Notes under the pieces: generated by a model | The model's input: only the letters and a program-made list of their open reading frames with translations | Databases searched by the model: none | Told to the model about the DNA's origin: nothing | In this document: in pieces, positions 1 through 43,526 of the stretch | Numbering within the stretch: position 1 is the first letter of the stretch | Layout of the letters: each line of letters starts with the position of its first letter | Program-made: the position numbers and the translations under genes | Assembly: GCA_964384645.1 (NCBI GenBank) | Contig: CAYLKL010000007.1 | Location: 1 to 43,526, forward strand | From: an uncultured Candidatus Saccharibacteria bacterium | GTDB lineage: Bacteria > Patescibacteriota > Minisyncoccia > Phycocordibacterales > UBA9973 | Reading direction: 5' to 3' | DNA length: 43,526 nt

Positions 1-1322
1 AATATTTATTGGAACGAGGCCTAACAAAAGAAACAATTAAAGAATTTAGATTAGGGTTTGCGATAAATTCTTGGGACGGAGTCTTAAAAGTTCTACGTGA
101 AAAAGGTTATAAAGACGAAGACATTATTGCTTCTGGTGTAGTGGCAAAAACAGAAAGAGGTTTGATCGATAGATTTCGGGCAAGGATAATTTTTCCGCTT
201 ATAGATATTTCAGGTTCTGTTGTTGGTTTTTCTTCAAGAATTTTTCCTGCTGATAGAGAAGGACCTAAATATGTTAATTCTCCAGAAACTTTAGTTTTTC
301 ATAAATCAAAGTTTTTGTATGGACTTAATTTTGCTCGTCAGGAAATCTTAAAAAAAGGGCAAGTTATTATTGTTGAAGGGCAAATGGATTTAATGATGGC
401 ACACCAAATAGGTGCAAAAAACACAGTTGCTGTATCTGGAACCGCTCTAACTGATAGCCACTTGTCTCTTTTAAAGAGATTTACAAATGAAGTTGTTTAT
501 TCTTTTGATTCAGATGAAGCAGGGAGAAAAGCCGCAATTCGAGCATTTAAGATATCTTTTGAAAATGAATTGCTGCCAAAATCTGTTATATTGGACGAAG
601 GATTAGATCCTGCTGATATGGCAAAAAACGACAAAGATAAACTACTAGAAGCATTTAAGAGTTCAGTTCCGGCTATAGAGTGGATAATAAAAACAAATAA
701 AACCAATCCAAAGTCTCAAAGTTTCTTGAGTGTTATAAAAGAAGAAGTGTTACCCGTTGTTGCAAAAATTCAATCTAATATCGATAAAGACTACGCAATA
801 AAAATGGTTTCAGAAATATTGGGAGTTAGAGAAGAAAGTGTTAGGGATGACCTAGCGAAAGTTAGAGATACTGAATTTCGACAAGTTTATGAGGAAGAGA
901 AAATAATTCCTTATGTAAGCCCTCCAACTATTCAAGAGATTATAATAGACAAGATAATTGGAATCATTTTACTTTTAGTTGAAAAAGATGCAGAATTTGT
1001 AAAAGTTATTAAAGATAAAATTAAAGAGGTGATAAATTTAGATATAGATGACCGCTTAAAAAATTTAGATGAAATTAAAAAAAATGATTTAATTTTTCAA
1101 GCAGAATTTTATGCCGAGAATGAAATAGAGCAGAAAAGATTGATAGAAGAATTGGTTGAGAATCTCGAATTAGATCATCTTACAAAATTATTTAGTGAAA
1201 AGACTATTACATTAAGACAAATTGAAAGGAGTGGAATTGAAACAGGTGAAATATTGAAAGAATTAACCGAGATAACAAACAGGATTAATAACATAAAAAT
1301 TAAAAATTTTAACAAGCAATAA
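1..1322 (+). CDS. dnaG: DNA primase DnaG, 5'-truncated by the window edge. The TOPRIM region and C-terminal helicase-interaction region are present.
   Basis: The frame is open from the window start. The translation has DnaG motifs (LGFA..., [28 protein letters not shown]). It sits immediately upstream of rpoD, as in the conserved dnaG-rpoD operon. Confidence 0.85.
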
Positions 1323-1326
1323 ATTT

Positions 1327-2598
1327 ATGGCAAATAAAAATAAAAAAACTGTAAAGAAGGCAAAACCAAAAGTAAAAAAAGTGGTTAAAAAATTGGTTAA
1401 AAAAGTTTTGAAAAAGAAACCAGCAAAAAAGGCCGTAAAGAAGGTTGTAAAAAGGGCCGTAAAGAAACCTGCTGTTAAAAAAGAAAAAGGTATTAAAAAT
1501 TTAACACCCAACCAAAAGAAAGAACTTGAAATGCTAAAGAGGGCAAATTCTTTGGTTACAAAAGGGAAGAAAAGGGGTTTTATTACGTACGACGAAATTT
1601 TGAAAGAATTGCCGGATATTGAGTCTGATATTTTACTATTGGATGAACTGTACGAAAAATTAGCTTCTGCGGGAGTTGATGTTTTGGAAGGTGGAAATTT
1701 GCTTGATATAGACGCCAACACTAAGGCGTCAGATTTGGGTCTTTCAAGAGATTCGAGTAGTTATGATTCTGTCCAAATGTATCTTAAGGAAATCGGTCAA
1801 TTTTCTTTGATTACTGCCGCTATGGAAAAAGATTTAGCGCGAAGAATTGAAGCTGGAGATCCTGAAGCTAAAAATCTTCTTGTTCGAGCAAACCTTAGAT
1901 TGGTAGTTGCTAATGCTAAAAAATACGCACAAAGAAGTGCTGACCTTACCTTGCTTGATTTGATACAAGAGGGAAATTTGGGATTGTTTAAGGCGGTAGA
2001 AAAGTTTGACTGGAGAAAGGGTTATAAGTTTTCAACTTATGCTACTTGGTGGATCAGACAGTCTATTACCAGAGCACTTGCAGACCAATCAAGAACTATT
2101 CGTATACCTGTTCACATGGTCGAAACTATTTCAAAATATAAACAAGTTGTTAGAAGATTGTCTCAAGAGTTGGGGCGCGATCCGCTTGCTGAAGAAGTCG
2201 CAACTGAAATGGGGTTAGATATTGAAAAAATTAGAACTATCGAAAGTATAAACCAAGACACGATGTCACTAGAGGCACCAATTGGAGATGACTCAGGAGA
2301 CGACAAGTCAACTCGTGGAGAATTTATTCCAGATGATAAGATTTTAAGACCTGACCAAGAATCTTCACGAAGAATTCTTCAAGATCAAATCAAAGCAGTT
2401 CTTGATGAATTGAATCCAAAAGAGAGAAAGATTTTGGAAATGCGTTACGGATTAACCGACGGAATCCAGCATACCCTTGAAGAAGTGGGACAAGAATTTG
2501 GAGTTACAAGAGAGCGTATTCGACAAATTGAAGCCAAGGTTCACGACAAGTTACGAGCACATGAAAGAATCGCAAGATTGAAAAATTATTTTGATTAA
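1327..2598 (+). CDS. rpoD: Primary sigma factor RpoD (sigma-70) with an unusual Lys/Ala/Val-rich basic N-terminal extension of about 55 aa
   Basis: Regions 1.2 to 4 are conserved ([40 protein letters not shown]; region 4 [22 protein letters not shown]). The gene starts 5 bp after dnaG. Confidence 0.93.
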
Positions 2599-2602
2599 AT
2601 AT

Positions 2603-2632
2603 AAAAAGCGTCTGAATATCAGACGCTTTTTA
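2603..2632. terminator. Bidirectional intrinsic terminator between the convergent rpoD and dsbA-like genes
   Basis: Hairpin GCGTCTGA-ATA-TCAGACGC, flanked by an A-run upstream and a T-run downstream. Confidence 0.75.
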
Positions 2633-2667
2633 TATTTGTAAGATTCCAGTATAAATTAGTAATATCT

Positions 2668-3381
2668 TTATTTATTTTTTATTGCGTCTATCTTTTCTAT
2701 AACTTTTGCATAAGATAATGCTCCGTTAATTGTGTCTACAATAACTCCATCTTTTCTTATTACAGCAAACGGCGTGCCCATTTTGTCAGTTAAAGTCTTA
2801 ACTTCTTCAATATCAGCATCAACTTGAGCGCTAATATTTGGATCTAATAAACACTTAGAAAACAAATCTTTATTTAATTCAATACTTTCCGCTATTTCTG
2901 GAAGCATTGCTGGAGGTAGTCCGTCATTTGAAGTTGTAGAGTCAAAAATTGCATCTAAGTACCTCCAGAAAATTATATTTCCACCTTGTTCTTCTGCGCA
3001 TTCTGTTGCCACTGCTTCGTTGTAAGCGTACTTATGTAGACCGCTTAGTGGTAGGTGTTTATATACCCACGCAACTTCACCTTTGTAGTTATCTATAACT
3101 TGGTGCATTGTTTTGTGGAAGTTTTTACAAAACGGACACTCTGTATCTGAATACTCTGTTATTACAATTTGAGCTGTTGGCGAGCCTAGTCTGTGATCAT
3201 TTACAGATGTTTCTGTCGGCTTTACTTCCCATGCGTATGTATATTTTTCAGCAGTGTCTTTTGGAAGAATTTTATCGCTAGTAATACCTGTTGTTGGTAA
3301 TTTGAAAAAAATTGCTACTGCAATAATAATTCCAGCTAAGACTATTGCTTGTGGAATGTTTAATTTTTGGTTTTCTGTCAT
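2668..3381 (-). CDS. DsbA-like thiol:disulfide oxidoreductase (thioredoxin fold), membrane-anchored
   Basis: N-terminal TM helix and a CPFC active-site motif (ECPFCKNFH). Confidence 0.75.
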   Translation of the reverse strand: MTENQKLNIPQAIVLAGIIIAVAIFFKLPTTGITSDKILPKDTAEKYTYAWEVKPTETSVNDHRLGSPTAQIVITEYSDTECPFCKNFHKTMHQVIDNYKGEVAWVYKHLPLSGLHKYAYNEAVATECAEEQGGNIIFWRYLDAIFDSTTSNDGLPPAMLPEIAESIELNKDLFSKCLLDPNISAQVDADIEEVKTLTDKMGTPFAVIRKDGVIVDTINGALSYAKVIEKIDAIKNK

Positions 3382-3415
3382 ATTTAAAATTTTAACATAT
3401 ATTTAAAAACCACCT

Positions 3416-3700
3416 TTGTCTAATAAGTCTTTTTGTGATAGAATCACCGAGATGTCAAATAATAGTTTAAAAATAAGCCAAAAAATCCTTAAAGAAATAG
3501 CCTTTGCTTTTGTTCTGATTGGGGCCGTAAATTGGGGGCTTATTGGATTATCTGGTGTTATAAAACCTTTCAGAAATTTAAATTTAGTTAATCTTGTATT
3601 TGGAGACTATCCAATGGTTGAGTTTTTTGTATATATTCTTGTTGGAGTTTGTGGTCTATATCTACTTTTAAGTGAAGGGAGAGATTTCGGTAAAAAATAA
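3416..3700 (+). CDS. DUF378-family small membrane protein. The start is more likely the ATG at 3452.
   Basis: Hallmark VNWGLIGL motif and two TM helices. The first 12 codons of the track ORF are probably untranslated leader. Confidence 0.6.
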   Translation: MSNKSFCDRITEMSNNSLKISQKILKEIAFAFVLIGAVNWGLIGLSGVIKPFRNLNLVNLVFGDYPMVEFFVYILVGVCGLYLLLSEGRDFGKK

Positions 3701-4945
3701 ATGAAAAATTCGTTACAGATTTTTGTGTACGCGGTTACTTTTCTGTCTATGTATGTACAGATTTTTTTTCTTGTAACTTTTTTTGAGAAAAGAAAAAAAA
3801 TTGAATACAGAAAAGGTGTTTTAAAATTAGATGAGTATCCGACAGTGTCGGTGGCTGTTCCTTGTTGGAACGAAGAACATACTGTTGAAAAAACAATGTA
3901 CTCGCTTTTGGAATTGGATTATCCAAAAGATAAATTAACTATCATTGCGGTTGACGATGGAAGTTCAGACAACACTTGGCAAGTTTTGCAGAAGTTTAAG
4001 GACTACTCAAATGTAAAATTAATAAAAAAAGAAAATGGCGGTAAACATACTGCAGTAAACTATGCAATTGAAAATTCTAACGCAGAGTTTGTTTCTTGTT
4101 TAGATGCTGACTCTTATGTAGATCCACAAGCACTGAAAAGAATAATAACTTATTTTCAAAGGGACCCAAAAACTATGGCGGTTGCTCCTGCTATTTTAAT
4201 TGATAAACCAAAGACATCAATACAAATTATCCAAAAAATAGAATACGAATGGGCTGTTTTCTTGAAGAAAATGCTTGCTTTGGTTGGGGGTATTTACGTT
4301 ACCCCTGGGCCATTTTCAGTTTTTAGAAGAAGGGTTTTCACAGACTTGGGCCTTTTCAGAAAAGCTCACAATACCGAAGATATGGAAATTGCTTTTAGAA
4401 TGCAAAAAAATCACTATAAGATCGATCAGTGTAATGACGCTTTTGTGTATACAACAGGCCCAAAAAGCGTTATAGCGCTCTATAAACAGCGGTTAAGGTG
4501 GATTTATGGGTTTATAATGAATACCATAGATTATAGGGGAATCCTTCTTAAAAAGGAGTATGGAACCTTTTCTCTTTTGGCGGTTCCAGCTGGGTTCGTT
4601 TCTATTGTGGCAGTACCTCTACTATTGGGTTTATTTTTGTATAAAATAATAAACAAAATAATAATTTACGTGGCAAAGGTTAGAGCTGTTGGTTTTGATT
4701 TTTCTTTTGGTATGCCAAACTTCGATTCTTTCTTTATAAGTTCGAATGCATATTTATTTATTGGGTTAATTTTGTATCTTTTTGTCATGACGTCAATTGT
4801 TATCGGTAAAAGAATGGCCACAGGAAAGTATCGTTTTGATATAAGAATAATCTATTTTATGGTTACATTTAGTTTAATAGCCCCATTTTGGGTCTTAAGG
4901 GCGCTATTTAATGCAGTATTTGCAAAAAAGACCGCTTGGAGGTAA
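3701..4945 (+). CDS. Family 2 glycosyltransferase, processive membrane-integrated type (polysaccharide synthase-like)
   Basis: DDGSSD (DxD) motif, ..D..D.., the QRLRW (QxxRW) motif, and multiple C-terminal TM helices. Confidence 0.8.
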   Translation: MKNSLQIFVYAVTFLSMYVQIFFLVTFFEKRKKIEYRKGVLKLDEYPTVSVAVPCWNEEHTVEKTMYSLLELDYPKDKLTIIAVDDGSSDNTWQVLQKFKDYSNVKLIKKENGGKHTAVNYAIENSNAEFVSCLDADSYVDPQALKRIITYFQRDPKTMAVAPAILIDKPKTSIQIIQKIEYEWAVFLKKMLALVGGIYVTPGPFSVFRRRVFTDLGLFRKAHNTEDMEIAFRMQKNHYKIDQCNDAFVYTTGPKSVIALYKQRLRWIYGFIMNTIDYRGILLKKEYGTFSLLAVPAGFVSIVAVPLLLGLFLYKIINKIIIYVAKVRAVGFDFSFGMPNFDSFFISSNAYLFIGLILYLFVMTSIVIGKRMATGKYRFDIRIIYFMVTFSLIAPFWVLRALFNAVFAKKTAWR

Positions 4946-4955
4946 AGTTTACTTT

Positions 4956-5675
4956 ATGAATACAGAAGAAAAAAATGATTGGAAAAAATACCTTATAGTC
5001 TTTTTTATAACACTTTTTGTGTTTGTCACAGCTTTTTATGTTTCTGGAAATATGAACGAAAAAAAGCTTGAAGAGATTAGGAGTATAGAGGATACAATTT
5101 CTATCGATATTTTGTCACTAGAAACTCAATTTGACCTATTTGAAGAGCTTTCTTGTGAAAGTATAACTGACTCAATCTTGTCAAAAGAACTAAACGAACT
5201 TGCTACTAAAATTGAATATGGAGAAAAGAATTTTGATAGTTTGGGAGATGAATTATTTACGTTAAAAAAGTATTATTCACTTCTTCAGATTAAAGATTTT
5301 CTTTTGATGCAAAAAGCCTCTGAAAGATGTAATTTAAATATTGAGTCAATTATTTATTTCTATGGAAGGGAGGACTGTAAGGATTGCCAGAAGCAAGGTT
5401 ACGTTTTGACGGATATTAGACAAGACTATCCAGAACTTCGAGTTTATTCTCTAGATTACTTTTTAGATTTATCTGCTATTGAAGCATTGAAATCTATTTA
5501 TAAAGTTGATGAAAATTTGCCAGCCTTGATTATAAACGGAAAGACTTATAAAGGTTTTAAATCACGAGAAGAAATAGAGAAGATAATCCCAGAACTAATA
5601 AAGATAAAGGAAAAGAGGGAAGCCGAGGCTAAGTTGGAAGCAAAGAAGGCACAAGAGGAGGAAAACAAAGAATAA
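4956..5675 (+). CDS. Membrane-anchored hypothetical protein with a thioredoxin-like CxxC segment (CKDC) and a Lys/Glu-rich tail
   Basis: The ATG at 4956 is preceded by GGAGG at 4938-4942. It has an N-terminal TM, then YFYGREDCKDCQKQG...LPALIINGKTYKGF. The assignment is by motif only. Confidence 0.55.
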   Translation: MNTEEKNDWKKYLIVFFITLFVFVTAFYVSGNMNEKKLEEIRSIEDTISIDILSLETQFDLFEELSCESITDSILSKELNELATKIEYGEKNFDSLGDELFTLKKYYSLLQIKDFLLMQKASERCNLNIESIIYFYGREDCKDCQKQGYVLTDIRQDYPELRVYSLDYFLDLSAIEALKSIYKVDENLPALIINGKTYKGFKSREEIEKIIPELIKIKEKREAEAKLEAKKAQEEENKE

Positions 5676-5682
5676 GAACAAT

Positions 5683-5718
5683 AAAAAAAGCCCCGTTTGA
5701 AACGGGGCTTTTTTTATT
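5683..5718. terminator. Bidirectional intrinsic terminator, abutting the 3' end of the minus-strand tRNA
   Basis: A-run, hairpin GCCCCGTTT-GA-AACGGGGC, then T-run. Confidence 0.75.
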
Positions 5719-5794
5719 TGGAGCCGGAAGAGGGGTTCGAACCCACGACCTACGGTTTACAAAACCGTTGCTCTACCAACTGAGCTATTCCGGC
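5719..5794 (-). tRNA. tRNA-Thr (anticodon UGU), CCA encoded
   Basis: Read on the minus strand: GCCGGAA-TA-GCTC-AGTTGGTA-GAGC-A-ACGGT-TTTGTAA-ACCGT-AGGTC-GTGGG-TTCGAAC-CCCTC-TTCCGGC-T-CCA. Cloverleaf with anticodon loop UUUGUAA and one U-U mismatch in the T stem. Confidence 0.8.
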
Positions 5795-5937
5795 ATCTTT
5801 GGAATATGTGTTTCAAGATAACTTTTATCTCGTGTCTTTTGATATCTACCAAGACAGCATATTCCGGCGATAGGACAATATTAACCGAAAAAATTAATTT
5901 GTCCAATTTGTCTTTTGATTTAAAACTTTACAACTTT

Positions 5938-6315
5938 TTACTCGTCCTTTTGCTTTATTCTTTCACGCATCTTTTTCATTTTATGTTTGTAGTCAGAAAC
6001 TGTGGTTAAAAATGTCGAGACTGCGCCATTTCCATTTCCTTCAGGTCTAGATGCGAGTTTATCTTTTATGTATTTATTTGTTCTGTGTGTTAAGACTACC
6101 CAAGTTTTTAATATTGTTATGATTGATTTGTGAGTGTTTAGTCTGAATACTTCCCAAACATGACTCGTAATATCAGCCACTTTTTCTCGAGAAACAAGTG
6201 TCTTGTCGTTTATCTCTTCACCAACAAGTCCATGTTTTCTAACAAAAGCAACTTCTCTTTGTAATAACACAGAGAGACCAATAAGACCTATTAAAAATAT
6301 TATTATCCAAATCAT
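5938..6315 (-). CDS. Hypothetical small protein with an N-terminal TM helix, downstream of tsf
   Basis: It is the only ORF of that size between tsf and tRNA-Thr, on the same strand, with a hydrophobic N-terminus. No family was recognised. Confidence 0.5.
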   Translation of the reverse strand: MIWIIIFLIGLIGLSVLLQREVAFVRKHGLVGEEINDKTLVSREKVADITSHVWEVFRLNTHKSIITILKTWVVLTHRTNKYIKDKLASRPEGNGNGAVSTFLTTVSDYKHKMKKMRERIKQKDE

Positions 6316-6323
6316 TTTATTAA

Positions 6324-7097
6324 CTAAATTGAAACACTTTGAGTACTCTTTATTTTAGCATTTTTACTTTCCAAAAGTTTTCCAACGGTGATGTTTTGAT
6401 CCTTAATGAAAGATTGCTCTGTAAGAACTTTTTCTTTAAAGTATCCGGCTACTTTACCAATCAACATTTTTTCTTGGATATCAGCAGGCTTTGAAGAGTC
6501 CACTTCTTCTTTCATAAGGGCAGTTACTGCTTCTTTTGTTTCTGCAGGGATTTCATCAAGGGTTGTAAATTCAGGTCGCATGGCTGTTATGTGCATTGCG
6601 ATATCTTTGGAAAGATTCACATCTCCGCCGTCTAATATTGCAATTGTTCCTTTTTTACCGTCATGAATATAAACTCCGATATTTCCAGAACTTTTTTCCA
6701 AGATTTCAATTTTTCCAAGTTTAATGTTTTCTCCGATCTTTTGAACAACAAAATCAATTTCTTCTTTTGAAACTTCGTTTGCTTTTTCAGCTCCATCTTG
6801 TAGGGCAATTGTAGCTAATTTTTTACCAAGAGCTTGAAAGTCTGCATTTTTAGAAACGAAATCAGTTTCGCATTGTAAAGTTACAATAGTGATTTTTTCA
6901 GCAGTTTCTTCTACTGTTATAAAGCCATCTTTTACTTCTCGATCAGTTTTTTTGGCAGCAACTTCTGTTGATCGTTTCTTTAGTATCAATAAAGCTTTTT
7001 CTCTGTCTCCACCTGAAGCTTCTAACGCTTTCTTGCATTCCATTATTGAAATGCCTGTTTCTTCTCTTAATGACTTAACTTCTTCTGCACTTATCAT
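6324..7097 (-). CDS. tsf: Elongation factor Ts
   Basis: N-terminal UBA-like motif SAEEVKSLREETGISIMECKKALEASGGD. It lies immediately downstream of rpsB. Confidence 0.92.
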   Translation of the reverse strand: MISAEEVKSLREETGISIMECKKALEASGGDREKALLILKKRSTEVAAKKTDREVKDGFITVEETAEKITIVTLQCETDFVSKNADFQALGKKLATIALQDGAEKANEVSKEEIDFVVQKIGENIKLGKIEILEKSSGNIGVYIHDGKKGTIAILDGGDVNLSKDIAMHITAMRPEFTTLDEIPAETKEAVTALMKEEVDSSKPADIQEKMLIGKVAGYFKEKVLTEQSFIKDQNITVGKLLESKNAKIKSTQSVSI

Positions 7098-7141
7098 AAA
7101 TTTTATATTTTTTTTAAAAACCTGCCCGACTAGTTGGCGGT

Positions 7142-7825
7142 TTATTTATTAAACAACATTGATAATATTAAACTCACACTTGAAATTGATGAATCGTTCG
7201 CAAGGATAGGGTAGTCTATACCGAGTATGTTTGTGTCTGTATTTGTTATTGCAACAACTGGAATATTCATTTTCTTAGCTTCTTTCTTTGCAATATCTTC
7301 ATATTTTGCGTCTATTAGGAAAACTGCGTCTGGCATTTCTGTTATTCCAACAAGTCCACCAAATGTTTCGTTAAGCTTTTCAGCTTCTTTTTCCATCATA
7401 CCTCTTTCTTTTTTAGTGTACTTGTTTATATCTCCAGTTTCTTTACTCTTTCTGATTTCTTCAAGTCTGTTCAATCTCTTTCTGATTTCAGGCATGTTTG
7501 TAAGAGTTCCTCCAACCCATCGGTAAGCCATACTGAAATTTGTAGTTTGGTCAGCAAATTTTGAAGTGATATCTCTAACTTCTGGTTTTGATCCAACAAA
7601 AAGGATTTTCCCACCATTAGCCTTTATAGAATCCAAGAATGCTTTTGCCTTTTCGATATCAGCAATTGTTCCGTTGGCGTTTATAATATCTGTTCTATTT
7701 TTTGTAACTAAAATACGCCCTTTGATTGAAGGGTGTCGTCTTGTTCTGGTTAGTCCAAAGTGGGCTCCAGCATTTAGTAATTCTTGGATTCTAGGATCCA
7801 ACTGTTCTGTTTTTTCTGTACTCAT
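7142..7825 (-). CDS. rpsB: 30S ribosomal protein S2
   Basis: Conserved S2 signature LLNAGAHFGLTRTRRHPSIKG...MAYRWVGGTLTN. Confidence 0.93.
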   Translation of the reverse strand: MSTEKTEQLDPRIQELLNAGAHFGLTRTRRHPSIKGRILVTKNRTDIINANGTIADIEKAKAFLDSIKANGGKILFVGSKPEVRDITSKFADQTTNFSMAYRWVGGTLTNMPEIRKRLNRLEEIRKSKETGDINKYTKKERGMMEKEAEKLNETFGGLVGITEMPDAVFLIDAKYEDIAKKEAKKMNIPVVAITNTDTNILGIDYPILANDSSISSVSLILSMLFNK

Positions 7826-8092
7826 AAATTAACAGGAAAGTTCGACAATCTGGTGTCCGCAGTCGCGAGAGCTTCCTTATCTCATTTATTAATTTAAATA
7901 ATTGAACACTTTTGCCTTATTTGGGAAATAAAAATCCCCAAATGGGATAGGAATAGAATAGCATAAAGATGGGGAGGTGGCAAGACATATTTATTGACAA
8001 AAGAAGTGAATATTGTAGAGTTAATAAAAAATTAAACAGCCAACCTCTTGCTGTATAAGAAGGGGAATTCTTTAATAAAAACTATATTAGTC

Positions 8093-8701
8093 ATGACAAA
8101 AGTCGCAGACGAAAGACTGGGTGCGTTTATGCGTTTCCAGCACGATATTACCGAAAGGGTAATGAGAGGATCTTTGGATCCAGAAGAAGTTGAAAATGCA
8201 CTTCGTAGTTTAATTGGACAAAGATCAAAAAAAGGAATCCTTAAACTGATTTCTGGAGCTGAAACGTTGATGCTTGATGCACTCGACGGCAAAGAGACAT
8301 TGGCAACCGCTAAGGAAGTTTTCCTGTCAGGCATTGGTCACGACTTCGAAAACTGGCACACCAACAAAGCCGGCATCGCAACCATTGAACAGGCAGTGGA
8401 TGTTCACGAACTGATACAGAATGCCACCTTTGCACAGATGTTCTGTTCCCTAGGAACTGATCTGGACAAGCTGTGTTTAACACAAGCCCAGATAAAAAAA
8501 TTTTGTAAAAAGCATCCTCAGTGGCTGCACCAAAACGGATATATGACTTTCTTCCTGTTTAAGGTTGAGGACCAGTTCTTCGTTGCCCGCGTGGACGTGT
8601 TCGTTGGCGGCTTGCGCGTCCACATAAATCGGTTCAAGGACGGCCACGTTTGGTTTGCCGAGTTCTCCCATCGCTTGGTGGTTTCGCAACTGACCGCTTA
8701 G
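8093..8701 (+). CDS. Hypothetical protein encoded in a compositionally atypical, GC-elevated segment (the ORF track starts it at 8048)
   Basis: Long ORF within a 1.2 kb spacer. GC is markedly higher than in surrounding genes, especially 8560-8700. No recognisable family; possible horizontal acquisition. Confidence 0.45.
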   Translation: MTKVADERLGAFMRFQHDITERVMRGSLDPEEVENALRSLIGQRSKKGILKLISGAETLMLDALDGKETLATAKEVFLSGIGHDFENWHTNKAGIATIEQAVDVHELIQNATFAQMFCSLGTDLDKLCLTQAQIKKFCKKHPQWLHQNGYMTFFLFKVEDQFFVARVDVFVGGLRVHINRFKDGHVWFAEFSHRLVVSQLTA

Positions 8702-8767
8702 TATCTTGTGCTAAAGACCCTTATTTTCTTAATCCCTTTGATTCTTCGGAATTGAAGGGGTTTTTTA

Positions 8768-8803
8768 TTCTATGGAACTCTTCGCACGAATAGTTCCATA
8801 GAA
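8768..8803. repeat. Palindromic element P1 (TTCTATGGAACTCTTCG-CA-CGAATAGTTCCATAGAA), a member of a family with copies at 38285 and 38631
   Basis: Near-perfect 17 bp inverted repeat. It shares the core ATGGAAC..TTCGC.CGAAT.GTTCCAT with P2 and P3. Confidence 0.7.
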
Positions 8804-8816
8804 TCGTCGTTATTCA

Positions 8817-8945
8817 CATTGAGAAGTTTTGATTATACGAACACGCGAGGACGAGCGTTCCGAATGAAAAAACAATCTGTTTGAGCAAGGCGAGTTATTG
8901 TTTTTAGCGAGTCCGAGTGTTGTGAGTATTCAAAACTTCTCAGTG
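8817..8945. repeat. MITE-like unit: 16 bp terminal inverted repeats (CATTGAGAAGTTTTGA / TCAAAACTTCTCAGTG) flanking about 97 bp of GC-rich sequence
   Basis: 15 of 16 positions in the two arms are complementary. The interior carries three repeats of G/C-rich GCGAG-type motifs. Confidence 0.45.
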
Positions 8946-8989
8946 GTGAGAGCATTTTTGGTTACTTTTTGGTGGTTAAAAAGTAACAA
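8944..8989 (-). repeat. 46 bp hairpin-containing element (GTTACTTTTT-N7-AAAAAGTAAC core), copy X. Inverted copy at 21058-21103.
   Basis: The reverse complement matches 21058-21103 at 44 of 46 positions; both differences are A/G. Confidence 0.7.
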
Positions 8990-8993
8990 ATCA

Positions 8994-9027
8994 AACCACC
9001 TTTGGTGGTTTTTCAAGTCTTTTTTAT
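8994..9027 (+). terminator. Hairpin plus T-run (AACCACC-TTT-GGTGGTT then TTTTCAAGTCTTTTTT) immediately upstream of proS. It is either a terminator for the upstream unit or an attenuator.
   Basis: Sequence-only call; no T-box consensus was found. Confidence 0.45.
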
Positions 9028-9055
9028 TTACCAAATATAGAGTAGTATTGTCTCT

Positions 9056-10312
9056 ATGAAGCAATCAAATTTTGTAACTCGAGCCGAGAAGACGGTTTCT
9101 GGGGAAGAAACCTCAAAAAACGCTATTTTACTTGAACAGGCAGGCTTTATAAATAAGCTTTCGTCTGGAATTTATAGCTTTTTGCCAATGGGACTTCGGG
9201 TTCTTAAAAAGATTGAAAACATAATAAGAGAAGAAATGAACACTGTTGGTGGTCAGGAAATTTTCATGCCAGCACTTCATCCAAAGGAAAATTGGGCAAC
9301 TACTGGAAGATGGGAATCTTTGGCTAGTGAAATGTATCATTTAAAAGACGCAAGTGATAGGGAGTTTGCATTGGGTGCAACACATGAAGAAGTTGTAACT
9401 CCACTTATTCAAAATTTTATTCGTTCATATCGCGATCTACCAAAATCTGTTTATCAATTCCAATCAAAGTTTCGAATGGAGCTTCGTGCCAAGGGTGGAC
9501 TTTTACGAGGACGAGAATTTATGATGAAAGATATGTATTCATTTCATACCACAGAAGAAGATCTGAATGCTTATTATGACAAAGTAACAAATGCTTACCG
9601 AAAAATTTTCCAACGTGTTGGTTTGGGGCATATTACTTATTTGACATTCGCTTCGGGTGGAAGTTTTTCAAAATTCTCTCACGAATTTCAAACAATCTGT
9701 TCAACTGGAGAAGATACTATTTATTTGGATGAAAATAAAAATATTGCTGTAAATAAAGAAGTTCTAGAAGATGATGTGCTGAAGGAAATTGGTATTGATA
9801 AGGAAAGCCTAAAAGAAAGAAAGGCAATTGAAGTTGGGAATATTTTTAAATTAAATACCAAATTTTCTGATCCTTTCAAAATGGAATTCAAAGACGAAGA
9901 CGGTACGAACAAAACAGTTTTAATGGGATGCTATGGAATTGGCCTTAGTCGAATAATGGGAACAGTTGTCGAAGCGCTTGCTGATGATAAGGGTCTTGTT
10001 TGGCCAGAATCAATCGCGCCATACAAAGTGCATTTGGTTATGCTTGGTACAAAAGAAGATACAAAACAAAAAGCAGAAGATTTGTACAAACAATTAAATG
10101 ATAAAGGTATTGAAGTTTTGTTTGATGATCGAGAAGTTTCAGCTTGAGAAAAATTAGCTGAAAGTGATTTGTACGGAATACCTATGAGACTCGTGGTGTC
10201 AGATAGAAGTTTGGCTGAAGGAATGGTTGAGTTAAAGAGCCGAACAGAAGAAAAGCCGAACATGATTGCGCTTGATAAAATTATTTCGAAATTAACTGAT
10301 GAAAATAATTAA
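9056..10312 (+). CDS. proS: Prolyl-tRNA synthetase (bacterial type without the INS editing domain). The reading frame contains an in-frame TGA at 10145-10147 that aligns with a conserved Gly; the ORF track stops at 10147.
   Basis: Class II motifs are present. The 54 codons after the TGA continue in the same frame as the conserved anticodon-binding C-terminus (EKLAESDLYGIPMRLVVSDRSLAEG...), ending at TAA 10310-10312 and overlapping the mreB start. Confidence 0.85.
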
Positions 10313-11351
10313 AGATTTTACAGATAAATTTTCAAATGAGATCGGAATAGATCTAGGGACTGCGAATACTTTAGTTTATCTAAAAGATCACGGTGTTGTT
10401 ATTTCCGAGCCGTCAGTTGTTGCGGTGAATCAAAAAACAAATCGTATTGTTGCGGTTGGTGCGGAAGCAAAACAAATGATGGGTAGAACTCCGACTCATA
10501 TAAAAGTAATCAGACCTCTTGTTGAAGGTGTTATTTCTGATTTTGAAATTACCGAAGAAATGTTGGCGTATTTGATAAATAAAGCCGAGAAGATTTCTAA
10601 AAAGTTTTTTAAACCACGTGTTGTTATTGGGGTGCCGAGTGGAATTACAAATGTTGAAGCTCGAGCTGTTTTTGACGCAGCACGTTCTGCTGGGGCACGA
10701 GATGTTTATATTATTGAAGAACCAATGGCTGCTGCTATTGGAGTAAGGTTGCCGATTTTTGAACCAGTCGGATCTATGGTTATTGATATAGGAGGAGGAA
10801 CATCTGATATTGCGGTTATTTCACTTGGTGGAATTGTTCGTTCAAAAAATTTACGAATCGCTGGAGATGTTTTGAATAAAAATATATCAGATTATATCCG
10901 AGATGAATTCAATCTTTTGATCGGAGAAAAAACAGCTGAGCAAGTTAAAATTTCTGCAGGGAATGTAATGCCAGGAACTCCAATTGAAATAGAAGTAAGA
11001 GGGCGAGATATCGTGACAGGGCTTCCTAGACAAGTTGTTGTTACTGATACGGATATTCGAGAGGCGATATCTGCTTCAATCTCGTCTTTGATTGATGCCG
11101 TAAAAGAGGTTTTGGAAACTACGCCACCAGAAATTCTCTCAGATATAATGCATCGAGGAATTGTGCTTATGGGGGGAGGGGCTCTTCTCTCTGGGCTTGA
11201 TACATTACTTCAAAATGTTCTCAGGCTTCCTGTAAAAGTTGCCGATGATCCACTAACAGCCGTGGCTCGTGGAACTGGTATAATATTTGAAGATATAAAT
11301 TTATACAGAGGAGTTTTACTTCAAATTGAAGATGATTTACCGTCAAGATAA
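10299..11351 (+). CDS. mreB: Rod shape-determining protein MreB (actin homologue)
   Basis: IGIDLGTANTLVY..., DIGGGTSDIAVIS and other actin-fold motifs. Confidence 0.93.
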   Translation: MKIIKDFTDKFSNEIGIDLGTANTLVYLKDHGVVISEPSVVAVNQKTNRIVAVGAEAKQMMGRTPTHIKVIRPLVEGVISDFEITEEMLAYLINKAEKISKKFFKPRVVIGVPSGITNVEARAVFDAARSAGARDVYIIEEPMAAAIGVRLPIFEPVGSMVIDIGGGTSDIAVISLGGIVRSKNLRIAGDVLNKNISDYIRDEFNLLIGEKTAEQVKISAGNVMPGTPIEIEVRGRDIVTGLPRQVVVTDTDIREAISASISSLIDAVKEVLETTPPEILSDIMHRGIVLMGGGALLSGLDTLLQNVLRLPVKVADDPLTAVARGTGIIFEDINLYRGVLLQIEDDLPSR

Positions 11352-12120
11352 AATAAATAAAAATAAAATTTACAAGATTATTTTCTTGCTCTTTTTTGTT
11401 CTGGTTATTTTAACTCCATTCGGTAATTTTTTGGGTAAAATAGCTATTAATATTTTTTCTGGTGCGGGTGCAGTAAGTGCGCGAGCCGAAGCATTGGTGG
11501 AAAATACAGAACTATCTTTAATGTCTAAAAAACAATTGATTGAAAAAATAAAAGTTCAAGAAGAAGAAATAAATAGACTGAGCATTACGGAAAATTTATA
11601 CACAGAACTCGTTGTTGATTATGAAAAAGTAGTCACTCTTTTGGATATTAAAAATCAATTCTCAGATTTGGTTTTAACTGAAGTTGTTTCTAGTCCAAGT
11701 CAAAATATTTATAACACAATAATAATTAGTAAAAGTTTTAATGTTGGAAGTTTTGTTTTTAGTGAATCAGGAATTCCAATTGGTACAATAGAAAGTAGTA
11801 GTGACAAAAATTCTACCGTTTTGTTTTTTTCAAATTCAGGGCGTGAGACAGAGGCATTTTTAAATAATGACACAACTCCAGTGACTCTTGTTGGAAAAGG
11901 ATCTGGGAATTTTACGATATCGCTTCCTCGAGAAATCGAAGTCAAAGAAGGAGAAAGTGTTTATTTGCCGGGAGTTAAAAATCCAATTGCTAAAGTTGGT
12001 TTTGTTGAATTTGATCCACGCGATCCATTTCAAAAAGTTTATCTTTTGAGTGATCAGAATGTTTATAAACTTGATTATGTTTTAGTACAAAGCGAAACTA
12101 AAATAGAAGCTGAACTCTAA
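11326..12120 (+). CDS. mreC: Rod shape-determining protein MreC
   Basis: It overlaps the mreB 3' end. It has an N-terminal TM, a coiled-coil segment, then a beta-rich domain, in the conserved mreBC arrangement. Confidence 0.7.
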   Translation: MKMIYRQDKINKNKIYKIIFLLFFVLVILTPFGNFLGKIAINIFSGAGAVSARAEALVENTELSLMSKKQLIEKIKVQEEEINRLSITENLYTELVVDYEKVVTLLDIKNQFSDLVLTEVVSSPSQNIYNTIIISKSFNVGSFVFSESGIPIGTIESSSDKNSTVLFFSNSGRETEAFLNNDTTPVTLVGKGSGNFTISLPREIEVKEGESVYLPGVKNPIAKVGFVEFDPRDPFQKVYLLSDQNVYKLDYVLVQSETKIEAEL

Positions 12121-12131
12121 AATTTACAAAA

Positions 12132-12164
12132 AGAAAAAGCGCAAAAAATTTTGCGCTTTTTTAA
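12132..12164. terminator. Bidirectional intrinsic terminator between the convergent genes
   Basis: AAAAGCGCAAAA-A-TTTTGCGCTTTT, flanked by A and T runs. Confidence 0.75.
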
Positions 12165-12171
12165 TAACAAC

Positions 12172-12681
12172 TTATTTAATTTTATCCGGCGGATTGGCTG
12201 GTCCTACAGCTGAGTCAATTGCTTGGCGAAGCGGGTATCTTCGGGAATAATCTTTTGGATCATATTGTCTTTGAGGGTTTGCTTTTACTCGAGACGAAGT
12301 AGAATTCCCTTGTCGTGTTCGGTGGTTTGCATTTCTTTGAACAGAACGATGACTTAATTTCCTTATATCACTCATTTTTCTCTCGTGTTCCTCATCTTGC
12401 TCTTTTAGTTTTTTTCTAAACTCCGCAAGCCATCTTTCTGTTTCTTTGTTTTCTTTCTCAATGACTGCGGTTATTGAGTCAAGTGTGTGAGTATAATCCA
12501 ACGTAGCTTGAATTAGGGAATCTTTCCAATGTTTAAAGCTTGAATCTTGTGCACTTCTTTTTTTATCTTCAGCTGCCGCTTCTTCATTGTTAGACTGGTT
12601 ACATTTAGAGAACTGTATTCCTAAATGTATTACTAAAAGGGTAGCTCCAATACTGAGTAATGCAATAAAAGAATTTTTCAT
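12172..12681 (-). CDS. Hypothetical secreted or membrane-anchored protein with a charged coiled-coil region
   Basis: Signal or TM N-terminus followed by Lys/Glu/Arg-rich segments. Confidence 0.5.
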   Translation of the reverse strand: MKNSFIALLSIGATLLVIHLGIQFSKCNQSNNEEAAAEDKKRSAQDSSFKHWKDSLIQATLDYTHTLDSITAVIEKENKETERWLAEFRKKLKEQDEEHERKMSDIRKLSHRSVQRNANHRTRQGNSTSSRVKANPQRQYDPKDYSRRYPLRQAIDSAVGPANPPDKIK

Positions 12682-12782
12682 ATGTAGTTTTTTAAGTTCA
12701 GTTATACTTAGGAATTATATCACTAAATACACTAAAAGTCAAGTCGTTAAAACCACTCACATTCTGCTATATTAGTATTGTT

Positions 12783-13985
12783 TTGAAAGGCTTTAATTAC
12801 GAAATTATAAAAAAAGGTCCAGGGAAAGCGCGCGCTGGGATTATTCATACAAAAAACGGTGATATACAAACTCCGGCGTTTATTCCTGTTGGCACAAAAG
12901 CGACTGTCAAAGCTCTTACTCCTGAAGAAGTAAAATCGGCTGGCGCTCAAGCAGTCCTTGCAAATACATATCATTTATATTTAGCACCCGGGATGGAGAC
13001 AATTGAAAAAGCAGGTGGATTTTCAAAATTTATGAACTGGACGGGTCCTACATTTACTGACTCTGGAGGATTCCAAGTTTTTTCACTAGGGCTCGCATTT
13101 GGAGAGAAAGTTTCAAAAGTTGCCAAGGGAGAAGTTTCAGAAGACTTTGGAGAAAAAAATGATCATGCAAAGCTCGCAAAAATTGATGAAGATGGGGTAA
13201 CTTTTAGTTCGCATGTTGATGGAAGCTTGCATAGGTTTACGCCAGAGAGCTCAATGGATATTCAGTGGAAATTGGGGGCTGATATTATTTTTGCATTTGA
13301 TGAATGTACAAGTCCGCAAGCGTCACACGAATACCAAAAAAGTGCATGGGAAAGAACTCATAGATGGGCAAAGCGATCAATTGAGGCACATGAAAAACTA
13401 GACCCTGAAAATGTTCAAGCAATTTTTGGTGTTGTTCAAGGTGGACGATTTGAAGACTTGCGAAAAGAGTCTGCGCGAGAACTCGCTAAAATGAATTTTG
13501 ATGGATTTGGAATTGGAGGGTCATTTTCGAAAGATGATATATCAACGGCTGTTGGTTGGGTGACAGAAGAATTGCCAGACGATAAACCAAGGCATCTTCT
13601 TGGAATTGGTGAACCAGAAGATATGATTTTGGCTATTGGGCAGGGAATAGATACTTTTGATTGTGTTACTCCAACTCGAAACGCTCGAAACGGAACACTC
13701 TATACAAGTACAGGAAAAGTACATATGAAAAATGAAAGATTTAAAAATGATTTTTCTCCAGTCACCGAAGATTGTGATTGTTATACTTGTTCAAATTTTT
13801 CAAAAGCCTATTTATCGCATCTATATAAACAAGGCGAAATGTTGGCAGGCACGCTTGGCTCAATTCACAACATTCATTTTTTGATTGAGGTTGCAAGTGG
13901 TGCTCGAGAAGCAATTTTGGCTGGAAATTTTGAAGAATATTCTCAAATCTTTTTGGGTAAATATAGAAATTTAAAAAGTGAGTAA
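12783..13985 (+). CDS. tgt: Queuine tRNA-ribosyltransferase (TTG start as given by the track)
   Basis: Conserved PAFIPVGT..ANTYHL.., the catalytic Asp region and the Zn site CDCYTCSNFSKAYLSHL. Confidence 0.9.
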   Translation: MKGFNYEIIKKGPGKARAGIIHTKNGDIQTPAFIPVGTKATVKALTPEEVKSAGAQAVLANTYHLYLAPGMETIEKAGGFSKFMNWTGPTFTDSGGFQVFSLGLAFGEKVSKVAKGEVSEDFGEKNDHAKLAKIDEDGVTFSSHVDGSLHRFTPESSMDIQWKLGADIIFAFDECTSPQASHEYQKSAWERTHRWAKRSIEAHEKLDPENVQAIFGVVQGGRFEDLRKESARELAKMNFDGFGIGGSFSKDDISTAVGWVTEELPDDKPRHLLGIGEPEDMILAIGQGIDTFDCVTPTRNARNGTLYTSTGKVHMKNERFKNDFSPVTEDCDCYTCSNFSKAYLSHLYKQGEMLAGTLGSIHNIHFLIEVASGAREAILAGNFEEYSQIFLGKYRNLKSE

Positions 13986-14616
13986 TTTAATAAAATATAA
14001 AGAAGAAGAAAAAATTATTATTCTCGACAAGCCATCAGGAGTTTCTTCTTTTCGATTTATAAATGAATACAAAAGAAGTATCGATGCTAAAAAGATTGGT
14101 CACGCGGGCACTCTCGACCCAATGGCGTCCGGTGTAATGCTCGTTGCTGTAAACGAAAATACAAAAATCTTGGGTGAATTTGTTGGTCTTACTAAAAAAT
14201 ATATCGCTGAAATAACTTTGGGTAAAAAGACTGATTCGGGGGATAAAGAAGGGAATGTTGTTGAAGAAAAACCAGTTCCAGAAATAACAGATGAAAAAGT
14301 AAAGAATGTTTTAAAATCTTTGATTGGAAATATTGAAATGCCTGTTTCAAATTTTTCTGCAATGAAGTACCTTGGAAAACCTCGATATGAATATGCTCGA
14401 GCGGGAAAAGAAATTCCAGAAGTAAGAAGAGAGATGGAGATATTTGAAGCCAATTTAATCAAATTTGAAAAAAATATTATTTCTGCTGAATTTTTTGTTG
14501 GAAGTGGAACGTATATTCGCTCTATTGCAGAATATGTAGGAGAAAAATTGGGAACGGTAGCGCACTTGTCAGATCTTAGACGAACAGCTGTTGGTCCATT
14601 TGAGATAAATAAATAG
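13978..14616 (+). CDS. truB: tRNA pseudouridine-55 synthase TruB, catalytic domain only (no PUA domain)
   Basis: ILDKPSGVSS...GHAGTLDPMASGVMLVAV. It overlaps the tgt stop. Confidence 0.85.
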   Translation: MSNLIKYKEEEKIIILDKPSGVSSFRFINEYKRSIDAKKIGHAGTLDPMASGVMLVAVNENTKILGEFVGLTKKYIAEITLGKKTDSGDKEGNVVEEKPVPEITDEKVKNVLKSLIGNIEMPVSNFSAMKYLGKPRYEYARAGKEIPEVRREMEIFEANLIKFEKNIISAEFFVGSGTYIRSIAEYVGEKLGTVAHLSDLRRTAVGPFEINK

Positions 14617-14681
14617 TTGTCTCTATTTGATAAATGTTTTTAGGGCTTTTTTAATTTCTAAAAATAAAGTATTGTATTGGT

Positions 14682-16754
14682 ATGTTTAAACTTTCGAGTA
14701 AATGGGAGCCAGCCGGAGATCAACCAGAGGCCATAAAGGAATTGGTCAAAGGTTTGAAGGCGGGTAATCGAATGCAAACACTTCTTGGTGCCACTGGAAC
14801 TGGTAAGACTTTTACTATGGCAAATGTTATTGCTCAGTATAAAAAACCAACTCTTGTTATTGCTCATAATAAAACTTTAGCAGCTCAATTAGCATCCGAG
14901 CTCAAAGAATTCTTCCCAGAAAATAAAGTTCATTATTTTGTCTCTTACTACGATTATTATCAGCCAGAAGCATATATGCCAGTGACTGATACATATATTG
15001 AAAAAGATGCACAGATAAATAAAGAAATCGATCGTCTGCGTCACGCCTCGACCCAATCTCTTTTGACCCAAAGTGATGTGATAATAGTCGCATCAGTTTC
15101 TTGTATTTACGGTTTGGGATCTCCAAAAGAATATGAAAAAGAAAATTTTAGATTGCAGGTTGAGCAAAAAATAAATCGAGCAGATATAATATCGCGTCTT
15201 GTTGGAATCCATTTTGAAAGAACAAACGCAGATTTAACTCCTGGAACGTTTCGCGCACTTGGAAATAAAATTGAAGTTATGCCAGTTTCGGATGTTTTTG
15301 TTTATTCAATCGAAATTGCAGGTTCTCATGTGGATAGAATATTAAAAATTGATCCAATAACTTCTAAAATAATAAGTGAAGAAAAAAATATTTTTATTTT
15401 CCCCGCAAAACATTTCATTACTAATGAAAAAGAAAAAGATAGAGCTCTAAAAGATATAAAAAAAGAATTAGATGCTCAGTTGAAAAGATTTGAAAGTGAG
15501 GGAAAACTTTTGGAGGCCGAAAGAATTAAGAGACGTACTACATATGATATGGCGATGATTCGAGAAATCGGCTATTGCTCGGGTATCGAGAACTATTCAA
15601 GACATATGTCTGGCAAGAAGGCAGGCGAACCGCCAGAAACTCTTTTGTCATATTTTCCTCACAAAGAAGATGGAACGCCGGACTTTTTGACTATTGTTGA
15701 CGAGTCTCATGTCGCACTCCCACAGCTTCGCGGAATGTACGCAGGAGACGCTTCTAGAAAAAACACATTAGTAGAATTTGGTTTTAGATTGCCGAGCGCT
15801 AAAGACAATCGACCACTTCAATTTCCAGAATTTTTAGAACGTGTAGGTCAAATGATTTTTACATCAGCGACACCGTCTGATTATGAAAGAGAAAATTCTT
15901 CTAAAATAGTAGAACAAATTATCCGACCAACTGGACTTATTGATCCAGCTATTATTATCAAACCAATTACCGAAACTAAAAAGACAGGAGGTCAGGTGCA
16001 AGATTTTATCGCTGAAGCTGAAGTGGAAATTAAAAATGGCGGACGAGTATTAGCTACAACTTTGACCAAAAAGATGGCAGAAGATTTATCTGCATATCTT
16101 AAGGAAAAGAAGATAAAATCAGAGTATATTCACTCTGATGTTAAAACAATGGAAAGAATTCAGATTTTGACGGATTTTAGAAAAGGGAAGTTTGATATTT
16201 TGGTTGGAGTAAACCTTCTTCGAGAAGGGCTTGATTTGCCTGAAGTTTCTTTGATTGGAATACTTGATGCTGATAAAGAAGGATTTTTGCGAAGCGAGGT
16301 TTCTTTGATCCAGACAATTGGGCGAGCTGCTCGAAATGTAAACGGACGTGTAATCTTATATGCTGACAGAATAACAGGTTCGATGGAGCGCGCAATAGAA
16401 GAAACAACTCGACGAAGAAATATTCAACTTGCATACAATAAAGAGCATGGCATCACTCCGAAAACAATTGAAAAAAGAATTTACGACATTATGGCAGAAC
16501 TCGAATCTGATCATGACAAAGCTGTAAGAAGTGAGCTCGATACAGATATACAGATTTTGGAAAATGCACAGAGACTGGACGATAAAAGACCACTAGGAAA
16601 GAAACGGAAAAAGGATCCAATATCACAATTAATCAAGATGAAAGAAGATCAAATGAAACAAGCTGTGAAAGTCTTGGATTTCGAAACCGCAGCTATTTTG
16701 CGAGACGAATTAGTTGTCCTAAATAAAAGATTGGAAGATAAAACTAAGAAATAG
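14682..16754 (+). CDS. uvrB: Excinuclease ABC subunit B
   Basis: Helicase motifs GATGTGKT, DESH and the beta-hairpin region, plus a C-terminal UVR domain. Confidence 0.95.
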   Translation: MFKLSSKWEPAGDQPEAIKELVKGLKAGNRMQTLLGATGTGKTFTMANVIAQYKKPTLVIAHNKTLAAQLASELKEFFPENKVHYFVSYYDYYQPEAYMPVTDTYIEKDAQINKEIDRLRHASTQSLLTQSDVIIVASVSCIYGLGSPKEYEKENFRLQVEQKINRADIISRLVGIHFERTNADLTPGTFRALGNKIEVMPVSDVFVYSIEIAGSHVDRILKIDPITSKIISEEKNIFIFPAKHFITNEKEKDRALKDIKKELDAQLKRFESEGKLLEAERIKRRTTYDMAMIREIGYCSGIENYSRHMSGKKAGEPPETLLSYFPHKEDGTPDFLTIVDESHVALPQLRGMYAGDASRKNTLVEFGFRLPSAKDNRPLQFPEFLERVGQMIFTSATPSDYERENSSKIVEQIIRPTGLIDPAIIIKPITETKKTGGQVQDFIAEAEVEIKNGGRVLATTLTKKMAEDLSAYLKEKKIKSEYIHSDVKTMERIQILTDFRKGKFDILVGVNLLREGLDLPEVSLIGILDADKEGFLRSEVSLIQTIGRAARNVNGRVILYADRITGSMERAIEETTRRRNIQLAYNKEHGITPKTIEKRIYDIMAELESDHDKAVRSELDTDIQILENAQRLDDKRPLGKKRKKDPISQLIKMKEDQMKQAVKVLDFETAAILRDELVVLNKRLEDKTKK

Positions 16755-17718
16755 TTTTCTTTTCATCGATACTTAAAAATCCACCACCTGTAATCATTAA
16801 AATTGAAAGTGTGCCAAATAGTGTAACGTGTGAGAATACTTCTTCTTGAAGTCCAAAAAAAGTTAGGATCAATACTAAAAATGCTATTGCTGAAGTTAAT
16901 CTTGTTTTGAATCCAATTATTAAAAATACTCCAATTAAAAGTTCCACTATTCCTGCGCCAAGTACCCACATTGAAGGACTAACATGAATTAATTCTGTTA
17001 GGTTGTATTTTTGAACCACTAATTCCGACAAGTGTGGGTTTAGTAGTTTTTCGTATATTGCTAAAAATAGCATAGCAGTTCCGATACCAAGGCGAGTAAT
17101 TAAGGGTACAAATTTCTTTAGTTTTTCTATTTGTAAAATTTTAATTCCAAATACATCATCAAGCCCTGGGCGACCATTTCCAAGTATTAGTAATATAAAT
17201 AGTAGGGCGGGGAATTCTAAATTGCCTAATAGATAAAAATTTGAATTTAATCCAACTAGGAATAGCGCAATAGACACCACAATTACTGGAGTAATAAAAG
17301 CACCTAATAACAAGAAAAACCCCAAGATTAATTCAAGCCACCCTAATCCAAAATCATTTGCCATTACAGGTGAAATTAAAACACCCGCAGTGCTTGCGCC
17401 CATTAAAGCAATACCAAGACAAATTCTGGCAATCCAAGGGATTAAATCTTTGTAACTATTAAGCTTGCCCTTGGCTTTTGTGATTATTTTATGTGTAAAT
17501 TCTATTTTATGAACTAAATAGTATAAGAGGAAAAAAGAAATTAGTATTACTATTGTTAGTTTAATATTCCCAGAATCAAACATCGCTTGCTTTAAAAAAG
17601 TAGGGTCCGAACCTTTTGCTATATCAAATTTTTCTTTTTCAATAACATAGCCAACGTGCGCTAAGCTATTTTTGATCGGTATTAAAAAATAAAATAGTGA
17701 AAAAATAATATATTTCAT
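16744..17718 (-). CDS. Polytopic membrane protein (about 8 TM helices, possibly DoxX-like). The family call is uncertain.
   Basis: Hydrophobicity pattern only. Confidence 0.45.
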   Translation of the reverse strand: MKYIIFSLFYFLIPIKNSLAHVGYVIEKEKFDIAKGSDPTFLKQAMFDSGNIKLTIVILISFFLLYYLVHKIEFTHKIITKAKGKLNSYKDLIPWIARICLGIALMGASTAGVLISPVMANDFGLGWLELILGFFLLLGAFITPVIVVSIALFLVGLNSNFYLLGNLEFPALLFILLILGNGRPGLDDVFGIKILQIEKLKKFVPLITRLGIGTAMLFLAIYEKLLNPHLSELVVQKYNLTELIHVSPSMWVLGAGIVELLIGVFLIIGFKTRLTSAIAFLVLILTFFGLQEEVFSHVTLFGTLSILMITGGGFLSIDEKKTIS

Positions 17719-17808
17719 ACATCTATTATACTCATTTTTTCTGTGGTATAATCCACTTACAAGTTAATACATATACCCTTAGAGTAATCCGAGGGCTAAT
17801 TTTGATAT

Positions 17809-20439
17809 ATGGCAAACAAAGAAGACAAAAGAGGGCAAGATAAGATAATCATCAAAGGGGCTCGAACTCACAATTTGAAGAATATCGACGTCGAAATGCC
17901 GAGAAATAAAATGGTAGCAATAACTGGCCTTTCTGGGTCGGGTAAATCTTCGCTTGCTTTTGATACTATTTTTGCCGAAGGCCAGCGTCGCTACGTTGAG
18001 TCTCTTTCTTCGTACGCAAGACAATTTCTAAAGCAAATGCAAAAACCAGAAGTCGATGAAATCACTGGTCTTTCACCGGCAATTTCAATTGATCAAAAAT
18101 CTCGTTCAAACAACCCACGTTCTACAGTTGCAACTATTACTGAAATGTATGACTATCTTCGAGTTTTGTATGCACGTGTTGGGCGACCACATTGTCTTAT
18201 TTGCGGAAAGGAAATAAAAAAACTTTCAAACGAAGAAATAAATAGATTTATTTTGGATAAAGTAAAATCTGAAATAGGAAAGAAAAAGAAAAAAATAATG
18301 GGTGTTGAATATGACGATAGATTGATTCAAATATTTGCCCCAATGGTTCGCGGGAGAAAAGGGGAATATTACCAAATGCTTTACGATATGCTTGGTAAGG
18401 GTTTTGTTCGAGCACGTGTCGATGGAAAAATGGTTTCGCTTCGTGATCGTATAGATCTTGCAAAGCAGAAAAAACACGACATTGATATTTTGGTGGACGA
18501 AATTGCATATCATGAATTTAAGGACAATCAAAAAGATTCTGAAATGCGTCTTTACGAAGCTGTTGAGCGATCGATTTTAGAATCAGACGGACTTGTTAGA
18601 GTTTCTTTTCCGACAGAACAAAATGAAGGAGAAAAAGAAGCTTTTGAAGAGTTTTTAATGAGTGCAAAATTTGCTTGTCCTGATGATGGTTTTTCTTTTC
18701 CAGAAATCGAACCAAGACTTTTTTCTTTCAATTCTCCATACGGAGCTTGTGATGCGTGTAATGGTCTCGGAACAAAATATTTTCTAGGGGACGATCCTTG
18801 TGACAAATGTAAGGGCGCACGTCTTCGAGCAGAAGCTTTGAATGTATTTCTTGGTTCAAATACAAATCGAAAAAATATCATCGAGCTTGTCTCTATGTCT
18901 GTAAAAGATGCGGTGGAATTTTTGGGTGTTGTAAAACTAACTGCAAAAGAAAGAGAAATTGCAAAAGCAGTAATAAAAGAAATTGAAGACAGGCTAACTT
19001 TCCTTTTTGATGTTGGTCTTGAATATTTAGCGCTCGATAGACGTGCAAATACTCTTTCAGGTGGAGAAGCGCAAAGAATTAGATTGGCGTCCCAGCTTGG
19101 ATCACGCCTTGTTGGAGCGATGTACGTGCTAGATGAACCAACAATCGGACTTCATCAAAGAGACAATGAAAGACTTATAAAAACCCTTGAAGATCTTCGT
19201 GATCTTGGGAATACGATTATTGTAGTTGAGCACGATGAAGACACAATGTATGCGTCGGACTATCTTATTGATATCGGCCCGGGTGCTGGAGTTCATGGTG
19301 GAAATGTTGTTGTTTCGGGTTGGCTTGCTGATTTGCTTTCTGCAAAGAAAAATACAAGTGGCTCTAGAACTCTTTCGTATCTTCGAGAAGAAACAAGAAT
19401 CCCTGTTCCAGTTGAAAGAAGAACGAGCGACAAGGGGACAATCAGAATTGTTGGAGCAAATATTTTTAATATAAAAAATCAAAATATCGATATTCCCCTT
19501 GGAAAATTGGTTTCGATTTCTGGTGTATCGGGATCAGGAAAAAGTACTTTTCTGTATGAGGTTTTGCATAAAAATTTACAAGCTCGTCTTGAAAGAAAAT
19601 ATCGCACTAACGATGTGTTCAACTGCGCATCATTTACTGGAACTGAATATTTAGTTCGAACTATTTTGATAGACCAATCTCCAATCGGAAGAACGCCACG
19701 TTCGAACATCGCAACTTATACCGGAACCTTCAACCATGTTCGAGATATTTTTGCTGAAACAGAAGAGGCACGAACTAGAGGTTGGAAAGCAAATCGTTTT
19801 TCTTTTAACGTAAAAGGTGGAAGATGTGAAGCTTGTGAAGGAAACGGACAGATTGCTGTTGAGATGCACTTTCTTCCAACGGTTTATGTAACATGTGATG
19901 TTTGTAATGGAAAAAGATTTGATAAAGATACTTTATCTGTAAAATTCAAAAAGAAAAATATTTATGAAGTTTTGGAAATGACAGTTGAGGAAGCGGCTGT
20001 TTTCTTTGAAGATATTCCAGCGATTCACGATAGGTTAAAAACTTTGATGGATGTGGGTCTAACGTATGTAAAACTTGGGCAAAGCGCAACAACCCTATCA
20101 GGTGGAGAAGCTCAGAGAGTAAAAATTTCAAGTGAGCTTTATCGACCATTTTTGGAGCGAAGTATTTATCTTCTCGATGAGCCGACTGTTGGACTTCATT
20201 ATGATGATGTTCAAAATTTGATAAATGTTTTGAATCGTCTTGTGGCAAAAGGAAACACTGTTGTAGTTATCGAACACAATATGGACGTTTTGAAATGCTC
20301 TGATTACATAATAGATTTTGGTCCAGAAGGTGGAGTTGGTGGTGGAAAAATAATTGCCAAAGGATCTCCCGAAGATGTGGCAAATAATGCTAAAAGTTAC
20401 ACCGGGCAATATCTTAAAAAGATTTTGAAGAAGAAATAA
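17809..20439 (+). CDS. uvrA: Excinuclease ABC subunit A
   Basis: Two ABC ATPase modules ([12 protein letters not shown]; [11 protein letters not shown]), LSGGEAQR signature motifs and Zn-finger cysteines. Confidence 0.95.
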
Positions 20440-20468
20440 AAAAAAGAAAGCTTCTGCTTTCCTTTTTA

Positions 20469-20996
20469 TTAAGACTCTTCCATTATTTTTTTGAATAATT
20501 GTGTCCATGTGACCATTTTTTTAATCAATAAATCAAATTCCACCTGAGTTATTTCTTGATCATTCAAAAATAATTCTTGGGCAGATATGATGTCTAAATT
20601 TATACTCTTTAAAGTAATTACTTTTTCAAAGTTAAATTGCGAATCCCTAACTGACACATTGTAAGTAGAATTATTCTCTTCCTGAGTTTGTTTTTTATCT
20701 AATAAAATATAGTAATCAATTAAAGAGTTCATATCTACTACTACATTCTTGTATTCCCTGATACACTTTTTGATAATCTGCGAAGAAGGGGAAGTTCCTA
20801 TACACTTATTATAATTAGCTCCAAGGTTATTTAGGCTTTTAATAATATTTTGCCCGCAATCTTCTTTTGCCATGGCAATTTCCAAAACAGAATTAAATTT
20901 AACTGTGTCATTTGGGTTATTTTCGATTTTCTGTATTTGAGCATTTAAAATGACGGGAAATAATGCAATAAGACCACTTAGGAAGATTTTTTTCAT
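20469..20996 (-). CDS. Hypothetical secreted protein (signal peptide, Cys-containing)
   Basis: N-terminal signal peptide MKKIFLSGLIALFPVILNAQ. A duplicated promoter module lies upstream. Confidence 0.55.
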   Translation of the reverse strand: MKKIFLSGLIALFPVILNAQIQKIENNPNDTVKFNSVLEIAMAKEDCGQNIIKSLNNLGANYNKCIGTSPSSQIIKKCIREYKNVVVDMNSLIDYYILLDKKQTQEENNSTYNVSVRDSQFNFEKVITLKSINLDIISAQELFLNDQEITQVEFDLLIKKMVTWTQLFKKIMEES

Positions 20997-21050
20997 TTTT
21001 ATAAGGTTTTAGTTTTGCTCACTTTACACTTCTAATATATATTTGTCAAA
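20994..21050 (-). promoter_or_regulatory. Promoter/5'UTR module, copy A. On the minus strand it reads TTGACA-17-TAAAGT. A near-identical copy is at 21531-21588.
   Basis: TTGACA corresponds to plus-strand 21044-21049 and TAAAGT to 21021-21026, with a 17 nt spacer. The core 21006-21050 matches 21544-21588 at 44 of 45 positions. Confidence 0.6.
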
Positions 21051-21057
21051 TTTTAAA

Positions 21058-21103
21058 TTGTTACTTTTTAACCGCCAAAAAGTAACCAAAAATGCTCTCG
21101 CCA
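21058..21103 (+). repeat. 46 bp hairpin element, copy Y (partner of 8944-8989)
   Basis: See copy X. On the minus strand it sits about 60 nt upstream of the start codon at 20996, a similar spacing to copy X before proS. Confidence 0.7.
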
Positions 21104-21242
21104 GGATAAAGTTTTATTATGAAAACGAAATTCGTCCTCCCAAAAAATTTAAACTCCACTTCGACAAGCTCAGTGTCAAACAGAAAATTTTTAGTCTTCG
21201 GACTCATTGGTTTTCATATATAAAATTTTATAAGGCGAAAAT

Positions 21243-21272
21243 AAAAAAACCGGCGGTTAGGCCGGTTAAAGT
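21243..21272 (-). terminator. Intrinsic terminator for the minus-strand gene 21266..21535
   Basis: On the minus strand, AACCGGC-CTAACC-GCCGGTT followed by TTTTTTTAT. It overlaps the stop codon. Confidence 0.65.
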
Positions 21273-21535
21273 TCCAAAATATTTTTTTCGGCATAGTCAA
21301 TTAATTTTTCAATTTTTGATAAGTGGCAAAATTTAAAAGAATCATTTTGAAAATCACCCACCTCTAATTTAGAACAAGTGCAGTTGTGAAGATGTCCCAC
21401 TAAAAACTCAGCCCTTTCAGACAGGCTGGCTTTACCAGGGGTATGAATATTATTGCTAATGATTAAACTCTTCAATTCCGATATTATTCTGTTGATAACA
21501 TTAAAAGAGTATCCATTGAATATTTCTGTTTCCAT
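21266..21535 (-). CDS. Hypothetical 89 aa protein, Cys/His-containing
   Basis: It has its own terminator and duplicated promoter module B. No family was recognised. Confidence 0.5.
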   Translation of the reverse strand: METEIFNGYSFNVINRIISELKSLIISNNIHTPGKASLSERAEFLVGHLHNCTCSKLEVGDFQNDSFKFCHLSKIEKLIDYAEKNILEL

Positions 21536-21588
21536 TTTGTTAAGTTTTAGTTTTGCTCACTTTACACTTCTAATATATACTTGTCAAA
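21531..21588. promoter_or_regulatory. Promoter/5'UTR module, copy B. It lies in the 54 bp divergent spacer between gene 21266..21535 and uvrC and may act bidirectionally.
   Basis: Near-identical to copy A. The same TTGACA-17-TAAAGT arrangement appears on the minus strand. Confidence 0.55.
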
Positions 21589-21589
21589 C

Positions 21590-22801
21590 ATGAAGATTTC
21601 TGACTTGAAAAAGTTTAAGTTACCTGATTTATCAGGCGTTTATTTCTTTAAAAAAGGAGGGGATTTGTTGTACGTCGGGAAGGCTACTTCTTTAAAAGAT
21701 CGAGTTAAAAGCTATTTTTCGAAAGATCTAATAAACACTCGAGGGCCACTAATACTTGATATGGTTTTCAAGGCTGACAAAGTAGATTTTATAGAAACTC
21801 AAAACGCACTCGAGGCATTGGTACTCGAGGCGGCACTTATAAAAAAACATCAGCCATACTACAACACTAAAGAAAAAGACAATAAGAGTTTTAATTATGT
21901 TTGTATTACAGATCAAGAAATACCGCTTGTAGTAATTGAGCGTGGGAAAAATATTGATTTTAAAAATCTGAGCACTAAAGACTATAAAATAAAGAATCTG
22001 TTCGGCCCTTTCCCAAATGGAAACCAACTCCGTGACGCGCTAAAGATTCTTCGGCGTATTTTTCCATTCATAGACAAGTCATCAATTCAAAAAGATAAAA
22101 GTGTTTTTTATCGACAAATCGGACTTAGTCCAGATATAGAAGATGAAAATGCTATAAAAAAATACAAGAAAAATATAAAAAATCTGGAAATGTTTTTGAG
22201 CGGATCATTTGGTGATGTGCGAAAAAATCTAGAAAAAGAAATGTTTGATTTTGCAGAGTCTTTAAAATTTGAAGAAGCAAATACTATAAAGAAAAAACTT
22301 TTCGCCCTTGATCATATAGAAGACGTGGCTCTAATAAAAAGAGAGAATATAAACAAAACAAATGAAAGAATTGAAGGTTATGATATTGCTCATATTTCGG
22401 GAAAAAATATTGTAGGAGTGATGACTGTTGTAACAGGGGGTGAGCCTGAAAAAAATGAATATCGAAAATTTAAAATTCAAACTGTAAAAAGCAGTAATGA
22501 CACTGAGTCTTTAAAAGAAGTTCTTCGCCGAAGACTAAAACACCCCGAATGGCAATATCCTAAAGTTATTGTCGCCGATGGTGGAATCGCCCAAAAAAGA
22601 GCACTTGAGTCTGTTATAAAAGAAAACAATTTAGAAATACCCGTCGTTTCTGTTGTAAAAGATAATCGCCATAAGCCTAGAGCTATATTGGGTAGTAAAA
22701 AAATAGTAGATAAATATAAATTAAGTATTCTTTTAGTCAACCAAGAATCTCACAGATTTGCAGTAAATTTTCATAGAAAACTCCGTTCTAAATTGGTATA
22801 A
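21590..22801 (+). CDS. uvrC: Excinuclease ABC subunit C, short form lacking the C-terminal (HhH)2 domain (ATG at 21590; the track starts it at TTG 21581)
   Basis: GIY-YIG N-terminus (GVYFFKKGGDLLYVGKATSLKDR), the UVR region and the endonuclease region (RIEGYDIAHISG...ESHRFAVNFHRKLR). Confidence 0.88.
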   Translation: MKISDLKKFKLPDLSGVYFFKKGGDLLYVGKATSLKDRVKSYFSKDLINTRGPLILDMVFKADKVDFIETQNALEALVLEAALIKKHQPYYNTKEKDNKSFNYVCITDQEIPLVVIERGKNIDFKNLSTKDYKIKNLFGPFPNGNQLRDALKILRRIFPFIDKSSIQKDKSVFYRQIGLSPDIEDENAIKKYKKNIKNLEMFLSGSFGDVRKNLEKEMFDFAESLKFEEANTIKKKLFALDHIEDVALIKRENINKTNERIEGYDIAHISGKNIVGVMTVVTGGEPEKNEYRKFKIQTVKSSNDTESLKEVLRRRLKHPEWQYPKVIVADGGIAQKRALESVIKENNLEIPVVSVVKDNRHKPRAILGSKKIVDKYKLSILLVNQESHRFAVNFHRKLRSKLV

Positions 22802-22808
22802 TGTTTCC

Positions 22809-23741
22809 ATGTCATTACGAGTTGGAGTTGTACGAGGTGGAATTAGTCCTGAATATCAGGTTTCTTTGAGTACGGGAGAGGCAATTCTAAAAGTAATAAA
22901 AGAACTAGCACATGAAGCAGATGACGTTGTGATTACAAAAAAAGGAGATTGGATAAATCGTGGTCTTTCTGCTTCAGCTCAAAAAATCTGCCAAAAAAAC
23001 GATGTCATTTGGAATTGTCTGCACGGTGAATATGGAGAGGATGGAAAACTAGAAGATCAAATTTCTGGACTTGGCGCAAAGATAATTGGAAAAACAGGTT
23101 GGGGAAGTGCTTTGACTTTAAATAAGGATTCAGCAAAAAGACACGCTGAGAGTTATGGCTTTCCTGTATTTCCTCATATTGTAATAAAACCAGAAGATGA
23201 AAACAGAGCTCGAAAAGTTCACAATACTTTTTCAGGTCCTTGGATAATAAAACCTCTTAAGAGTGGTTCGTCTTTAGGGATAAATGTTGCAAAATCATAT
23301 CCGGAATTAGAAGAAAAATTAGCTGATATTGAAATAGAAGTAATCGTCGAACCATTTTATAAAGGTAGAGAAATAATAGTCGGCGTTGTCCCTGAGCTAA
23401 GAGGAAAAAAGTGGTATAGCACAATCGTTTTGGAATTAAAGAAAGATGGACATATTTTGTCATATGACGATTTGGAAAAAGGTTCATACAGATTATTGCC
23501 TTTGAAGGACTACGGAATAGAACAAAAGCATGCCCTTTCTGAAATGGCAGAACTTGTCGGAGATGTCTTTAATTTAAATTATATGTACCTAACTCAGTGG
23601 ATAGAAACTCCACGCGGATATTTTTTGATAGACATAGATTCTCTTCCTGCACTTGATGATAATTCTATATTTAGAAAAAGCGCAGAACACTCTGGAGTAA
23701 ATCTAAAAGAAATAGTTGAAAGTATTCTAAAAAATATATGA
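22809..23741 (+). CDS. ddl: D-alanine--D-alanine ligase
   Basis: N-terminal VGVVRGGISPEYQVSLSTG and a C-terminal ATP-grasp domain. Confidence 0.8.
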   Translation: MSLRVGVVRGGISPEYQVSLSTGEAILKVIKELAHEADDVVITKKGDWINRGLSASAQKICQKNDVIWNCLHGEYGEDGKLEDQISGLGAKIIGKTGWGSALTLNKDSAKRHAESYGFPVFPHIVIKPEDENRARKVHNTFSGPWIIKPLKSGSSLGINVAKSYPELEEKLADIEIEVIVEPFYKGREIIVGVVPELRGKKWYSTIVLELKKDGHILSYDDLEKGSYRLLPLKDYGIEQKHALSEMAELVGDVFNLNYMYLTQWIETPRGYFLIDIDSLPALDDNSIFRKSAEHSGVNLKEIVESILKNI

Positions 23742-24004
23742 TGCAAACAGAATTTCCAAATAATTTTGGTTTTATGAATTTTTCAGGAATTGAATTTATG
23801 CCTTTGATAATGCAGTTCGCATTTTTTGGAGTTTTGCTTTTTACATCTGTTAGTCTTCTTATCTCATTTTTGCACTTGATATGGTACGGGTCTAGTAGTA
23901 CTAGATCTTTTTTATCTTTGGCTATTTTTGTTTTTGTTGCTGGGCCACTTTTTATATTTGCTTATAAAATAATGCCAAGTGTTTTATTTAGATTAAATAT
24001 ATGA
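23738..24004 (+). CDS. Small membrane protein (2 TM), probable partner of the following bPH_2 protein
   Basis: ATGA overlap with ddl. Hydrophobic. Confidence 0.5.
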   Translation: MMQTEFPNNFGFMNFSGIEFMPLIMQFAFFGVLLFTSVSLLISFLHLIWYGSSSTRSFLSLAIFVFVAGPLFIFAYKIMPSVLFRLNI

Positions 24005-24519
24005 AATTTTTAACACAAGATGAAAAAGTAATAAAATCCGTCAGAAAAAGTTGGCTTGTTTTGTTTTTTGAATTTTTAAGTCTGGTGATCGCCGGGGCAC
24101 TACCATATTTTATGTACAGTTTTGCACTGACTCATGAAATGAATAAAATTCCTGGTTTTGTTTTGAGCCCAGAAACTTTTGAATTTTTCTTTTCACTTTG
24201 GATTTTGATTTTGTGGACTTTGATGTTTGTCCGATATGTAGATTTTTATTTGGATCAATGGGTGCTTACAAATGAGAGATTGATTGATATAGATCAAAAA
24301 GGATTTTTTAATAGACAAGTTTCGACGCTTCATTTGGATGCTGTACAAGATATAACAATCGAATCAAAAGGTCTTTTCCAGACAATGTTCAATTTGGGAA
24401 CGATTACTGTTCAAACTGCTGCGACCGAAAGGGAATTCGTCATTCGAGATATTCCAAACCCTGAAGGGGTAAAATTTGTTATTAGTGAACAGGTTGAGGT
24501 GATGAGAAAAAGAATTTAA
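24001..24519 (+). CDS. Membrane protein with a bacterial PH domain (bPH_2/YdbS-like)
   Basis: Two N-terminal TM helices followed by a PH-like domain (VLTNERLIDIDQKG...GTITVQTAATEREF). Confidence 0.65.
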   Translation: MKFLTQDEKVIKSVRKSWLVLFFEFLSLVIAGALPYFMYSFALTHEMNKIPGFVLSPETFEFFFSLWILILWTLMFVRYVDFYLDQWVLTNERLIDIDQKGFFNRQVSTLHLDAVQDITIESKGLFQTMFNLGTITVQTAATEREFVIRDIPNPEGVKFVISEQVEVMRKRI

Positions 24520-24546
24520 AAATCCCCACCAAGTGGGGATTTTTAA
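24518..24546. terminator. Bidirectional intrinsic terminator
   Basis: AAAAATCCCCAC-CAA-GTGGGGATTTTTAAAT. Confidence 0.7.
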
Positions 24547-24547
24547 A

Positions 24548-25279
24548 TTATTGCGAAACCTCACTGAGTTTGTTTTGGGTCATCATTCCCGCAACGCCGT
24601 CAATGGGATTAAGATTGGTGCGATCCTGAAAAGCCTTAACAAGTGTTACGGTTTTATTTCCGTATATTCCATCAATTATTATTGAACTATAATCATTACC
24701 ACCACCAACCATATTGGTAGATTCTCTTACATAATAATTCTTAATTGCCTGCTGAAGTGCTCGTACATCATCTCCTCTCATTCCATATTTTAGAGTATAT
24801 CCGACTGGGGTATAACCTGTTGGATTTGGCAATGGTGGGTTTGGGTTTTGCCTTGTTACAAGTGAATCATATGCAGATTGCGCTTCAGACATTGTGTTGT
24901 AACCTGTTGAAAATTGGTTACCTCTTTCCACGTGTCTAATTACAAAGGCATCATTTGCCGGAGCAACTACAACATAGTATTTGTTTGAACTGAAATCAAA
25001 TGCGGTAGTACAAGATGTTCCATTTCCTTCTAGTACAACATACTGAGTCGGAATTGCAACCGCCGTCATGATTACTGGGTAATTTTGAACCATAGCAGCT
25101 ACGACTTGCCCCGAATCCATTGGTTTAACAATAGAAATTTTTCCTCCTGCATTTAAAACTTCTTGGCGTGTGATCGGTGGCGGTGTTCCTGGGGCAAAGC
25201 TACAAGCCTCTGCTTTTTGAGCAGGGAAGCTACTAATAATAAGTCCTATAATCGCAAATAAATAAATAAATTTTTTCAT
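24548..25279 (-). CDS. Secreted protein with a C-terminal peptidoglycan-binding domain (PG_binding_1-like)
   Basis: Signal peptide, and a C-terminal LQQAIKNYY...IDGIYGNKTVTLVKAFQ...DGVAG pattern. Slightly elevated GC. Confidence 0.6.
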   Translation of the reverse strand: MKKFIYLFAIIGLIISSFPAQKAEACSFAPGTPPPITRQEVLNAGGKISIVKPMDSGQVVAAMVQNYPVIMTAVAIPTQYVVLEGNGTSCTTAFDFSSNKYYVVVAPANDAFVIRHVERGNQFSTGYNTMSEAQSAYDSLVTRQNPNPPLPNPTGYTPVGYTLKYGMRGDDVRALQQAIKNYYVRESTNMVGGGNDYSSIIIDGIYGNKTVTLVKAFQDRTNLNPIDGVAGMMTQNKLSEVSQ

Positions 25280-25404
25280 ATATAAACTATTAGACGGATA
25301 ATAATCAATTATATGACAAAAACAGATAAATAGTGTCCAGTTGCTAAAAATTCCAAATATAGTTAGAGTAGGGAAAAATGTACTAACCTTAAAACTTAAT
25401 AAAT

Positions 25405-25797
25405 ATGAGCGTAGAAAAATTGCGGATCCGTATTATAGAAATTAATAGACCGATAAATAAAGTAGAAGGGTCTATAAAAGAAATTTATCGACATTTCAAA
25501 ATACATCCATTTGATGCAAGTGTTGAATTTAAAGAGGAAGAAATTAGTGGATTTAAAACTGCCCGAGTAACATTCTTTAATATAGGATCACCACTTTATT
25601 TAGGAAAAAGTTTTCCAGAAATTTTCCCTGAATGTGAAGATATTGAAGAAAGAAAAGAGGACTCACCTGAAGATTTTGTTGATTTTATTTTAGATAATAT
25701 CTCAAGAGATAAATTTTTTGATATTTTAGGTCAGAGATTTGAAGTTGACGTAAAACTTCTTTCTGTAGAAAAAAAGATGCCGGTGATTTGGTTGTAA
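25405..25797 (+). CDS. Hypothetical protein
   Basis: The ORF has its own terminator. No family was recognised. Confidence 0.5.
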   Translation: MSVEKLRIRIIEINRPINKVEGSIKEIYRHFKIHPFDASVEFKEEEISGFKTARVTFFNIGSPLYLGKSFPEIFPECEDIEERKEDSPEDFVDFILDNISRDKFFDILGQRFEVDVKLLSVEKKMPVIWL

Positions 25798-25799
25798 AA

Positions 25800-25836
25800 A
25801 TGAAGGTCTTCCAAGTGGAAGACCTTTTTTGCTTTT
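25800..25836. terminator. Bidirectional intrinsic terminator
   Basis: AAGGTCTTCCA-AG-TGGAAGACCTT followed by TTTTGCTTTTT. Confidence 0.75.
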
Positions 25837-25884
25837 TATAAATTTATGATAGTCTGAAATTAAGATTGTAACTTAAAGAAGGTG

Positions 25885-26085
25885 CTTTGGGGGATGATAG
25901 CGAAAGCGAGTCTGAATAGGGCGTAAAGGGTTATTCCAAACTTGTAAGCAGTTGCCAAAGATGTTACTACTAATGTCGTGAGGTAACGGTTAAGTCCGTA
26001 AATTAGGTTAATTCCTGTTCTATGGCTAAAAGAGAAATAATTCTTCAGCCAAGAAACTGCCACGTAAGTGTGAGGAAGAAGGAAA
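25885..26085 (+). other. 16S rRNA-like mosaic/remnant. It consists of short blocks nearly identical to universally conserved 16S segments, in 16S order, with the roughly 1 kb that normally separates them deleted.
   Basis: TGGGGGAT..GCGAAAGC..CTGA at 25888-25916 resembles the 16S 350-400 region. GGGCGTAAAGGGT at 25919-25931 matches the 16S 570 region. TGTCGTGAG-GTAAC-GGTTAAGTCC at 25974-25997 matches 16S 1070-1095. AACTGCC..GAGGAAG..GTGACAAAT at 26055-26090 resembles 16S 1160-1200. The unit lies between plus-strand terminators. The track ORF 25860..26099 has only a GTG start and is probably spurious. Confidence 0.5.
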
Positions 26086-26131
26086 AGTGACAAATACACT
26101 TTTAATAAAGTGAACTATTTAATACAATCTT

Positions 26132-26160
26132 ACCCAACCTGTACAGGTTGGGTTTTTTAA
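26132..26160 (+). terminator. Intrinsic terminator (ACCCAACCTGTACAGGTTGGGT plus T6) closing the rRNA-like unit
   Basis: Perfect 9 bp stem followed by TTTTTT. Confidence 0.7.
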
Positions 26161-26295
26161 TCCACAGGAATCTCGAACCTTACAGGTTCAGTACACCTTT
26201 TCGGTGAATTCAGAATTAAAATTCTTCATTCATATCGAAAAGCTTTTCGAGTCCTGACGCAAGTGAAGCAGTGCCCTTGCTTAGGTTCCACAATA

Positions 26296-26331
26296 AAAAA
26301 AGCCGTCTTTCGACGGCTAATTTTTTTATTG
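26296..26331. terminator. Bidirectional intrinsic terminator directly downstream of the minus-strand tRNA-Ala(UGC)
   Basis: A7-GCCGTC-TTTC-GACGGC-TAATTTTTTT. Confidence 0.75.
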
Positions 26332-26341
26332 TGGACCCTAC

Positions 26342-26414
26342 AGGACTCGAACCTGCCACCCCCTCATTGCAAATGAGGTGCTCTACCAGATGAGCTAAGG
26401 GCCCAATTACAGAA
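26342..26414 (-). tRNA. tRNA-Ala (anticodon UGC), CCA not encoded
   Basis: On the minus strand: GGGCCCT-TA-GCTC-ATCTGGTA-GAGC-A-CCTCA-TTTGCAA-TGAGG-GGGTG-GCAGG-TTCGAGT-CCTGT-AGGGTCC-A. The G3:U70 Ala identity pair is present. Confidence 0.85.
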
Positions 26415-26545
26415 TGGATAATATCAAATTAACCATTATGTGTCACTATATTAACCTAAAAATCGTTGTTTTGTAAAGCGATTTGGTTTACTATTAATTT
26501 TAGTCCTTATTCTGTAAGAATATAGCCTCGAAATCGTCATAACCT

Positions 26546-27067
26546 ATGAGCATTAAAAGACAAGATATACACGACCACTTTATTTCTGTTTATAACGAGT
26601 ATAATCAGCCTATTTTCCGATATTTAGCCGTGAAGATATTCGACAGAGAGATTGCCAAAGACCTTTTGCAGGACGTTTTTATGAGGTACTGGACGCATAT
26701 TCATGCTGGTGGGGAGGTTGAAAAAATAAAGCCATTTTTATACAGAATTGCACACAATTTGATGGTAGATCAAATTAGACGCAAAAAACCTATTTTTTCA
26801 CTCGATAGTATATTAGAAGAAGGTGTAGATTTTAGTGAAGGAGATAATCCCGTAAAATCTCATGAAGATAAAAAATTTGCTGAAAGTATCATTCCGCGAC
26901 TTGATGAATTGGACGATGATTACAAGCAAGTTTTGATTATGAGATATGTTGACGATTTGTCGATTGGAGAAATTGCTGACATTTTAGAAATTCCTGAAAA
27001 TACAATTTCAGTAAGGTTGCACCGTGCTCACACAAAGTTAAAAAATATTATTAAAAAAGATGAATGA
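26546..27067 (+). CDS. ECF-type sigma factor (sigma-70 regions 2 and 4)
   Basis: Region 2 (LLQDVFMRYW) and the region 4 HTH (LSIGEIADILEIPENTISVRLHRAHTKLK). Confidence 0.8.
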   Translation: MSIKRQDIHDHFISVYNEYNQPIFRYLAVKIFDREIAKDLLQDVFMRYWTHIHAGGEVEKIKPFLYRIAHNLMVDQIRRKKPIFSLDSILEEGVDFSEGDNPVKSHEDKKFAESIIPRLDELDDDYKQVLIMRYVDDLSIGEIADILEIPENTISVRLHRAHTKLKNIIKKDE

Positions 27068-27962
27068 TATCGAAAGACAATTTAAATCATTTGCAAGTAA
27101 GGTAAAACTTTCAAGCAATGAACAAGAAGAAATAAAGGCAAACTTGCTTCGCCAAGTATTTGCTCGTTCTTCTATGCACACAGAAAGACCAAGAGTTTCT
27201 CCGCTTTCTATGTGGTTTAAATTTGTTCCAACAGCTCTTATTGCAATATTGTTTGTTGGTGGAGGAGTTTCATTTGCCGCAAAAGATACATTGCCAGGAG
27301 ATTTACTTTATCCATTTAAATTAGGTGTTACAGAAAAAGTTCAAGGTCTTCTTTTGGTCTCAACAAAAGAACAAGCAAAATTTGAAATAATTTTAGTTGA
27401 AAGGAGAACAGAAGAAGCCATTAAACTTGTTCATACAGGAAAGTTGGATGAAAAGAAAAACGCAACCCTTACACAAGCTATAGAAAAACACACAGATTCG
27501 ATAAATCTAAAAGTTGAAGAATTGAAAACAACAGATAAAACTGCAGCAAAAGATGTTGCTGGAAGTTTTGCGGCCTCTTTGACTGAGCAAGTTGAAAATA
27601 TTGCAAAAGCAGGAGAGACACAGGCAATAGACGCTACTGATGTTTTGCCGTTGGCTGTCAGTATGCAAGCAAAGGCAAAAGTTGCAACTGAAGAAAAAGC
27701 TACTATTGAGACAGAAATTTTACTTGATCCAAAAAGCCCGGCGCTTACCGAAGAAGATGAAGAGACTATTGACGACGCAATGCTTGATGTTGATTTATCA
27801 GACGAGTCAATTTTTGATGAGCTAGAAGATCCAACATCTCTTGATGTAAAAAAAGAAATTATAAAAGTTGAAGCTGTAAAAGGTACAACTGCAGAAAATC
27901 CTCAAATAAAAAGTGAGCAACCTATAGAAAATATTGATACATTAATGGAGTTTGAATTTTAA
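27060..27962 (+). CDS. Putative anti-sigma factor: single TM plus an extracytoplasmic DUF5667-like domain
   Basis: ATGAATGA overlap with the sigma gene. TM helix MWFKFVPTALIAILFVGGGVSFAA, then LPGDLLYPFKLGVTEKVQ. Confidence 0.6.
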   Translation: MNDIERQFKSFASKVKLSSNEQEEIKANLLRQVFARSSMHTERPRVSPLSMWFKFVPTALIAILFVGGGVSFAAKDTLPGDLLYPFKLGVTEKVQGLLLVSTKEQAKFEIILVERRTEEAIKLVHTGKLDEKKNATLTQAIEKHTDSINLKVEELKTTDKTAAKDVAGSFAASLTEQVENIAKAGETQAIDATDVLPLAVSMQAKAKVATEEKATIETEILLDPKSPALTEEDEETIDDAMLDVDLSDESIFDELEDPTSLDVKKEIIKVEAVKGTTAENPQIKSEQPIENIDTLMEFEF

Positions 27963-27986
27963 AAACACTCGAGAGAGTGTTTTTTC
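27961..27986 (+). terminator. Intrinsic terminator
   Basis: ACACTC-GAGA-GAGTGT followed by TTTTT. Confidence 0.65.
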
Positions 27987-28076
27987 GAGTTCTTTCAAAA
28001 AGATAAATAATTTTGACATATTCATATATGAGTGGTAGGGTAGTGTGGTAAATCACTTAAACAAAAGAATATAACT

Positions 28077-28598
28077 ATGAAGAAAATCAAAGTAATCAAA
28101 CTCAGGACAGTTTGCACAGACAAAGCAACTGAATTACCAGGGACCCTTACTCATTGGATGTATAACATGGGCGGATCTGTAGATTACCTATTTCAACCCA
28201 AGGGATTGAATGAAGAAGGTCAGCCTGTAAAAAAACTTTACCTTGAAGCTGAAAGGCTTGAAGTTGGGCCGGAAGATTTTGAAGAAGTGGAAGTTCCAGA
28301 TGAAATTCTCGGTACTCAAGTGACTGATGATGCTAGTGGATTTACCGGTATGGCCATTTCTTTCATGAGACATGTTAATGGGTGTTTCCATGTTTTTATT
28401 CAACCAAAGGGATTGAACAAAAAAGAGGGTGCACCTATTCAAAGGAATGATTTTGATTTACGGGGTTGCTCAGGAAAGATGATAAGTAAATTATCGGAAC
28501 TTGAGTTGAAGAAAAGTGAAGCAGCGGTGCCGTCTCCGGAACCAGCCACTTTCGAAAGAGAACCCGCGTCTGAAGATTTACCTGGAAAGCACTTTTGA
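28077..28598 (+). CDS. Hypothetical protein with an internal tandem duplication (two copies of a domain of about 60 aa containing the ..QPKGLN..G.P.. motif)
   Basis: The repeats are YLFQPKGLNEEGQP and VFIQPKGLNKKEGAP. Somewhat elevated GC. Confidence 0.5.
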   Translation: MKKIKVIKLRTVCTDKATELPGTLTHWMYNMGGSVDYLFQPKGLNEEGQPVKKLYLEAERLEVGPEDFEEVEVPDEILGTQVTDDASGFTGMAISFMRHVNGCFHVFIQPKGLNKKEGAPIQRNDFDLRGCSGKMISKLSELELKKSEAAVPSPEPATFEREPASEDLPGKHF

Positions 28599-28613
28599 TT
28601 TTTAATTGAGAAC

Positions 28614-28649
28614 AAAAAAGCCGGAATAATTTCCGGCTTTTTATTTTTG
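28614..28649. terminator. Bidirectional intrinsic terminator between the plus-strand gene and the minus-strand tRNA-Ala(GGC)
   Basis: A6-GCCGGAA-TAAT-TTCCGGC-TTTTTATTTTT. Confidence 0.75.
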
Positions 28650-28651
28650 TG

Positions 28652-28724
28652 TGGACCGTACCGGGATTGAACCGGTCGCCCCTTCCATGCCATGGAAGCA
28701 CTCTACCAAATGAGCTAACGGCCC
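28652..28724 (-). tRNA. tRNA-Ala (anticodon GGC), CCA not encoded
   Basis: On the minus strand: GGGCCGT-TA-GCTC-ATTTGGTA-GAGT-G-CTTCC-ATGGCAT-GGAAG-GGGCG-ACCGG-TTCAATC-CCGGT-ACGGTCC-A. The G3:U70 pair is present. Confidence 0.85.
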
Positions 28725-28835
28725 GATGTTAAATATACAAGTGTTTGTAGGAAGTACTACAAATTAGTTGGTAACCTGTAAATAAAATTAAAATATTTAT
28801 TCACGAGATTTTAGCATATTTTTTTATTTTTAAAA

Positions 28836-28844
28836 TGTTATAAT
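28836..28844 (+). promoter_or_regulatory. Extended -10 promoter TGTTATAAT ending 8 nt before the ATG at 28853. This implies a leaderless or near-leaderless mRNA.
   Basis: Consensus TGnTATAAT, with the start codon at 28853. Confidence 0.55.
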
Positions 28845-28852
28845 TTTCTCAT

Positions 28853-31003
28853 ATGTTTGACCCAAACAAAATAACGTACTTTGGCGAAACTGATTTTCGT
28901 GGAGCCCGAACAAAGTTCGGCATTAAAGCGATTGATCGTACTCGACATATGTATGTAATCGGAAAGACGGGTATGGGTAAATCTACTATTTTGGAAAACA
29001 TGGCGATTCAAGATGTTCAAGGTGGTGAAGGTTTAGCGTTTATGGATCCACACGGAGGTTCAGCGGACAAACTCCTCGAATTTGTTCCAGAAGATCGAAT
29101 TCGTGATGTTATATATTACGCGCCTTTTGATTCTGAATTCCCAATCGCTTTCAATGTTCTAGAAGACGTTGGCGCAGACAAAAGACCTCTCGTTGCGTCA
29201 GGGCTAAAGAGTTCATTCAAAAAGTTTTGGGTGGATGCGTGGAGTGCTCGTATGGAATATATTTTAAACAATATTTTACTCGCGCTTTTGGAATATCCAG
29301 ACGCGACACTTCTTGGCGTAAACAGAATGCTTTCTGATAAAGATTACACAAAAAGAGTTGTTGAAAATGTACCCGACTCTTCTGTAAAAGCTTTTTGGGT
29401 GGATGAATTTGCAAAATATTCTGACAAGTATATGCAAGAAGCTGGAGCTGCTATTCAAAACAAAATTGGACAATTTGCTACAAATCCGCTCGTTCGAAAT
29501 ATTATCGGCCAACCAAAATCTTCTTTTGATATTCGTCGCATAATGGATGAAGGGAAAATTTTGATCATAAACTTGTCCAAAGGACGAATCGGAGAACAAA
29601 ACGCAAACCTTCTTGGTGGAATGCTTATTACAAAAATCTATTTGGCCGCGATGTCCCGAGCCGACGCAACTCCACAGGTTTTACAAGCTCTGCCAAACTT
29701 TTATTTATACGTCGACGAATTCCAATCTTTTGCGTCGGATTCTTTTGCAGACATTTTGTCTGAAGCTCGAAAATATAAATTAAATCTTATTATTGCTCAC
29801 CAATACGTAGAACAAATGTCAGAAGCCGTTCGAGCGGCAGTGTTTGGAAACGTTGGTTCTATGATTATTTACCGTGTTGGTTCATATGACGCACAAGTCT
29901 TTGAAAAAGAATTGGCACCAGCTTTCAACGCTGAAGATATTGTTAACTTGGGAAAATACCAAATGTATTTACGGTTGATGATAAATGGTGTTGGTTCGAA
30001 ACCTTTTTCAGGTACAGGTATGGCGCCAATAAAAGAATCACACCGATCTTTCGCAAAAGAAATTATTGAAAGTTCTAGATCTCAATTTGCTGCACCAAGA
30101 GCACAAGTCGAAGAAAACATTCGTGCTTGGTATAACGACGGTAATACTCCAAAAAAAGAACCGGCAACTGAGGGCTCACAATCGTACGAAAAACCAAACA
30201 AACCTTTTGAAAAAAGTTTTAAAGATTTTGGAAATAAAAAAGAATTTACTCCGTCTACAAATAATTCATTTCAAAATACAAACAGAGAACCTAGAAAAGA
30301 AAATTTTACACCAAGACCAAATCCGCCACAAAATCAAAATTATTCTGCCCCAAAGCCAGCTCAGCCTTGGCAAAATAATGCACCTAGACCTGCACAAGCT
30401 CCGGTAATTAATAATGTTGCGCCAACCGCCTCACCTGAGCCTGTTTTGAAACAAGAGATAGTTCAAAAACCAATTTCTAAACCAATTCCGCCAAAAACAC
30501 AAAATATTTTTGTTCCACCTAAAAAAGAAGAAGTAAAAATATCTCCATCATTACAGAAAATTTTATCAACTCTTGAGGGTGACAATCCAGAAAAAGTAGA
30601 ATTACCAATTGTAGAAGTTCCAAAAACAGAAATACAAAAACCATTTTCAACTTTTGTTAAAAAAGAACCGACAAGAGCTGTTACCGCAGAATCGAGCTCT
30701 CTTTTAAAGAGTGCTCTTGAGAAAGCTTTAGCTAGTAAGAATAAAGAAAGTGTTGAAACTTCAAAACCAGACACAGTAGAACCAAAAGTTCAACCAGAAA
30801 AACCAAAAGAAGCAATTGTAGATACTTCTGTTTATAGTCCAGTAGTGCCGGTTGTAGAAGATAAATCAATACCTGATATTCAAACACCTCCACCAACGCC
30901 TGAAATTAAAAAAGAAGAATACGCTTTACCAACACCACAAAAAGATGTTCCAGAAGATGTTTTAAGAGATTTGTTAAAAACTGAGAATGAGCCACAAGGT
31001 TAA
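28853..31003 (+). CDS. Soluble TraG/VirD4/TrwB-like (T4SS coupling-protein family) P-loop ATPase with a C-terminal Pro/Glu/Lys/Gln-rich low-complexity tail of about 300 aa
   Basis: Walker A GKTGMGKST, the DPHGG motif (DPKGE-like), and Walker B YLYVDEFQSF. There are no N-terminal TM helices. Confidence 0.5.
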   Translation: MFDPNKITYFGETDFRGARTKFGIKAIDRTRHMYVIGKTGMGKSTILENMAIQDVQGGEGLAFMDPHGGSADKLLEFVPEDRIRDVIYYAPFDSEFPIAFNVLEDVGADKRPLVASGLKSSFKKFWVDAWSARMEYILNNILLALLEYPDATLLGVNRMLSDKDYTKRVVENVPDSSVKAFWVDEFAKYSDKYMQEAGAAIQNKIGQFATNPLVRNIIGQPKSSFDIRRIMDEGKILIINLSKGRIGEQNANLLGGMLITKIYLAAMSRADATPQVLQALPNFYLYVDEFQSFASDSFADILSEARKYKLNLIIAHQYVEQMSEAVRAAVFGNVGSMIIYRVGSYDAQVFEKELAPAFNAEDIVNLGKYQMYLRLMINGVGSKPFSGTGMAPIKESHRSFAKEIIESSRSQFAAPRAQVEENIRAWYNDGNTPKKEPATEGSQSYEKPNKPFEKSFKDFGNKKEFTPSTNNSFQNTNREPRKENFTPRPNPPQNQNYSAPKPAQPWQNNAPRPAQAPVINNVAPTASPEPVLKQEIVQKPISKPIPPKTQNIFVPPKKEEVKISPSLQKILSTLEGDNPEKVELPIVEVPKTEIQKPFSTFVKKEPTRAVTAESSSLLKSALEKALASKNKESVETSKPDTVEPKVQPEKPKEAIVDTSVYSPVVPVVEDKSIPDIQTPPPTPEIKKEEYALPTPQKDVPEDVLRDLLKTENEPQG

Positions 31004-32414
31004 AATAATTTTATTTTTTGTTTTGTTTTTAACGCCCGTATTTGCGAGTGCGGCAGATGTGTCTATTAGTGAAATAATGTACGATCCTGCTGGGACCGAT
31101 ACTGGTCACGAATGGATTGAGATTTACAATTCAGGTAGTAGTGTAAGTTTAAGTGGTTGGAAATTTTTTGAAGAAGGTTCAAATCATGGGTTGGCGGAAT
31201 ACCAAGGCGGGTTAACACTTGGTGAAAATAGCTATGCAGTAATTGTTTCGGATCCAGTAAAATTTTTAGAAGATTATCCAGGATTTTCTGGGATCATTCT
31301 CGATTCTTCGTGGTCTTCTTTTAATAATACAGGCGAGAGTTTGGCGATAAAGAATAATACCAATAGTGTGGTTTTTCAAGTGAATTACACAGGTGGAGGG
31401 CAAGCTGCTGGAGATGGTAATAGTTTGCAGTTTTATTCAGGTGGTTGGACTGCAGGTATTCCAACTCCTGGGGCCCCTAATACTGATGAAGTAAATGAAG
31501 GGGACGATCAAAATGCTGGTGGAGACAATAATGAAGATGAGGAAGAAGAAGTTGAGACTCAAACTGTTTCTGGTGGCGAGAAAGAAGAGTTAGTAAAAAT
31601 TTACAATGGAACAACAATAAAAATACAAACTGATCAAAATGCTGTGGTTGGGGTTCCTTTTAAATTCAAGGTAAATGTTTTGGATGAATATGGAAGAGAG
31701 TTAAAAGTGGGAATTTTTAAATGGAATTTTGGTGACGGTATGACTTCGGAAGAAAAAGACGTAGTTGAATTTTTGCATATTTATAAAAAAGCAGGGAAGT
31801 ATGTTGCGTTCTTGGATTATTTTGAAAAATCAAGAAATGTTGTTCCAGACGCTACTTTAAAAGTTGTTGTTACAGTTATTGAGCCAGGGCTAAAGATACA
31901 AAGTATTGATAATGATAAAAATATAGAAATAAAAAATGAAGGATCGACAGAGCGAGATATTTCTGGGTGGATGTTATTTTTTGGAAATCAAATTTTTACG
32001 CTTCCTCCACACAGTATAGTTCTTGCGAAAAGTTCTATTTTTTTAAATCCTTTAGCTCATAATTTTTCAGGATTAAACTCAAATTCAAAGCTTGATTTAT
32101 ATTTACCAACCAATGAGTTCTACGCAACTTATCCTGAGCCAGTAAAAGTTGCACAGGCTTTTTCTTCTAGTACGACCCAAAGAGTTGTTAAAAGTAGTGT
32201 TGTTGAAAAAGAGAGTGTTGAAGTACCGAGTGATTCACAACAAGCTTCAGTTGTTCTGTCGCAAGACTCAAAAGATAACACCGGAGTAAATCCAAAAATA
32301 TTTATTGGTGCATTTGTTTTGTTTTGCCTTGTCGCAATGTTTGTTTTTTATCGTTTTGGTAAGAGTAAAAATACACAAGAAAACGAAGCGGATGATTACA
32401 AAATTTTGTCTTAA
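30987..32414 (+). CDS. Surface/secreted protein with lamin-tail-domain (LTD) modules and a PKD-like module, plus a C-terminal TM anchor
   Basis: Signal peptide; SEIMYDPAGTDTGHEWIEIYNSG (LTD); FKWNFGDGMTSEE..GKYVAFLD (PKD-like); a second LTD-like segment; and a C-terminal hydrophobic helix. Confidence 0.6.
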   Translation: MSHKVKIILFFVLFLTPVFASAADVSISEIMYDPAGTDTGHEWIEIYNSGSSVSLSGWKFFEEGSNHGLAEYQGGLTLGENSYAVIVSDPVKFLEDYPGFSGIILDSSWSSFNNTGESLAIKNNTNSVVFQVNYTGGGQAAGDGNSLQFYSGGWTAGIPTPGAPNTDEVNEGDDQNAGGDNNEDEEEEVETQTVSGGEKEELVKIYNGTTIKIQTDQNAVVGVPFKFKVNVLDEYGRELKVGIFKWNFGDGMTSEEKDVVEFLHIYKKAGKYVAFLDYFEKSRNVVPDATLKVVVTVIEPGLKIQSIDNDKNIEIKNEGSTERDISGWMLFFGNQIFTLPPHSIVLAKSSIFLNPLAHNFSGLNSNSKLDLYLPTNEFYATYPEPVKVAQAFSSSTTQRVVKSSVVEKESVEVPSDSQQASVVLSQDSKDNTGVNPKIFIGAFVLFCLVAMFVFYRFGKSKNTQENEADDYKILS

Positions 32415-32442
32415 CTATATTTCTGTTAGAATAGAATGATAT

Positions 32443-33681
32443 ATGGCAAAAGAAAAAAGAGTTTTAATCGTTGGAGGTGGATTTGCTGGTGTGCAAGCAG
32501 CTCTTGATTTATCAAAGAAAAATTTACCAAATACATTTATTACTCTTGTTTCTGATAGGCATCATTTTGAGTACACACCCCTTTTGTATCGCGCTGTGAC
32601 TGGACGAAATCCTATGGAAGTTTGTGTGCCCTTACGAGATATTTTTGAAGGCAAAAATGTTGCCATCGATATCGATACAATTATAGGCGTAACTCCAGAT
32701 CAAAACACTGCGATTGGATCAAGCGGAACAACTTACGAGTTCGACTATGCCATTTTGGCTCTCGGAAGTGAGACTATTTTTTATGGAATAGAGGGGATGA
32801 AAGATTTCTCTTTTTCTTTCAAGTCTATAAACGAGGCACTTCGTCTAAAAGAACATCTTCATAGAATGTTTGAGGAAGGAAAACACGCAGCTGGATCAGA
32901 GAAAGATTCCCATTACAGAATAGTTATTGTTGGAGGGGGTCCTTCTGGGGTTGAGCTTGCGGGAGAGCTTGCCGTCTATACAAAAAACTTTAGTAAAATA
33001 CATAAAATAGATCGAAATAAAATAGAAATAGTTTTAATAGAAGGATCAGATCGAGTTTTGGCCATGCTTTCGCCAAAGGTTTCTGCTTTGGCACTAAAAA
33101 AATTAAAGGAACTAAATGTTAAGGTGTTATTGAGTGAACGAGTAAAGCAGGTTGAAAAAGAAAAAGTTTTACTTGATAACGATGAAATAATTTCAAAGAC
33201 TATTGTGTGGGCGTCGGGGATTAGGCCAAAAGAATTTTATTCAACTATTCCAAATACCGAAAAAGATCCGAAAGGAAGAGTTGTGGTAGACGGGCAACTT
33301 TCTATAAAAGAGCATGAAAATGTATTTGTTGTTGGTGATGGTGCAAATACAAAATATTCAGGAATGGCACAAACTGCAATTGTTGATGGGGCATTTTCTG
33401 CAGAAGTTATCGCTTCCAAAATACAAGGCAAATCTTTGCCAAAATATTCTCCAAAAAAAGTTGGTTACTCTGTTCCGGTTGGGCCAATGTGGGCTATATT
33501 TACATACGGTAATATTTCTTTTTCGGGACTTTCTGCTTGGATTCTTAGAAAAATAATTGATATAAGATATATGACAAGTATTCTTCCTTTTTGGAAAGGG
33601 CTTATCGCTGTAAAAGAAGGCGCAAGACTTTGTGAATCATGCCCAACTTGTACAAAGTGTATAAAAGATAATAATAACTAA
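32443..33681 (+). CDS. ndh: Type II NADH dehydrogenase-like FAD/NAD(P)-binding oxidoreductase with a C-terminal Cys cluster
   Basis: VLIVGGGFAGV...DRHHFEYTPLLYRAVTG, and a second Rossmann motif IVIVGGGPSGVELAGE. Confidence 0.7.
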   Translation: MAKEKRVLIVGGGFAGVQAALDLSKKNLPNTFITLVSDRHHFEYTPLLYRAVTGRNPMEVCVPLRDIFEGKNVAIDIDTIIGVTPDQNTAIGSSGTTYEFDYAILALGSETIFYGIEGMKDFSFSFKSINEALRLKEHLHRMFEEGKHAAGSEKDSHYRIVIVGGGPSGVELAGELAVYTKNFSKIHKIDRNKIEIVLIEGSDRVLAMLSPKVSALALKKLKELNVKVLLSERVKQVEKEKVLLDNDEIISKTIVWASGIRPKEFYSTIPNTEKDPKGRVVVDGQLSIKEHENVFVVGDGANTKYSGMAQTAIVDGAFSAEVIASKIQGKSLPKYSPKKVGYSVPVGPMWAIFTYGNISFSGLSAWILRKIIDIRYMTSILPFWKGLIAVKEGARLCESCPTCTKCIKDNNN

Positions 33682-34241
33682 ATCTTTTTTAGAATTGCCG
33701 GTATTTTTTTAAAATCTTTTAGCAAGGTCTCTCTAAGTTTTCCATTATATAAAGCAACTGCTGGATGATAGAGTGCCAAGAAATTTTCTGTTTTTAAATT
33801 TGGAAATTTATTTTTCAAAAGTTTTCCGTGAATTTCACTAATTTTAAATTCTGGAAAAAAGTCATTCATCGAGTGCCTTCCCAAAAAAACAATAAGTTTT
33901 GGTTTTATAAAATTTAATTCATCAATTAGCCATTCGCGACAATCTTCTTTTTCTTTTGGCAACGGGTCGCGATTGTTTGGTGGACGATATTTTACAATAT
34001 TTGTAATGTAGATTTTTTCACGACTCATTTTTATTTCTTTAAGCATTTCACTTAAAAATTTTCCAGCACGTCCAATAAAAGGCCGGCCTTCTAGGTCTTC
34101 ATTTTTACCAGGAGCTTCACCAATAAAGACAATTTTGGCTTTCGGGTTGCCGTCTCCAAATACTGCTTGAGTGGCAGTCTTTTTTAGTTTGCATTTGCAG
34201 GCTTTTTGCCAGTATTTGTTTATTTCCGATAAATCCCTCAT
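33678..34241 (-). CDS. Uracil-DNA glycosylase, family 4 (Fe-S type)
   Basis: VFGDGNPKAKIVFIGEAPGKNEDLEGRPFIGRAGKFL and N-terminal cysteines. Confidence 0.8.
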   Translation of the reverse strand: MRDLSEINKYWQKACKCKLKKTATQAVFGDGNPKAKIVFIGEAPGKNEDLEGRPFIGRAGKFLSEMLKEIKMSREKIYITNIVKYRPPNNRDPLPKEKEDCREWLIDELNFIKPKLIVFLGRHSMNDFFPEFKISEIHGKLLKNKFPNLKTENFLALYHPAVALYNGKLRETLLKDFKKIPAILKKI

Positions 34242-34278
34242 ATCTTGATTATATAGATAATTCTGATAAGCTTAAGAC

Positions 34279-34512
34279 ATGTTTGGAGGAATAAAAGATT
34301 TTTTTGTAAAAAAGCTTCTCGAGAAGCAGTTAAAAAATGTGCCACCTGCACAACGCGATATGATAATGAATATGGTTCAAAAAAATCCAGAACTATTTAA
34401 AAAAATTGCCGCTGAGGTAGAAAACAAAAAGAAAAATGAAGGTAAGGATGAAATGGTCGCAACTATGGAAGTAATGCGAAAATATCAAGGAGAACTTAGA
34501 AATTTGATGTAA
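34279..34512 (+). CDS. Hypothetical small protein
   Basis: ORF only. Confidence 0.4.
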   Translation: MFGGIKDFFVKKLLEKQLKNVPPAQRDMIMNMVQKNPELFKKIAAEVENKKKNEGKDEMVATMEVMRKYQGELRNLM

Positions 34513-34517
34513 AGACT

Positions 34518-34994
34518 ATGTTTAATGCAGAAAATCCGCAGGATGTAAATCACTTAAACTCCTCAAAAGAGAATCTTGTAGGTAAGTTAGAAGACCTTAA
34601 AAATAGAAAATCAGAAATAACTCACTTTTATGATGAGTTTAGATTTGCTTATTTTAATTCAGATCAGGACAAAGAAGAAATTTCTAAAAAGAGAGAAGAG
34701 CTTTTAAATTCATTGTTGCAAAATAAAGAACTGGAGAATATAAATGAAGAAATTCATAAACTTAACAGAGAAATAATGTTAAGACACAGAAAGGACCTGG
34801 CGACTAATTATTTAGTAACACAAATGTTTCTAAGCGATCTTTACCAAAAGATGTTTGATCTTCCAGAGGGTGACGTAAGGTTGAAAGAGATAGAAGATAA
34901 GATTGTTGAATTTGAAAATTTGCTCAAAAATGATATTAAAAGTTTAAACTCGGAGGGGTTATCTGAGGATCTTGTAAAAAATGGAGGGTATTAA
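34518..34994 (+). CDS. Hypothetical coiled-coil protein
   Basis: ORF only; charged heptad-like content. Confidence 0.45.
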   Translation: MFNAENPQDVNHLNSSKENLVGKLEDLKNRKSEITHFYDEFRFAYFNSDQDKEEISKKREELLNSLLQNKELENINEEIHKLNREIMLRHRKDLATNYLVTQMFLSDLYQKMFDLPEGDVRLKEIEDKIVEFENLLKNDIKSLNSEGLSEDLVKNGGY

Positions 34995-35016
34995 CTAGAT
35001 TTTTATTGAAAAGTTA

Positions 35017-35042
35017 ATAAAAAAAGGAGCGCTATGCGCTCC
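35017..35042 (-). terminator. Intrinsic terminator for minus-strand gene 35067..35360
   Basis: On the minus strand, GGAGCGC-ATA-GCGCTCC followed by TTTTTTTATT. Confidence 0.65.
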
Positions 35043-35066
35043 TCTCGGGGGTTAGGGTTCACTGTA

Positions 35067-35360
35067 TTATGTTGTTTGAGCCTCAGGCTCTTTTTGTTTC
35101 TTTTTAACGACAGGTGCCGGGTCTTCGTATGTGGCGATTATAGCTTCTGCGTATTTTGCATATTTTTCCGGCAGTAGTGTTTCTTTTTGTCTCCAGGCCT
35201 TCATTGCTTTTTGGTAATCAGATATTGGTGAAAAATGTTTACCGTTGTGTTTAAGATGTTGGCCAGTTTGTGGATCCATCTTGAAACAGGTTTCTTTGTT
35301 GGTTCCTGGGACGGTTGCTCTTATGAGCAGGTTTTCGTTGGCTGATTTGATACAGTGCAT
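35067..35360 (-). CDS. Hypothetical 97 aa protein under a consensus promoter
   Basis: ORF with its own consensus promoter and terminator. No family was recognised. Confidence 0.5.
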   Translation of the reverse strand: MHCIKSANENLLIRATVPGTNKETCFKMDPQTGQHLKHNGKHFSPISDYQKAMKAWRQKETLLPEKYAKYAEAIIATYEDPAPVVKKKQKEPEAQTT

Positions 35361-35392
35361 ATTTAGTTATTTTAAGGTTAAACTTGTTGACG

Positions 35393-35421
35393 ATTATATA
35401 CACTTGTTTATAAATTGTCAA
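35393..35421 (-). promoter_or_regulatory. Consensus sigma-70 promoter on the minus strand, TTGACA-17-TATAAT, driving gene 35067..35360
   Basis: Perfect -35 and -10 hexamers with a 17 nt spacer. Confidence 0.65.
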
Positions 35422-35423
35422 AA

Positions 35424-35452
35424 TAAAAAAGCCCTGTATTCTCGGGGCCTTT
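35424..35452 (-). terminator. Intrinsic terminator for minus-strand gene 35454..36086
   Basis: On the minus strand, GGCCCCGAGAATACAGGGC followed by TTTTTTATTTT. Confidence 0.55.
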
Positions 35453-35453
35453 C

Positions 35454-36086
35454 TTAATTGAAAATTTTTTTAAGCAGAGAGGAAATGAACGTTTTTTTTG
35501 GGTTCAAAATTCTTTCCCGTTTCTTCAGAATATATTCATAGGCATATTGTGTCTGTTCTCTCGAAATATATCCGGGTGTTTCAATATGTGTTTGGCTTAC
35601 GTACTTCTTTTCTTCGTGTAATCCAAAAGCCATCACAAATAAATCCGTCGCCACCTCAGATTCCCTGTGTTTGTCGAAAGTAGAGTAGAGGGTTAAATGA
35701 GCTAATTCATGGCAAAGTGTTGTTATGAAAAATTCAAATTTTTCATAGCGTTCTGGATGAATACAAATCTCAAACCGTATTCTTTTAAATGCCTCTGTGT
35801 AAAAAAGTACCGGTTTGTACTTGTTTAATGTTATATACCCCTTACAAAGTGGGTCTTGTAGCGTACTGGTATTCTTCTGTATTAATCTTACATTAGCCGG
35901 AATATTTACTTTTCTTAGGAAATCAACAATTATTTCTTTGTGTAGATTTCTTTCGAACCAAATCCTGTAGGCTTTATTATAAGATAATAAGTCAAAGTTG
36001 AATTTTTGAACAAAGTGATCGATAACACTTTCAATGTACTTTTTATCTTGCTGGGTCATAGACTGAGTTGTTTTAAGGTTTGGCAT
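35454..36086 (-). CDS. HExxH-motif putative Zn metallohydrolase (SprT/DUF45-like), divergent from the next gene
   Basis: CHELAHL...H motif. Call by motif only. Confidence 0.45.
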   Translation of the reverse strand: MPNLKTTQSMTQQDKKYIESVIDHFVQKFNFDLLSYNKAYRIWFERNLHKEIIVDFLRKVNIPANVRLIQKNTSTLQDPLCKGYITLNKYKPVLFYTEAFKRIRFEICIHPERYEKFEFFITTLCHELAHLTLYSTFDKHRESEVATDLFVMAFGLHEEKKYVSQTHIETPGYISREQTQYAYEYILKKRERILNPKKTFISSLLKKIFN

Positions 36087-36129
36087 ATTTTAGCATACAT
36101 TATAGTTTTGTCAAACAAACAAAACAAAA

Positions 36130-36138
36130 TGTTATAAT
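36130..36138 (+). promoter_or_regulatory. Extended -10 promoter TGTTATAAT for the DUF45 gene
   Basis: Identical nonamer to the one at 28836. Confidence 0.5.
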
Positions 36139-36147
36139 CCCAATATC

Positions 36148-36669
36148 TTGGAATACACAATAAAGAAAAATAAGCTTTCAAAAGGGATGCGAATAACCAT
36201 AAAAGAAGGTGGGGAAGTTTTGGTTACAATACCAAGACGATTGCCGAAATATTTTGCCCACCGTTTTGTTGAAAGTAAAAAAGATTGGATTGTCGAAATG
36301 CAGGCAAAGGCAAAATCTCGTCCGCAAAAAATCTTGGCACATTATTCGGCAAAAGATTTCAAAGAACACAAAGAAAGCGCACTTGTTTTGATAGAAAACC
36401 GAATTGCTCATTTTAATAAATTTTATAAATTTGAAATTTCCAAAGTCGTCGTTCGCAATCAAAAAACAAGATGGGGAAGTTGTTCGGGAAAAAAGATTCT
36501 AAATTTCAATTACAAACTTGTTTTCTTACCACTTCCACTCGCAGACTATATTGTCGTCCATGAACTTTGCCACCTAGCCCAAATGAACCACGGCCCAAAA
36601 TTCTGGGCATTAGTAGCTCAGCAAATCCCGGATTATAAGGAACGAAGAAAACAAATAAGACTTTTTTAG
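36148..36669 (+). CDS. YgjP/DUF45-family metal-dependent hydrolase (HExxH..NH..FW). The likely start is the ATG at 36187.
   Basis: WGSCSGKKILNFNYKLVFLPLPLADYIVVHELCHLAQMNHGPKFWALV is the family hallmark. Confidence 0.75.
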   Translation: MEYTIKKNKLSKGMRITIKEGGEVLVTIPRRLPKYFAHRFVESKKDWIVEMQAKAKSRPQKILAHYSAKDFKEHKESALVLIENRIAHFNKFYKFEISKVVVRNQKTRWGSCSGKKILNFNYKLVFLPLPLADYIVVHELCHLAQMNHGPKFWALVAQQIPDYKERRKQIRLF

Positions 36670-36677
36670 GTTATGTG

Positions 36678-36706
36678 TTGACATAATAGTATTTTGCTGG
36701 TAATGT
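36678..36706 (+). promoter_or_regulatory. Sigma-70 promoter TTGACA-17-TAATGT for the SPFH gene
   Basis: Hexamers at 36678-36683 and 36701-36706. Confidence 0.6.
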
Positions 36707-36756
36707 ATCGCCAGTATATTTGTTCATTAAAATCACATCTAAAAACTAAAAAACTT

Positions 36757-38139
36757 ATGAAAAATCTTATTGTGTTGAGTATTTTGCCTGATTTATCAGG
36801 TTCAGTGTCCGGGTTGTCAGCAGGTGTATTTGTTGTCATCGTGGCCATCATGGCCTTTCTTTACAGAACTGTTGTACCTACAAACATGGTGCATATTGTT
36901 CAATACAGAAAGAAAACAATCTCGTATGGAACAGGTCAGTCTGCTGGTAATGTATATTACAGATGGCCTGCATGGATTCCTTTTTTTGGGGTAACTTCTA
37001 TACATTTACCTGTTAGCAACTTCAATTTAAACTTCAAAGATTATGAAGCTTATGACAAAGACCGAGTACCTTTTGTTCTAGATCTAACGGCTTTCTTTCG
37101 TATTACTGATACAAATATCGCCGCTCAGCGTATTTCAAGTAAGACGGAGTTGGACAATCAGTTAACGTCTATTTTGCAAGGTGCAGTAAGAAAAATTCTT
37201 GCTTCGCACGACATAAATGCAATCATGACGGATCGCGCAACTTTTGGTAAACAATTTACAGAAGAGGTTCAACAAGAACTTCAAAACTGGGGTGTTGAAC
37301 CGGTAAAGAATATTGAACTTATGGATATTCGGGACGCAAAAGGATCATCGGTAATTGCAGACATTATGGCAAAGAAGAGTTCCCAAATAAATATGGAGAG
37401 CCGTATGGAAGTTGCTAAAAATAATAAAGAAGCAGAAATTGCAGAGGTTGTAGCTGCACGTGAAGTCGATGTAGAAAAACAAAATGCACTTGAGGTTGTC
37501 GGTAAACGAACTGCAGAAAAAGACAAGGCGGTAGGTATTGCTAAAGAGGTTTCTGAGCAAGAAATAAAAAATGAGCAAGCCAAAACTGCAGAAAAAGACA
37601 AGACTGTTGAGAAGATTAAATTGGTTCGTGATGCTGAAAATGCTAAAGAAGCAGCTATTGTTGAAGCGGATCAGGAAAAAGAAACAACAATCAGAATTGC
37701 TGATGGTAAACTTCAGGCCACAAAACTTGAAGCTCAGGGAATTGAAGCAAAAGGTAGGGCAGAAGGAGAAGCTGAAAAAGCAAAACAACTCGCTCCTGTT
37801 GAGGCTCAAATTAAATTAGCCAAAGAGATTGGTGGCAATCATAATTATCAAAGTTATCTGGTGTTACTTGAAGCTACTAAGGCGTATACTACAGTTGGTA
37901 CTGAACAAGCTAAAGCATTGCAAGATGCAGAAGTGAAAATCATTGCCAATGGTGGAAACGCTCAGGATGGAGTGAAAAATGCTCTTGATCTTTTTAGCAC
38001 AAAAGGAGGTTTCTCTATTGCTAGCATGCTTGAAGCATTGGAGGCAACACCGCAAGGGCAAAAGCTCGTTGATAGTCTTGGTGATTTGTTTGCTAAAAAA
38101 GAAAACACTGAAAACACTGATAGTAAAAAAGAAGCTTAA
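36757..38139 (+). CDS. SPFH/band-7 (flotillin-like) membrane protein (ATG at 36757; the track starts it at TTG 36694)
   Basis: N-terminal TM, an SPFH domain, then a long Ala/Glu/Lys-rich coiled coil. Confidence 0.8.
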   Translation: MKNLIVLSILPDLSGSVSGLSAGVFVVIVAIMAFLYRTVVPTNMVHIVQYRKKTISYGTGQSAGNVYYRWPAWIPFFGVTSIHLPVSNFNLNFKDYEAYDKDRVPFVLDLTAFFRITDTNIAAQRISSKTELDNQLTSILQGAVRKILASHDINAIMTDRATFGKQFTEEVQQELQNWGVEPVKNIELMDIRDAKGSSVIADIMAKKSSQINMESRMEVAKNNKEAEIAEVVAAREVDVEKQNALEVVGKRTAEKDKAVGIAKEVSEQEIKNEQAKTAEKDKTVEKIKLVRDAENAKEAAIVEADQEKETTIRIADGKLQATKLEAQGIEAKGRAEGEAEKAKQLAPVEAQIKLAKEIGGNHNYQSYLVLLEATKAYTTVGTEQAKALQDAEVKIIANGGNAQDGVKNALDLFSTKGGFSIASMLEALEATPQGQKLVDSLGDLFAKKENTENTDSKKEA

Positions 38140-38153
38140 TTAGTTGCAGTGAT

Positions 38154-38188
38154 CAAAGTCGACCCTTAGGGTCGACTTTTTTTATTTT
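38154..38188 (+). terminator. Strong intrinsic terminator
   Basis: AGTCGACCC-TTA-GGGTCGACT followed by TTTTTTTATTTT. Confidence 0.8.
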
Positions 38189-38201
38189 GCAAAAACTCAT
38201 A

Positions 38202-38256
38202 GCCCTTCAAATCCCGGATTATAAGGAGAGAAGAAGGCAAATAAGACTTTATTAAT
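38202..38256 (+). pseudogene. 3'-terminal remnant (17 codons plus stop: ALQIPDYKERRRQIRLY*) of a DUF45/YgjP-like gene, directly repeating the 3' end of 36148..36669
   Basis: About 47 of 55 nt are identical to 36614-36668, and the reading frame is preserved (QIPDYKERRKQIRLF* vs QIPDYKERRRQIRLY*). Confidence 0.65.
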
Positions 38257-38284
38257 ATTAGACATGCTTTTTTTGACTTCATTT

Positions 38285-38316
38285 TACACGGAACTATTCG
38301 CTCGAATGGTTCGGTG
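38285..38316. repeat. Palindromic element P2 (ACACGGAACTATTCG-CT-CGAATGGTTCGGTGT), 35 bp upstream of the arsR-like start
   Basis: Inverted repeat sharing the core with P1 and P3. Confidence 0.7.
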
Positions 38317-38351
38317 TAAGAAATAAAAATAAAAAGGTGTAAAATATTTGT

Positions 38352-38612
38352 ATGAAGCAATATGAAAAAATATTGAAAGCACTTGCCAACAAAAGAAGGT
38401 TGGAAATAATTAAATATTTAAAAATCAACAAAGAAGCGACGGTCGGCGATCTAGCAGACAAAATAAAAGTATCTATAAAGGCCACATCCAAACATTTAGC
38501 GATTCTCGCAAATGCTGGCGTTTTGGAAAGAGAGCACCGTAGTTCTTTTATTCTTTATTCGCTATCGCGCGAACTAGAGCCGGTCGCAAAAGCAGTTATT
38601 TTTTTGGTTTAA
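38352..38612 (+). CDS. ArsR/SmtB-family HTH transcriptional regulator
   Basis: RLEIIKYLKINKEATVGDLADKIKVSIKATSKHLAILANAGVL is a winged-HTH ArsR signature. Confidence 0.8.
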   Translation: MKQYEKILKALANKRRLEIIKYLKINKEATVGDLADKIKVSIKATSKHLAILANAGVLEREHRSSFILYSLSRELEPVAKAVIFLV

Positions 38613-38630
38613 TTTATTTAGTTGATTTAG

Positions 38631-38668
38631 TATCCATGGAACCATTCGCTCGAATGGTTCCATGGATA
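38631..38668. repeat. Palindromic element P3 (TATCCATGGAACCATTCG-CT-CGAATGGTTCCATGGATA), a perfect 18 bp inverted repeat
   Basis: Perfect palindrome immediately after the arsR-like stop. Confidence 0.75.
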
Positions 38669-38675
38669 TAATGGA

Positions 38676-38861
38676 TTGGGTGGAATGGTGGGGGAAGGAA
38701 GGGGTGTGAATATAGAAAAAGTGCGAGCTTTAGCGGATGGATCTTCAATGCTTGGGCAAATGGCGCTAGGGCAGGGTCTAATAGACCAAATCGGCGATTA
38801 TGCGGATGTGAAGGAATATATAAAAGGGAAATACAATATCGAACCGGAGGTTTGTTGGTAG
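38676..38861 (+). pseudogene. 3' remnant of an sppA-like (S49 signal peptide peptidase) gene, GC-elevated
   Basis: The translation VRALADGSSMLGQMALGQGLIDQIGDYADV matches the conserved SppA C-terminus (..GRVWTG.QAL.LGLVDELGG..). There is no upstream catalytic portion; the frame abuts palindrome P3. Confidence 0.55.
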
Positions 38862-38916
38862 GGGGTGGAATTGAAAAAAGTGTGGTTTTGTGGGATAGTT
38901 CTTAGTATTAAGCACT

Positions 38917-41586
38917 ATGAATCTAGTCCAACTACAAGAAAATCTTGAGAATTTAAGTCAAAACTTTTCAGAGCAAACGTTCATTTTTGATTTGCTTTCA
39001 GTGTATGAGTTGCCTAAAAGTACTATTTCTTTACTTTCTAAAAATCCATACAAATTATCTGGTAGAGATGATCAGATTATCCTCAAGAACAAAGTACTTT
39101 TTCATATAACAACACTCGAGGAAGATGAGCATGTTGCGATCGATGCACTTGCAAAAGATAAGTTCTCATACAAGTTTAACCCTCGATTTATTATCGTTAC
39201 GGATTTCGTAACGTTTTTGGCTATTGATACAAAAACAAAAGAAACACTCGATATTGAAATTAAAGATCTCGGCAAGCATTACGCTTTCTTTTTGCCTTGG
39301 TGCGGAATGGAAAAATCACAGCATGTAAATGAAAATCCTGCCGATATCCGTGCCGCCTACAAAATGGATAAGCTATATCAGGCAATTGTTACTGATGATC
39401 CTGATTACTATAAAAACAATTGCCATGATCTAAACATATTTCTCTCAAGACTTCTGTTCTGCTTCTTTGCGGAAGATACAGGTATTTTTCCTAAAGTTGG
39501 AATGTTTACCAACTCTGTGACTTCTCATACTCACGAAGACGGTAGCGAAATGGATACCTATTTTTCTACACTATTTGATGTTTTGAATACAAAAGATTCA
39601 GATCGATCAAAGTTTGCATCTCATTTTCTAGAATTTCCCTATGTAAACGGAGGTCTTTTTGAAACCAATATTAAGCTACCAACATTTACAGTGAACTCAC
39701 GGAAGTTGATTATTGAATGTGGAAAGCTGAATTGGGATTCTATCAATCCCGATATTTTCGGATCTATGATTCAGGCTGTTGTTCATCCAGGACAGCGTGA
39801 GAATCTTGGAATGCACTACACCTCCGTTCCAAACATAATGAAAGTGATTGAACCTCTCTTTTTAAATGATCTCTATACGGAACTAGAAAATTCAAAGAAT
39901 GATATCAAGAAACTCACAAAACTTCGTGAGCGAGTTTCAAAAATAAAAATCTTTGATCCAGCTTGTGGGTCAGGTAACTTTTTGATTATTTCTTATAAGG
40001 AACTTTCTAAGCTTGAATCAAAGATCATTAGTTATGCCAATGATCTTGGCCATCAGATGATGCCCTATTCGGGTGTATCGCTAAACTCATTTTATGGAAT
40101 TGAGATAGACGATTTTGCACATGAGATAGCTCGACTTTCATTATGGTTGGCACAACACCAGATGAACCAATACTTTGACGGAATGTTTGGAATCATGAAA
40201 GCAACACTCCCTCTTAAAGAAAGTGGAAAGATTGTATGTGCCAATGCAACACGGGCTACTTGGGAAGAAGTTTGTCCTCGCAAGGATCAAGTTGTGGGAG
40301 AATATGAAATCTATGTAGTGGGTAATCCACCATATCTTGGATCTAGAAACCAAGAAGATGAGCAAAAGGAAGATCTAAAAAATCTGTTTGTGAATGACTA
40401 CAAGAGTCTCGACTATATATCAGCTTGGTTTTATAAAGGTGCAAAATATGTTTCAGGTTATGAAAATATTAAACTAGCTTTTGTTTCGACAAACTCGATT
40501 TCTCAAGGAGAACAAGTTTCATTATTGTGGCCAAGAATCTTAGGTGAAGGTGTTGAAATATTTTTTGCGTATCAGTCTTTTAAATGGAAAAATCTTGCAA
40601 AAGGAAATGCAGGAGTTACTTGTGTAATTATTGGATTATCTAACCCTTCAAATCACCCTAAGTATATTTTCAATGATAACCAGTACTCTTTAGTTAAAGA
40701 AATTAATCCATATCTAAAAAATACAACAGTAATAAATGTTAGTAAGCGAAGTAGTCCCATTTCTGAATTACCAGAAATGACATATGGGAATATGCCTCTT
40801 GAAGGGAATTTTTTAAAACTAGATTTATCTGAAAAAGTTGAGTTAATAAATAAATATCCAAATTCAGCAAAATTTATTAGACCACTGATTGGTGGTAGTG
40901 AATTTATGAATGGGAATAGTAGATATTGTCTATGGATAGAAGATGCTGATTTAAATGAAGTAAATAAAATTCCAGATATAAAAAAGCGAATAGAGAGTGT
41001 TCGAAAATTTAGAGAGACTGGCGGAGATGTCGCAAGAACCTTAGCAGACAGATCTCACCAGTTTAGATATCGACATGAAGCTAAAAATCACTTCATAATC
41101 GTACCTTGCACATCTTCAGAAAATAGAGATTATATGCCTTGCGGTGTTTTTAATTCTAAATTCATCAGCCTTAACTCACTTCAAGTGATTTATGATTCAG
41201 ATCTGTATGTTTTTGGTGTATTAGTTTCTAAAATGCACATGACATGGGTGCGTGCTGTGGGAGGCAGACTGAAAACAGACCTAAGATACTCTTCTGCATT
41301 GTGTTACAACACTTTTCCTTTTCCAGATATAACGCCTAAACAAAAAGAATCACTTACTACCCATGTATACAATATTCTGGAAGAGCGCGAGAAATATCCA
41401 AGTAAAACAATGGCTGATTTATATGATCCAGACAAGATGCCAGATGGATTGCGGGAAGCTCACAAATATTTAGATCAAGCCATAGATCAGATATACCGAA
41501 GCAAACCGTTTGAAAGTGACGAAGATCGACTAGCTTACTTGTTCAAACTTTACGAAGAGATGATTACTAGAAAAACTAACCAATAA
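38917..41586 (+). CDS. MmeI-family Type IIL restriction-modification enzyme. A single polypeptide carries an N-terminal PD-(D/E)xK nuclease, a helical spacer, a gamma-class N6-adenine methyltransferase and a C-terminal target-recognition domain.
   Basis: Nuclease motif IIVTDF..LAIDTK (D96, D104, K106); LLFCFFAEDTGIF; FPYVNGGLFE; HYTSVPNIMKVIEPLFL; SAM motif I IFDPACGSGNFL; motif IV VVGNPPY; FVSTNSISQGEQVSLLWP; VPCTSSENRDYMPCG. These blocks are collinear with MmeI. Confidence 0.85.
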   Translation: MNLVQLQENLENLSQNFSEQTFIFDLLSVYELPKSTISLLSKNPYKLSGRDDQIILKNKVLFHITTLEEDEHVAIDALAKDKFSYKFNPRFIIVTDFVTFLAIDTKTKETLDIEIKDLGKHYAFFLPWCGMEKSQHVNENPADIRAAYKMDKLYQAIVTDDPDYYKNNCHDLNIFLSRLLFCFFAEDTGIFPKVGMFTNSVTSHTHEDGSEMDTYFSTLFDVLNTKDSDRSKFASHFLEFPYVNGGLFETNIKLPTFTVNSRKLIIECGKLNWDSINPDIFGSMIQAVVHPGQRENLGMHYTSVPNIMKVIEPLFLNDLYTELENSKNDIKKLTKLRERVSKIKIFDPACGSGNFLIISYKELSKLESKIISYANDLGHQMMPYSGVSLNSFYGIEIDDFAHEIARLSLWLAQHQMNQYFDGMFGIMKATLPLKESGKIVCANATRATWEEVCPRKDQVVGEYEIYVVGNPPYLGSRNQEDEQKEDLKNLFVNDYKSLDYISAWFYKGAKYVSGYENIKLAFVSTNSISQGEQVSLLWPRILGEGVEIFFAYQSFKWKNLAKGNAGVTCVIIGLSNPSNHPKYIFNDNQYSLVKEINPYLKNTTVINVSKRSSPISELPEMTYGNMPLEGNFLKLDLSEKVELINKYPNSAKFIRPLIGGSEFMNGNSRYCLWIEDADLNEVNKIPDIKKRIESVRKFRETGGDVARTLADRSHQFRYRHEAKNHFIIVPCTSSENRDYMPCGVFNSKFISLNSLQVIYDSDLYVFGVLVSKMHMTWVRAVGGRLKTDLRYSSALCYNTFPFPDITPKQKESLTTHVYNILEEREKYPSKTMADLYDPDKMPDGLREAHKYLDQAIDQIYRSKPFESDEDRLAYLFKLYEEMITRKTNQ

Positions 41587-41590
41587 TATT

Positions 41591-43526
41591 ATGAAAACAA
41601 TTCAAGTAGCAGAAGCAACATACGCACAAACAGGACAAAGCACCAAGCTTAATGAGTTTGGTATGCGTGAAATGCAGGCAAAAGCATTTGAGAAAAAAGG
41701 TGCTCAATACCTCCTATTGAAAGCACCACCTGCATCTGGAAAATCTAGAGCTTTAATGTTTCTTGCTTTAGACAAGCTGACTAATCAAGGAATCAAAAAG
41801 GTTATTGTTGCTGTCCCTGAAAAATCTATTGGTGGATCTTTCGGTGAGACCAATTTAACTCAAGGTGGCTTCTTTGCTGACTGGAAACCCAACGATAATT
41901 ACAACCTATGTACTCCAGGTCTCGATAACGCCAAGGGTAAGGTTGAGGCGTTTAAGAACTTTATGGATAACGATGAGAAGATTCTTATCTGCACTCACGC
42001 TACTCTTCGTTTTGCATGTGAACAAATCGAGGATACGAAGTTTAATGACATGCTTATTGCTATAGATGAGTTCCATCATGTTTCTGCTGATAAAGAAAGC
42101 AGTATTTTAGGACGAGTTCTACACGGAATAATGACGAACTCAAACGCACACATTATTGCTATGACGGGGTCGTATTTCCGTGGTGACGGTGTAGCTGTTT
42201 TGTTACCACAAGATGAGGCTAAGTTTCAAAAAGTAACTTACAACTACTACCAGCAGTTGAACGGCTATACATATTTAAAAACCTTGGGTATTGGATACCA
42301 CTTTTATCAAGGTAAATATACTTCGGCGATTGCTGAGGTTCTTGATACAAACAAGAAAACGATTTTACACATTCCAAATGTAAACTCTGGAGAATCTACC
42401 AAAGATAAACTCAATGAAGTTGATTTGATCTTGGATATTATCGGTGAGGTAGACCATCAAGATCGTGAGACTGGTGTTATCTATGTAAAGCGTGACGGTG
42501 ACGGAAAAATACTCAAGGTAGCAAATCTTGTAGATGATTCTGTTGATCGAGACAAGATTTCAAACTATCTCCGTACTATGAAAAAGGAAGAGGACATGGA
42601 TATTATTATTGCTCTTGGTATGGCGAAAGAAGGTTTTGACTGGCCGTACTGCGAACACGCTTTGACTGTCGGCTATCGTAGTTCGCTTACTGAGATCATT
42701 CAGATCATCGGTCGCTGTACTCGTGACAGTGCAAACAAAACCCATGCACAATTCACTAATCTTATTGCTCAACCTGATGCAAAAGACGGCGAGGTTAAAG
42801 TGTCAGTAAACAACATGCTCAAGGCGATCACTTGTTCTTTGCTTATGGAACAAGTTATGGCTCCGCACTATAACTTCAAACCACGATTTCCAAATGATGA
42901 CACCACTTTTACTCCAGGTGAAATAAAGGTAAATGGATTCAAAGCACCAAGTACGGATCGTGTTCGAGAAATTATTGAATCTGATATCAACGATCTCAAA
43001 GCTTCAATTCTTCAAGATGATCAAATGATTAAAGCGTTGCCTGGAAATGTTGATCCCGAGGTAATCAACAAAGTAATGATCCCAAAGATCATTCAGATGA
43101 AATACCCTGATCTAACAGATCTTGAAGTAGAGGAAGTTCGTCAACACGTTGTTGTTGATTCTGTAATTAAGAACGGAGAAATCAAAGAAGTTGGTGATAA
43201 GAAATTTGTTCGTATGGCAGGTCAGTTTGTGAATATTGATGATCTAAATATTGACCTTATCGACAGTATCAATCCGTTCCAAGAAGCTTTTGAGATTCTC
43301 TCAAAATCAGTGACTTCAAGTATCCTTAAGGTTATTCAAGATACAATTGATTCATCTCGAATCGAGATGACACCAGAAGAAGTTAAGATCCTATGGCCTA
43401 AAGCTAAGGAGTTCACAATACAAACAGGTCGAAAGCCAGACATATCTTCGTCTGACCCCCTTGAGAAGCGTTTGGCGGAAGCGGTACTGTACTTGAAGAA
43501 GCTCAAGGCTGAACAAATTCAAAATT
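41591..43526 (+). CDS. SF2 (ResIII/DEAH-type) helicase, 3'-truncated by the window end (at least 645 aa). It starts 4 nt after the MmeI-like stop and is absent from the ORF track because no stop lies within the window.
   Basis: Motif I LLKAPPASGKS, motif II IAIDEFHH, motif III IAMTGSY, motif VI QIIGRCTR. The frame is open from the ATG at 41591 to the window end. Confidence 0.75.
   Translation, partial: MKTIQVAEATYAQTGQSTKLNEFGMREMQAKAFEKKGAQYLLLKAPPASGKSRALMFLALDKLTNQGIKKVIVAVPEKSIGGSFGETNLTQGGFFADWKPNDNYNLCTPGLDNAKGKVEAFKNFMDNDEKILICTHATLRFACEQIEDTKFNDMLIAIDEFHHVSADKESSILGRVLHGIMTNSNAHIIAMTGSYFRGDGVAVLLPQDEAKFQKVTYNYYQQLNGYTYLKTLGIGYHFYQGKYTSAIAEVLDTNKKTILHIPNVNSGESTKDKLNEVDLILDIIGEVDHQDRETGVIYVKRDGDGKILKVANLVDDSVDRDKISNYLRTMKKEEDMDIIIALGMAKEGFDWPYCEHALTVGYRSSLTEIIQIIGRCTRDSANKTHAQFTNLIAQPDAKDGEVKVSVNNMLKAITCSLLMEQVMAPHYNFKPRFPNDDTTFTPGEIKVNGFKAPSTDRVREIIESDINDLKASILQDDQMIKALPGNVDPEVINKVMIPKIIQMKYPDLTDLEVEEVRQHVVVDSVIKNGEIKEVGDKKFVRMAGQFVNIDDLNIDLIDSINPFQEAFEILSKSVTSSILKVIQDTIDSSRIEMTPEEVKILWPKAKEFTIQTGRKPDISSSDPLEKRLAEAVLYLKKLKAEQIQN

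Follow-up and report, generated by a model that had tools for sequence, protein, structure and literature searches.

Palindromes flanking an ArsR-like gene in a Patescibacteria contig as candidate operators of its product

Three long palindromes in the 43.5-kb contig analysed here (the window, meaning this whole stretch of DNA) are probably cognate operators of an 86-amino-acid ArsR/SmtB-family protein (38352-38612) encoded between two of them, a reading to which comparative sequence analysis leads us to assign a probability of roughly 0.7. An operator role had been offered in the initial annotation as an alternative, with 12-2-12-like sites, P2 as the autoregulatory copy, and P1 as a further target, and the comparative evidence supports it. 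Most likely, this candidate unit works like ordinary ArsR autoregulation, with an autorepressor that lacks a metal site. The combination of repressor and sites occurs across Patescibacteria (candidate phyla radiation, CPR) and seems not to have been described.

All three palindromes are present where they were originally placed (Table 1), and P3 is indeed a perfect 18-2-18 inverted repeat. A search of the contig for GGAACNNTTCGNNCGAANNGTTCC with up to three mismatches recovers P1, P2, and P3 only, compared to 0 matches expected and 0 in 100 dinucleotide-preserving shuffles. The core TTCGNNCGAA, expected by chance about once per 65 kb, occurs three times in the window, in each case at one of the palindromes. 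When ATTCGNNCGAAT is relaxed to two mismatches, there is no excess over chance in the window (20 found vs. 24 expected). The sites represent a minority sequence variant, ATGGAACCATTCG-NN-CGAATGGTTCCAT, of a Patescibacteria-wide element whose arsR-linked family consensus is the inverted repeat cTATTCTCTAATTCG-NN-CGAATgGnnGAATAG, with a 2-nucleotide centre. Folding predicts hairpin energies of -19.2, -21.2, and -29.8 kcal/mol for P1, P2, and P3, respectively (z -6.8 to -9.8).

Table 1. Coordinates of the palindromes and neighbouring features in the window.
Feature	Position	Strand	Description
P1	8767-8804	.	Solo palindrome; arms 8767-8784 / 8787-8804; centre CA; 17/18 complementary
Structured non-coding stretch	8809-9016	+	Between P1 and proS promoter; candidate P1-driven transcript
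YgjP/DUF45 duplicated 3' end	38200-38254	+	85% identical to 36614-36668
P2	38283-38320	.	Arms 38283-38300 / 38303-38320; centre CT; 15/18 complementary; candidate upstream arsR operator
TAAAAT, -10-like hexamer	38340-38345	+	6 nt before arsR ATG; putative leaderless-type promoter
arsR-like gene	38352-38612	+	86 aa; minimal ArsR/SmtB winged helix-turn-helix; Pfam HTH_5, NCBIfam NF033788
P3	38631-38668	.	Arms 38631-38648 / 38651-38668; centre CT; 18/18 complementary; arsR 3' boundary
S49 (SppA-like) peptidase 3' remnant	38676-38861	+	Pfam PF01343 positions 102-148

The assignment of the encoded protein to the ArsR family is borne out by its matches to HTH_5 (E = 4.9e-11) and NF033788 (66.7 bits, cut-off 55), with the SdpR autorepressor subfamily as the second-best NCBIfam match, under its cut-off. 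The AlphaFold model (pLDDT 94.2) comprises helices a1-a5 and a beta-wing at residues 58-71, and its nearest folds in a Foldseek comparison are HlyU, NolR, CadC, PagR, SqrR, and CzrA (TM ~0.8). The recognition helix, LS[FI]KATSKHL, is invariant among 72 homologues, and those with a named source are mostly from Patescibacteria. Because inspection of the sequence reveals no Cys residue and no alpha3N or alpha5 metal ligands, the protein is no classical metal sensor. Its bona fide ArsR/SmtB fold, together with the layout of the sites around a 2-nucleotide centre, counts in favour of the operator reading.

By the re-read arms, P2 ends 31 nucleotides before the arsR ATG (35 by the earlier coordinates), with the right arm extending as far as the -35 position of the putative arsR promoter. 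Against the operator reading, a consensus promoter scan called none at the arsR start, where the -35 region is weak. P3 begins 18 nucleotides beyond the end of the arsR stop codon, and the final two bases of its right arm are the first two of a TATAAT hexamer at 38667-38672.

The association of protein and palindromes extends well beyond the window. In an unbiased sample of 80 arsR-homologue loci, collected by protein similarity alone, nearly all carry a TTCGNNCGAA core 15-70 nucleotides before the start and a second one 0-65 nucleotides past the stop codon or overlapping it, and the centre of the element is a TTCG-NN-CGAA inverted repeat. Both flanking cores are present in 57 of the 71 non-identical loci, and in most of the others one side is lost at a contig end. 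Extra copies lie mostly within ~3 kb of the gene, with densities per 10 kb of 1.52, 1.03, 0.49, 0.20, and 0 in successive 1-kb bins from arsR (71 non-identical loci). At 46 of 84 homologue loci, a TAnnnT sequence ends 5-9 nucleotides before the ATG (for example L120, L122, L123, L124, L133, L151, and L198), and at many loci the -10 hexamer (TAGAAT or TACAAT) coincides with the right arm of the upstream palindrome, 6-7 nucleotides before the ATG. TAnnnT occupies that arm position in 34% of upstream copies, compared to 6% of downstream and 12% of extra copies. Downstream cores are kept at 13 of 58 loci despite a convergent next gene, and since they also rarely carry a -10, their role is not simple promoter control.

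Patescibacteria genomes are strongly enriched in the GGAAC-type palindrome found in the window. In 59 of 122 pattern matches the bases at the free positions are complementary; these 59 come mostly from CPR, and ArsR homologues adjoin eight of them. The CPR sites lie between 28 co-directional, three convergent, and zero divergent gene pairs against a baseline of 190, 46, and 44 intergenic regions, respectively, a distribution that differs from expectation for promoters alone. Among the proteins encoded beside the arsR unit, 98 of 117 are singletons, and no two loci share a downstream gene family. No regulon logic is visible because these neighbours have no function in common.

Arm sequences differ between subfamilies and between paralogues of the protein. 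The homologues of L120 and L122 (66% and 59% identical) have flanks of CTATTGTCTAATTCG..CGAATGGTAGAATAG, with the GGAAC type not present, and in L132 two paralogues in one locus each have a separate arm type. The wing-tip residue at position 65 covaries with the bases adjacent to the core, being Leu in 38 of 41 members of the TAA class and Ser, Val, or Thr in the other classes (permutation p < 0.004, a value that ignores shared ancestry). The outer arms of GGAAC-type sites vary even within one genome, with symmetry kept inside each site and perfect arms of up to 24 nucleotides. Likewise, P3 differs from its counterpart in relative L204 (95% overall identity) by a mirrored double substitution in the outer arms, CCATGG to CCAAGG..CCTTGG. 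A dimer reading fixed bases alone does not by itself explain such symmetric variation, which suggests selection for a hairpin or cruciform, or self-correction of the palindrome.

We infer that one dimer binds each palindrome, whereby the conserved recognition helix would read the invariant (A)TTCG/CGAA(T) core and the wing the variable bases beside it. P2, which abuts or overlaps the -35 of the putative leaderless-type promoter, would permit the protein to repress its own gene; the location of an operator at the regulator's own promoter, as in SmtB, CzrA, and CadC, implies autorepression. P3 would be the second operator that is found beside the 3' end of nearly every arsR gene of the family; it probably insulates the unit by acting as a roadblock to read-through, and at this locus it may also control the overlapping TATAAT. 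P1 would be a solo site beside TAGAAT, its probable target being a short structured transcript that lies upstream of proS.

Two truncated genes that had been noted around the arsR unit are both real, namely the duplicated YgjP/DUF45 3' end and the S49 (sppA) 3' remnant, which covers only a short part of its Pfam profile. In the relatives L204 and L096, a single intact YgjP gene runs straight into a palindrome and the SPFH gene is absent; because of this pattern, the DUF45 remnant is tied to an SPFH insertion/duplication (36669-38207) and not to the arsR unit. The 5' part missing from the S49 remnant begins right after P3, with the same truncation in L204, where the P2 site is a perfect palindrome with 15-nucleotide arms. 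L096 carries a full 294-amino-acid S49 gene starting 101 nucleotides after its sole palindrome, and arsR is precisely absent from this YgjP-sppA site. The remaining palindrome is chimeric, P2-like on the left and P3-like on the right, and its outer arms lack the symmetry that P2 and P3 each show. This chimeric empty site points to loss of arsR by P2-P3 recombination rather than to insertion.

These observations bear on the proposal of a palindrome-bounded cassette, which holds in that the unit is conserved, self-contained, and absent in L096, and fails in that the DUF45 remnant has another origin. We consider it unlikely that palindrome-arsR-palindrome units move between sites via recombination or transposition ends, leaving solo palindromes and adjacent deletions. 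Movement would fit the unrelated gene contexts, the precise absence with one palindrome remaining in L096, the start of the sppA deletion exactly at P3, the two cassettes in one locus of L132 and L164, and the retention of the downstream copy even between convergent genes. However, no transposase or recombinase is associated with the unit, and the flanked gene encodes a helix-turn-helix protein without a catalytic domain. No viral copies of the palindromes and no target-site duplications were found, the L096 chimera is the signature of deletion between copies and not of an unoccupied insertion site, the DUF45 remnant is accounted for by the SPFH insertion, and neither P1 nor the arsR unit as a whole changes position in relatives at 92-95% identity. 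The dispersed REP- or MITE-like family initially envisaged is mostly unsupported, given only three copies in 43.5 kb, local clustering near arsR, and a fixed P1.

It is quite improbable that the palindromes are foremost transcript terminators or 3'-end stabilisers ('I-shaped', without a U-tract) whose link to arsR is secondary. In favour of this role are the high stability of the hairpins, the symmetric extension of arms that vary in sequence, the usual placement of CPR sites 9-35 nucleotides past a stop codon, with none between divergent genes, and the T-run behind several copies in L120. On the other hand, P1-P3 lack a U-tract, and P1 and P2 each already have a canonical terminator in front of them (8731-8762 and 38155-38179, respectively). 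Family-wide, downstream copies are not more stable, more symmetric, or richer in T than the upstream, pre-promoter copies, and the consensus arms beyond the core are only about half complementary. A plain terminator needs neither a core conserved over many Patescibacteria lineages nor arms that vary with the adjacent protein. Very improbable, in our estimation, is a nucleoid- or centromere-binding protein resembling the ArsR-fold AspA of plasmid pNOB8 or a parS/ParB system in place of a gene regulator. The sites do flank the protein's own gene and cluster (eight within 2.2 kb in L120), a few GGAAC-type sites are intragenic without insertion (PrmC, TsaD, an RlmI-like methyltransferase, and ArgRS), and the AspA fold is among the Foldseek matches at rank 48. 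Nevertheless, a ParA/ParB partner is not consistently adjacent to the homologue loci, the intragenic MiaA matches are compatible with chance because the ELFARIV peptide is conserved and the database is large, and the promoter geometry of the upstream copies favours transcriptional control.

Classical ArsR/SmtB operators, such as those of SmtB, CzrA, and CadC, are 12-2-12 sites. The candidate operators share with them an inverted repeat with a 2-nucleotide centre, and the proteins share a fold, but the arms are longer (15-18 nucleotides), the metal ligands and Cys are absent, no resistance or efflux gene follows arsR, and a second candidate operator is nearly always found at the arsR 3' end, in many cases with the stop codon inside it. 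In sequence and structure, the best matches are ArsR-family regulators without metal sensing (HlyU, NolR, PagR, BigR/SqrR, and SdpR), including HlyU 4k2e (E = 5.9e-06, TM 0.81) and the NolR-DNA complex 4omy. These are likewise small dimeric winged-helix proteins with palindromic sites, a mode of binding that the protein studied here would share. However, it lacks the redox/persulfide-sensing Cys pair of BigR, SqrR, and HlyU, and P1-P3 are unrelated to the NolR site, (A/T)TTAG-N9-A(T/A).

REP elements are species-specific and carry a GTAG-type 5' tetranucleotide. Like REPs, which border RAYT genes, P1-P3 are short extragenic palindromes with copies on either side of a particular gene, and such sites often lie just past gene 3' ends. 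In contrast to REPs, they have no such tetranucleotide, their core is conserved over many Patescibacteria lineages, the flanked gene encodes a helix-turn-helix protein rather than an HUH Y1 transposase, and there are three copies per 43.5 kb rather than hundreds per genome. Putative mobile promoters are reportedly homologous promoter segments upstream of unrelated genes, and the element is similar in being conserved, in containing or abutting a -10 hexamer, and in occurring beside unrelated genes in many genomes. It differs in that most non-upstream copies have no -10 and in that the unit is defined by a predicted repressor-binding core tied to the repressor's own gene.

The solo site P1 does not lie in an atypical region as had been suggested, given that the preceding ORF belongs to a conserved Patescibacteria family with 189 homologues, and the rpsB / ORF / proS order is the same in relatives. 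The position of P1 is unchanged in L206 (92.6% nucleotide identity) and L207 (95.2%). P1 contains a TAGAAT hexamer (8799-8804), with its mirror image on the opposite strand; the right-hand hexamer is TAGAAT in L206 and TATAAT in L207, a conserved or improved -10. The hairpin and T-run terminator of the preceding 217-amino-acid ORF directly adjoins the palindrome. An Rfam search of the structured stretch between P1 and proS gave no family match, and folding of 8804-9058 yields -77.9 kcal/mol (z = -5.8). Part of this stretch (8932-8995) is repeated in inverted orientation at 21052-21115, and in L206 a longer copy of the same repeat takes the place of the middle of the stretch.

Re-reading of the sequence confirmed the three palindromes described in the initial annotation. 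Two of them (P2 and P3) flank the arsR gene, which encodes an 86-aa ArsR/SmtB-like protein, and the third (P1) stands alone near proS. Each is a single palindrome of 36-38 nt with neither an internal segment nor a flanking duplication. They are the sole matches to GGAACNNTTCGNNCGAANNGTTCC in the window at three or fewer mismatches, and shuffled versions of the window yielded zero matches. In 43.5 kb there are three instances of the 8-base core TTCGNNCGAA, one at each of these palindromes; a relaxed form of the core showed no excess over chance in the window. The window spans an entire contig of a Paceibacterota-like genome (Patescibacteria, or candidate phyla radiation, CPR) with about 35% G+C.

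Coordinates in the window of the palindromes (left arm / right arm) and of other features discussed in the text
Feature	Coordinates	Centre	Complementary arm positions
P1	8767-8784 / 8787-8804	CA	17/18
P2	38283-38300 / 38303-38320	CT	15/18
P3	38631-38648 / 38651-38668	CT	18/18
arsR (+)	38352-38612		
TAAAAT before arsR	38340-38345		
TATAAT at the end of P3	38667-38672		
TAGAAT in P1	8799-8804		
Terminator of the 217-aa ORF	8731-8762		
P1-proS spacer	8809-9016		
64-nt inverted repeat shared with the spacer	21052-21115		
60-nt segment, two copies	20991-21050; 21529-21588		
Minus-strand ORFs following the 60-nt segments	20469-20996; 21266-21535		
tRNA-Ala(GGC), ARAGORN call	28651-28724		
SPFH/band-7 gene	36694-38139		
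Terminator of the SPFH gene	38155-38179		
Last 55 nt of the YgjP gene, two copies	36614-36668; 38200-38254		
Stretch apparently inserted or duplicated at the 3' end of YgjP	36669-38254		
MmeI-family gene and possible defence island	38917-43525		

An exact-pattern scan covering one genome per species gave at least 122 sites. Among the 122 listed, 63 have four free positions that are not complementary; these come mostly from high-GC genomes and look like chance matches. The free positions are complementary in the other 59, a majority of which are from Patescibacteria. Among the matches listed, complementary sites occur in Saccharibacteria, Paceibacterota, Doudnabacteria, WWE3, Kerfeldbacteria, Campbellbacteria and Jorgensenbacteria, often several per genome, and their arms frequently lengthen into perfect palindromes that vary in sequence and reach 24 nt. 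An ArsR homologue (41-56% identical) adjoins the palindrome in eight of the complementary loci listed, and at two loci (L048 and L069) the gene is bounded by two palindromes as in the window. The other neighbours of complementary sites are unrelated housekeeping genes.

A set of 80 arsR-homologue loci was collected by protein similarity alone, with the palindrome ignored. Almost every homologue has a TTCGNNCGAA core 15-70 nt upstream of its start and a second one 0-65 nt past its stop, with the stop codon often lying within the left arm of the 3' copy (TCTCTAA-TTCG). Both copies are present in 57 of the 71 non-identical loci, and most of the others lose one side to a contig end. This pairing indicates that the protein family and the element are specifically, and almost universally, associated. 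In the family as a whole, the consensus reads cTATTCTCTAATTCG-NN-CGAATgGnnGAATAG. The ATGGAACCATTCG type found in the window (GGAAC type) is a minority variant that L123 and L135 share; L156 and L200 have hybrid sites. The arsR unit occurs in unrelated gene contexts, is present twice in L132 and L164, and retains its 3' copy beside a convergent next gene in 13 of 58 loci. A conserved regulon or operon partner was rejected, since the gene families beside GGAAC-type sites and beside arsR all differ. Apart from the window lineage, L120/L121 alone have an S49 peptidase gene adjoining arsR or the palindrome, and proS was not found beside the palindrome in other lineages.

The arsR product matches Pfam HTH_5 (42.8 bits; cut-off 22) and NCBIfam NF033788 (66.7 bits; cut-off 55). 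Its AF2 model (pLDDT 94.2) has exactly the a1-a2-a3-a4-b1-b2-a5 topology of the ArsR winged helix-turn-helix, and Foldseek matched it to HlyU, NolR (whose structure has been solved with DNA), CadC and CzrA at a TM of about 0.8; the fold also agrees with PagR and SqrR. There are 72 close homologues, nearly all of 86 aa, and those with a named source are almost all from Patescibacteria. In an alignment of 38 sequences, the recognition helix LS[FI]KATSKHL is invariant, as are columns A12, N13, R15, R16, V31, S41, T45, S46, H48, L49 and L52. Neither of the metal or metalloid ligand sets looked for (the alpha3N Cys motif and the alpha5 Asp/His/Glu site) was found: the window protein has no Cys, and the alignment has no invariant Cys, Asp, Glu or second His. 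This places the protein in the ArsR subgroup that does not sense metals. The best-supported assignment is a predicted minimal ArsR/SmtB-type autorepressor that lacks a metal site and would act on a 12-2-12-like operator. The operator form is shared with ArsR/SmtB autorepressors, whereas the missing metal site sets the window family apart from them.

Indirect support for specific binding and repression by the 86-aa protein comes from changes in the arms between subfamilies and paralogues and from covariation at the wing tip. Homologues in L120 and L122 (59-66% identical) are accompanied by the same core but different flanking arm sequence. The two paralogues of L132, which lie 3 kb from each other, differ in arm type, and two more sites nearby are of the first paralogue's type. 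In a set of 75 proteins, position 65, at the tip of the beta-wing (residues 58-71 of the model), covaries with the three core-adjacent bases (permutation p < 0.004, with phylogeny left uncorrected). Leu occupies position 65 in 38 of the 41 proteins of the TAA class, while the remaining classes have Ser, Val or Thr. The recognition core is probably (A)TTCG-NN-CGAA(T), and the variable arm positions seem to set specificity.

The position of the upstream copy points in the same direction. As far as can be judged from sequence, a candidate inverted-repeat operator lies at the promoter of the regulator's own gene. P2 extends to the -35 position. It stops 19 nt short of the TAAAAT -10 element and 31 nt short of the ATG, with 6 nt between the -10 element and the ATG. 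In many loci (L120, L122, L124, L133, L151 and L198), TAGAAT or TACAAT forms the right arm of the upstream copy, 6-7 nt before the ATG; in others (L123, L137, L155, L181 and L187), a TATAAT is found 15-25 nt past the upstream copy, again 6-7 nt before the ATG. At the arm position, TAnnnT is present in 34% of upstream copies; the figure is 6% for downstream copies and 12% for extra ones, both of which mostly have GCGAAT or GAGAAT there. The layout is that of a predicted leaderless mRNA whose promoter is covered by the candidate operator. P3 leads into a TATAAT as well, and the TAGAAT of P1 is replaced by TATAAT at the same hexamer in the close relative L207.

A scan for intrinsic terminators called those of the 217-aa ORF and the SPFH gene and none of P1-P3, all of which lack T-runs. 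Family-wide, folding energy, symmetry and T content are alike in downstream and upstream copies, and a terminator function of the downstream copy was rejected. DNA looping between the two operators was likewise rejected: centre-to-centre spacing ranges from 279 to 437 bp in 57 loci and is not helically phased (at 10-11.3 bp periods, Rayleigh p 0.18 to 0.40). We propose instead that the 3' candidate operator might insulate the unit by acting as a roadblock. The GGAAC-type sites of CPR genomes avoid divergent intergenic regions (0 of 31 versus about 6 expected).

The initial annotation had weighed these operators against a REP- or MITE-like repeat that bounds an arsR cassette and marks atypical regions. 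The distribution of the palindrome argues against such an origin. Only three copies are present in the 43.5-kb contig, and the density of extra copies around arsR falls in successive 1-kb bins from 1.52 to 1.03, 0.49, 0.20 and 0 per 10 kb, with none beyond 4 kb. The flanked gene encodes the ArsR-like HTH protein rather than a RAYT (HUH Y1) transposase, and no transposase lies consistently near the palindromes. Of the features that typify MITEs, neither terminal inverted repeats around an internal segment nor target-site duplications are present, and the single presence/absence case, in L096, is built like a deletion between P2 and P3. P1 occupies the same place in L206 (92.6% identical) and L207 (95.2%). 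Nor is its surrounding atypical, since the 217-aa ORF that precedes it belongs to a conserved Patescibacteria family.

The attC sites of integron gene cassettes are 57-141 nt long, have R''/L''-L'/R' cores and stand in arrays beside an intI integrase; here the palindromes measure 36-38 nt, the cassette is single, and no integrase was seen among the neighbouring families. An origin in phages or other mobile elements was rejected, as viral contigs contained no ArsR relatives and only five pattern matches. The best-supported reading remains that of candidate operators, with P2 probably autoregulatory and P1 a putative further target, on the strength of the near-universal paired cores, the wing-tip covariation and the promoter geometry.

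Part of the cassette idea survives in a weaker form, as a conserved, self-contained and excisable unit; a REP/MITE origin is not supported. Upstream of P2, an intact YgjP/DUF45 gene is accompanied by an SPFH gene that has a terminator of its own and by a repeated 55-nt stretch from the 3' end of YgjP; downstream of P3 are the final ~60 codons of an S49 (SppA-like) peptidase gene and an MmeI-type restriction-modification gene. The relative L204 (95% identical) has YgjP, P2, arsR, P3, the S49 remnant and MmeI in this order and lacks the SPFH gene, which indicates that the YgjP 'remnant' of the window is a side product of SPFH insertion or duplication. In the window, the SPFH/band-7 gene and its terminator sit between the two copies of the last 55 nt of YgjP (85% identical), as if a gene had been inserted or duplicated at the 3' end of YgjP. 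A second relative, L096 (85% identical), has YgjP, a single palindrome and a full-length sppA, and lacks arsR. Alignment of the junction shows that its palindrome combines the left flank of P2 with the right flank of P3 and has asymmetric outer arms, while P2 and P3 are each symmetric. Such a chimeric, asymmetric site is unlike an empty insertion site and argues for a product of recombination or slippage between P2 and P3. The pattern of this deletion suggests that the two candidate operators make arsR prone to precise excision.

GGAAC-type sites keep long perfect symmetry even though their outer arms differ between sites within one genome. P3 and its L204 counterpart differ by a mirrored double substitution, and the central dinucleotide, CT in both P2 and P3, is its reverse complement AG in both L204 palindromes. 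This swap could stem from concerted change, from flipping of the loop or from gene conversion of one copy by the other. The symmetry of the arms points to hairpin or cruciform selection, or to templated self-correction of the palindrome, in addition to protein binding. A far-reaching extension, which we consider rather improbable, is that operator-promoter, repressor gene and second operator form a portable, self-insulating cassette. Its operators would both shield the unit and recombine, with excision as in L096 and possible re-insertion at solo operators; the unit would spread as a semi-selfish 'mobile regulon', its GGAAC palindromes being maintained by hairpin-mediated self-correction.

Unlike the usual ArsR-type regulators, the window family carries a candidate operator on each side of the gene and lacks a constant partner gene. 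A near-universal second candidate operator on the 3' side and precise gene loss by recombination between operators are unusual for this class. Patescibacteria have tiny genomes and very few transcription factors. No description of a transcription factor-operator pair in CPR was found in the literature searched, and full-text searches with the palindrome sequence, or for CPR or Saccharibacteria with ArsR or palindrome, returned nothing relevant. The analysis thus yields a widely conserved candidate regulator-operator pair for CPR, defined by its protein family, core, specificity positions and leaderless layout. The double operator and precise gene loss also bear on how regulatory units stay functional amid reshuffling of gene order. 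If only the ordinary part of the proposal is true, the result is a new subfamily of autoregulated ArsR-like repressors.

Several loci show further arrangements of the elements. L120 has eight copies of its own type within 2.2 kb (8136-10271) that separate S49 peptidase, rhodanese, arsR and DUF2238 genes; every gene in this array is bounded by an element, and several copies are followed by T-runs. In L164 (2078-2892), the second arsR cassette is split by an insertion of ~480 bp containing an opposite-strand ORF of 144 aa with an HUH-type 'HYHVVFPVKYRK' motif, which we read as a putative IS200/IS605-like TnpA.

GGAAC-type palindromes also occur in frame within genes without an insertion (L034, L060, L071/L114, L079, L084 and L044/L056/L066). 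The genes encode an RlmI-like methyltransferase, TsaD, PrmC, a beta-lactamase-like protein, ArgRS and MiaA, and the encoded peptides are GTIR(A/T)N(G/S)S or E(L/Q)FARIV. The PrmC palindrome is at an identical position in two homologues that are 53% identical, and the MiaA palindromes may be due to chance. Insertion into genes in the manner of Rickettsia palindromic elements was rejected for MiaA, whose alignment has no insertion and whose matches can be explained by the conserved ELFARIV peptide together with database size. At least four loci of Actinopolyspora biskrensis (L001, L011, L012 and L098) carry the near-identical palindrome GGAACGTTTCGCGCGAAACGTTCC, two of the copies having a single mismatch. 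These probably belong to an unrelated REP-like family and fit the search pattern by chance. Actinobacterial matches were rejected as family members: none has an adjacent ArsR homologue, Actinopolyspora has its own repeat, and the others resemble GC-rich terminator hairpins.

In the window, P1 comes after the canonical terminator of the 217-aa ORF, with proS ~250 nt beyond. The intervening spacer has a very stable fold (z = -5.8) and shares a 64-nt inverted repeat with a second place in the contig. Membership of P1, or of the structured stretch after it, in a known RNA family was rejected, since an Rfam scan gave no gathering-score match there and only chance-level matches at E up to 1. In L206, the middle of the spacer (3104-3257) is exchanged for a 165-nt copy (82% identical) of window positions 21077-21239. 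The spacer repeat is a second small repeat or ncRNA-like element that is unrelated to the palindromes and shows insertion polymorphism.

Directly 3' of the arsR unit, the MmeI-family type IIL restriction-modification gene encodes 889 aa with all five MmeI Pfam domains, and the 645-aa ORF after it weakly matches a restriction enzyme of DNA-phosphorothioation systems; the region may be a small defence island. An MmeI homologue lies 3 kb from arsR in L108. A link between this gene and the palindromes or arsR was rejected, as it recurs only there and is absent among the downstream neighbours scanned in 80 loci. ARAGORN called a tRNA-Ala(GGC) in the window, where the Rfam gathering-score scan shows just the two other tRNAs. 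Finally, a 60-nt segment occurs twice (90% identical), and on its minus strand TTGACA-17 nt-TAAAGT precedes the start codons of two different minus-strand ORFs. Unrelated genes appear to be preceded here by duplicates of one promoter and 5' region.

What the first reader, a model, noticed from the sequence alone, without database searches (positions are those of the whole stretch)
10130..10165. In-frame TGA in proS exactly at a conserved glycine position
proS is open from 9056 to a TGA at 10145-10147 (..FDDREVSA*). The same frame then continues for 54 codons encoding the conserved anticodon-binding C-terminus (EKLAESDLYGIPMRLVVSDRSLAEG..). It ends at TAA 10310-10312, overlapping the mreB start. 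The TGA aligns with the Gly of the conserved ..(P/A)G(E/V)KF.D.DL(I/Y)GIP motif. TGA is GGA with a single T-for-G change, and UGA-to-Gly is exactly the code-25 reassignment of SR1/Gracilibacteria. The rest of the window uses TGA as a genuine stop: the ATGA overlaps at 23738-23741 and 24001-24004, and 27065-27067. No tRNA with a UCA anticodon is present. So this is either a sequencing or strain-level error, a recent nonsense mutation in an essential gene, or a site of programmed read-through.
Basis: seen in the sequence. Interest (0 to 1): 0.6.

Follow-up and report, generated by a model that had tools for sequence, protein, structure and literature searches.

The report
Lone G-to-T stop codon in proS
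The in-frame TGA in the prolyl-tRNA synthetase gene is real in this sequence, but it is a one-base difference seen only in this assembly, since five other assemblies of the same species read GGA (glycine) there, so it is most likely a sequence error or a stray deleterious variant and not a change in how the stop codon is read.

Summary
proS (9056-10312, +) has one in-frame TGA at 10145-10147 (codon 364), and the same frame runs 54 more codons to TAA at 10310-10312.

The codon replaces a Gly that is invariant in 27/27 homologues. It cuts the anticodon-binding domain roughly in half.

The TGA is private to this window. Five independent assemblies of the same Paceibacteria species (98.5-99.97% nucleotide identity) all read GGA. 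Against 16.9 kb of contigs from one run (SRR12712864), the window differs at only two bases. These are 10145 (G->T) and 11833 (C->A, His->Asn in mreC). Both are G:C->T:A changes and both alter the protein.

The organism uses TGA as a stop:
- 4 of 37 genes end in TGA.
- 721 Gly codons are standard.
- proS holds the only internal TGA in 12,165 codons.

There is no SECIS-like structure and no tRNA-UCA in the window.

Verdict: this is a private point substitution. Most likely it is a consensus or sequencing artefact, or a minority allele. Less likely it is a real, recent nonsense mutation. It is not code-25-like recoding or programmed read-through. Only the read pileup can separate error from real allele. 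Interest is low.

The parts
9056..10312 (+). proS, a bacterial-type prolyl-tRNA synthetase without the INS editing domain. It has 418 codons including the in-frame TGA.
   Evidence: Pfam tRNA-synt_2b plus HGTP_anticodon. PDB ProRS 5ucm matches at E=4e-103. P0001 (418 aa) is identical except for G at residue 364.
10145..10147 (+). In-frame TGA at codon 364. The T at 10145 is the private base; every other assembly has G (GGA, Gly).
   Evidence: sequence. (L001-L005 all have G at 10145). (Gly in 27/27 homologues).
9056..10147 (+). The 363-aa product expected if TGA terminates. It keeps the catalytic core but only the first strand, helix and strand of the anticodon-binding domain.
   Evidence: ORF. 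(HGTP_anticodon model positions 1-39 of 94 only). (model of the intact protein: strand 325-330, helix 334-349 and strand 354-357 kept; helix 363-373, strands 377-382, 390-395 and 402-405, and helix 406-414 lost).
10148..10312 (+). The 54 codons after the TGA, in the same frame. They encode the rest of the anticodon-binding domain and end at TAA 10310-10312.
   Evidence: (HGTP_anticodon model positions 44-93). The DNA is identical to the intact alleles in L001, L002 and L005.
10299..11351 (+). mreB. Its ATG overlaps the last 14 nt of proS, an arrangement that could allow translational coupling (inferred).
   Evidence: (an identical MreB follows an intact proS in L002-L005).

Best explanation
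The TGA is a single G->T substitution at the first base of the invariant Gly364 codon (GGA) of an ordinary, otherwise intact prolyl-tRNA synthetase gene. It is found only in this assembly.

The organism is a Paceibacteria-type CPR bacterium with 35% GC. It uses the standard bacterial code, in which TGA is a stop.

Most likely the base does not represent the functioning population. It would be either a sequencing, consensus or assembly error, or a low-frequency deleterious allele that the assembler happened to keep. On this reading the cells make a normal 418-aa ProRS from GGA, as in every sibling assembly. No recoding mechanism is involved.

Shown here:
- The base is private to this assembly.
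- The Gly is invariant among homologues.
- TGA is used as a stop in the window.
- No recoding signal is present.

Inferred: that the T is an artefact or minority allele and not the fixed state of a living strain.
For: (1) All five other assemblies of the same species read GGA. These are L001 (JGI 3300043411), L002 (SRR12712864), L003 (GCA_018001705.1), L004 (GCA_030917385.1) and L005 (SRR12762276), at 98.5-99.97% nucleotide identity. The proS ORF of L001 and L002 matches the window at 1256/1257 bases. The T is the only mismatch in L002 (2872 bp) and L005 (1362 bp).

(2) The window is 100.000% identical to Logan contigs L006, L007, L008, L009, L010 and L017. Against all SRR12712864 contigs (L002, L006, L008, L012, L017; 16.9 kb) it differs at only two bases: 10145 G->T and 11833 C->A. 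Both are private to the window, both are G:C->T:A transversions and both alter the protein. Ordinary strain differences here are mostly synonymous (33/41 against L003, 8/10 against L001). That pattern fits changes that selection has not yet filtered, meaning errors or very recent mutations.

(3) TGA is a stop in this organism. In 37 genes the stop codons are TAA 26, TAG 7 and TGA 4. ddl and the ECF sigma gene end at TGA right at the end of their Pfam domains. There are 721 standard Gly codons against one in-frame TGA in 12,165 codons.

(4) The downstream RNA fold is unremarkable (z = -0.79) and no Rfam family matches. No tRNA with a UCA anticodon is in the window or in the 18 related loci.

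(5) The truncation removes more than half of the anticodon-binding domain. A fixed allele would therefore disable an essential enzyme.

(6) Uncurated metagenome assemblies are known to carry local errors that corrupt gene sequences. One curated 1.13-Mb CPR genome had 13 of them (PMC7111523).
Against: No reads are available, so an error cannot be told apart from a real allele. The window otherwise agrees perfectly with independent assemblies over about 17 kb, so its consensus is generally very accurate. A random error is therefore a rare event here. Only about 5% of possible substitutions in proS create a stop. However, the finding was picked because it is a stop, which biases that comparison. 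The spectrum argument rests on only two private substitutions. The window's own contig and sample could not be identified.
Confidence: 0.8

Rival explanations
1. A real, very recent nonsense mutation fixed, or at high frequency, in the sampled strain. proS would be a newly made pseudogene in a lineage that is dying. Alternatively the lineage limps along on basal near-cognate read-through of the leaky UGA codon (for example by tRNA-Trp, giving G364W), or is covered by some unseen second source of Pro-tRNA.
For: The window's consensus is otherwise flawless against independent assemblies (100.000% over L006-L010 and L017), which argues against a sloppy assembly. G:C->T:A changes are also a natural mutation class in AT-rich genomes (own knowledge). 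The rest of the gene shows no decay, as expected for a very young lesion.
Against: ProRS is an essential, normally single-copy enzyme. The stop removes helix 363-373, three strands and the C-terminal helix of the anticodon-binding domain. Gly364 is invariant, so Trp insertion would probably not restore function. No other assembly of this population carries the allele. The Logan contigs L002 and L005 run through the site as G without a break.
Confidence: 0.16
2. Programmed recoding of UGA. This could be decoding as Gly by a tRNA-Gly(UCA), as in code 25 of Gracilibacteria and Absconditabacteria. It could also be selenocysteine insertion, or a dedicated read-through signal.
For: The TGA sits exactly at a Gly position. 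UGA=Gly is known in other CPR lineages (PMC8629427, PMC4032931). TGA is the rarest stop in the window (4/37).
Against: The stop is absent from 5/5 conspecific assemblies and 27/27 homologues. TGA ends four genes in the window. Only one in-frame TGA occurs in 12,165 codons. No SECIS-like hairpin or Rfam match lies downstream. No tRNA-UCA is in the window or related loci. Known UGA=Gly reassignment is confined to Gracilibacteria and Absconditabacteria, whereas the named close relatives of this proS are Pacebacteria, Paceibacterota and Nomurabacteria.
Confidence: 0.03
3. A functional split gene. The 363-aa piece and a separately started C-terminal piece (for example from TTG 10169, 47 aa) would assemble into an active enzyme.
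For: An ORF starting at TTG 10169 exists in the same frame.
Against: The break lies inside the beta-sheet domain, not between domains. No Shine-Dalgarno-like sequence is evident in the bases before 10169 (read). Sibling strains with otherwise identical DNA have the intact gene. There has therefore been no time for a split arrangement to evolve.
Confidence: 0.01

Closest known systems
Ordinary nonsense SNV or consensus error in a metagenome-assembled genome
   Same: It is a single-base change. It is private to one assembly. The flanking sequence matches intact alleles exactly. It hits an invariant residue of an essential gene. No signal accompanies it. Local errors in MAGs that corrupt gene calls are documented (PMC7111523).
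   Different: Nothing distinguishes it. The only unusual detail is that GGA->TGA mimics the code-25 assignment.
Genetic code 25 (UGA=Gly) of Gracilibacteria and Absconditabacteria (SR1)
   Same: A UGA sits at a conserved Gly position in a low-GC CPR bacterium.
   Different: Code-25 genomes carry in-frame UGA throughout their genes, have tRNA-Gly(UCA) and lack RF2 (PMC8629427). Here there is one UGA in 12,165 codons and TGA terminates 4 of 37 genes. The lineage is Paceibacteria, and conspecific strains have GGA.
Bacterial selenocysteine recoding (UGA plus SECIS)
   Same: An in-frame UGA lies inside a conserved enzyme gene.
   Different: There is no SECIS-like hairpin downstream (z = -0.79). Orthologues have Gly, not Cys or Sec. 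The UGA is not conserved.
Bacterial-type ProRS lacking the INS editing domain (for example Rhodopseudomonas palustris ProRS, PDB 2i4l)
   Same: The gene itself has a class IIa catalytic core plus a C-terminal HGTP anticodon-binding domain, about 420 aa, with strong matches to solved ProRS structures.
   Different: The only difference is the premature stop in this copy.

Membership tests
Genetic code 25 (UGA=Gly) | In-frame TGA codons are frequent across genes, at conserved Gly positions | tested here: not met
   One in-frame TGA in 12,165 sense codons of 37 genes, against 721 standard Gly codons.
Genetic code 25 (UGA=Gly) | TGA is not used as a terminator | tested here: not met
   Four of 37 genes end in TGA. 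ddl and the ECF sigma gene end at TGA at the end of their Pfam domains.
Genetic code 25 (UGA=Gly) | A tRNA-Gly with anticodon UCA is present and release factor 2 is absent | not testable with these tools
   The window and 18 related loci hold no tRNA-UCA. The rest of the genome, including prfB, is not available.
Genetic code 25 (UGA=Gly) | Belongs to Gracilibacteria or Absconditabacteria | tested here: not met
   Named close homologues are Pacebacteria, Paceibacterota and Nomurabacteria. Known UGA=Gly is restricted to the two other clades.
Programmed stop-codon read-through or recoding site | The stop codon is conserved at the site in related genomes | tested here: not met
   GGA in 5/5 conspecific assemblies. 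Gly in 27/27 homologues.
Bacterial selenocysteine insertion | A SECIS stem-loop lies immediately 3' of the UGA | tested here: not met
   The fold of 10140-10215 has z = -0.79, with 39/200 shuffles folding as well. No Rfam hit better than E = 1.4.
Bacterial selenocysteine insertion | Orthologues have Sec or Cys at the position | tested here: not met
   The position is invariant Gly.
Prolyl-tRNA synthetase (class IIa, bacterial type without INS) | Class II core domain plus HGTP anticodon-binding domain, with homology to solved ProRS | tested here: met
   PF00587 at 1.9e-31 and PF03129 at 5e-18 on the intact allele P0001. 5ucm matches at E = 4.2e-103.
Decayed pseudogene | Several disabling lesions or relaxed constraint | tested here: not met
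   There is one lesion only. The other 1256 of 1257 bases match the intact alleles in L001 and L002.

The most novel reading that the evidence does not exclude
The T at 10145 is real and fixed in this strain, and full-length ProRS is still made because UGA is partly decoded as Gly by a suppressor tRNA encoded elsewhere in the genome. That would be an incipient, ambiguous UGA=Gly stage in Paceibacteria, outside the two CPR clades known to use code 25.
Probability: 0.02. Interest if true: 0.8.

Novelty: not a real feature. Interest (0 to 1): 0.07.

Why it matters
If taken at face value, the site would suggest UGA=Gly decoding or read-through in a new CPR lineage, and the evidence says it should not be read that way. 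In practice the proS gene of this record should be annotated as intact-but-interrupted or as a suspected error. It should not be used as evidence of a code change. The case shows that one GGA->TGA slip automatically looks like code 25.

Tried and rejected
- I looked for the window's own contig by exact-product look-up of the 363-aa piece, the 47-aa piece, UvrA and the VirD4-like protein. None is on record, so the source sample and its gene calls remain unknown.
- I scanned metagenome contigs, genome contigs and viral contigs for the 48-mer around the site with N at the variable base. There were 0 hits for either allele.
- I scanned metagenome contigs and genome contigs with a degenerate back-translated pattern (KGA at the site). 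Again there were 0 hits. These collections evidently lack this clade's proS, so the scans say nothing either way.
- I considered whether Logan contig ends near the site (L005 starts at 10116) indicate a T/G bubble. I rejected this. A contig end that coincides with a known polymorphism abuts it directly (L005 ends at 11477, next to the polymorphic base 11478). In contrast, L005 carries G 29 bases inside its start. L002 and L005 both run through 10145 as G.
- SECIS or structured RNA downstream: none found.
- Promoter or terminator signals around the site: at background level.
- A leader RNA upstream of proS: no Rfam family.
- A literature search for the run accession SRR12712864 found nothing.

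Full report
**Observation.**
- An ORF starts at ATG 9056 and runs to TGA at 10145-10147 (...FDDREVSA*).
- The same frame continues for 54 codons (EKLAESDLYGIPMRLVVSDRSLAEG...) to TAA at 10310-10312.
- This overlaps the mreB ATG at 10299.

Pfam places the class II core (PF00587) in residues 94-306. It splits the HGTP anticodon-binding domain (PF03129) across the stop. Model positions 1-39 fall in the 363-aa piece and positions 44-93 in the 54-aa piece. The two pieces are therefore one interrupted gene. The intact form is a 418-aa bacterial-type ProRS without the INS editing domain, and its best solved relative is 5ucm at E = 4e-103.

**Context.** The window has 35% GC. It is an ordinary chromosomal stretch of a Paceibacteria-type CPR bacterium. 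Named close homologues are Pacebacteria, Paceibacterota and Nomurabacteria. The genes include dnaG, rpoD, a DsbA-like gene, a GT2 glycosyltransferase, tRNA-Thr, tsf, rpsB, proS, mreB, mreC, tgt, truB, uvrB, uvrA, uvrC, ddl, an ECF sigma factor, a VirD4-like ATPase, UDG and an MmeI-type enzyme.

**Is TGA a sense codon here? No.** I read the window with only TAA and TAG as stops. Of the long, real genes, only proS then holds an internal TGA. In 37 genes the stops are TAA 26, TAG 7 and TGA 4. There are 12,165 sense codons, including 721 standard Gly codons (313 of them GGA), against one in-frame TGA. ddl ends at TGA at position 203/204 of its Pfam C-terminal domain. The ECF sigma gene ends at TGA just after region 4. 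The window's tRNAs are Thr-UGU, Ala-UGC and Ala-GGC. None of the 18 related loci has a UCA anticodon.

**Is the stop conserved? No, and this is the decisive result.**
- A homologue search returned P0001, a 418-aa protein identical to the window's read-through translation except for Gly at residue 364.
- Its two contigs (L001 from JGI 3300043411, L002 from Logan SRR12712864) match the window's proS at 1256 of 1257 bases. The one difference is G instead of T at 10145.
- Three more assemblies carrying the identical mreB also read GGA. These are L003 (GCA_018001705.1), L004 (GCA_030917385.1) and L005 (Logan SRR12762276).
- In L002 (2872 bp) and L005 (1362 bp) the T is the only mismatch.
- Gly is invariant at this column in 27/27 homologues down to 58% identity.

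**How different is the window from its siblings elsewhere?** I fetched further contigs through exact-product look-ups. The window is 100.000% identical to L006 (3492 bp), L007, L008 (7785 bp), L009, L010 and L017. Against all contigs of run SRR12712864 (L002, L006, L008, L012, L017; 16.9 kb) it differs at two bases only:
- 10145 G->T, which changes Gly364 to a stop in proS.
- 11833 C->A, which changes His170 to Asn in mreC. Here L003, L004, L011, L012 and the last base of L002 all have C.

Both are private to the window, both are G:C->T:A transversions and both change the protein. Ordinary differences among these strains are mostly synonymous (33 of 41 against L003, 8 of 10 against L001). With only two events this is suggestive and not proof. 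It is still the pattern expected of changes that selection has not filtered, meaning errors or brand-new mutations. About 5% of all possible substitutions in proS would create a stop. The finding was selected because it is a stop, so that rarity carries no weight.

**Recoding signals.** The 76 nt from 10140 fold no better than shuffled sequence (z = -0.79). An E-value-threshold Rfam scan (up to E = 10) of 9900-10400 gives only chance hits. Promoter and terminator scans are at background level. The next in-frame start (TTG 10169) has no evident Shine-Dalgarno sequence (read).

**Consequence if the stop were real.** I built an AlphaFold model of the intact allele (mean pLDDT 73; 77-93 across the domain, residues 321-410). 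The anticodon-binding domain runs strand 325-330, helix 334-349, strand 354-357, helix 363-373, strand 377-382, short helix 383-387, strands 390-395 and 402-405, then helix 406-414. Gly364 sits at the N-terminus of helix 363-373. Termination would leave only the first strand-helix-strand, so the product would almost certainly be inactive. Basal read-through of UGA normally inserts Trp (own knowledge), at an invariant Gly. The mreB start overlaps the proS end, so a premature stop could also weaken coupled translation of mreB (inference).

**Interpretation.** The TGA is a private one-base substitution in an otherwise intact, standard-code gene.
- The most likely reading (about 0.8) is that it does not represent the functioning population. 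It would be a sequencing, consensus or assembly artefact, or a minority allele kept by the assembler. Uncurated metagenome assemblies are known to carry such local errors (PMC7111523).
- A real, very recent nonsense allele remains possible (about 0.16). It cannot be excluded without reads, especially as the window's consensus is otherwise flawless.
- Programmed recoding (code-25-like UGA=Gly, Sec, or read-through) fails every test that could be run (about 0.03). Known UGA=Gly reassignment is limited to Gracilibacteria and Absconditabacteria, which have tRNA-Gly(UCA) and lack RF2 (PMC8629427; PMC4032931).
- A functional split gene is very unlikely (about 0.01).

**What led nowhere.**
- The window's own contig is not in the look-up index.
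- Pattern scans of the three contig collections found neither allele.
- A literature search for the run accession found nothing.

**Verdict.** This is not a biological feature of note. The read pileup at 10145 (and 11833) is the one decisive check.

Noticed in passing
window 11833 (mreC codon 170): A second substitution private to the window. It has A where L003, L004, L011, L012 and the last base of L002 have C, changing His to Asn. Like 10145 it is a G:C->T:A transversion. Together these are the only two differences from 16.9 kb of SRR12712864 contigs.
   Followed up: partly
window 8702-9055 (intergenic, upstream of proS): An unusually long (about 350 nt) intergenic region holds a perfect 12-bp inverted repeat (TTCTATGGAACT...AGTTCCATAGAA, 8768-8803). 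It also has terminator-like hairpins at 8731-8762 and 8993-9011. No Rfam family matches (best E = 0.026, below gathering score).
   Followed up: partly
window 28651-28724 (-): ARAGORN called tRNA-Ala(GGC) here, but the whole-window Rfam gathering scan missed it. A local scan scores it at 53.8 bits, so it is a normal tRNA that the speed filters lost.
   Followed up: yes
window 38917-41586 (+) and 41564-43526 (+): A complete MmeI-family type IIL restriction-modification enzyme (all five MmeI Pfam domains) is followed by a ResIII/DEAD helicase gene that runs off the window end.
   Followed up: no
window 28853-32414 (+): A VirD4/TrwB-like coupling-protein ATPase (weak Pfam matches) is followed by a secreted-looking protein with a lamin-tail domain and a PKD domain.
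   Followed up: no
window 2496-2737 and 4712-4804: Differences from the roughly 99%-identical contigs L013 and L014 are tightly clustered in short tracts and not spread evenly. This pattern could reflect recombination between strains.
   Followed up: no

Follow-up and report, generated by a model that had tools for sequence, protein, structure and literature searches.

The gene-free stretch beside tRNA-Ala

The window analysed here is an entire contig of 43.5 kb, AT-rich (~35% G+C), which carries ordinary chromosomal genes (dnaG, rpoD, rpsB-tsf, mreBC, tgt, truB, uvrABC and ddl) together with genes for an ECF sigma factor and its DUF5667 partner, a TraG/VirD4-like ATPase and an MmeI-type enzyme. 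Judged by these genes, the contig looks to belong to a lineage of uncultivated bacteria with small genomes. A stretch of 750 nt without genes holds an element, here named unit A, that lies between two intrinsic terminators, the first belonging to a 130-aa ORF and the second being its own. It is followed by another structured element, unit B, then by a two-way terminator, a tRNA gene on the opposite strand and the ECF sigma gene (Table 1). The two plus-strand terminators and the minus-strand tRNA-Ala(UGC) had been described in an earlier note on this DNA, and all three were confirmed. An Rfam scan detected no rRNA gene on the contig, and at the gathering scores of Rfam 15 only tRNAs were matched, with no match for unit A or unit B. 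Unit A has no linked gene for a ribosomal protein, rpsB being 18 kb away; genes for an integrase, a transposase, a reverse transcriptase or a homing endonuclease are absent from its vicinity, and no terminal repeats flank unit A itself.

Table 1. Positions of unit A, its stems and modules, and the neighbouring features in the window.
Feature	Position	Strand	Remarks
130-aa ORF	25405-25797		upstream of unit A, own terminator
Intrinsic terminator of the 130-aa gene	25802-25836	+	11-pair stem (25802-25827), then T run; left border of unit A
Candidate -10 box TATGAT	25845-25850	+	11 nt upstream of P1; sequence reading only
Unit A	25862-26131	+	own terminator at 26132-26160
P1, 5' strand AAGAUUGUA	25862-25870	+	pairs with 26123-26131; closes the unit
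P2, 5' strand CUUAAAGAAGGUG	25872-25884	+	pairs with 26097-26110; continues the P1 stem
P3, 5' strand CUUUGG	25885-25890	+	pairs with CCAAAG, 25955-25960; leads to the 23S module
P4, GGGAUGAU / GUUAUUCC	25891-25898 / 25930-25937	+	spans 25891-25937; encloses the 23S-like module
Copy of 23S helices H29+H31	25898-25923	+	blastn 27/27; LSU model 669-694
Diverged copy of 16S sub-domain h34 (top), h35-h40	25962-26095	+	SSU model 1050-1190
h34-like closing helix	25962-25967/26087-26092	+	
h35	25970-25974/26002-26006	+	
h36	25975-25984	+	GUGA loop
h37	25986-25999	+	UUAAGU loop
h38	26013-26016/26080-26083	+	
h39	26018-26055	+	
h40	26057-26075	+	ACUGCC before, GAGGAAG after
P2, 3' strand CACUUUUAAUAAAG	26097-26110	+	motif CACUUUyAAAUAAGUGAAC common to L029
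P1, 3' strand UACAAUCUU	26123-26131	+	abuts the terminator
Intrinsic terminator of unit A	26132-26160	+	stem 26132-26153, then T run; plus direction only
Unit B	26161-26290		second conserved structured element, not rRNA-like
Two-way terminator	26301-26325		separates unit B from tRNA-Ala
tRNA-Ala(UGC)	26331-26404	-	neighbour of unit A, outside its RNA
ECF sigma gene	from 26546		beyond tRNA-Ala

Unit A is built as a long, terminator-bounded stem (P1-P3) that bears one module resembling 23S rRNA and another resembling 16S rRNA. In the related locus L021, P2 carries three changes that keep its pairs (one GC to AU, two GU to GC or AU), and the terminator stem of the unit shows a compensated change from AU to UA. 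The candidate -10 box precedes P1 in all three sequences in which the unit was found, reading TATGTT in L021 and TATAAT in a second relative, L029; a convincing -35 was not found upstream of unit A, and a promoter scan called no -10 there either. We infer that unit A is transcribed from the plus strand, which is fixed by three G-U pairs in P4 and by the one-way terminator. It is most likely a separate small non-coding RNA gene of ~270 nt (about 25857-26160, plus strand). The only long ORF, a frame of 79 aa on the minus strand, was rejected as a protein gene: it is broken in L021 and has no Pfam hit, and its single match (P0018, E=3.5e-4) is weak and apparently spurious. RNase P RNA, tmRNA, SRP RNA, 6S RNA, group I and group II introns and riboswitches were considered as well, and none was supported by Rfam or ARAGORN.

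The first 20 nt of unit B repeat the 3' end of tRNA-Ala imperfectly and in direct orientation (ACAGGA[AT]CTCGAACCT), and the unit as a whole is 93% identical between the window and a third related locus, L022, and 64% identical between the window and L021. The earlier note had mentioned it alongside the rRNA-like blocks; no significant rRNA similarity was detected in it. A 5S-like or 23S-like nature was rejected in the same way, with no significant match to either and with the lone 5S-like string not conserved in L021. As for the resemblance to a 23S 5' end that had been suspected on the minus strand, neither Rfam nor blastn found anything of the kind.

The 23S-derived and 16S-derived modules

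The first module is an exact copy of two helices of 23S rRNA, H29 and H31. With the whole window as query against rRNA operon loci, blastn aligned 25898-25924 to Arthrobacter 23S rRNA with 27/27 identical positions (E=5.6e-6), and the same block matched other 23S genes over 26-30 nt at 93-100% identity. In Rfam, 25898-25923 corresponds to positions 669-694 of the LSU model, with 26 of the 26 positions as in the consensus. The H29 copy reads GC-GAAA-GC and the H31 copy AGUCU-GAAUA-GGGCG, and the same helices were located in E. coli 23S, while E. coli 16S shares only the 10-mer GGGCGTAAAG with the block. The RF02541 match covers positions 669-694 only and, at 11.8 bits, lies below the gathering score of this 2925-position model (50 bits). 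In unit A, the module is enclosed by its own stem, P4. In the ribosome, H29-H31 is a self-contained helix-packing motif whose H31 strand contacts L35 (PMC2879513), and removal of uL15, bL33 and bL35 shifts H29/H31, these proteins keeping the helices in place (bioRxiv 10.1101/2022.03.10.483802). The idea that unit A is wholly a compressed 23S (ACTAATGT, GGTTAAGT, AGGTTAAT) was rejected, a collinear-chain test against shuffles giving z values of -0.9 to -0.1 for 23S.

The second module is a diverged copy of a 16S sub-domain. When a short slice (25962-26100) was searched, 25962-26095 aligned contiguously to positions 1050-1190 of the Rfam SSU model with 26.6 bits (E=1.7e-6), at native length (134 nt against 141 model positions). 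This partial match stays below the gathering score of RF00177, which is 50 bits for a model of 1533 positions. A check against SSU and LSU covariance models, as the earlier note had suggested, came out empty in a scan of the whole window and in a permissive scan of 801 nt (25700-26500), because a partial match of 26 bits does not pass the speed filters; in short slices, both models match (26.6 bits for SSU, 11.8 bits for LSU). Nine segments of real 16S (E. coli 1046-1211) also served to build a covariance model of our own, which was run with the filters off on the window and four related loci, 60 kb in all. The module was the top and sole convincing match (27.1 bits, E ~9e-6), the only one in the 43.5-kb window, and its L021 counterpart ranked second with 13.8 bits. 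A k-mer chain test on the 3' part alone gave a marginal result (z up to 2.7).

At the level of sequence, the module is 48% identical to the SSU consensus, 52% of the positions being different, and it keeps 42 of the 71 highly conserved consensus positions. The universally conserved GCAACGAGCGCAACCC has been lost, and the sequence that substitutes for it still pairs. Indeed, the helices h34-h40 all align in the SSU model with mostly standard pairs, by way of compensated changes. The unchanged parts are the stem and GUGA loop of h36, the UUAAGU loop of h37 with its G-C closing pairs, and the two strings ACUGCC and GAGGAAG. As read from this alignment, the conservation pattern of the module is that of exposed features selectively retained on a preserved scaffold, and neither that of a working piece of 16S nor that of mis-assembled 16S reads. 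In the ribosome, h36 contributes to the uS2 site (PMC6007441).

The earlier note had seen in this stretch a series of 16S blocks in the correct order, squeezed from ~850 nt into ~200 nt. All the strings that it quoted, including TGGGGGAT..GCGAAAGC, GGGCGTAAAGGGT, TGTCGTGAG, GGTTAAGTCC and GTGACAAAT, are present where it had placed them. The third and fourth blocks ('TGTCGTGAG-N5-GGTTAAGTCC' and 'AACTGCC..GAGGAAG..GTGACAAAT') are truly 16S-like and fall within the single contiguous match to SSU 1050-1190, whereas the first and second ('TGGGGGAT..GCGAAAGC' and 'GGGCGTAAAGGGT') are the ends of one continuous 23S stretch, 25898-25924. The spacing of the 16S part is native, and the compression was only apparent, because blocks 1-2 had been mis-assigned to 16S.

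Conservation and exchange among relatives

Sampling of this lineage is sparse: the product of the upstream ORF has only three other proteins like it, and the sigma factor has five at >65% identity. In L021, which comes from another sample, unit A, unit B and the tRNA follow each other in the same order as in the window. Unit A is 86% identical between the two sequences overall and 96% identical over the first 90 nt, and in five flanking genes the identity at third codon positions is 60-77%. Substitutions affect 9% of the paired columns versus 21% of the unpaired ones. Fourteen of the 89 proposed pairs differ in L021, of which 10 are still standard pairs and 4 are broken, at helix ends. A shuffle control on pair retention gave 136/500, a test that is powerless with two sequences, and the pairing evidence is supportive, not decisive. 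Unit A would accordingly evolve under purifying selection in L021, more slowly than the synonymous sites of its neighbours, a view that one informative comparison together with L029 supports without deciding it.

L029 is a more distant relative, with a sigma factor 67% identical to that of the window and with the whole block inverted relative to the sigma gene. Its 5' core matches unit A with 74% identity over 95 nt (E=2.7e-7). The unit is closed there by a different complementary pair (UGUAUGAA/UUCAUGCA); the counterpart of P2 is GAAAGUG/CACUUUC, that of P3, at the same place, is CUUUGAG/CUCAAAG, and that of P4 is a perfect and different stem, GGACGAU/AUCGUCC, around its module. P1, P3 and P4 therefore covary between the window and L029. 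The 23S-like module of L029 has drifted to AGCGAAAGCAAGUCUUAACGUGCGU, and the module sequences differ, GUCUUAAC in L029 versus GUCUGAAU in the window. Instead of h34-h40, L029 carries a copy of 16S h18, the 530-loop hairpin (GUGCCAGCAGaCGCGGUuAAaC), in which 23 of the 26 positions are as in real 16S and both stems have been swapped for other pairing sequences, in a compensated manner. With our own h18 model, this copy was the top match in 60 kb (22.5 bits, E ~0.001). The known examples of unit A are three in number (the window, L021 and L029) and two of them are close, which makes the covariation statistics weak.

In two further relatives, L020 and L022, unit B and the tRNA are retained, and an unrelated element of ~290 nt stands where unit A would be; L022 also has an extra gene of 319 aa. 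The uvrC and ddl sequences share 90-92% identity between L020 and L021, but L020, unlike L021, has no unit A. Because of the mosaic identities of the relatives and the presence or absence of unit A among them, the locus appears to be a recombination mosaic and unit A a dispensable, exchangeable cassette. On these comparisons, unit A is a conserved but dispensable, modular RNA, apparently an accessory cassette and not a core gene. It is absent from the more distant sigma-factor neighbourhoods L031-L035. A pattern scan of genome contigs for further members returned chance or real-16S matches only, two metagenome scans and three viral scans returned none, and BLAST against phages and plasmids returned only real 23S genes that match the block over 26-28 nt.

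A possible rRNA mimic and the competing readings

We favour the reading, at a probability of roughly 0.4, that unit A is an rRNA mimic or decoy that would bind or titrate proteins recognising rRNA. Its RNA would display copies of rRNA sites to proteins that recognise them in the ribosome or in subunits under assembly, and the proteins bound by it would be held away from the ribosome, as by a decoy or sponge. From published ribosome structures, the candidate partners would be bL35 and uL15/bL33 for H29-H31, uS2 with its neighbours uS3/uS5 for h34-h37 and, for the h18 copy of L029, uS12/uS4; assembly factors or rRNA-directed toxins would be equally possible targets. With its patchy distribution and swapped modules, unit A looks more like an RNA with an accessory or conflict-related role than like a housekeeping control of r-protein levels. 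The earlier note had also proposed a small RNA assembled from motifs of rRNA that bind proteins. Its structural part is favoured by our results, with the corrections that half of the supposed 16S blocks are 23S and that the 16S part is a whole sub-domain, and the decoy role stays putative. Two observations sit less easily with a decoy: the absence of unit A from the close relatives L020 and L022 agrees poorly with a housekeeping role in r-protein balance, and the binders of a solvent-side motif of 23S and of a head/neck domain of 16S form no obvious functional group.

Among known systems, the autoregulatory leaders of r-protein operons (L1, L10, L20, S8, S15, S2) are, like unit A, non-ribosomal RNAs that copy the sequence and the fold of an rRNA site, and in unit A such copying is exact for H29-H31 and for the loops of h36 and h37, and compensated in the stems. 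These leaders are elements of the 5' UTR that act in cis, with one site for one protein, and are much shorter, whereas unit A is stand-alone, draws on both rRNAs and includes a sub-domain of 134 nt. Nor does unit A lie in a 5' UTR: there are terminators on both sides of it, and downstream come unit B, a tRNA on the opposite strand and the ECF sigma gene. To our knowledge, rRNA mimicry is otherwise known only in short cis-acting leaders of r-protein operons, and a limited literature search found no description of a stand-alone chimera of 23S and 16S domains. Protein-sequestering sRNAs offer another likeness, since 6S RNA (which mimics open promoter DNA), CsrB/RsmZ and the bacterial Y RNAs with their tRNA-like modules are stand-alone imitators of a ligand, some of them modular, as proposed for unit A. 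In unit A, by contrast, the imitated ligand would be rRNA, and no sequence or structure match to those families was seen.

The earlier note had considered a decayed relic of an rRNA operon. In this reading, unit A would be made of leftover rRNA gene fragments, from a lost or rearranged rrn operon or from a repair insertion, with no present function, which we judge unlikely. Like unit A, orphan rRNA fragments and pseudogenes are rRNA-derived and lie outside an rrn operon, and unit A moreover adjoins a tRNA of the spacer type, the tRNA-Ala(UGC) being 170 nt away. As a recombination hot spot, the locus shows mosaic relationships among relatives, with unit A present in some and absent from others, and the loss of universal 16S nucleotides (GCAACGAGCGCAACCC), with only 42/71 highly conserved positions kept, is what a relic would also show. 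However, the order 16S - tRNA-Ala - 23S on one strand is not found: the plus strand carries the rRNA-like parts and the minus strand the tRNA, and 23S sequence comes before 16S sequence in unit A. Unlike a pseudogene, unit A is a chimera whose 23S and 16S parts are joined within a stem of its own and followed by its own terminator, and the modules sit inside stems that covary in L029. The helices pair, through compensated changes, despite 52% sequence change; unit A seems to be more conserved than the synonymous sites of its neighbours, and above neutral; and the distant L029 has a counterpart of the unit that bears another 16S module.

Somewhat less probable still would be that unit A is the RNA of an exchangeable cassette or mobile element at the tRNA-Ala locus, in which the rRNA parts provide folding modules or rDNA homology and no decoy is involved. 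The imperfect copy of the 3' end of tRNA-Ala at the start of unit B recalls an attachment-site repeat; the unrelated ~290-nt element replaces unit A in L020 and L022, the latter with its extra 319-aa gene; the block is inverted in L029; and H29-H31, as a self-contained helix-packing motif (PMC2879513), would suit a folding module. This has to be set against the lack of a mobility gene nearby and of terminal repeats on unit A, and against the divergence of the 16S part, which at 48% identity is too great for recombination homology.

We consider it very improbable that unit A supplies H29-H31 and h34-h40 in trans to a fragmented rRNA, with the long stem as a processing stalk. Fragmented rRNAs, as in some mitochondria or in bacterial 23S cut by RNase III, also consist of separate short segments, some with processing stems; the P1-P2 stem is like those at which RNase III processes rRNA precursors, and the 16S-like domain is at native length with all its helices. 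In unit A, unlike in fragmented rRNA, universal core nucleotides are lost, those of h35-h38 being replaced, and the unit is dispensable, being absent from close relatives; L029 would need another rRNA piece, and the 23S and 16S pieces share one enclosed fold. Chance resemblance or a chimeric assembly, which the empty whole-window and 801-nt Rfam scans and the marginal k-mer chain test might suggest, is scarcely credible given matches with two independent covariance models (E ~1e-6 to 1e-5), an exact 27-mer of 23S, a 16S-like part whose 48% identity to real 16S is too low for mis-joined rRNA reads, and the recurrence of unit A in independent assemblies from other samples.

Returning to the rRNA-mimic reading, we tentatively propose, as a possibility that falls short of an even chance, that small-genome uncultivated bacteria may have a modular family of 'mini-rRNA' sRNAs, in which a common stem would carry 23S H29-H31 together with 16S h34-h40 or h18, and which would act in trans as decoys for r-proteins, assembly factors or rRNA-directed toxins, as cassettes swapped between lineages. 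If true, rRNA structure would here be put to a new use outside the ribosome, all the more so given the sister form with the 530-loop hairpin. The RNA could serve as a trans-acting sponge for r-proteins or assembly factors, or as a decoy against an rRNA-directed attack, and the latter would suit the patchy, cassette-like distribution. Standard whole-sequence Rfam scans miss such elements, so similar RNAs may be widespread and overlooked.

Unit B and the tRNA-Ala(UGC) gene

Unit B is the second conserved structured element of the locus, next to unit A, the putative non-coding RNA gene with rRNA-like modules, and it contains three hairpins. More specifically, two of the three stay paired through many compensated changes when the window is compared with the loci of two close relatives, L021 and L022, as in GCAAGUGAA-GCAG-UUCACUUGC versus ACACGCAAA-GCAG-UUUGCGUGU. 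Unit B had no match in Rfam and showed no rRNA likeness.

At its start (26160-26185), unit B carries a direct but imperfect copy of the tRNA-Ala(UGC) 3' end (26331-26360), with the common sequence ACAGGA[AT]CTCGAACCT. Judging from the sequence, such a copy is what integration into a tRNA gene would leave; no integrase gene was found near unit B or the tRNA gene in the window.

Features of the locus, of its counterparts in relatives and of the window
Feature	Location	Strand	Position or source
Unit B	window 26161-26290; L021 5434-5575; L022 2868-2997		between unit A terminator and tRNA terminator
G+C-rich segment, ~270 nt	L029 60-335	minus (as read)	between unit A variant and tRNA-Ala
Alternative element, ~290 nt	L020 4705-5000; L022 1381-1670	minus	position of unit A
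Extra gene, 319 aa	L022 1759-2718	minus	between alternative element and unit B
tRNA-Ala(GGC) candidate	window 28651-28724	minus	ARAGORN call

Replacement of the elements in relatives

In L020 and L022, close relatives without unit A, its position is occupied by an element unrelated to it and lying on the opposite strand, with a promoter like TTGACA-N17-TATTAT and a terminator of its own, which is probably another small RNA. Its internal order, AAACUGCC followed by a hairpin and then by GAGAGGAAAC, is reminiscent of the helix 40 region of 16S rRNA, and the element gave no significant match to rRNA. The extra gene, for which no Pfam match was obtained, is an insertion present in L022 only, among the relatives compared.

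Unit B is also replaced. In L029, the locus of a more distant relative with a divergent unit A variant, a different, G+C-rich segment stands in its place, carrying the 10-mer GTGGTACGCG that also occurs in 23S rRNA around position 2570; no significant match of this segment to rRNA was found by BLAST.

Recombination and assembly breaks

Gene-by-gene relationships were compared across four genomes, between the window (21581-26545) and L020, L021 and L022. L020 is nearest to L021 in uvrC/ddl; the window is nearest to L020 in the 130-aa ORF and to L022 in unit B. As kinship among the four genomes shifts between genes, the sequence comparison indicates that recombination around the locus is frequent. 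Several independent short-read assemblies end within or right beside tRNA-Ala(UGC), upstream of the ECF sigma factor gene (L023-L027 at position 1; L030; L035), and these independent breaks suggest a repeat or strain variation at the tRNA gene.

Other observations in the window and in public 16S genes

The tRNA-Ala(GGC) candidate was not reported by the Rfam tRNA model at gathering score, and may represent either an atypical tRNA or a wrong prediction by ARAGORN. Upstream of rpsB, an ORF at 8094-8701 within a 1.2-kb gap has a G+C content of 0.42, clearly above its surroundings (~0.34); it had no Pfam match and may have been horizontally acquired.

Among the matches from a pattern scan of genome contigs (L002-L019), many public 16S genes have GAGATGTTGGTTAAGTCC, with one G fewer than the usual GAGATGTTGGGTTAAGTCC, a difference that may reflect either true variation or homopolymer errors. 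The rRNA genes of one of these contigs, L010 (Streptococcus infantis), carry indels throughout and score poorly.

What the first reader, a model, noticed from the sequence alone, without database searches (positions are those of the whole stretch)
36600..38260. Flotillin-like SPFH gene cassette bounded by about 55 bp direct repeats derived from the 3' end of the DUF45 gene
The last 17 codons plus stop of the YgjP/DUF45 gene (36614-36668) recur at 38202-38256. About 47 of 55 nt are identical, with the same frame and a TAA versus TAG stop. The second copy sits immediately after the SPFH gene's terminator. The segment between the repeats is about 1.59 kb and carries its own sigma-70 promoter (TTGACA-17-TAATGT), the SPFH gene, and a strong terminator. 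This is the signature of an element that integrated into the 3' end of a gene while supplying a replacement 3' end, leaving the displaced original end as a remnant, in the manner of 3'-end-targeting integrative elements. No integrase is present in the window.
Basis: seen in the sequence. Interest (0 to 1): 0.6.

Follow-up and report, generated by a model that had tools for sequence, protein, structure and literature searches.

The report
Young SPFH gene insertion behind DUF45
A 1.6-kb single-gene cassette encoding a flotillin-like membrane protein has recently been spliced into the last codons of a neighbouring gene in an uncultured ultra-small (CPR) bacterium, and sister strains still show the unoccupied site; it is a clean but fairly ordinary example of gene gain by recombination, with no sign of its own integrase.

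Summary
A 55-nt direct repeat (36614-36668 and 38200-38254, 47/55 identical, in frame, TAG versus TAA) brackets a self-contained SPFH module of promoter, gene and terminator. About 3e-10 such pairs are expected by chance.

The predicted empty site exists. Four independent contigs carry one DUF45 3' end running straight into the DNA that follows copy 2: L016, L102 and L103 from the same species, and L017 from a sister species. An independent occupied strain (L009) shows both junctions, so this is not an assembly artefact. No relative has a second full-length DUF45.

Copy 2 is the 3' end of a real, diverged DUF45 allele of the ALQ type, as in L103. The two copies are chimeric in the attL/attR manner.

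The module is ten times less diverged between the occupied strains than the adjacent host DNA (0.53% versus 5.4%), so the insertion is young.

The window has no integrase. No other DUF45 locus carries a remnant, and SPFH homologues in four other CPR contexts lack flanking repeats.

Best reading: a passive cassette captured by homologous or illegitimate recombination at the DUF45 3' end and reshuffled within a recombining population. A trans-acting integrase (CIME-like) is not excluded. Modest interest; a new member of a known kind.

The parts
36148..36669 (+). DUF45/YgjP-like metallopeptidase gene (173 aa), the target gene. Its last ~145 nt (36526-36668) are an imported, diverged allelic tract.
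   Evidence: PF01863 E=1.5e-42. Versus the empty-site allele there are 8 differences in 36148-36525 and 15 in 36526-36668, Fisher p=1.2e-4, with 15 synonymous and 4 non-synonymous codons.
36614..36668 (+). Left repeat copy (attL-like): the functional 3' end of DUF45, ending TTT TAG. The last 5 nt and the following GTTATGTG are found only in occupied strains.
36670..38192 (+). SPFH module proper: 8-nt linker, promoter, leader, gene and terminator. It is homologous as a unit to the L010 module.
   Evidence: L010 5924-6029 matches window 36678-36785 (76%) and the terminators are homologous. Only 0.53% divergence between window and L009.
36678..36706 (+). Putative sigma-70 promoter: TTGACA, 17 nt, (TGg)TAATGT.
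   Evidence: Read from the sequence. The -35 box is conserved in L010. Not scored by the consensus scan. RpoD is present in the window.
36757..38139 (+). Flotillin-like SPFH/Band 7 gene (460 aa): N-terminal TM segment, SPFH domain and a long E/A/K-rich coiled-coil tail. This is the cargo.
   Evidence: PF01145 E=1.4e-20. 99% identical to P0121; many homologues are named flotillin by JGI. Distant PDB matches to QmcA and stomatin.
38155..38189 (+). Intrinsic terminator of the SPFH gene.
38193..38255 (+). Right repeat copy (attR-like): non-functional remnant of the last 20 codons plus stop of a DUF45 allele. 38193-38207 is ALQ-type (junction-linked). 38208-38255 is identical to the empty-site allele.
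   Evidence: The ALQ-type natural allele is seen in L103/P0253.
38256..38380 (+). Host DNA that directly follows the DUF45 stop codon in empty-site strains.
   Evidence: L016 is 98.8% identical over 38208-38380. L017, L102 and L103 show the same continuity.

Best explanation
The 1586-nt segment is a passive single-gene cassette: an SPFH/flotillin-like gene with its own promoter and terminator. It was inserted into the last ~20 codons of the chromosomal DUF45 gene of a Paceibacteria-like CPR bacterium by the cell's general recombination machinery, not by an element-encoded integrase.

The incoming DNA carried a short stretch of a diverged DUF45 3' end next to the SPFH module. Recombination within that ~55-60-nt homology produced the observed structure. 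[quoted passage not shown]

The result is an intact, chimeric DUF45 with a new stop codon (TTT TAG), then the module, then a dead copy of the gene's last 20 codons, then the original downstream DNA.

Shown: (1) the insertion polymorphism; (2) the chimeric attL/attR-like repeats; (3) the allelic origin of the remnant; (4) the youth of the module; (5) the absence of a recombinase in the window.

Inferred: the recombination pathway, DNA uptake by natural competence, and the later allelic replacement of both flanks, with tracts forced to end at the repeats because strains with the empty site have no homology inside the module.

The direct repeats also allow precise RecA-mediated loss that restores an in-frame DUF45.
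For: Empty sites in four independent assemblies: L016, L102, L103, and the sister species L017. The 91%-identical homologue L003 also lacks SPFH. Both L017 and L003 have DUF45 followed by sppA, so empty is the ancestral state.

Relative to the empty haplotype, L009 differs by one contiguous foreign block. The block starts at TTTAG|GTTATGTG and ends inside the right copy. The 55 nt to its left and the DNA to its right are identical to L016. This is the geometry of a single crossover with a circle, or an equivalent permuted segment.

The remnant differs from copy 1 almost only at synonymous or conservative positions. It matches a natural ALQ-type allele (L103/P0253) apart from third-codon positions and one V/I.

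The interior of the repeats is a mosaic of population alleles: the GAACGA/GAGAGA and AAA/AGG sites give a four-gamete pattern. In the window, a 10%-diverged tract reaches 145 nt into DUF45, beyond the repeat.

Module divergence between the occupied strains is 0.53% against 5.4% in adjacent host DNA (p=5e-12).

The window has no integrase. No second DUF45 C-terminal copy occurs in the 80 DUF45 loci fetched from the genome collection. SPFH homologues in four other contexts lack flanking repeats (for L010 and L011).

The region from 34.5 kb rightwards is a mosaic of gene replacements among strains.

Literature: CPR bacteria (Saccharibacteria) are naturally competent and integrate DNA by homologous recombination (PMC10187176/PMC10633639 abstracts). 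HFIR is defined in PMC3240628. Patchy donor segments after transformation are reported in PMC13344027.
Against: The longest perfectly identical runs between the two allele types are only 11-20 nt. That is short for efficient RecA-dependent crossover, so the primary event would have been rare.

Both occupied haplotypes can be reconciled with one fixed crossover position (in CAAATAAGACTT), which is also what a site-specific recombinase would give.

The ultimate origin of the DUF45 3' fragment next to the SPFH module is unexplained. No donor genome with an intact DUF45 ending ...LF*, followed by the module and no remnant, was found.

Only two occupied haplotypes are available. Only 43.5 kb of the genome was examined for recombinases.
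Confidence: 0.55

Rival explanations
1. CIME-like relic or satellite of a site-specific integrative element. An ICE, IME or phage-like element whose attP contained a DUF45 3' end integrated by its tyrosine or serine recombinase. It then lost everything but the SPFH gene and its attL/attR, or the cassette is moved in trans by an integrase encoded elsewhere.
For: The architecture is exactly attL (B-O-P') and attR (P-O-B'), with the target gene's 3' end restored. Junction-linked edges (TTTAG|GTTATGTG and ...GCAAAAA|CTCATAGCCCTT) are the same in both occupied strains, which is compatible with one fixed crossover in CAAATAAGACTT. A VirD4-like coupling protein lies 6 kb upstream. CIMEs are a described category (PMC5704250).
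Against: There is no recombinase in 43.5 kb. The segment between the repeats holds nothing beyond the SPFH module, which is homologous end to end with a repeat-less module in L010, so no decayed element genes remain. No other DUF45 locus has a remnant or an adjacent integrase. The SPFH gene and the repeat core have no relatives in the viral contig collection. The VirD4-like gene is conserved in the empty-site strain L102, so it is not linked to the cassette.
Confidence: 0.22
2. Paralogue decay. The ancestor carried two tandem DUF45 genes flanking SPFH. The downstream paralogue was deleted down to its last 20 codons, and the 'empty' strains arose by recombination between the paralogues.
For: The remnant is a bona fide diverged coding allele with mostly synonymous or conservative differences. 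Recombination between direct repeats would regenerate an in-frame single gene.
Against: No relative shows a second full-length DUF45. The sister-species locus L017 and the 91%-identical homologue L003 are empty, with sppA directly after DUF45. The module is far younger than the flanks. The remnant begins exactly where homology of the SPFH module to L010 ends, as expected for an insertion junction rather than a random deletion end point.
Confidence: 0.08
3. Long target-site duplication. The SPFH module inserted by a mechanism that duplicated ~60 nt of target, and the copies then diverged by mutation.
For: Direct repeats immediately abut the module on both sides.
Against: Differences are not spread as drift would give. 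In the window, 7 of 12 nt differ at the left edge of copy 2, while the next 48 nt are identical to the empty-site allele. The changes are synonymous or conservative and match natural alleles. Adjacent DNA is 98.8% identical to the empty strain.
Confidence: 0.03
4. Assembly or binning artefact: a chimeric contig joining reads from two strains at a shared DUF45 3' end.
For: Short-read metagenome assemblies can collapse or mis-join at repeats. Several Logan contigs break inside the region.
Against: L009, from an unrelated run, spans both junctions in one contig. L001/L002 cover the left junction and L008 the right junction at 100% identity.
Confidence: 0.02

Closest known systems
CIMEs (cis-mobilizable elements) and ICE/IME integration into the 3' end of protein-coding or tRNA genes (e.g. 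the ICESt1/ICESt3 fda site; reviewed in PMC5704250)
   Same: An integrase-less segment bounded by direct repeats made of the target gene's 3' end. The target gene stays intact through a supplied replacement end, and the displaced end survives as a remnant. An empty site with one copy exists in relatives.
   Different: No evidence that an integrase ever acted. There are no relic element genes, only one cargo gene. The repeats are 85% rather than ~100% identical, with mosaic interiors. No related integrase-bearing elements at this site were found in other genomes.
Homology-facilitated illegitimate recombination and short-homology Campbell integration during natural transformation (Acinetobacter, S. 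pneumoniae; PMC3240628, PMC3410848)
   Same: Foreign DNA is anchored by a stretch of diverged homology in a resident gene. No element-encoded enzyme is needed. Insertion comes with a partial duplication or deletion at the junction. The host phylum is naturally competent (PMC10633639).
   Different: Classical HFIR usually deletes recipient DNA and is documented in the laboratory with anchors of at least ~150 bp. Here the product is a neat in-frame duplication of ~60 nt, and the event is inferred from natural population data only.
Stand-alone bacterial flotillin-like SPFH genes (YqiK/FloT type) and SPFH-NfeD/S49 gene pairs
   Same: The cargo has the N-terminal TM, SPFH and coiled-coil architecture. 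It is 57-59% identical to SPFH proteins of Aeromonas. In L097 a 72% homologue is followed by an S49/NfeD1b-like gene.
   Different: In the window the neighbouring S49 (sppA) gene is only a 61-aa remnant, so no functional pair exists. No NfeD gene lies within the cassette.

Membership tests
Site-specific integrative element / CIME | Flanked by attL and attR direct repeats containing the target gene's 3' end | tested here: met
   55-62-nt repeats, chimeric in the B-O-P' / P-O-B' manner.
Site-specific integrative element / CIME | Empty attB with a single copy in related genomes | tested here: met
   L016, L102, L103 and L017.
Site-specific integrative element / CIME | Derivation from, or mobilisation by, an element encoding a cognate integrase with the same site specificity | tested here: not met
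   No recombinase in the window. No integrase-bearing element or remnant at the 80 DUF45 loci from the genome collection or the other DUF45 loci fetched. Nothing related in viral contigs. The rest of the genome could not be examined.
Site-specific integrative element / CIME | Identical core at both ends with a fixed crossover position | tested here: inconclusive
   The copies are 85% identical. Junction-linked edges are shared by both occupied strains, but the interiors are mosaic. Compatible with either a fixed crossover plus later allelic exchange or variable crossovers.
Recombination-generated insertion (HFIR / Campbell-type via short homology) | Homologous anchor in a resident gene, with donor-type polymorphisms extending from the junction into that gene | tested here: met
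   A 10.5%-diverged, mostly synonymous tract at 36526-36668 against 2.1% upstream in the gene (8 differences in 378 nt, 36148-36525).
Recombination-generated insertion (HFIR / Campbell-type via short homology) | Dependence on RecA and DNA uptake; microhomology at the illegitimate joint | not testable with these tools
   No donor sequence is available to define microhomology. Competence is known only for cultivated Saccharibacteria (PMC10633639).
SPFH/Band 7 (flotillin-like) proteins | SPFH domain above the Pfam gathering threshold, with an N-terminal membrane anchor and a C-terminal coiled coil | tested here: met
   PF01145, 74.5 bits against a cut-off of 23.6. Hydrophobic N-terminus and an E/A/K-rich tail are seen in the translation.
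YgjP/DUF45 (M48-like, SprT-like) metallopeptidase | PF01863 match with the HExxH motif | tested here: met
   146.4 bits. HELCH is present in the translation.

The most novel reading that the evidence does not exclude
The cassette may represent a class of integrase-less 'portable homology-arm' cassettes in naturally competent CPR bacteria. These would be small gene modules that carry a ~60-nt copy of a conserved gene's 3' end. They would circularise by recombination between their flanking repeats and re-integrate by RecA into any sufficiently similar allele, without disrupting the target gene. The adjacent ArsR gene, bounded by a duplicated palindrome that is single-copy in L017, would be a second instance at the same hotspot.
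Probability: 0.12. Interest if true: 0.65.

Novelty: new member of a known kind. Interest (0 to 1): 0.33.

Why it matters
It gives a nucleotide-resolution, population-supported example of how a genome-reduced, uncultured CPR bacterium gains a gene. There are occupied and empty alleles from six independent assemblies. The gene comes with its own promoter and terminator and leaves the target gene intact. The insertion sits in a locus that also swaps restriction-modification systems. If the recombination-only reading is right, short gene-end homologies suffice for cassette capture in these organisms. That is relevant to how CPR pangenomes turn over and to designing integration constructs for the few cultivable members. 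Biologically, the cargo is a flotillin-like membrane scaffold whose presence varies between co-existing strains.

Tried and rejected
(1) Flanking repeats around SPFH homologues in other contexts (L010, L011): none.

(2) Scan of the 103 loci fetched by that point (the 80 DUF45 loci from the genome collection among them) for a second DUF45 C-terminal copy: only L009, the rest noise.

(3) Viral contig scans for the repeat core and for SPFH relatives: three chance 20-mer hits in an unrelated phage gene and no SPFH relatives.

(4) PADLOC: neither SPFH nor DUF45 matches a known defence-system component.

(5) Base composition: no signature for the cassette.

(6) A hairpin overlapping the SPFH -10 box and leader looked conserved with L010, but it is not significant (z=-1.3).

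(7) Donor search: contexts of five SPFH homologues at 71-99% identity. Only the close strain L009 (99% homologue) repeats the window's arrangement; the four at 71-74% have no DUF45 upstream.

(8) NCBIfam gave no equivalog for SPFH or DUF45.

(9) An attempt to explain both occupied haplotypes by one circle with different crossover points failed at 4 nt. A single insertion followed by allelic exchange of the flanks fits better.
Full report
**1. The observation**

The window carries a 55-nt direct repeat at 36614-36668 and 38200-38254. It is 47/55 identical with a start-to-start spacing of 1586 nt.
- Copy 1 is the last 17 codons plus part of the stop codon of a YgjP/DUF45 gene (36148-36669; PF01863, E=1.5e-42).
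- Copy 2 lies about 14 nt after the terminator stem of the SPFH gene (stem 38155-38179, -22.8 kcal/mol, z=-6.6).
- In register, copy 2 reads IALQIPDYKERRRQIRLY* against VAQQIPDYKERRKQIRLF* for copy 1.
- About 3e-10 pairs this similar are expected by chance in the window.
- Homology ends abruptly on both sides.
- The proposed promoter (TTGACA at 36678-36683, 17 nt, TAATGT, preceded by TGn) is in the sequence. Its -35 box is conserved in a homologous module elsewhere. Its -10 is too weak to be scored by the consensus scan.

**2. Context**

The window is chromosomal DNA of a Patescibacteria (CPR) bacterium.
- Its DUF45 relatives are all CPR. The closest named genome is a Candidatus Paceibacterota MAG.
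- The first 28 kb encode core genes: DnaG, RpoD, S2, EF-Ts, MreBC, Tgt, TruB, UvrABC and Ddl.
- None of the complete ORFs scanned against Pfam (all those of at least 100 aa), nor the helicase-like ORF running off the right end (read directly), is a recombinase.
- Downstream of the finding lie an ArsR-family HTH gene, a 61-aa remnant of sppA (S49) and an MmeI-type IIG restriction-modification gene.

**3. Empty sites**

A junction pattern (end of copy 2 plus host DNA) retrieved L016 from the metagenome collection. In L016 an intact DUF45 runs through one repeat copy straight into window 38208-38380. It is 95.7% identical to window 36070-36668 and 98.8% identical to 38208-38380, and it has no SPFH.

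Three further empty sites were found:
- L102 and L103, from other samples of the same species.
- L017, a sister species at about 82-85% nucleotide identity.

In L017, and in L003 (DUF45 91% identical), DUF45 is followed by a full-length sppA-type S49 peptidase. The ancestral order is therefore DUF45-sppA, and the empty state is ancestral.

The occupied state is confirmed independently by L009, from another sequencing run. It spans both junctions at 97.8% identity. No relative carries a second full-length DUF45, and none of the 80 DUF45 loci from the genome collection has a second C-terminal copy.

**4. Anatomy of the junctions**
- All five empty alleles end TAT TAA followed by TATTAGA(C/T).
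- Both occupied strains end TTT TAG followed by GTTATGTG and then the TTGACA -35 box.
- The right copy in both occupied strains begins CTC ATA GCC CTT (L I A L). This is an 'ALQ-type' edge unlike the AQQ-type of L016, L102 and L017. It resembles the natural allele in L103/P0253 (...ALVALQIPDYKERRKQIRLY).
- The L009 remnant differs from that natural allele only at third-codon positions and one V/I.
- So the remnant is the end of a genuine, selected DUF45 allele. It is not drifted duplicate DNA, which rules out a long target-site duplication.

In L009 everything left of ...GACTTT in the left copy, and everything right of it in the right copy, is identical to L016. The foreign DNA is therefore one contiguous block that starts and ends at the same relative position of the repeat. 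That is the geometry of a single crossover with a circle carrying 'H' + module' (attL = B-O-P', attR = P-O-B').

In the window the right copy switches from ALQ-type to the empty-site sequence within CAAATCCCGGA. The left copy carries a third allele (GAA CGA ... AAA) that is part of a 10.5%-diverged, mostly synonymous tract reaching 145 nt into DUF45 (Fisher p=1.2e-4).

**5. The module**

Comparison with L010 (SPFH 74% identical) shows homology from the -35 box (36678) through the terminator to about 38192. The module proper exactly fills the space between the two DUF45 ends.

SPFH homologues of 71-74% identity sit in four unrelated CPR contexts:
- after an HI0933-like gene (L010);
- after TatD (L011-L015);
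- after DUF1905 and before an S49/NfeD1b-like gene (L097);
- before the S19 ribosomal operon (L098).

None has flanking repeats. The gene is thus a frequently relocated stand-alone unit, but it is not itself a repeat-bounded element. It has no compositional signature and no match to known defence systems.

**6. Age and spread**

Divergence between the two occupied strains by segment:

| Segment | Divergence |
|---|---|
| Left repeat | 8.2% |
| Module | 0.53% (8 of 1523 nt) |
| Right repeat | 6.4% |
| Adjacent downstream host DNA | 5.4% (33 of 610 nt) |

- The module-versus-downstream contrast has p=5e-12.
- Synonymous changes: 3 in 461 SPFH codons against 11 in 87 ArsR codons.
- The insertion is therefore much younger than the population's allelic diversity.
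- The simplest history is one insertion, after which both flanks exchanged alleles with the wider, mostly empty-site population. Such tracts must stop at the repeats, because empty-site DNA has no homology inside the module.
- This accounts for the mosaic interiors of the repeats and for the four-gamete pattern at the AAA/AGG and GAACGA/GAGAGA sites.
- Repeated independent integrations of a circulating cassette are not excluded.

**7. Mechanism**

I favour capture by general recombination (confidence 0.55): either a Campbell-type crossover of a circular fragment, or homology-facilitated illegitimate recombination of a linear one. Reasons:
- There is no recombinase in the window.
- There are no relic element genes in the segment.
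- No family of elements or remnants targets DUF45.
- Allelic tracts extend beyond the repeat.
- The surrounding region is a mosaic of gene replacements among strains.
- CPR bacteria are known to be naturally competent and to recombine incoming DNA (PMC10187176 and PMC10633639).
- HFIR and patchy transformation outcomes are documented (PMC3240628, PMC13344027).

Against this reading:
- The identical runs are short (11-20 nt).
- Both haplotypes are compatible with a single fixed crossover point.
- The DUF45 fragment beside the module has no identified origin.

The main rival (0.22) is a CIME-like structure, meaning attL/attR retained and integrase lost or acting in trans (definition in PMC5704250). 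Paralogue decay (0.08), a long target-site duplication (0.03) and assembly artefact (0.02) are disfavoured by the data above.

**8. Comparison and verdict**

The structure works like an attL/attR-bounded integrated element at a gene's 3' end. Membership of the site-specific family fails on the one defining feature that could be tested, a cognate integrase or related integrase-bearing elements. The mechanistic analogy remains unproven.

This is a well-documented but fairly ordinary insertion polymorphism: a new member of a known kind, interest about 0.33. The most novel reading not excluded is a class of integrase-less cassettes that carry a portable gene-end homology arm. It is hinted at by the neighbouring ArsR gene, which is bounded by a duplicated palindrome that is single-copy in L017.

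Noticed in passing
window 38284-38319 and 38630-38668 (flanking ArsR gene 38352-38612); L017 3583-3622: The ArsR/SmtB-type HTH gene sits between two long, near-perfect palindromes (-19.5 and -29.8 kcal/mol, 348 nt apart). The sister species L017 has a single palindrome with the left flank of the first and the right flank of the second, and no ArsR gene. This is a second repeat-bounded cassette right next to the SPFH one. In L009 both hairpin loops read CGAGCG, while in the window both read CGCTCG (a concerted change).
   Followed up: partly
window 8767-8804: A third member of the same palindrome family (ATGGAAC..TTCG...CGAA..GTTCCAT) lies in an intergenic region far from the finding. This suggests a small REP-like palindromic repeat family in this genome.
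   Followed up: no
window 38676-38861; L017 3717-4601; L003 637-1347: The 61-aa ORF is the 3' remnant of an sppA-type S49 peptidase gene (68% identical to the C-terminus of the full 294-aa L017 gene; TIGR00706 above cut-off). The full gene directly follows DUF45 in L017 and L003. The strains of the window's species whose contigs reach it (window, L009, L103) keep only the remnant.
   Followed up: partly
window 38865-43526; L009 2259-3842; L017 4632-8680: Immediately after the sppA remnant, the strains carry different restriction-modification systems. The window has an MmeI-type IIG enzyme plus a helicase-like ORF running off the end. L009 has a type I HsdM. L017 has a D12 methylase, GmrSD and another methylase. 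This is an R-M swap hotspot anchored on the sppA 3' end.
   Followed up: partly
window 34514-36069; L016 726-2231; L102 8417-9922: Upstream of DUF45 the strains are also mosaic. The 210-aa gene (35454-36086, weak SprT-like) and the 158-aa gene (34518-34994) are replaced in L016 and L102 by unrelated ORFs, including a 220-aa membrane protein on the other strand. L103 keeps the 210-aa gene; its counterpart of the 158-aa gene region shows no match to the window. Flanking DNA is 98-99% identical.
   Followed up: partly
L097 1503-3870: A 72%-identical SPFH homologue is directly followed by an S49/NfeD1b-like gene that is 46% identical to the sppA-like gene following DUF45 in L017. In two lineages SPFH therefore lies upstream of this protease family, the classical SPFH-NfeD pairing. 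In the window, however, the protease is already a remnant.
   Followed up: partly
window 20991-21050 and 21529-21588: A 60-nt direct repeat (90% identical, 538 nt apart) lies in the intergenic region between a 175-aa ORF on the minus strand and the UvrC-like gene. It may be a duplicated promoter region or another small insertion.
   Followed up: no
window 28853-32414: A VirD4/TrwB-like coupling protein is followed by a lamin-tail/PKD-domain protein. Both are conserved in the empty-site strain L102, so they are not linked to the cassette. They probably belong to the CPR type IV secretion system described in PMC12102498.
   Followed up: no
protein P0250 (DUF45 cluster member): One population allele ends ...QQIPIFKRRKKEISLF instead of ...QQIPDYKERRKQISLY. 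It looks like a frameshifted C-terminus in exactly the repeat region.
   Followed up: no

What the first reader, a model, noticed from the sequence alone, without database searches (positions are those of the whole stretch)
38917..43526. MmeI-family Type IIL R-M enzyme operonically coupled to an SF2 helicase: a non-canonical two-gene defence module
The 889 aa protein is collinear with MmeI along its whole length, with an intact PD-(D/E)xK motif, gamma-class MTase motifs I and IV, and a TRD. Such enzymes normally act as solitary single-chain R-M-S proteins. Here a DEAH/ResIII-type helicase (GKS, DEFHH, TGS and QxxGRxxR motifs) starts 4 nt downstream on the same strand and continues beyond the window. 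That pairing is not a Type I system (no separate HsdS or HsdR-N nuclease). It is not Type III (Mod proteins are beta-class and lack a nuclease). It is not Type ISP (a single polypeptide with the opposite domain order). The nearest analogy is the pglX-brxHII pair of BREX type 3, but brxC and brxF are absent upstream. The locus sits in a mosaic region with gene remnants and palindromes, consistent with a mobile defence island.
Basis: partly seen in the sequence, partly recalled or inferred. Interest (0 to 1): 0.75.

Follow-up and report, generated by a model that had tools for sequence, protein, structure and literature searches.

The report
Known three-gene MmeI-like restriction system (YeeABC)
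The two genes are real and truly linked, but they are the first two genes of a three-gene restriction-like system (DnmA/YeeA, YeeB, YeeC) first described in 2009, in which the MmeI-like protein has lost its own DNA-cutting site and a separate helicase and a separate nuclease are thought to do the cutting.

Summary
The 889-aa MmeI-family ORF (38917-41586) and an SF2 helicase starting 4 nt downstream (41591) are confirmed. Three parts of the finding are wrong.

1. The nuclease motif is not intact. MmeI's catalytic D70/E80/K82 align to a deletion plus 'FHIT'. None of 62 helicase-linked homologues keeps ExK.
2. The helicase does not run beyond the window. It is complete at 645 aa, and the window ends on the first base of its stop codon.
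3. The module has three genes, not two. A T5orf172/GIY-YIG protein follows the helicase in 78/78 related loci with room. An MmeI-like gene precedes it in 59/59.

The helicase is 63% identical to B. subtilis YeeB and 53% to Vibrio crassostreae YeeB. Morgan et al. (2009) described this exact subfamily: MmeI homologues without PD-ExK, always flanked by a DEAD helicase and a GIY-YIG protein. Later work showed that DnmA methylates GACGAG. The Bacillus locus gave no phage protection, but the Vibrio yeeAB genes did.

This copy looks functional: helicase dN/dS is about 0.01, and the target recognition domain (TRD) has been swapped. The most likely mechanism is an ATP-dependent, Type I/ISP-like restriction system that cuts with a separate GIY-YIG nuclease. 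That mechanism is inferred, not shown. Verdict: a new member of a known but mechanistically uncharacterised kind.

The parts
38917..41586 (+). yeeA/dnmA-like gene: 889-aa MmeI-family gamma-class N6-adenine DNA methyltransferase plus specificity protein, without the PD-ExK catalytic triad
   Evidence: ORF. Pfam MmeI_N, MmeI_hel, MmeI_Mtase, MmeI_TRD and MmeI_C. PADLOC REase_MTase_IIG, 1011 bits. 5hr4 at E=2e-185.
38917..39390 (+). N-terminal MmeI_N domain, a degenerate nuclease-like domain. 'QIILKNKVLFHIT' (39073-39111) takes the place of MmeI D70...E80-x-K82. 'VTDFVTFLAIDTK' (39196-39234) corresponds to MmeI D115/D123.
   Evidence: Alignments; coordinates; catalytic residue numbering from PMC2731913. 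dN/dS is 0.02-0.08 against close relatives, so the domain is maintained. It is probably a docking surface (inference).
39886..40671 (+). MTase domain, with motif I FDPACGSGNFL (39952-39984) and motif IV NPPY (40324-40335)
   Evidence: Pfam MmeI_Mtase E=2e-103; motif coordinates.
40732..41331 (+). Target recognition domain, exchanged relative to the closest relatives. The contact residues K786-x-D788, R790, S754 and N753 suggest a site ending in (C)RAG.
   Evidence: DNA similarity to relatives breaks at 40646-41188. TRD identity is 38-46% against 91-96% for the N domain. The recognition code comes from PMC2731914, applied to the alignment.
41332..41565 (+). MmeI_C helical C-terminal domain
   Evidence: Pfam. 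It is 82-94% identical to close relatives, with dN/dS 0.06-0.10.
41591..43526 (+). yeeB-like gene: complete 645-aa SF2 DEAH-type helicase/translocase. Motifs: Walker A PPASGKS 41726-41746, DEFHH 42065-42079, TGS 42164-42172, QIIGRCTRD 42701-42727. Base 43526 is the first base of the stop codon.
38676..38861 (+). 61-aa C-terminal remnant of a Peptidase_S49 (SppA) gene just upstream of the cassette. This is context, marking the left junction.
   Evidence: Pfam E=7e-6. Homology to related cassettes begins only at 38924.

Best explanation
The locus holds the first two genes of a DnmA/YeeA-YeeB-YeeC three-gene system. This is an MmeI-derived, restriction-modification-like defence operon. Its third gene, a T5orf172/GIY-YIG nuclease, should begin 1-2 nt beyond the window end.

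Proposed mechanism:
1. The MmeI-like protein recognises a short asymmetric site through its TRD. The predicted site ends in (C)RAG. It methylates one adenine on one strand to mark self DNA. It cannot cut, because its PD-ExK residues are gone.
2. Its retained but catalytically dead N-terminal domain, and perhaps its C-terminal helices, dock the YeeB-like SF2 motor. That motor most resembles dsDNA translocases such as HsdR and Snf2.
3. On unmethylated sites the complex uses ATP to translocate or loop DNA, and the YeeC-like GIY-YIG nuclease cleaves it.

What is shown here: domain content, loss of the triad, orthology to YeeB, invariant three-gene synteny, strong purifying selection and TRD exchange.
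What is shown in the literature: DnmA methylates GACGAG on one strand; YeeA alone has no endonuclease activity; Vibrio yeeAB gives phage resistance.
What is inferred: docking through the N domain, translocation, and cleavage by YeeC.
For: Family assignment of the methyltransferase:
- MmeI domains are present and the MTase motifs are intact.
- The catalytic triad is absent in the window protein and in all 62 helicase-linked homologues.

Orthology of the partners:
- The helicase is 63% identical over 605 aa to B. subtilis YeeB and 53% over its full length to V. crassostreae YeeB.
- The YeeC-like protein of 98%-identical relatives is 38% identical to B. subtilis YeeC, E=1e-72.
- The GIY-YIG-type residues GxIYxL, YKIG, R, H and PrEWF are conserved at 90% or more.

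Synteny:
- An MmeI-like gene lies upstream in 59/59 loci with room, and a YeeC-like gene lies downstream in 78/78, across many phyla and on plasmids.

Signs that this copy is functional:
- dN/dS is about 0.01 for the helicase, 0.02-0.08 for the MTase N domain and 0.04-0.06 for YeeC. The TRD is swapped, at 38-46% identity.

Motor type:

Literature:
- PMC2731913 describes this subfamily and proposes this mechanism.
- PMC7261158 covers DnmA and GACGmAG.
- bioRxiv 10.1101/2021.05.05.442762 reports that yeeAB mediates phage resistance in V. crassostreae.
Against: - The third gene is not visible in this window, because the contig ends at the helicase stop codon.
- No biochemical demonstration of restriction exists for any member.
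- The B. subtilis locus gave no protection against three phages or against plasmid transformation.
- The DnmA motif is not depleted in Bacillus phage genomes.
- The MTase was not aligned directly with DnmA itself. Its subfamily assignment rests on loss of the motif plus synteny.
- The window lacks the small HTH_3 gene that precedes the cassette in its closest relatives.
Confidence: 0.72

Rival explanations
1. One reading: an intact single-chain Type IIL enzyme (MmeI-like, cutting with its own PD-(D/E)xK site) that has recruited an accessory helicase, forming a new two-gene module.
For: The protein is collinear with MmeI. A D96-x7-D104-x-K106 pattern is present and fairly well conserved in the clade: D104 in 62/62, K106 in 53/62, D96 in 54/62.
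Against: The experimentally defined triad D70/E80/K82 is missing. The D..D.K pattern aligns to MmeI D115/D123/I125, which is not the catalytic site, and it varies (N at D96 in 8 sequences, L or R at K106 in 7). YeeA and MslORFHP showed no endonuclease activity when expressed. A third gene encoding a nuclease is invariably present.
Confidence: 0.04
2. A relic, or an orphan methyltransferase. As proposed for B. subtilis, the MTase serves epigenetic regulation and the helicase and nuclease genes are non-functional leftovers.
For: In B. subtilis, dnmA, yeeB and yeeC deletions did not change phage sensitivity or transformation, and DnmA affects gene expression.
Against: Helicase dN/dS is about 0.01 at dS about 1. 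The helicase keeps the C-terminal ~40 aa that B. subtilis YeeB lacks. All motor motifs are intact. TRD exchange is typical of systems under selection for new specificity. The three-gene order holds across many phyla.
Confidence: 0.12
3. A methylation-guided defence that does not work by classical cleavage of unmethylated sites. It could be BREX- or DISARM-like exclusion, or an abortive response, with the helicase and GIY-YIG protein acting on replication intermediates or on host DNA.
For: The MTase gives weak hits to PglX and DrmMI models. [quoted passage not shown] Vibrio protection was specific to certain phage clades.
Against: PglX scores are far below the family cut-offs (41.8 bits against a cut-off of 500). 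No PglZ, BrxC or DrmA/B families appear in the flanks of relatives. The conserved GIY-YIG catalytic residues argue for DNA cutting.
Confidence: 0.12

Closest known systems
DnmA(YeeA)-YeeB-YeeC of Bacillus subtilis and the yeeAB(C) locus of Vibrio crassostreae. This is the 'second set' of MmeI homologues in Morgan et al. 2009 (PMC2731913).
   Same: An MmeI-like MTase-TRD protein without PD-ExK, followed on the same strand by a YeeB-type helicase (63% and 53% identity). In all relatives a T5orf172/GIY-YIG protein then follows (38% identity to YeeC). The locus sits on mobile or defence-island DNA.
   Different: The host is probably a Patescibacteria (CPR) bacterium. The helicase is full length, unlike the C-terminally shorter B. 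subtilis YeeB. The TRD differs, so the specificity differs. The closest relatives carry the cassette next to a convergent large serine recombinase and a small HTH_3 gene, but the HTH_3 gene is absent here. The third gene lies beyond the window.
MmeI-family Type IIL single-chain restriction-modification enzymes (MmeI, NmeAIII)
   Same: The same five-domain layout, the same gamma-class MTase and TRD, and probably the same single-strand modification and amino-acid/base recognition code.
   Different: The catalytic D70/E80/K82 are absent, and there is a 7-aa deletion where D70 sits. The gene is not solitary: it is always linked to a helicase and a nuclease.
Type ISP (LlaGI/LlaBIII) and Type I restriction enzymes
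   Different: There are three separate polypeptides rather than one (ISP). There is no HsdS and no HsdM/HsdR architecture. The nuclease is GIY-YIG rather than PD-(D/E)xK or Mrr. The TRD is fused to the MTase.
BREX type 3 pglXI-brxHII pair
   Same: An N6-adenine MTase of the same broad Eco57I/MmeI-like class lies next to an SF2 helicase.
   Different: PglX models score far below their cut-offs. There is no BrxC, PglZ, BrxA or BrxF in any related locus examined. A GIY-YIG nuclease is present instead.

Membership tests
DnmA/YeeA-YeeB-YeeC three-gene MmeI-like system | An MmeI-homologous MTase-TRD protein that lacks the PD-ExK residues aligned with MmeI D70/E80/K82 | tested here: met
   definition taken from PMC2731913.
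DnmA/YeeA-YeeB-YeeC three-gene MmeI-like system | A YeeB-type DEAD/DEAH helicase immediately downstream on the same strand | tested here: met
   A 4-nt gap. 63% identity to B. subtilis YeeB and 53% to V. crassostreae YeeB. Those reference sequences were machine-read from Fig. S5 of PMC9973331, so the identities are approximate.
DnmA/YeeA-YeeB-YeeC three-gene MmeI-like system | A YeeC-type T5orf172/GIY-YIG protein following the helicase | not testable with these tools
   The window ends at the helicase stop codon. The gene is present in 78/78 related loci with at least 1.3 kb downstream. The L001 protein is 38% identical to B. subtilis YeeC.
DnmA/YeeA-YeeB-YeeC three-gene MmeI-like system | Direct sequence match of the MTase to DnmA itself | not tested
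The assignment rests on motif loss and synteny.
DnmA/YeeA-YeeB-YeeC three-gene MmeI-like system | m6A on one strand of an asymmetric site; phage or plasmid restriction | not testable with these tools
   This needs a methylome and a challenge assay. The literature is mixed.
MmeI-family Type IIL single-chain R-M-S enzyme | Similarity to MmeI along the whole length | tested here: met
MmeI-family Type IIL single-chain R-M-S enzyme | Conserved PD-ExK catalytic residues (D70, E80, K82) | tested here: not met
MmeI-family Type IIL single-chain R-M-S enzyme | Acts alone, with no consistently flanking genes | tested here: not met
   Helicase and nuclease are linked in 59/59 and 78/78 loci.
BREX (type 3 pglXI-brxHII) | A PglX-family MTase scoring above the family cut-off | tested here: not met
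   The best NCBIfam BREX PglX score is 41.8 bits against a cut-off of 500. PADLOC PglX E-values are around 1e-10, against 0 for REase_MTase_IIG.
BREX (type 3 pglXI-brxHII) | BrxC and PglZ in the operon | tested here: not met
   Neither appears in the precomputed Pfam or product annotations of the flanks of L001, L004-L009. Downstream of this window itself cannot be seen.
Type ISP | A single polypeptide in the order nuclease-helicase-MTase-TRD | tested here: not met
   The ORFs are separate and in the opposite order.
Type I R-M | Separate HsdM and HsdS, plus HsdR carrying an N-terminal PD-(D/E)xK nuclease | tested here: not met
   The TRD is fused to the MTase. The helicase has no recognisable nuclease domain. 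Only the motor lobes resemble HsdR.
DISARM class 1 | DrmMI together with DrmA, DrmB (DUF1998) and DrmC/DrmD | tested here: not met
   The DrmMI hit is partial (139 bits, aa 467-865) against 1011 bits for IIG. The helicase does not hit DrmA or DrmD models. No such families occur in the flanks of relatives.

The most novel reading that the evidence does not exclude
YeeABC may be a distinct, still uncharacterised class of ATP-dependent restriction enzyme. It would combine a hemimethylating MmeI-type M-S subunit, whose dead nuclease domain has become a docking platform, with an HsdR/Snf2-like dsDNA motor and a separate GIY-YIG nuclease.

In Patescibacteria it would spread as a serine-recombinase-linked cassette. 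The helicase sequence would stay almost frozen (dN/dS about 0.01) while TRDs are swapped.

A bolder sub-variant is that the clade-specific D96-x7-D104-x-K106 forms a relocated nuclease site that works only when the helicase is bound.
Probability: 0.45. Interest if true: 0.5.

Novelty: new member of a known kind. Interest (0 to 1): 0.3.

Why it matters
The finding itself is not a discovery. The pairing was reported in 2009 and has a name.

It still matters in three ways:
- Standard annotation (PADLOC's 'Type IIG REase-MTase', PGAP's 'DNA methyltransferase') would call this an ordinary single-protein enzyme and miss both the loss of the nuclease site and the helicase and nuclease partners.
- The family is very widespread. 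It occurs in at least 592 species genomes and 265 plasmids, yet nobody has shown biochemically how it cuts.
- The copy here, and its near-identical relatives in candidate-phyla bacteria, are under very strong selection. They would be good material for reconstitution, and for testing whether a GIY-YIG nuclease can be driven by an MmeI-type specificity subunit.

Tried and rejected
- Exact-sequence look-up of the window's MmeI-like protein found no record, so the contig could not be extended. The downstream gene had to be inferred from relatives whose helicases are 96-99% identical.
- A sequence search of the PDB with the helicase gave nothing at E<=0.1.
- Two long helicase homologues were checked as possible Rosetta-stone fusions: P0150 (1181 aa) and P0125 (838 aa). 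Their extensions match neither YeeC nor the MmeI-like protein.
- Accessions of the plasmid homologues were searched for in Table S4 of PMC9973331, with no hits.
- Rfam found only tRNAs in the window.
- Promoter-like sites in 38100-43526 were no more frequent than in shuffled sequence. One plausible site lies at 38871-38899. No terminator-like site lies between the two genes.
- BREX, DISARM, Type I, Type III and Type ISP memberships were considered and rejected on their defining features (see the membership table).
- The idea that D96..D104-x-K106 is the catalytic motif was rejected, because it aligns with MmeI D115/D123/I125 and is variable within the clade.
Full report
**What is in the sequence.**

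The window holds an 889-aa ORF at 38917-41586 on the + strand. A second ORF has its ATG at 41591, 4 nt after the TAA stop of the first.

The first protein hits all five Pfam domains defined on MmeI: MmeI_N, MmeI_hel, MmeI_Mtase, MmeI_TRD and MmeI_C. It also hits the PADLOC Type IIG model end to end at 1011 bits, and MmeI itself (PDB 5hr4) at E=2e-185. MTase motif I (FDPACGSGNFL) and motif IV (NPPY) are intact.

The second protein is an SF2 helicase with PPASGKS, DEFHH, TGS and QIIGRCTRD motifs. Its hits to ResIII, DEAD and Helicase_C are weak.

**Three corrections to the observation.**

1. The helicase is not truncated.
   - All close homologues are about 645 aa.
   - A blastn alignment to related loci puts window base 43526 on the first base of the stop codon.
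2. The nuclease motif is not intact.
   - The MmeI N-terminal sequence was recalled from memory and verified as identical to 5hr4 residues 1-176.
   - Aligned to it, the catalytic D70...E80-x-K82 falls on a 7-aa deletion and on 'F-H-I-T' in the window protein. The residue numbering was confirmed in Morgan et al. 2009, PMC2731913.
   - In an alignment of 62 helicase-linked homologues, the E80 column is K/R/Q/H and the K82 column is a gap or T/V. No sequence keeps ExK.
   - The stretch that looks like a PD-DxK motif is VTD96-x7-D104-T-K106. It aligns with MmeI D115/D123/I125, in later strands of the domain. It varies within the clade: N at 96 in 8 sequences, L or R at 106 in 7.
3. The module has three genes.
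   - Look-ups of helicases 96-99% identical to the window's returned contigs with the same cassette: HTH_3 (65-68 aa), MmeI-like (893-898 aa), helicase (645 aa), and a T5orf172/MUG113 protein (382-384 aa) starting 2 nt after the helicase stop. A convergent large serine recombinase follows.

**Is the linkage general?**

tblastn against plasmids found the helicase on 265 records. Examples from Bacillus, Klebsiella and Ligilactobacillus are all annotated 'DNA methyltransferase - DEAD/DEAH helicase - GIY-YIG nuclease'.

A profile scan of one genome per species found at least 592 genomes with a relative. The 80 loci kept span Bacteroidota, Pseudomonadota, Actinomycetota, Bacillota, Campylobacterota, Planctomycetota, Chlamydiota, Patescibacteria and others.

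In my census:
- An MmeI-like ORF lies upstream on the same strand in 59 of 59 loci with at least 5 kb upstream.
- A YeeC-like ORF follows the helicase in 78 of 78 loci with at least 1.3 kb downstream.

The helicase family is discrete. Among 1.84 billion 50%-identity cluster representatives, 387 match at E<=1e-30.

**Identity with a described system.**

Morgan et al. 2009 (PMC2731913) split the MmeI homologues into two sets. One has PD-ExK and no consistent neighbours. The other lacks the motif, differs in the first ~100 residues, and is 'invariably' flanked by a DEAD-family helicase (YeeB-like) and a GIY-YIG protein (YeeC-like). B. subtilis YeeA is the type example of the second set.

That paper also reported that YeeA and a Moraxella homologue showed no endonuclease activity. 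The authors proposed that the MmeI-like subunit supplies specificity and modification while the other two proteins cut.

Later work added the following:
- YeeA (renamed DnmA) makes GACG(m6A)G (PMC7261158).
- The three-gene synteny is conserved, but the Bacillus locus gave no phage or plasmid restriction (PMC9973331).
- In Vibrio crassostreae, yeeAB mediates resistance to a set of phages (bioRxiv 10.1101/2021.05.05.442762).

I recovered the B. subtilis and V. crassostreae YeeB and YeeC sequences from the machine-read Fig. S5 of PMC9973331, so the percentages below are approximate:
- The window helicase is 63% identical over 605 aa to B. subtilis YeeB.
- It is 53% identical over its full length to V. 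crassostreae YeeB.
- The T5orf172 protein of the close relative L001 is 38% identical to B. subtilis YeeC, E=1e-72.

I could not obtain the DnmA sequence. The MTase's subfamily assignment therefore rests on motif loss plus synteny.

**Is this copy likely to work?**

- Between the window and three relatives, the helicase gene has dS about 1.0-1.2 but dN about 0.01-0.02, giving dN/dS of 0.01-0.016.
- The N-terminal part of the MTase (0.02-0.08), its C domain (0.06-0.10) and YeeC (0.04-0.06) are also strongly constrained.
- The TRD is only 38-46% identical where the N domain is 91-96% identical. DNA similarity breaks at 40646-41188. This is the pattern of specificity exchange seen in active restriction systems.
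- The helicase keeps the C-terminal ~40 residues that B. subtilis YeeB lacks and V. crassostreae YeeB has.
- In YeeC-like proteins, the GIY-YIG-type residues GxIYxL, YKIG, R, H and PrEWF are conserved at 90% or more.

**Mechanism.**

The most likely mechanism is an ATP-dependent, Type I/ISP-like restriction complex made of three polypeptides:
- The MmeI-like subunit reads the site and methylates one strand.
- The retained but dead N domain docks the motor.
- The GIY-YIG protein cuts.

Only the parts list, the conservation and the literature phenotypes are shown. The docking, translocation and cutting steps are inferred.

I applied the MmeI-family recognition code (PMC2731914) to the alignment:
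- K786-x-D788 (MmeI E806/R808) predicts G at position 6.
- R790 with the small S754 (MmeI R810/A774) predicts a purine at position 4.
- N753 (MmeI N773) suggests C at position 3.

The predicted site is therefore NN(C)RAG, with A5 methylated. This transfers a rule derived from nuclease-active MmeI enzymes, so it is a testable guess.

**Rivals.**

- The 'relic/orphan methylase' reading fits B. subtilis, but not the selection pattern seen here.
- A BREX-like, non-cleaving mechanism cannot be excluded. However, PglX models score far below their cut-offs (41.8 against 500 bits). No BrxC, PglZ or Drm partners occur in the flanks of relatives.

**Context of this copy.**

Homology to related cassettes starts at 38924. 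The HTH_3 gene that precedes the MTase in the closest relatives is absent from the window.

Upstream of the cassette lie:
- a 61-aa SppA (Peptidase_S49) C-terminal remnant at 38676-38861;
- an ArsR-type HTH gene at 38352-38612;
- two hairpins bracketing the ArsR-type gene, both carrying the same 17-mer.

The 'mosaic junction' remark is therefore fair.

**Verdict.**

The locus is a new member, probably from a Patescibacteria genome, of a known three-gene system whose mechanism is still uncharacterised. It is not a new two-gene module.

Noticed in passing
L059:5992-6990, L052:5998-6975, L033:5157-6824, L084:1824-2786, L056:1608-5101 (and about 20 further loci): In about 25 of 76 related loci, 1-6 kb of 'guest' genes sit between the MmeI-like gene and the helicase, on the same strand. 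They include RhuM, Fic+HTH, Schlafen AlbA_2/HATPase_c_4, DUF1016/YhcG and a HamA+helicase (Hachiman-like) pair. From my own knowledge, not a tool result, similar guests are found inside Type I R-M operons. This suggests the MTase-motor junction is an insertion hotspot for other defence genes.
   Followed up: partly
window 41591-43525 versus L001:10001-11935, L004:10001-11935, L006:2972-4906: The helicase is almost frozen at protein level (96-99% identity, dN/dS 0.009-0.016) while synonymous sites are near saturation (dS about 1.0-1.2). Near-identical proteins are recorded under Nomurabacteria, Magasanikbacteria, Paceibacterota and even Izemoplasmatales. This degree of constraint is unusual for a defence gene and is unexplained.
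   Followed up: partly
L001:7089-14361, L004:7099-14406, L006:75-7332: In the closest relatives the cassette is HTH_3, MTase, helicase, T5orf172, then a convergent large serine recombinase whose 3' end overlaps the T5orf172 gene by about 8 nt. A CBASS-type CD-NTase (L004/L005) or a KAP NTPase (L006) lies next door. This suggests a recombinase-borne mobile defence cassette. B. subtilis also has recombinase genes (yefB/yefC) next to dnmA (PMC9973331).
   Followed up: no
window 38291-38320 and 38631-38668: An ArsR-type HTH gene (38352-38612) is bracketed by two hairpins that share the 17-mer ATTCGCTCGAATGGTTC. The second is a perfect 18+18 nt palindrome. The 17-mer occurs nowhere else in the window (0 expected by chance).
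   Followed up: partly
window 38676-38861: There is a 61-aa ORF matching only the C-terminal part of Peptidase_S49 (SppA). No N-terminal part lies upstream. It is a gene remnant at the left junction of the cassette.
   Followed up: partly
L001:11940-13088 (protein residues 9-18 and 100-111): The N-terminal half of the YeeC-like protein matches no family. It carries two conserved acidic repeats of the form D-D-x-L-x-L-L, each followed by an R..F..F-type helix. These could be docking peptides for the helicase or the MTase.
   Followed up: no
window 40732-41331 versus L007:3347-5992: The window's TRD is 63% identical to that of a Bacillus plasmid (pBTBD59S1) homologue, although the rest of that protein is only 40-57% identical. 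Against its closest relatives the window's TRD is only 38-46% identical. This is evidence for TRD exchange across phyla.
   Followed up: partly
window 43526: The contig ends exactly on the first base of the helicase stop codon, right at the helicase/yeeC junction that overlaps or abuts in relatives. This may be an assembly break caused by several diverged copies of the cassette in the sample.
   Followed up: no
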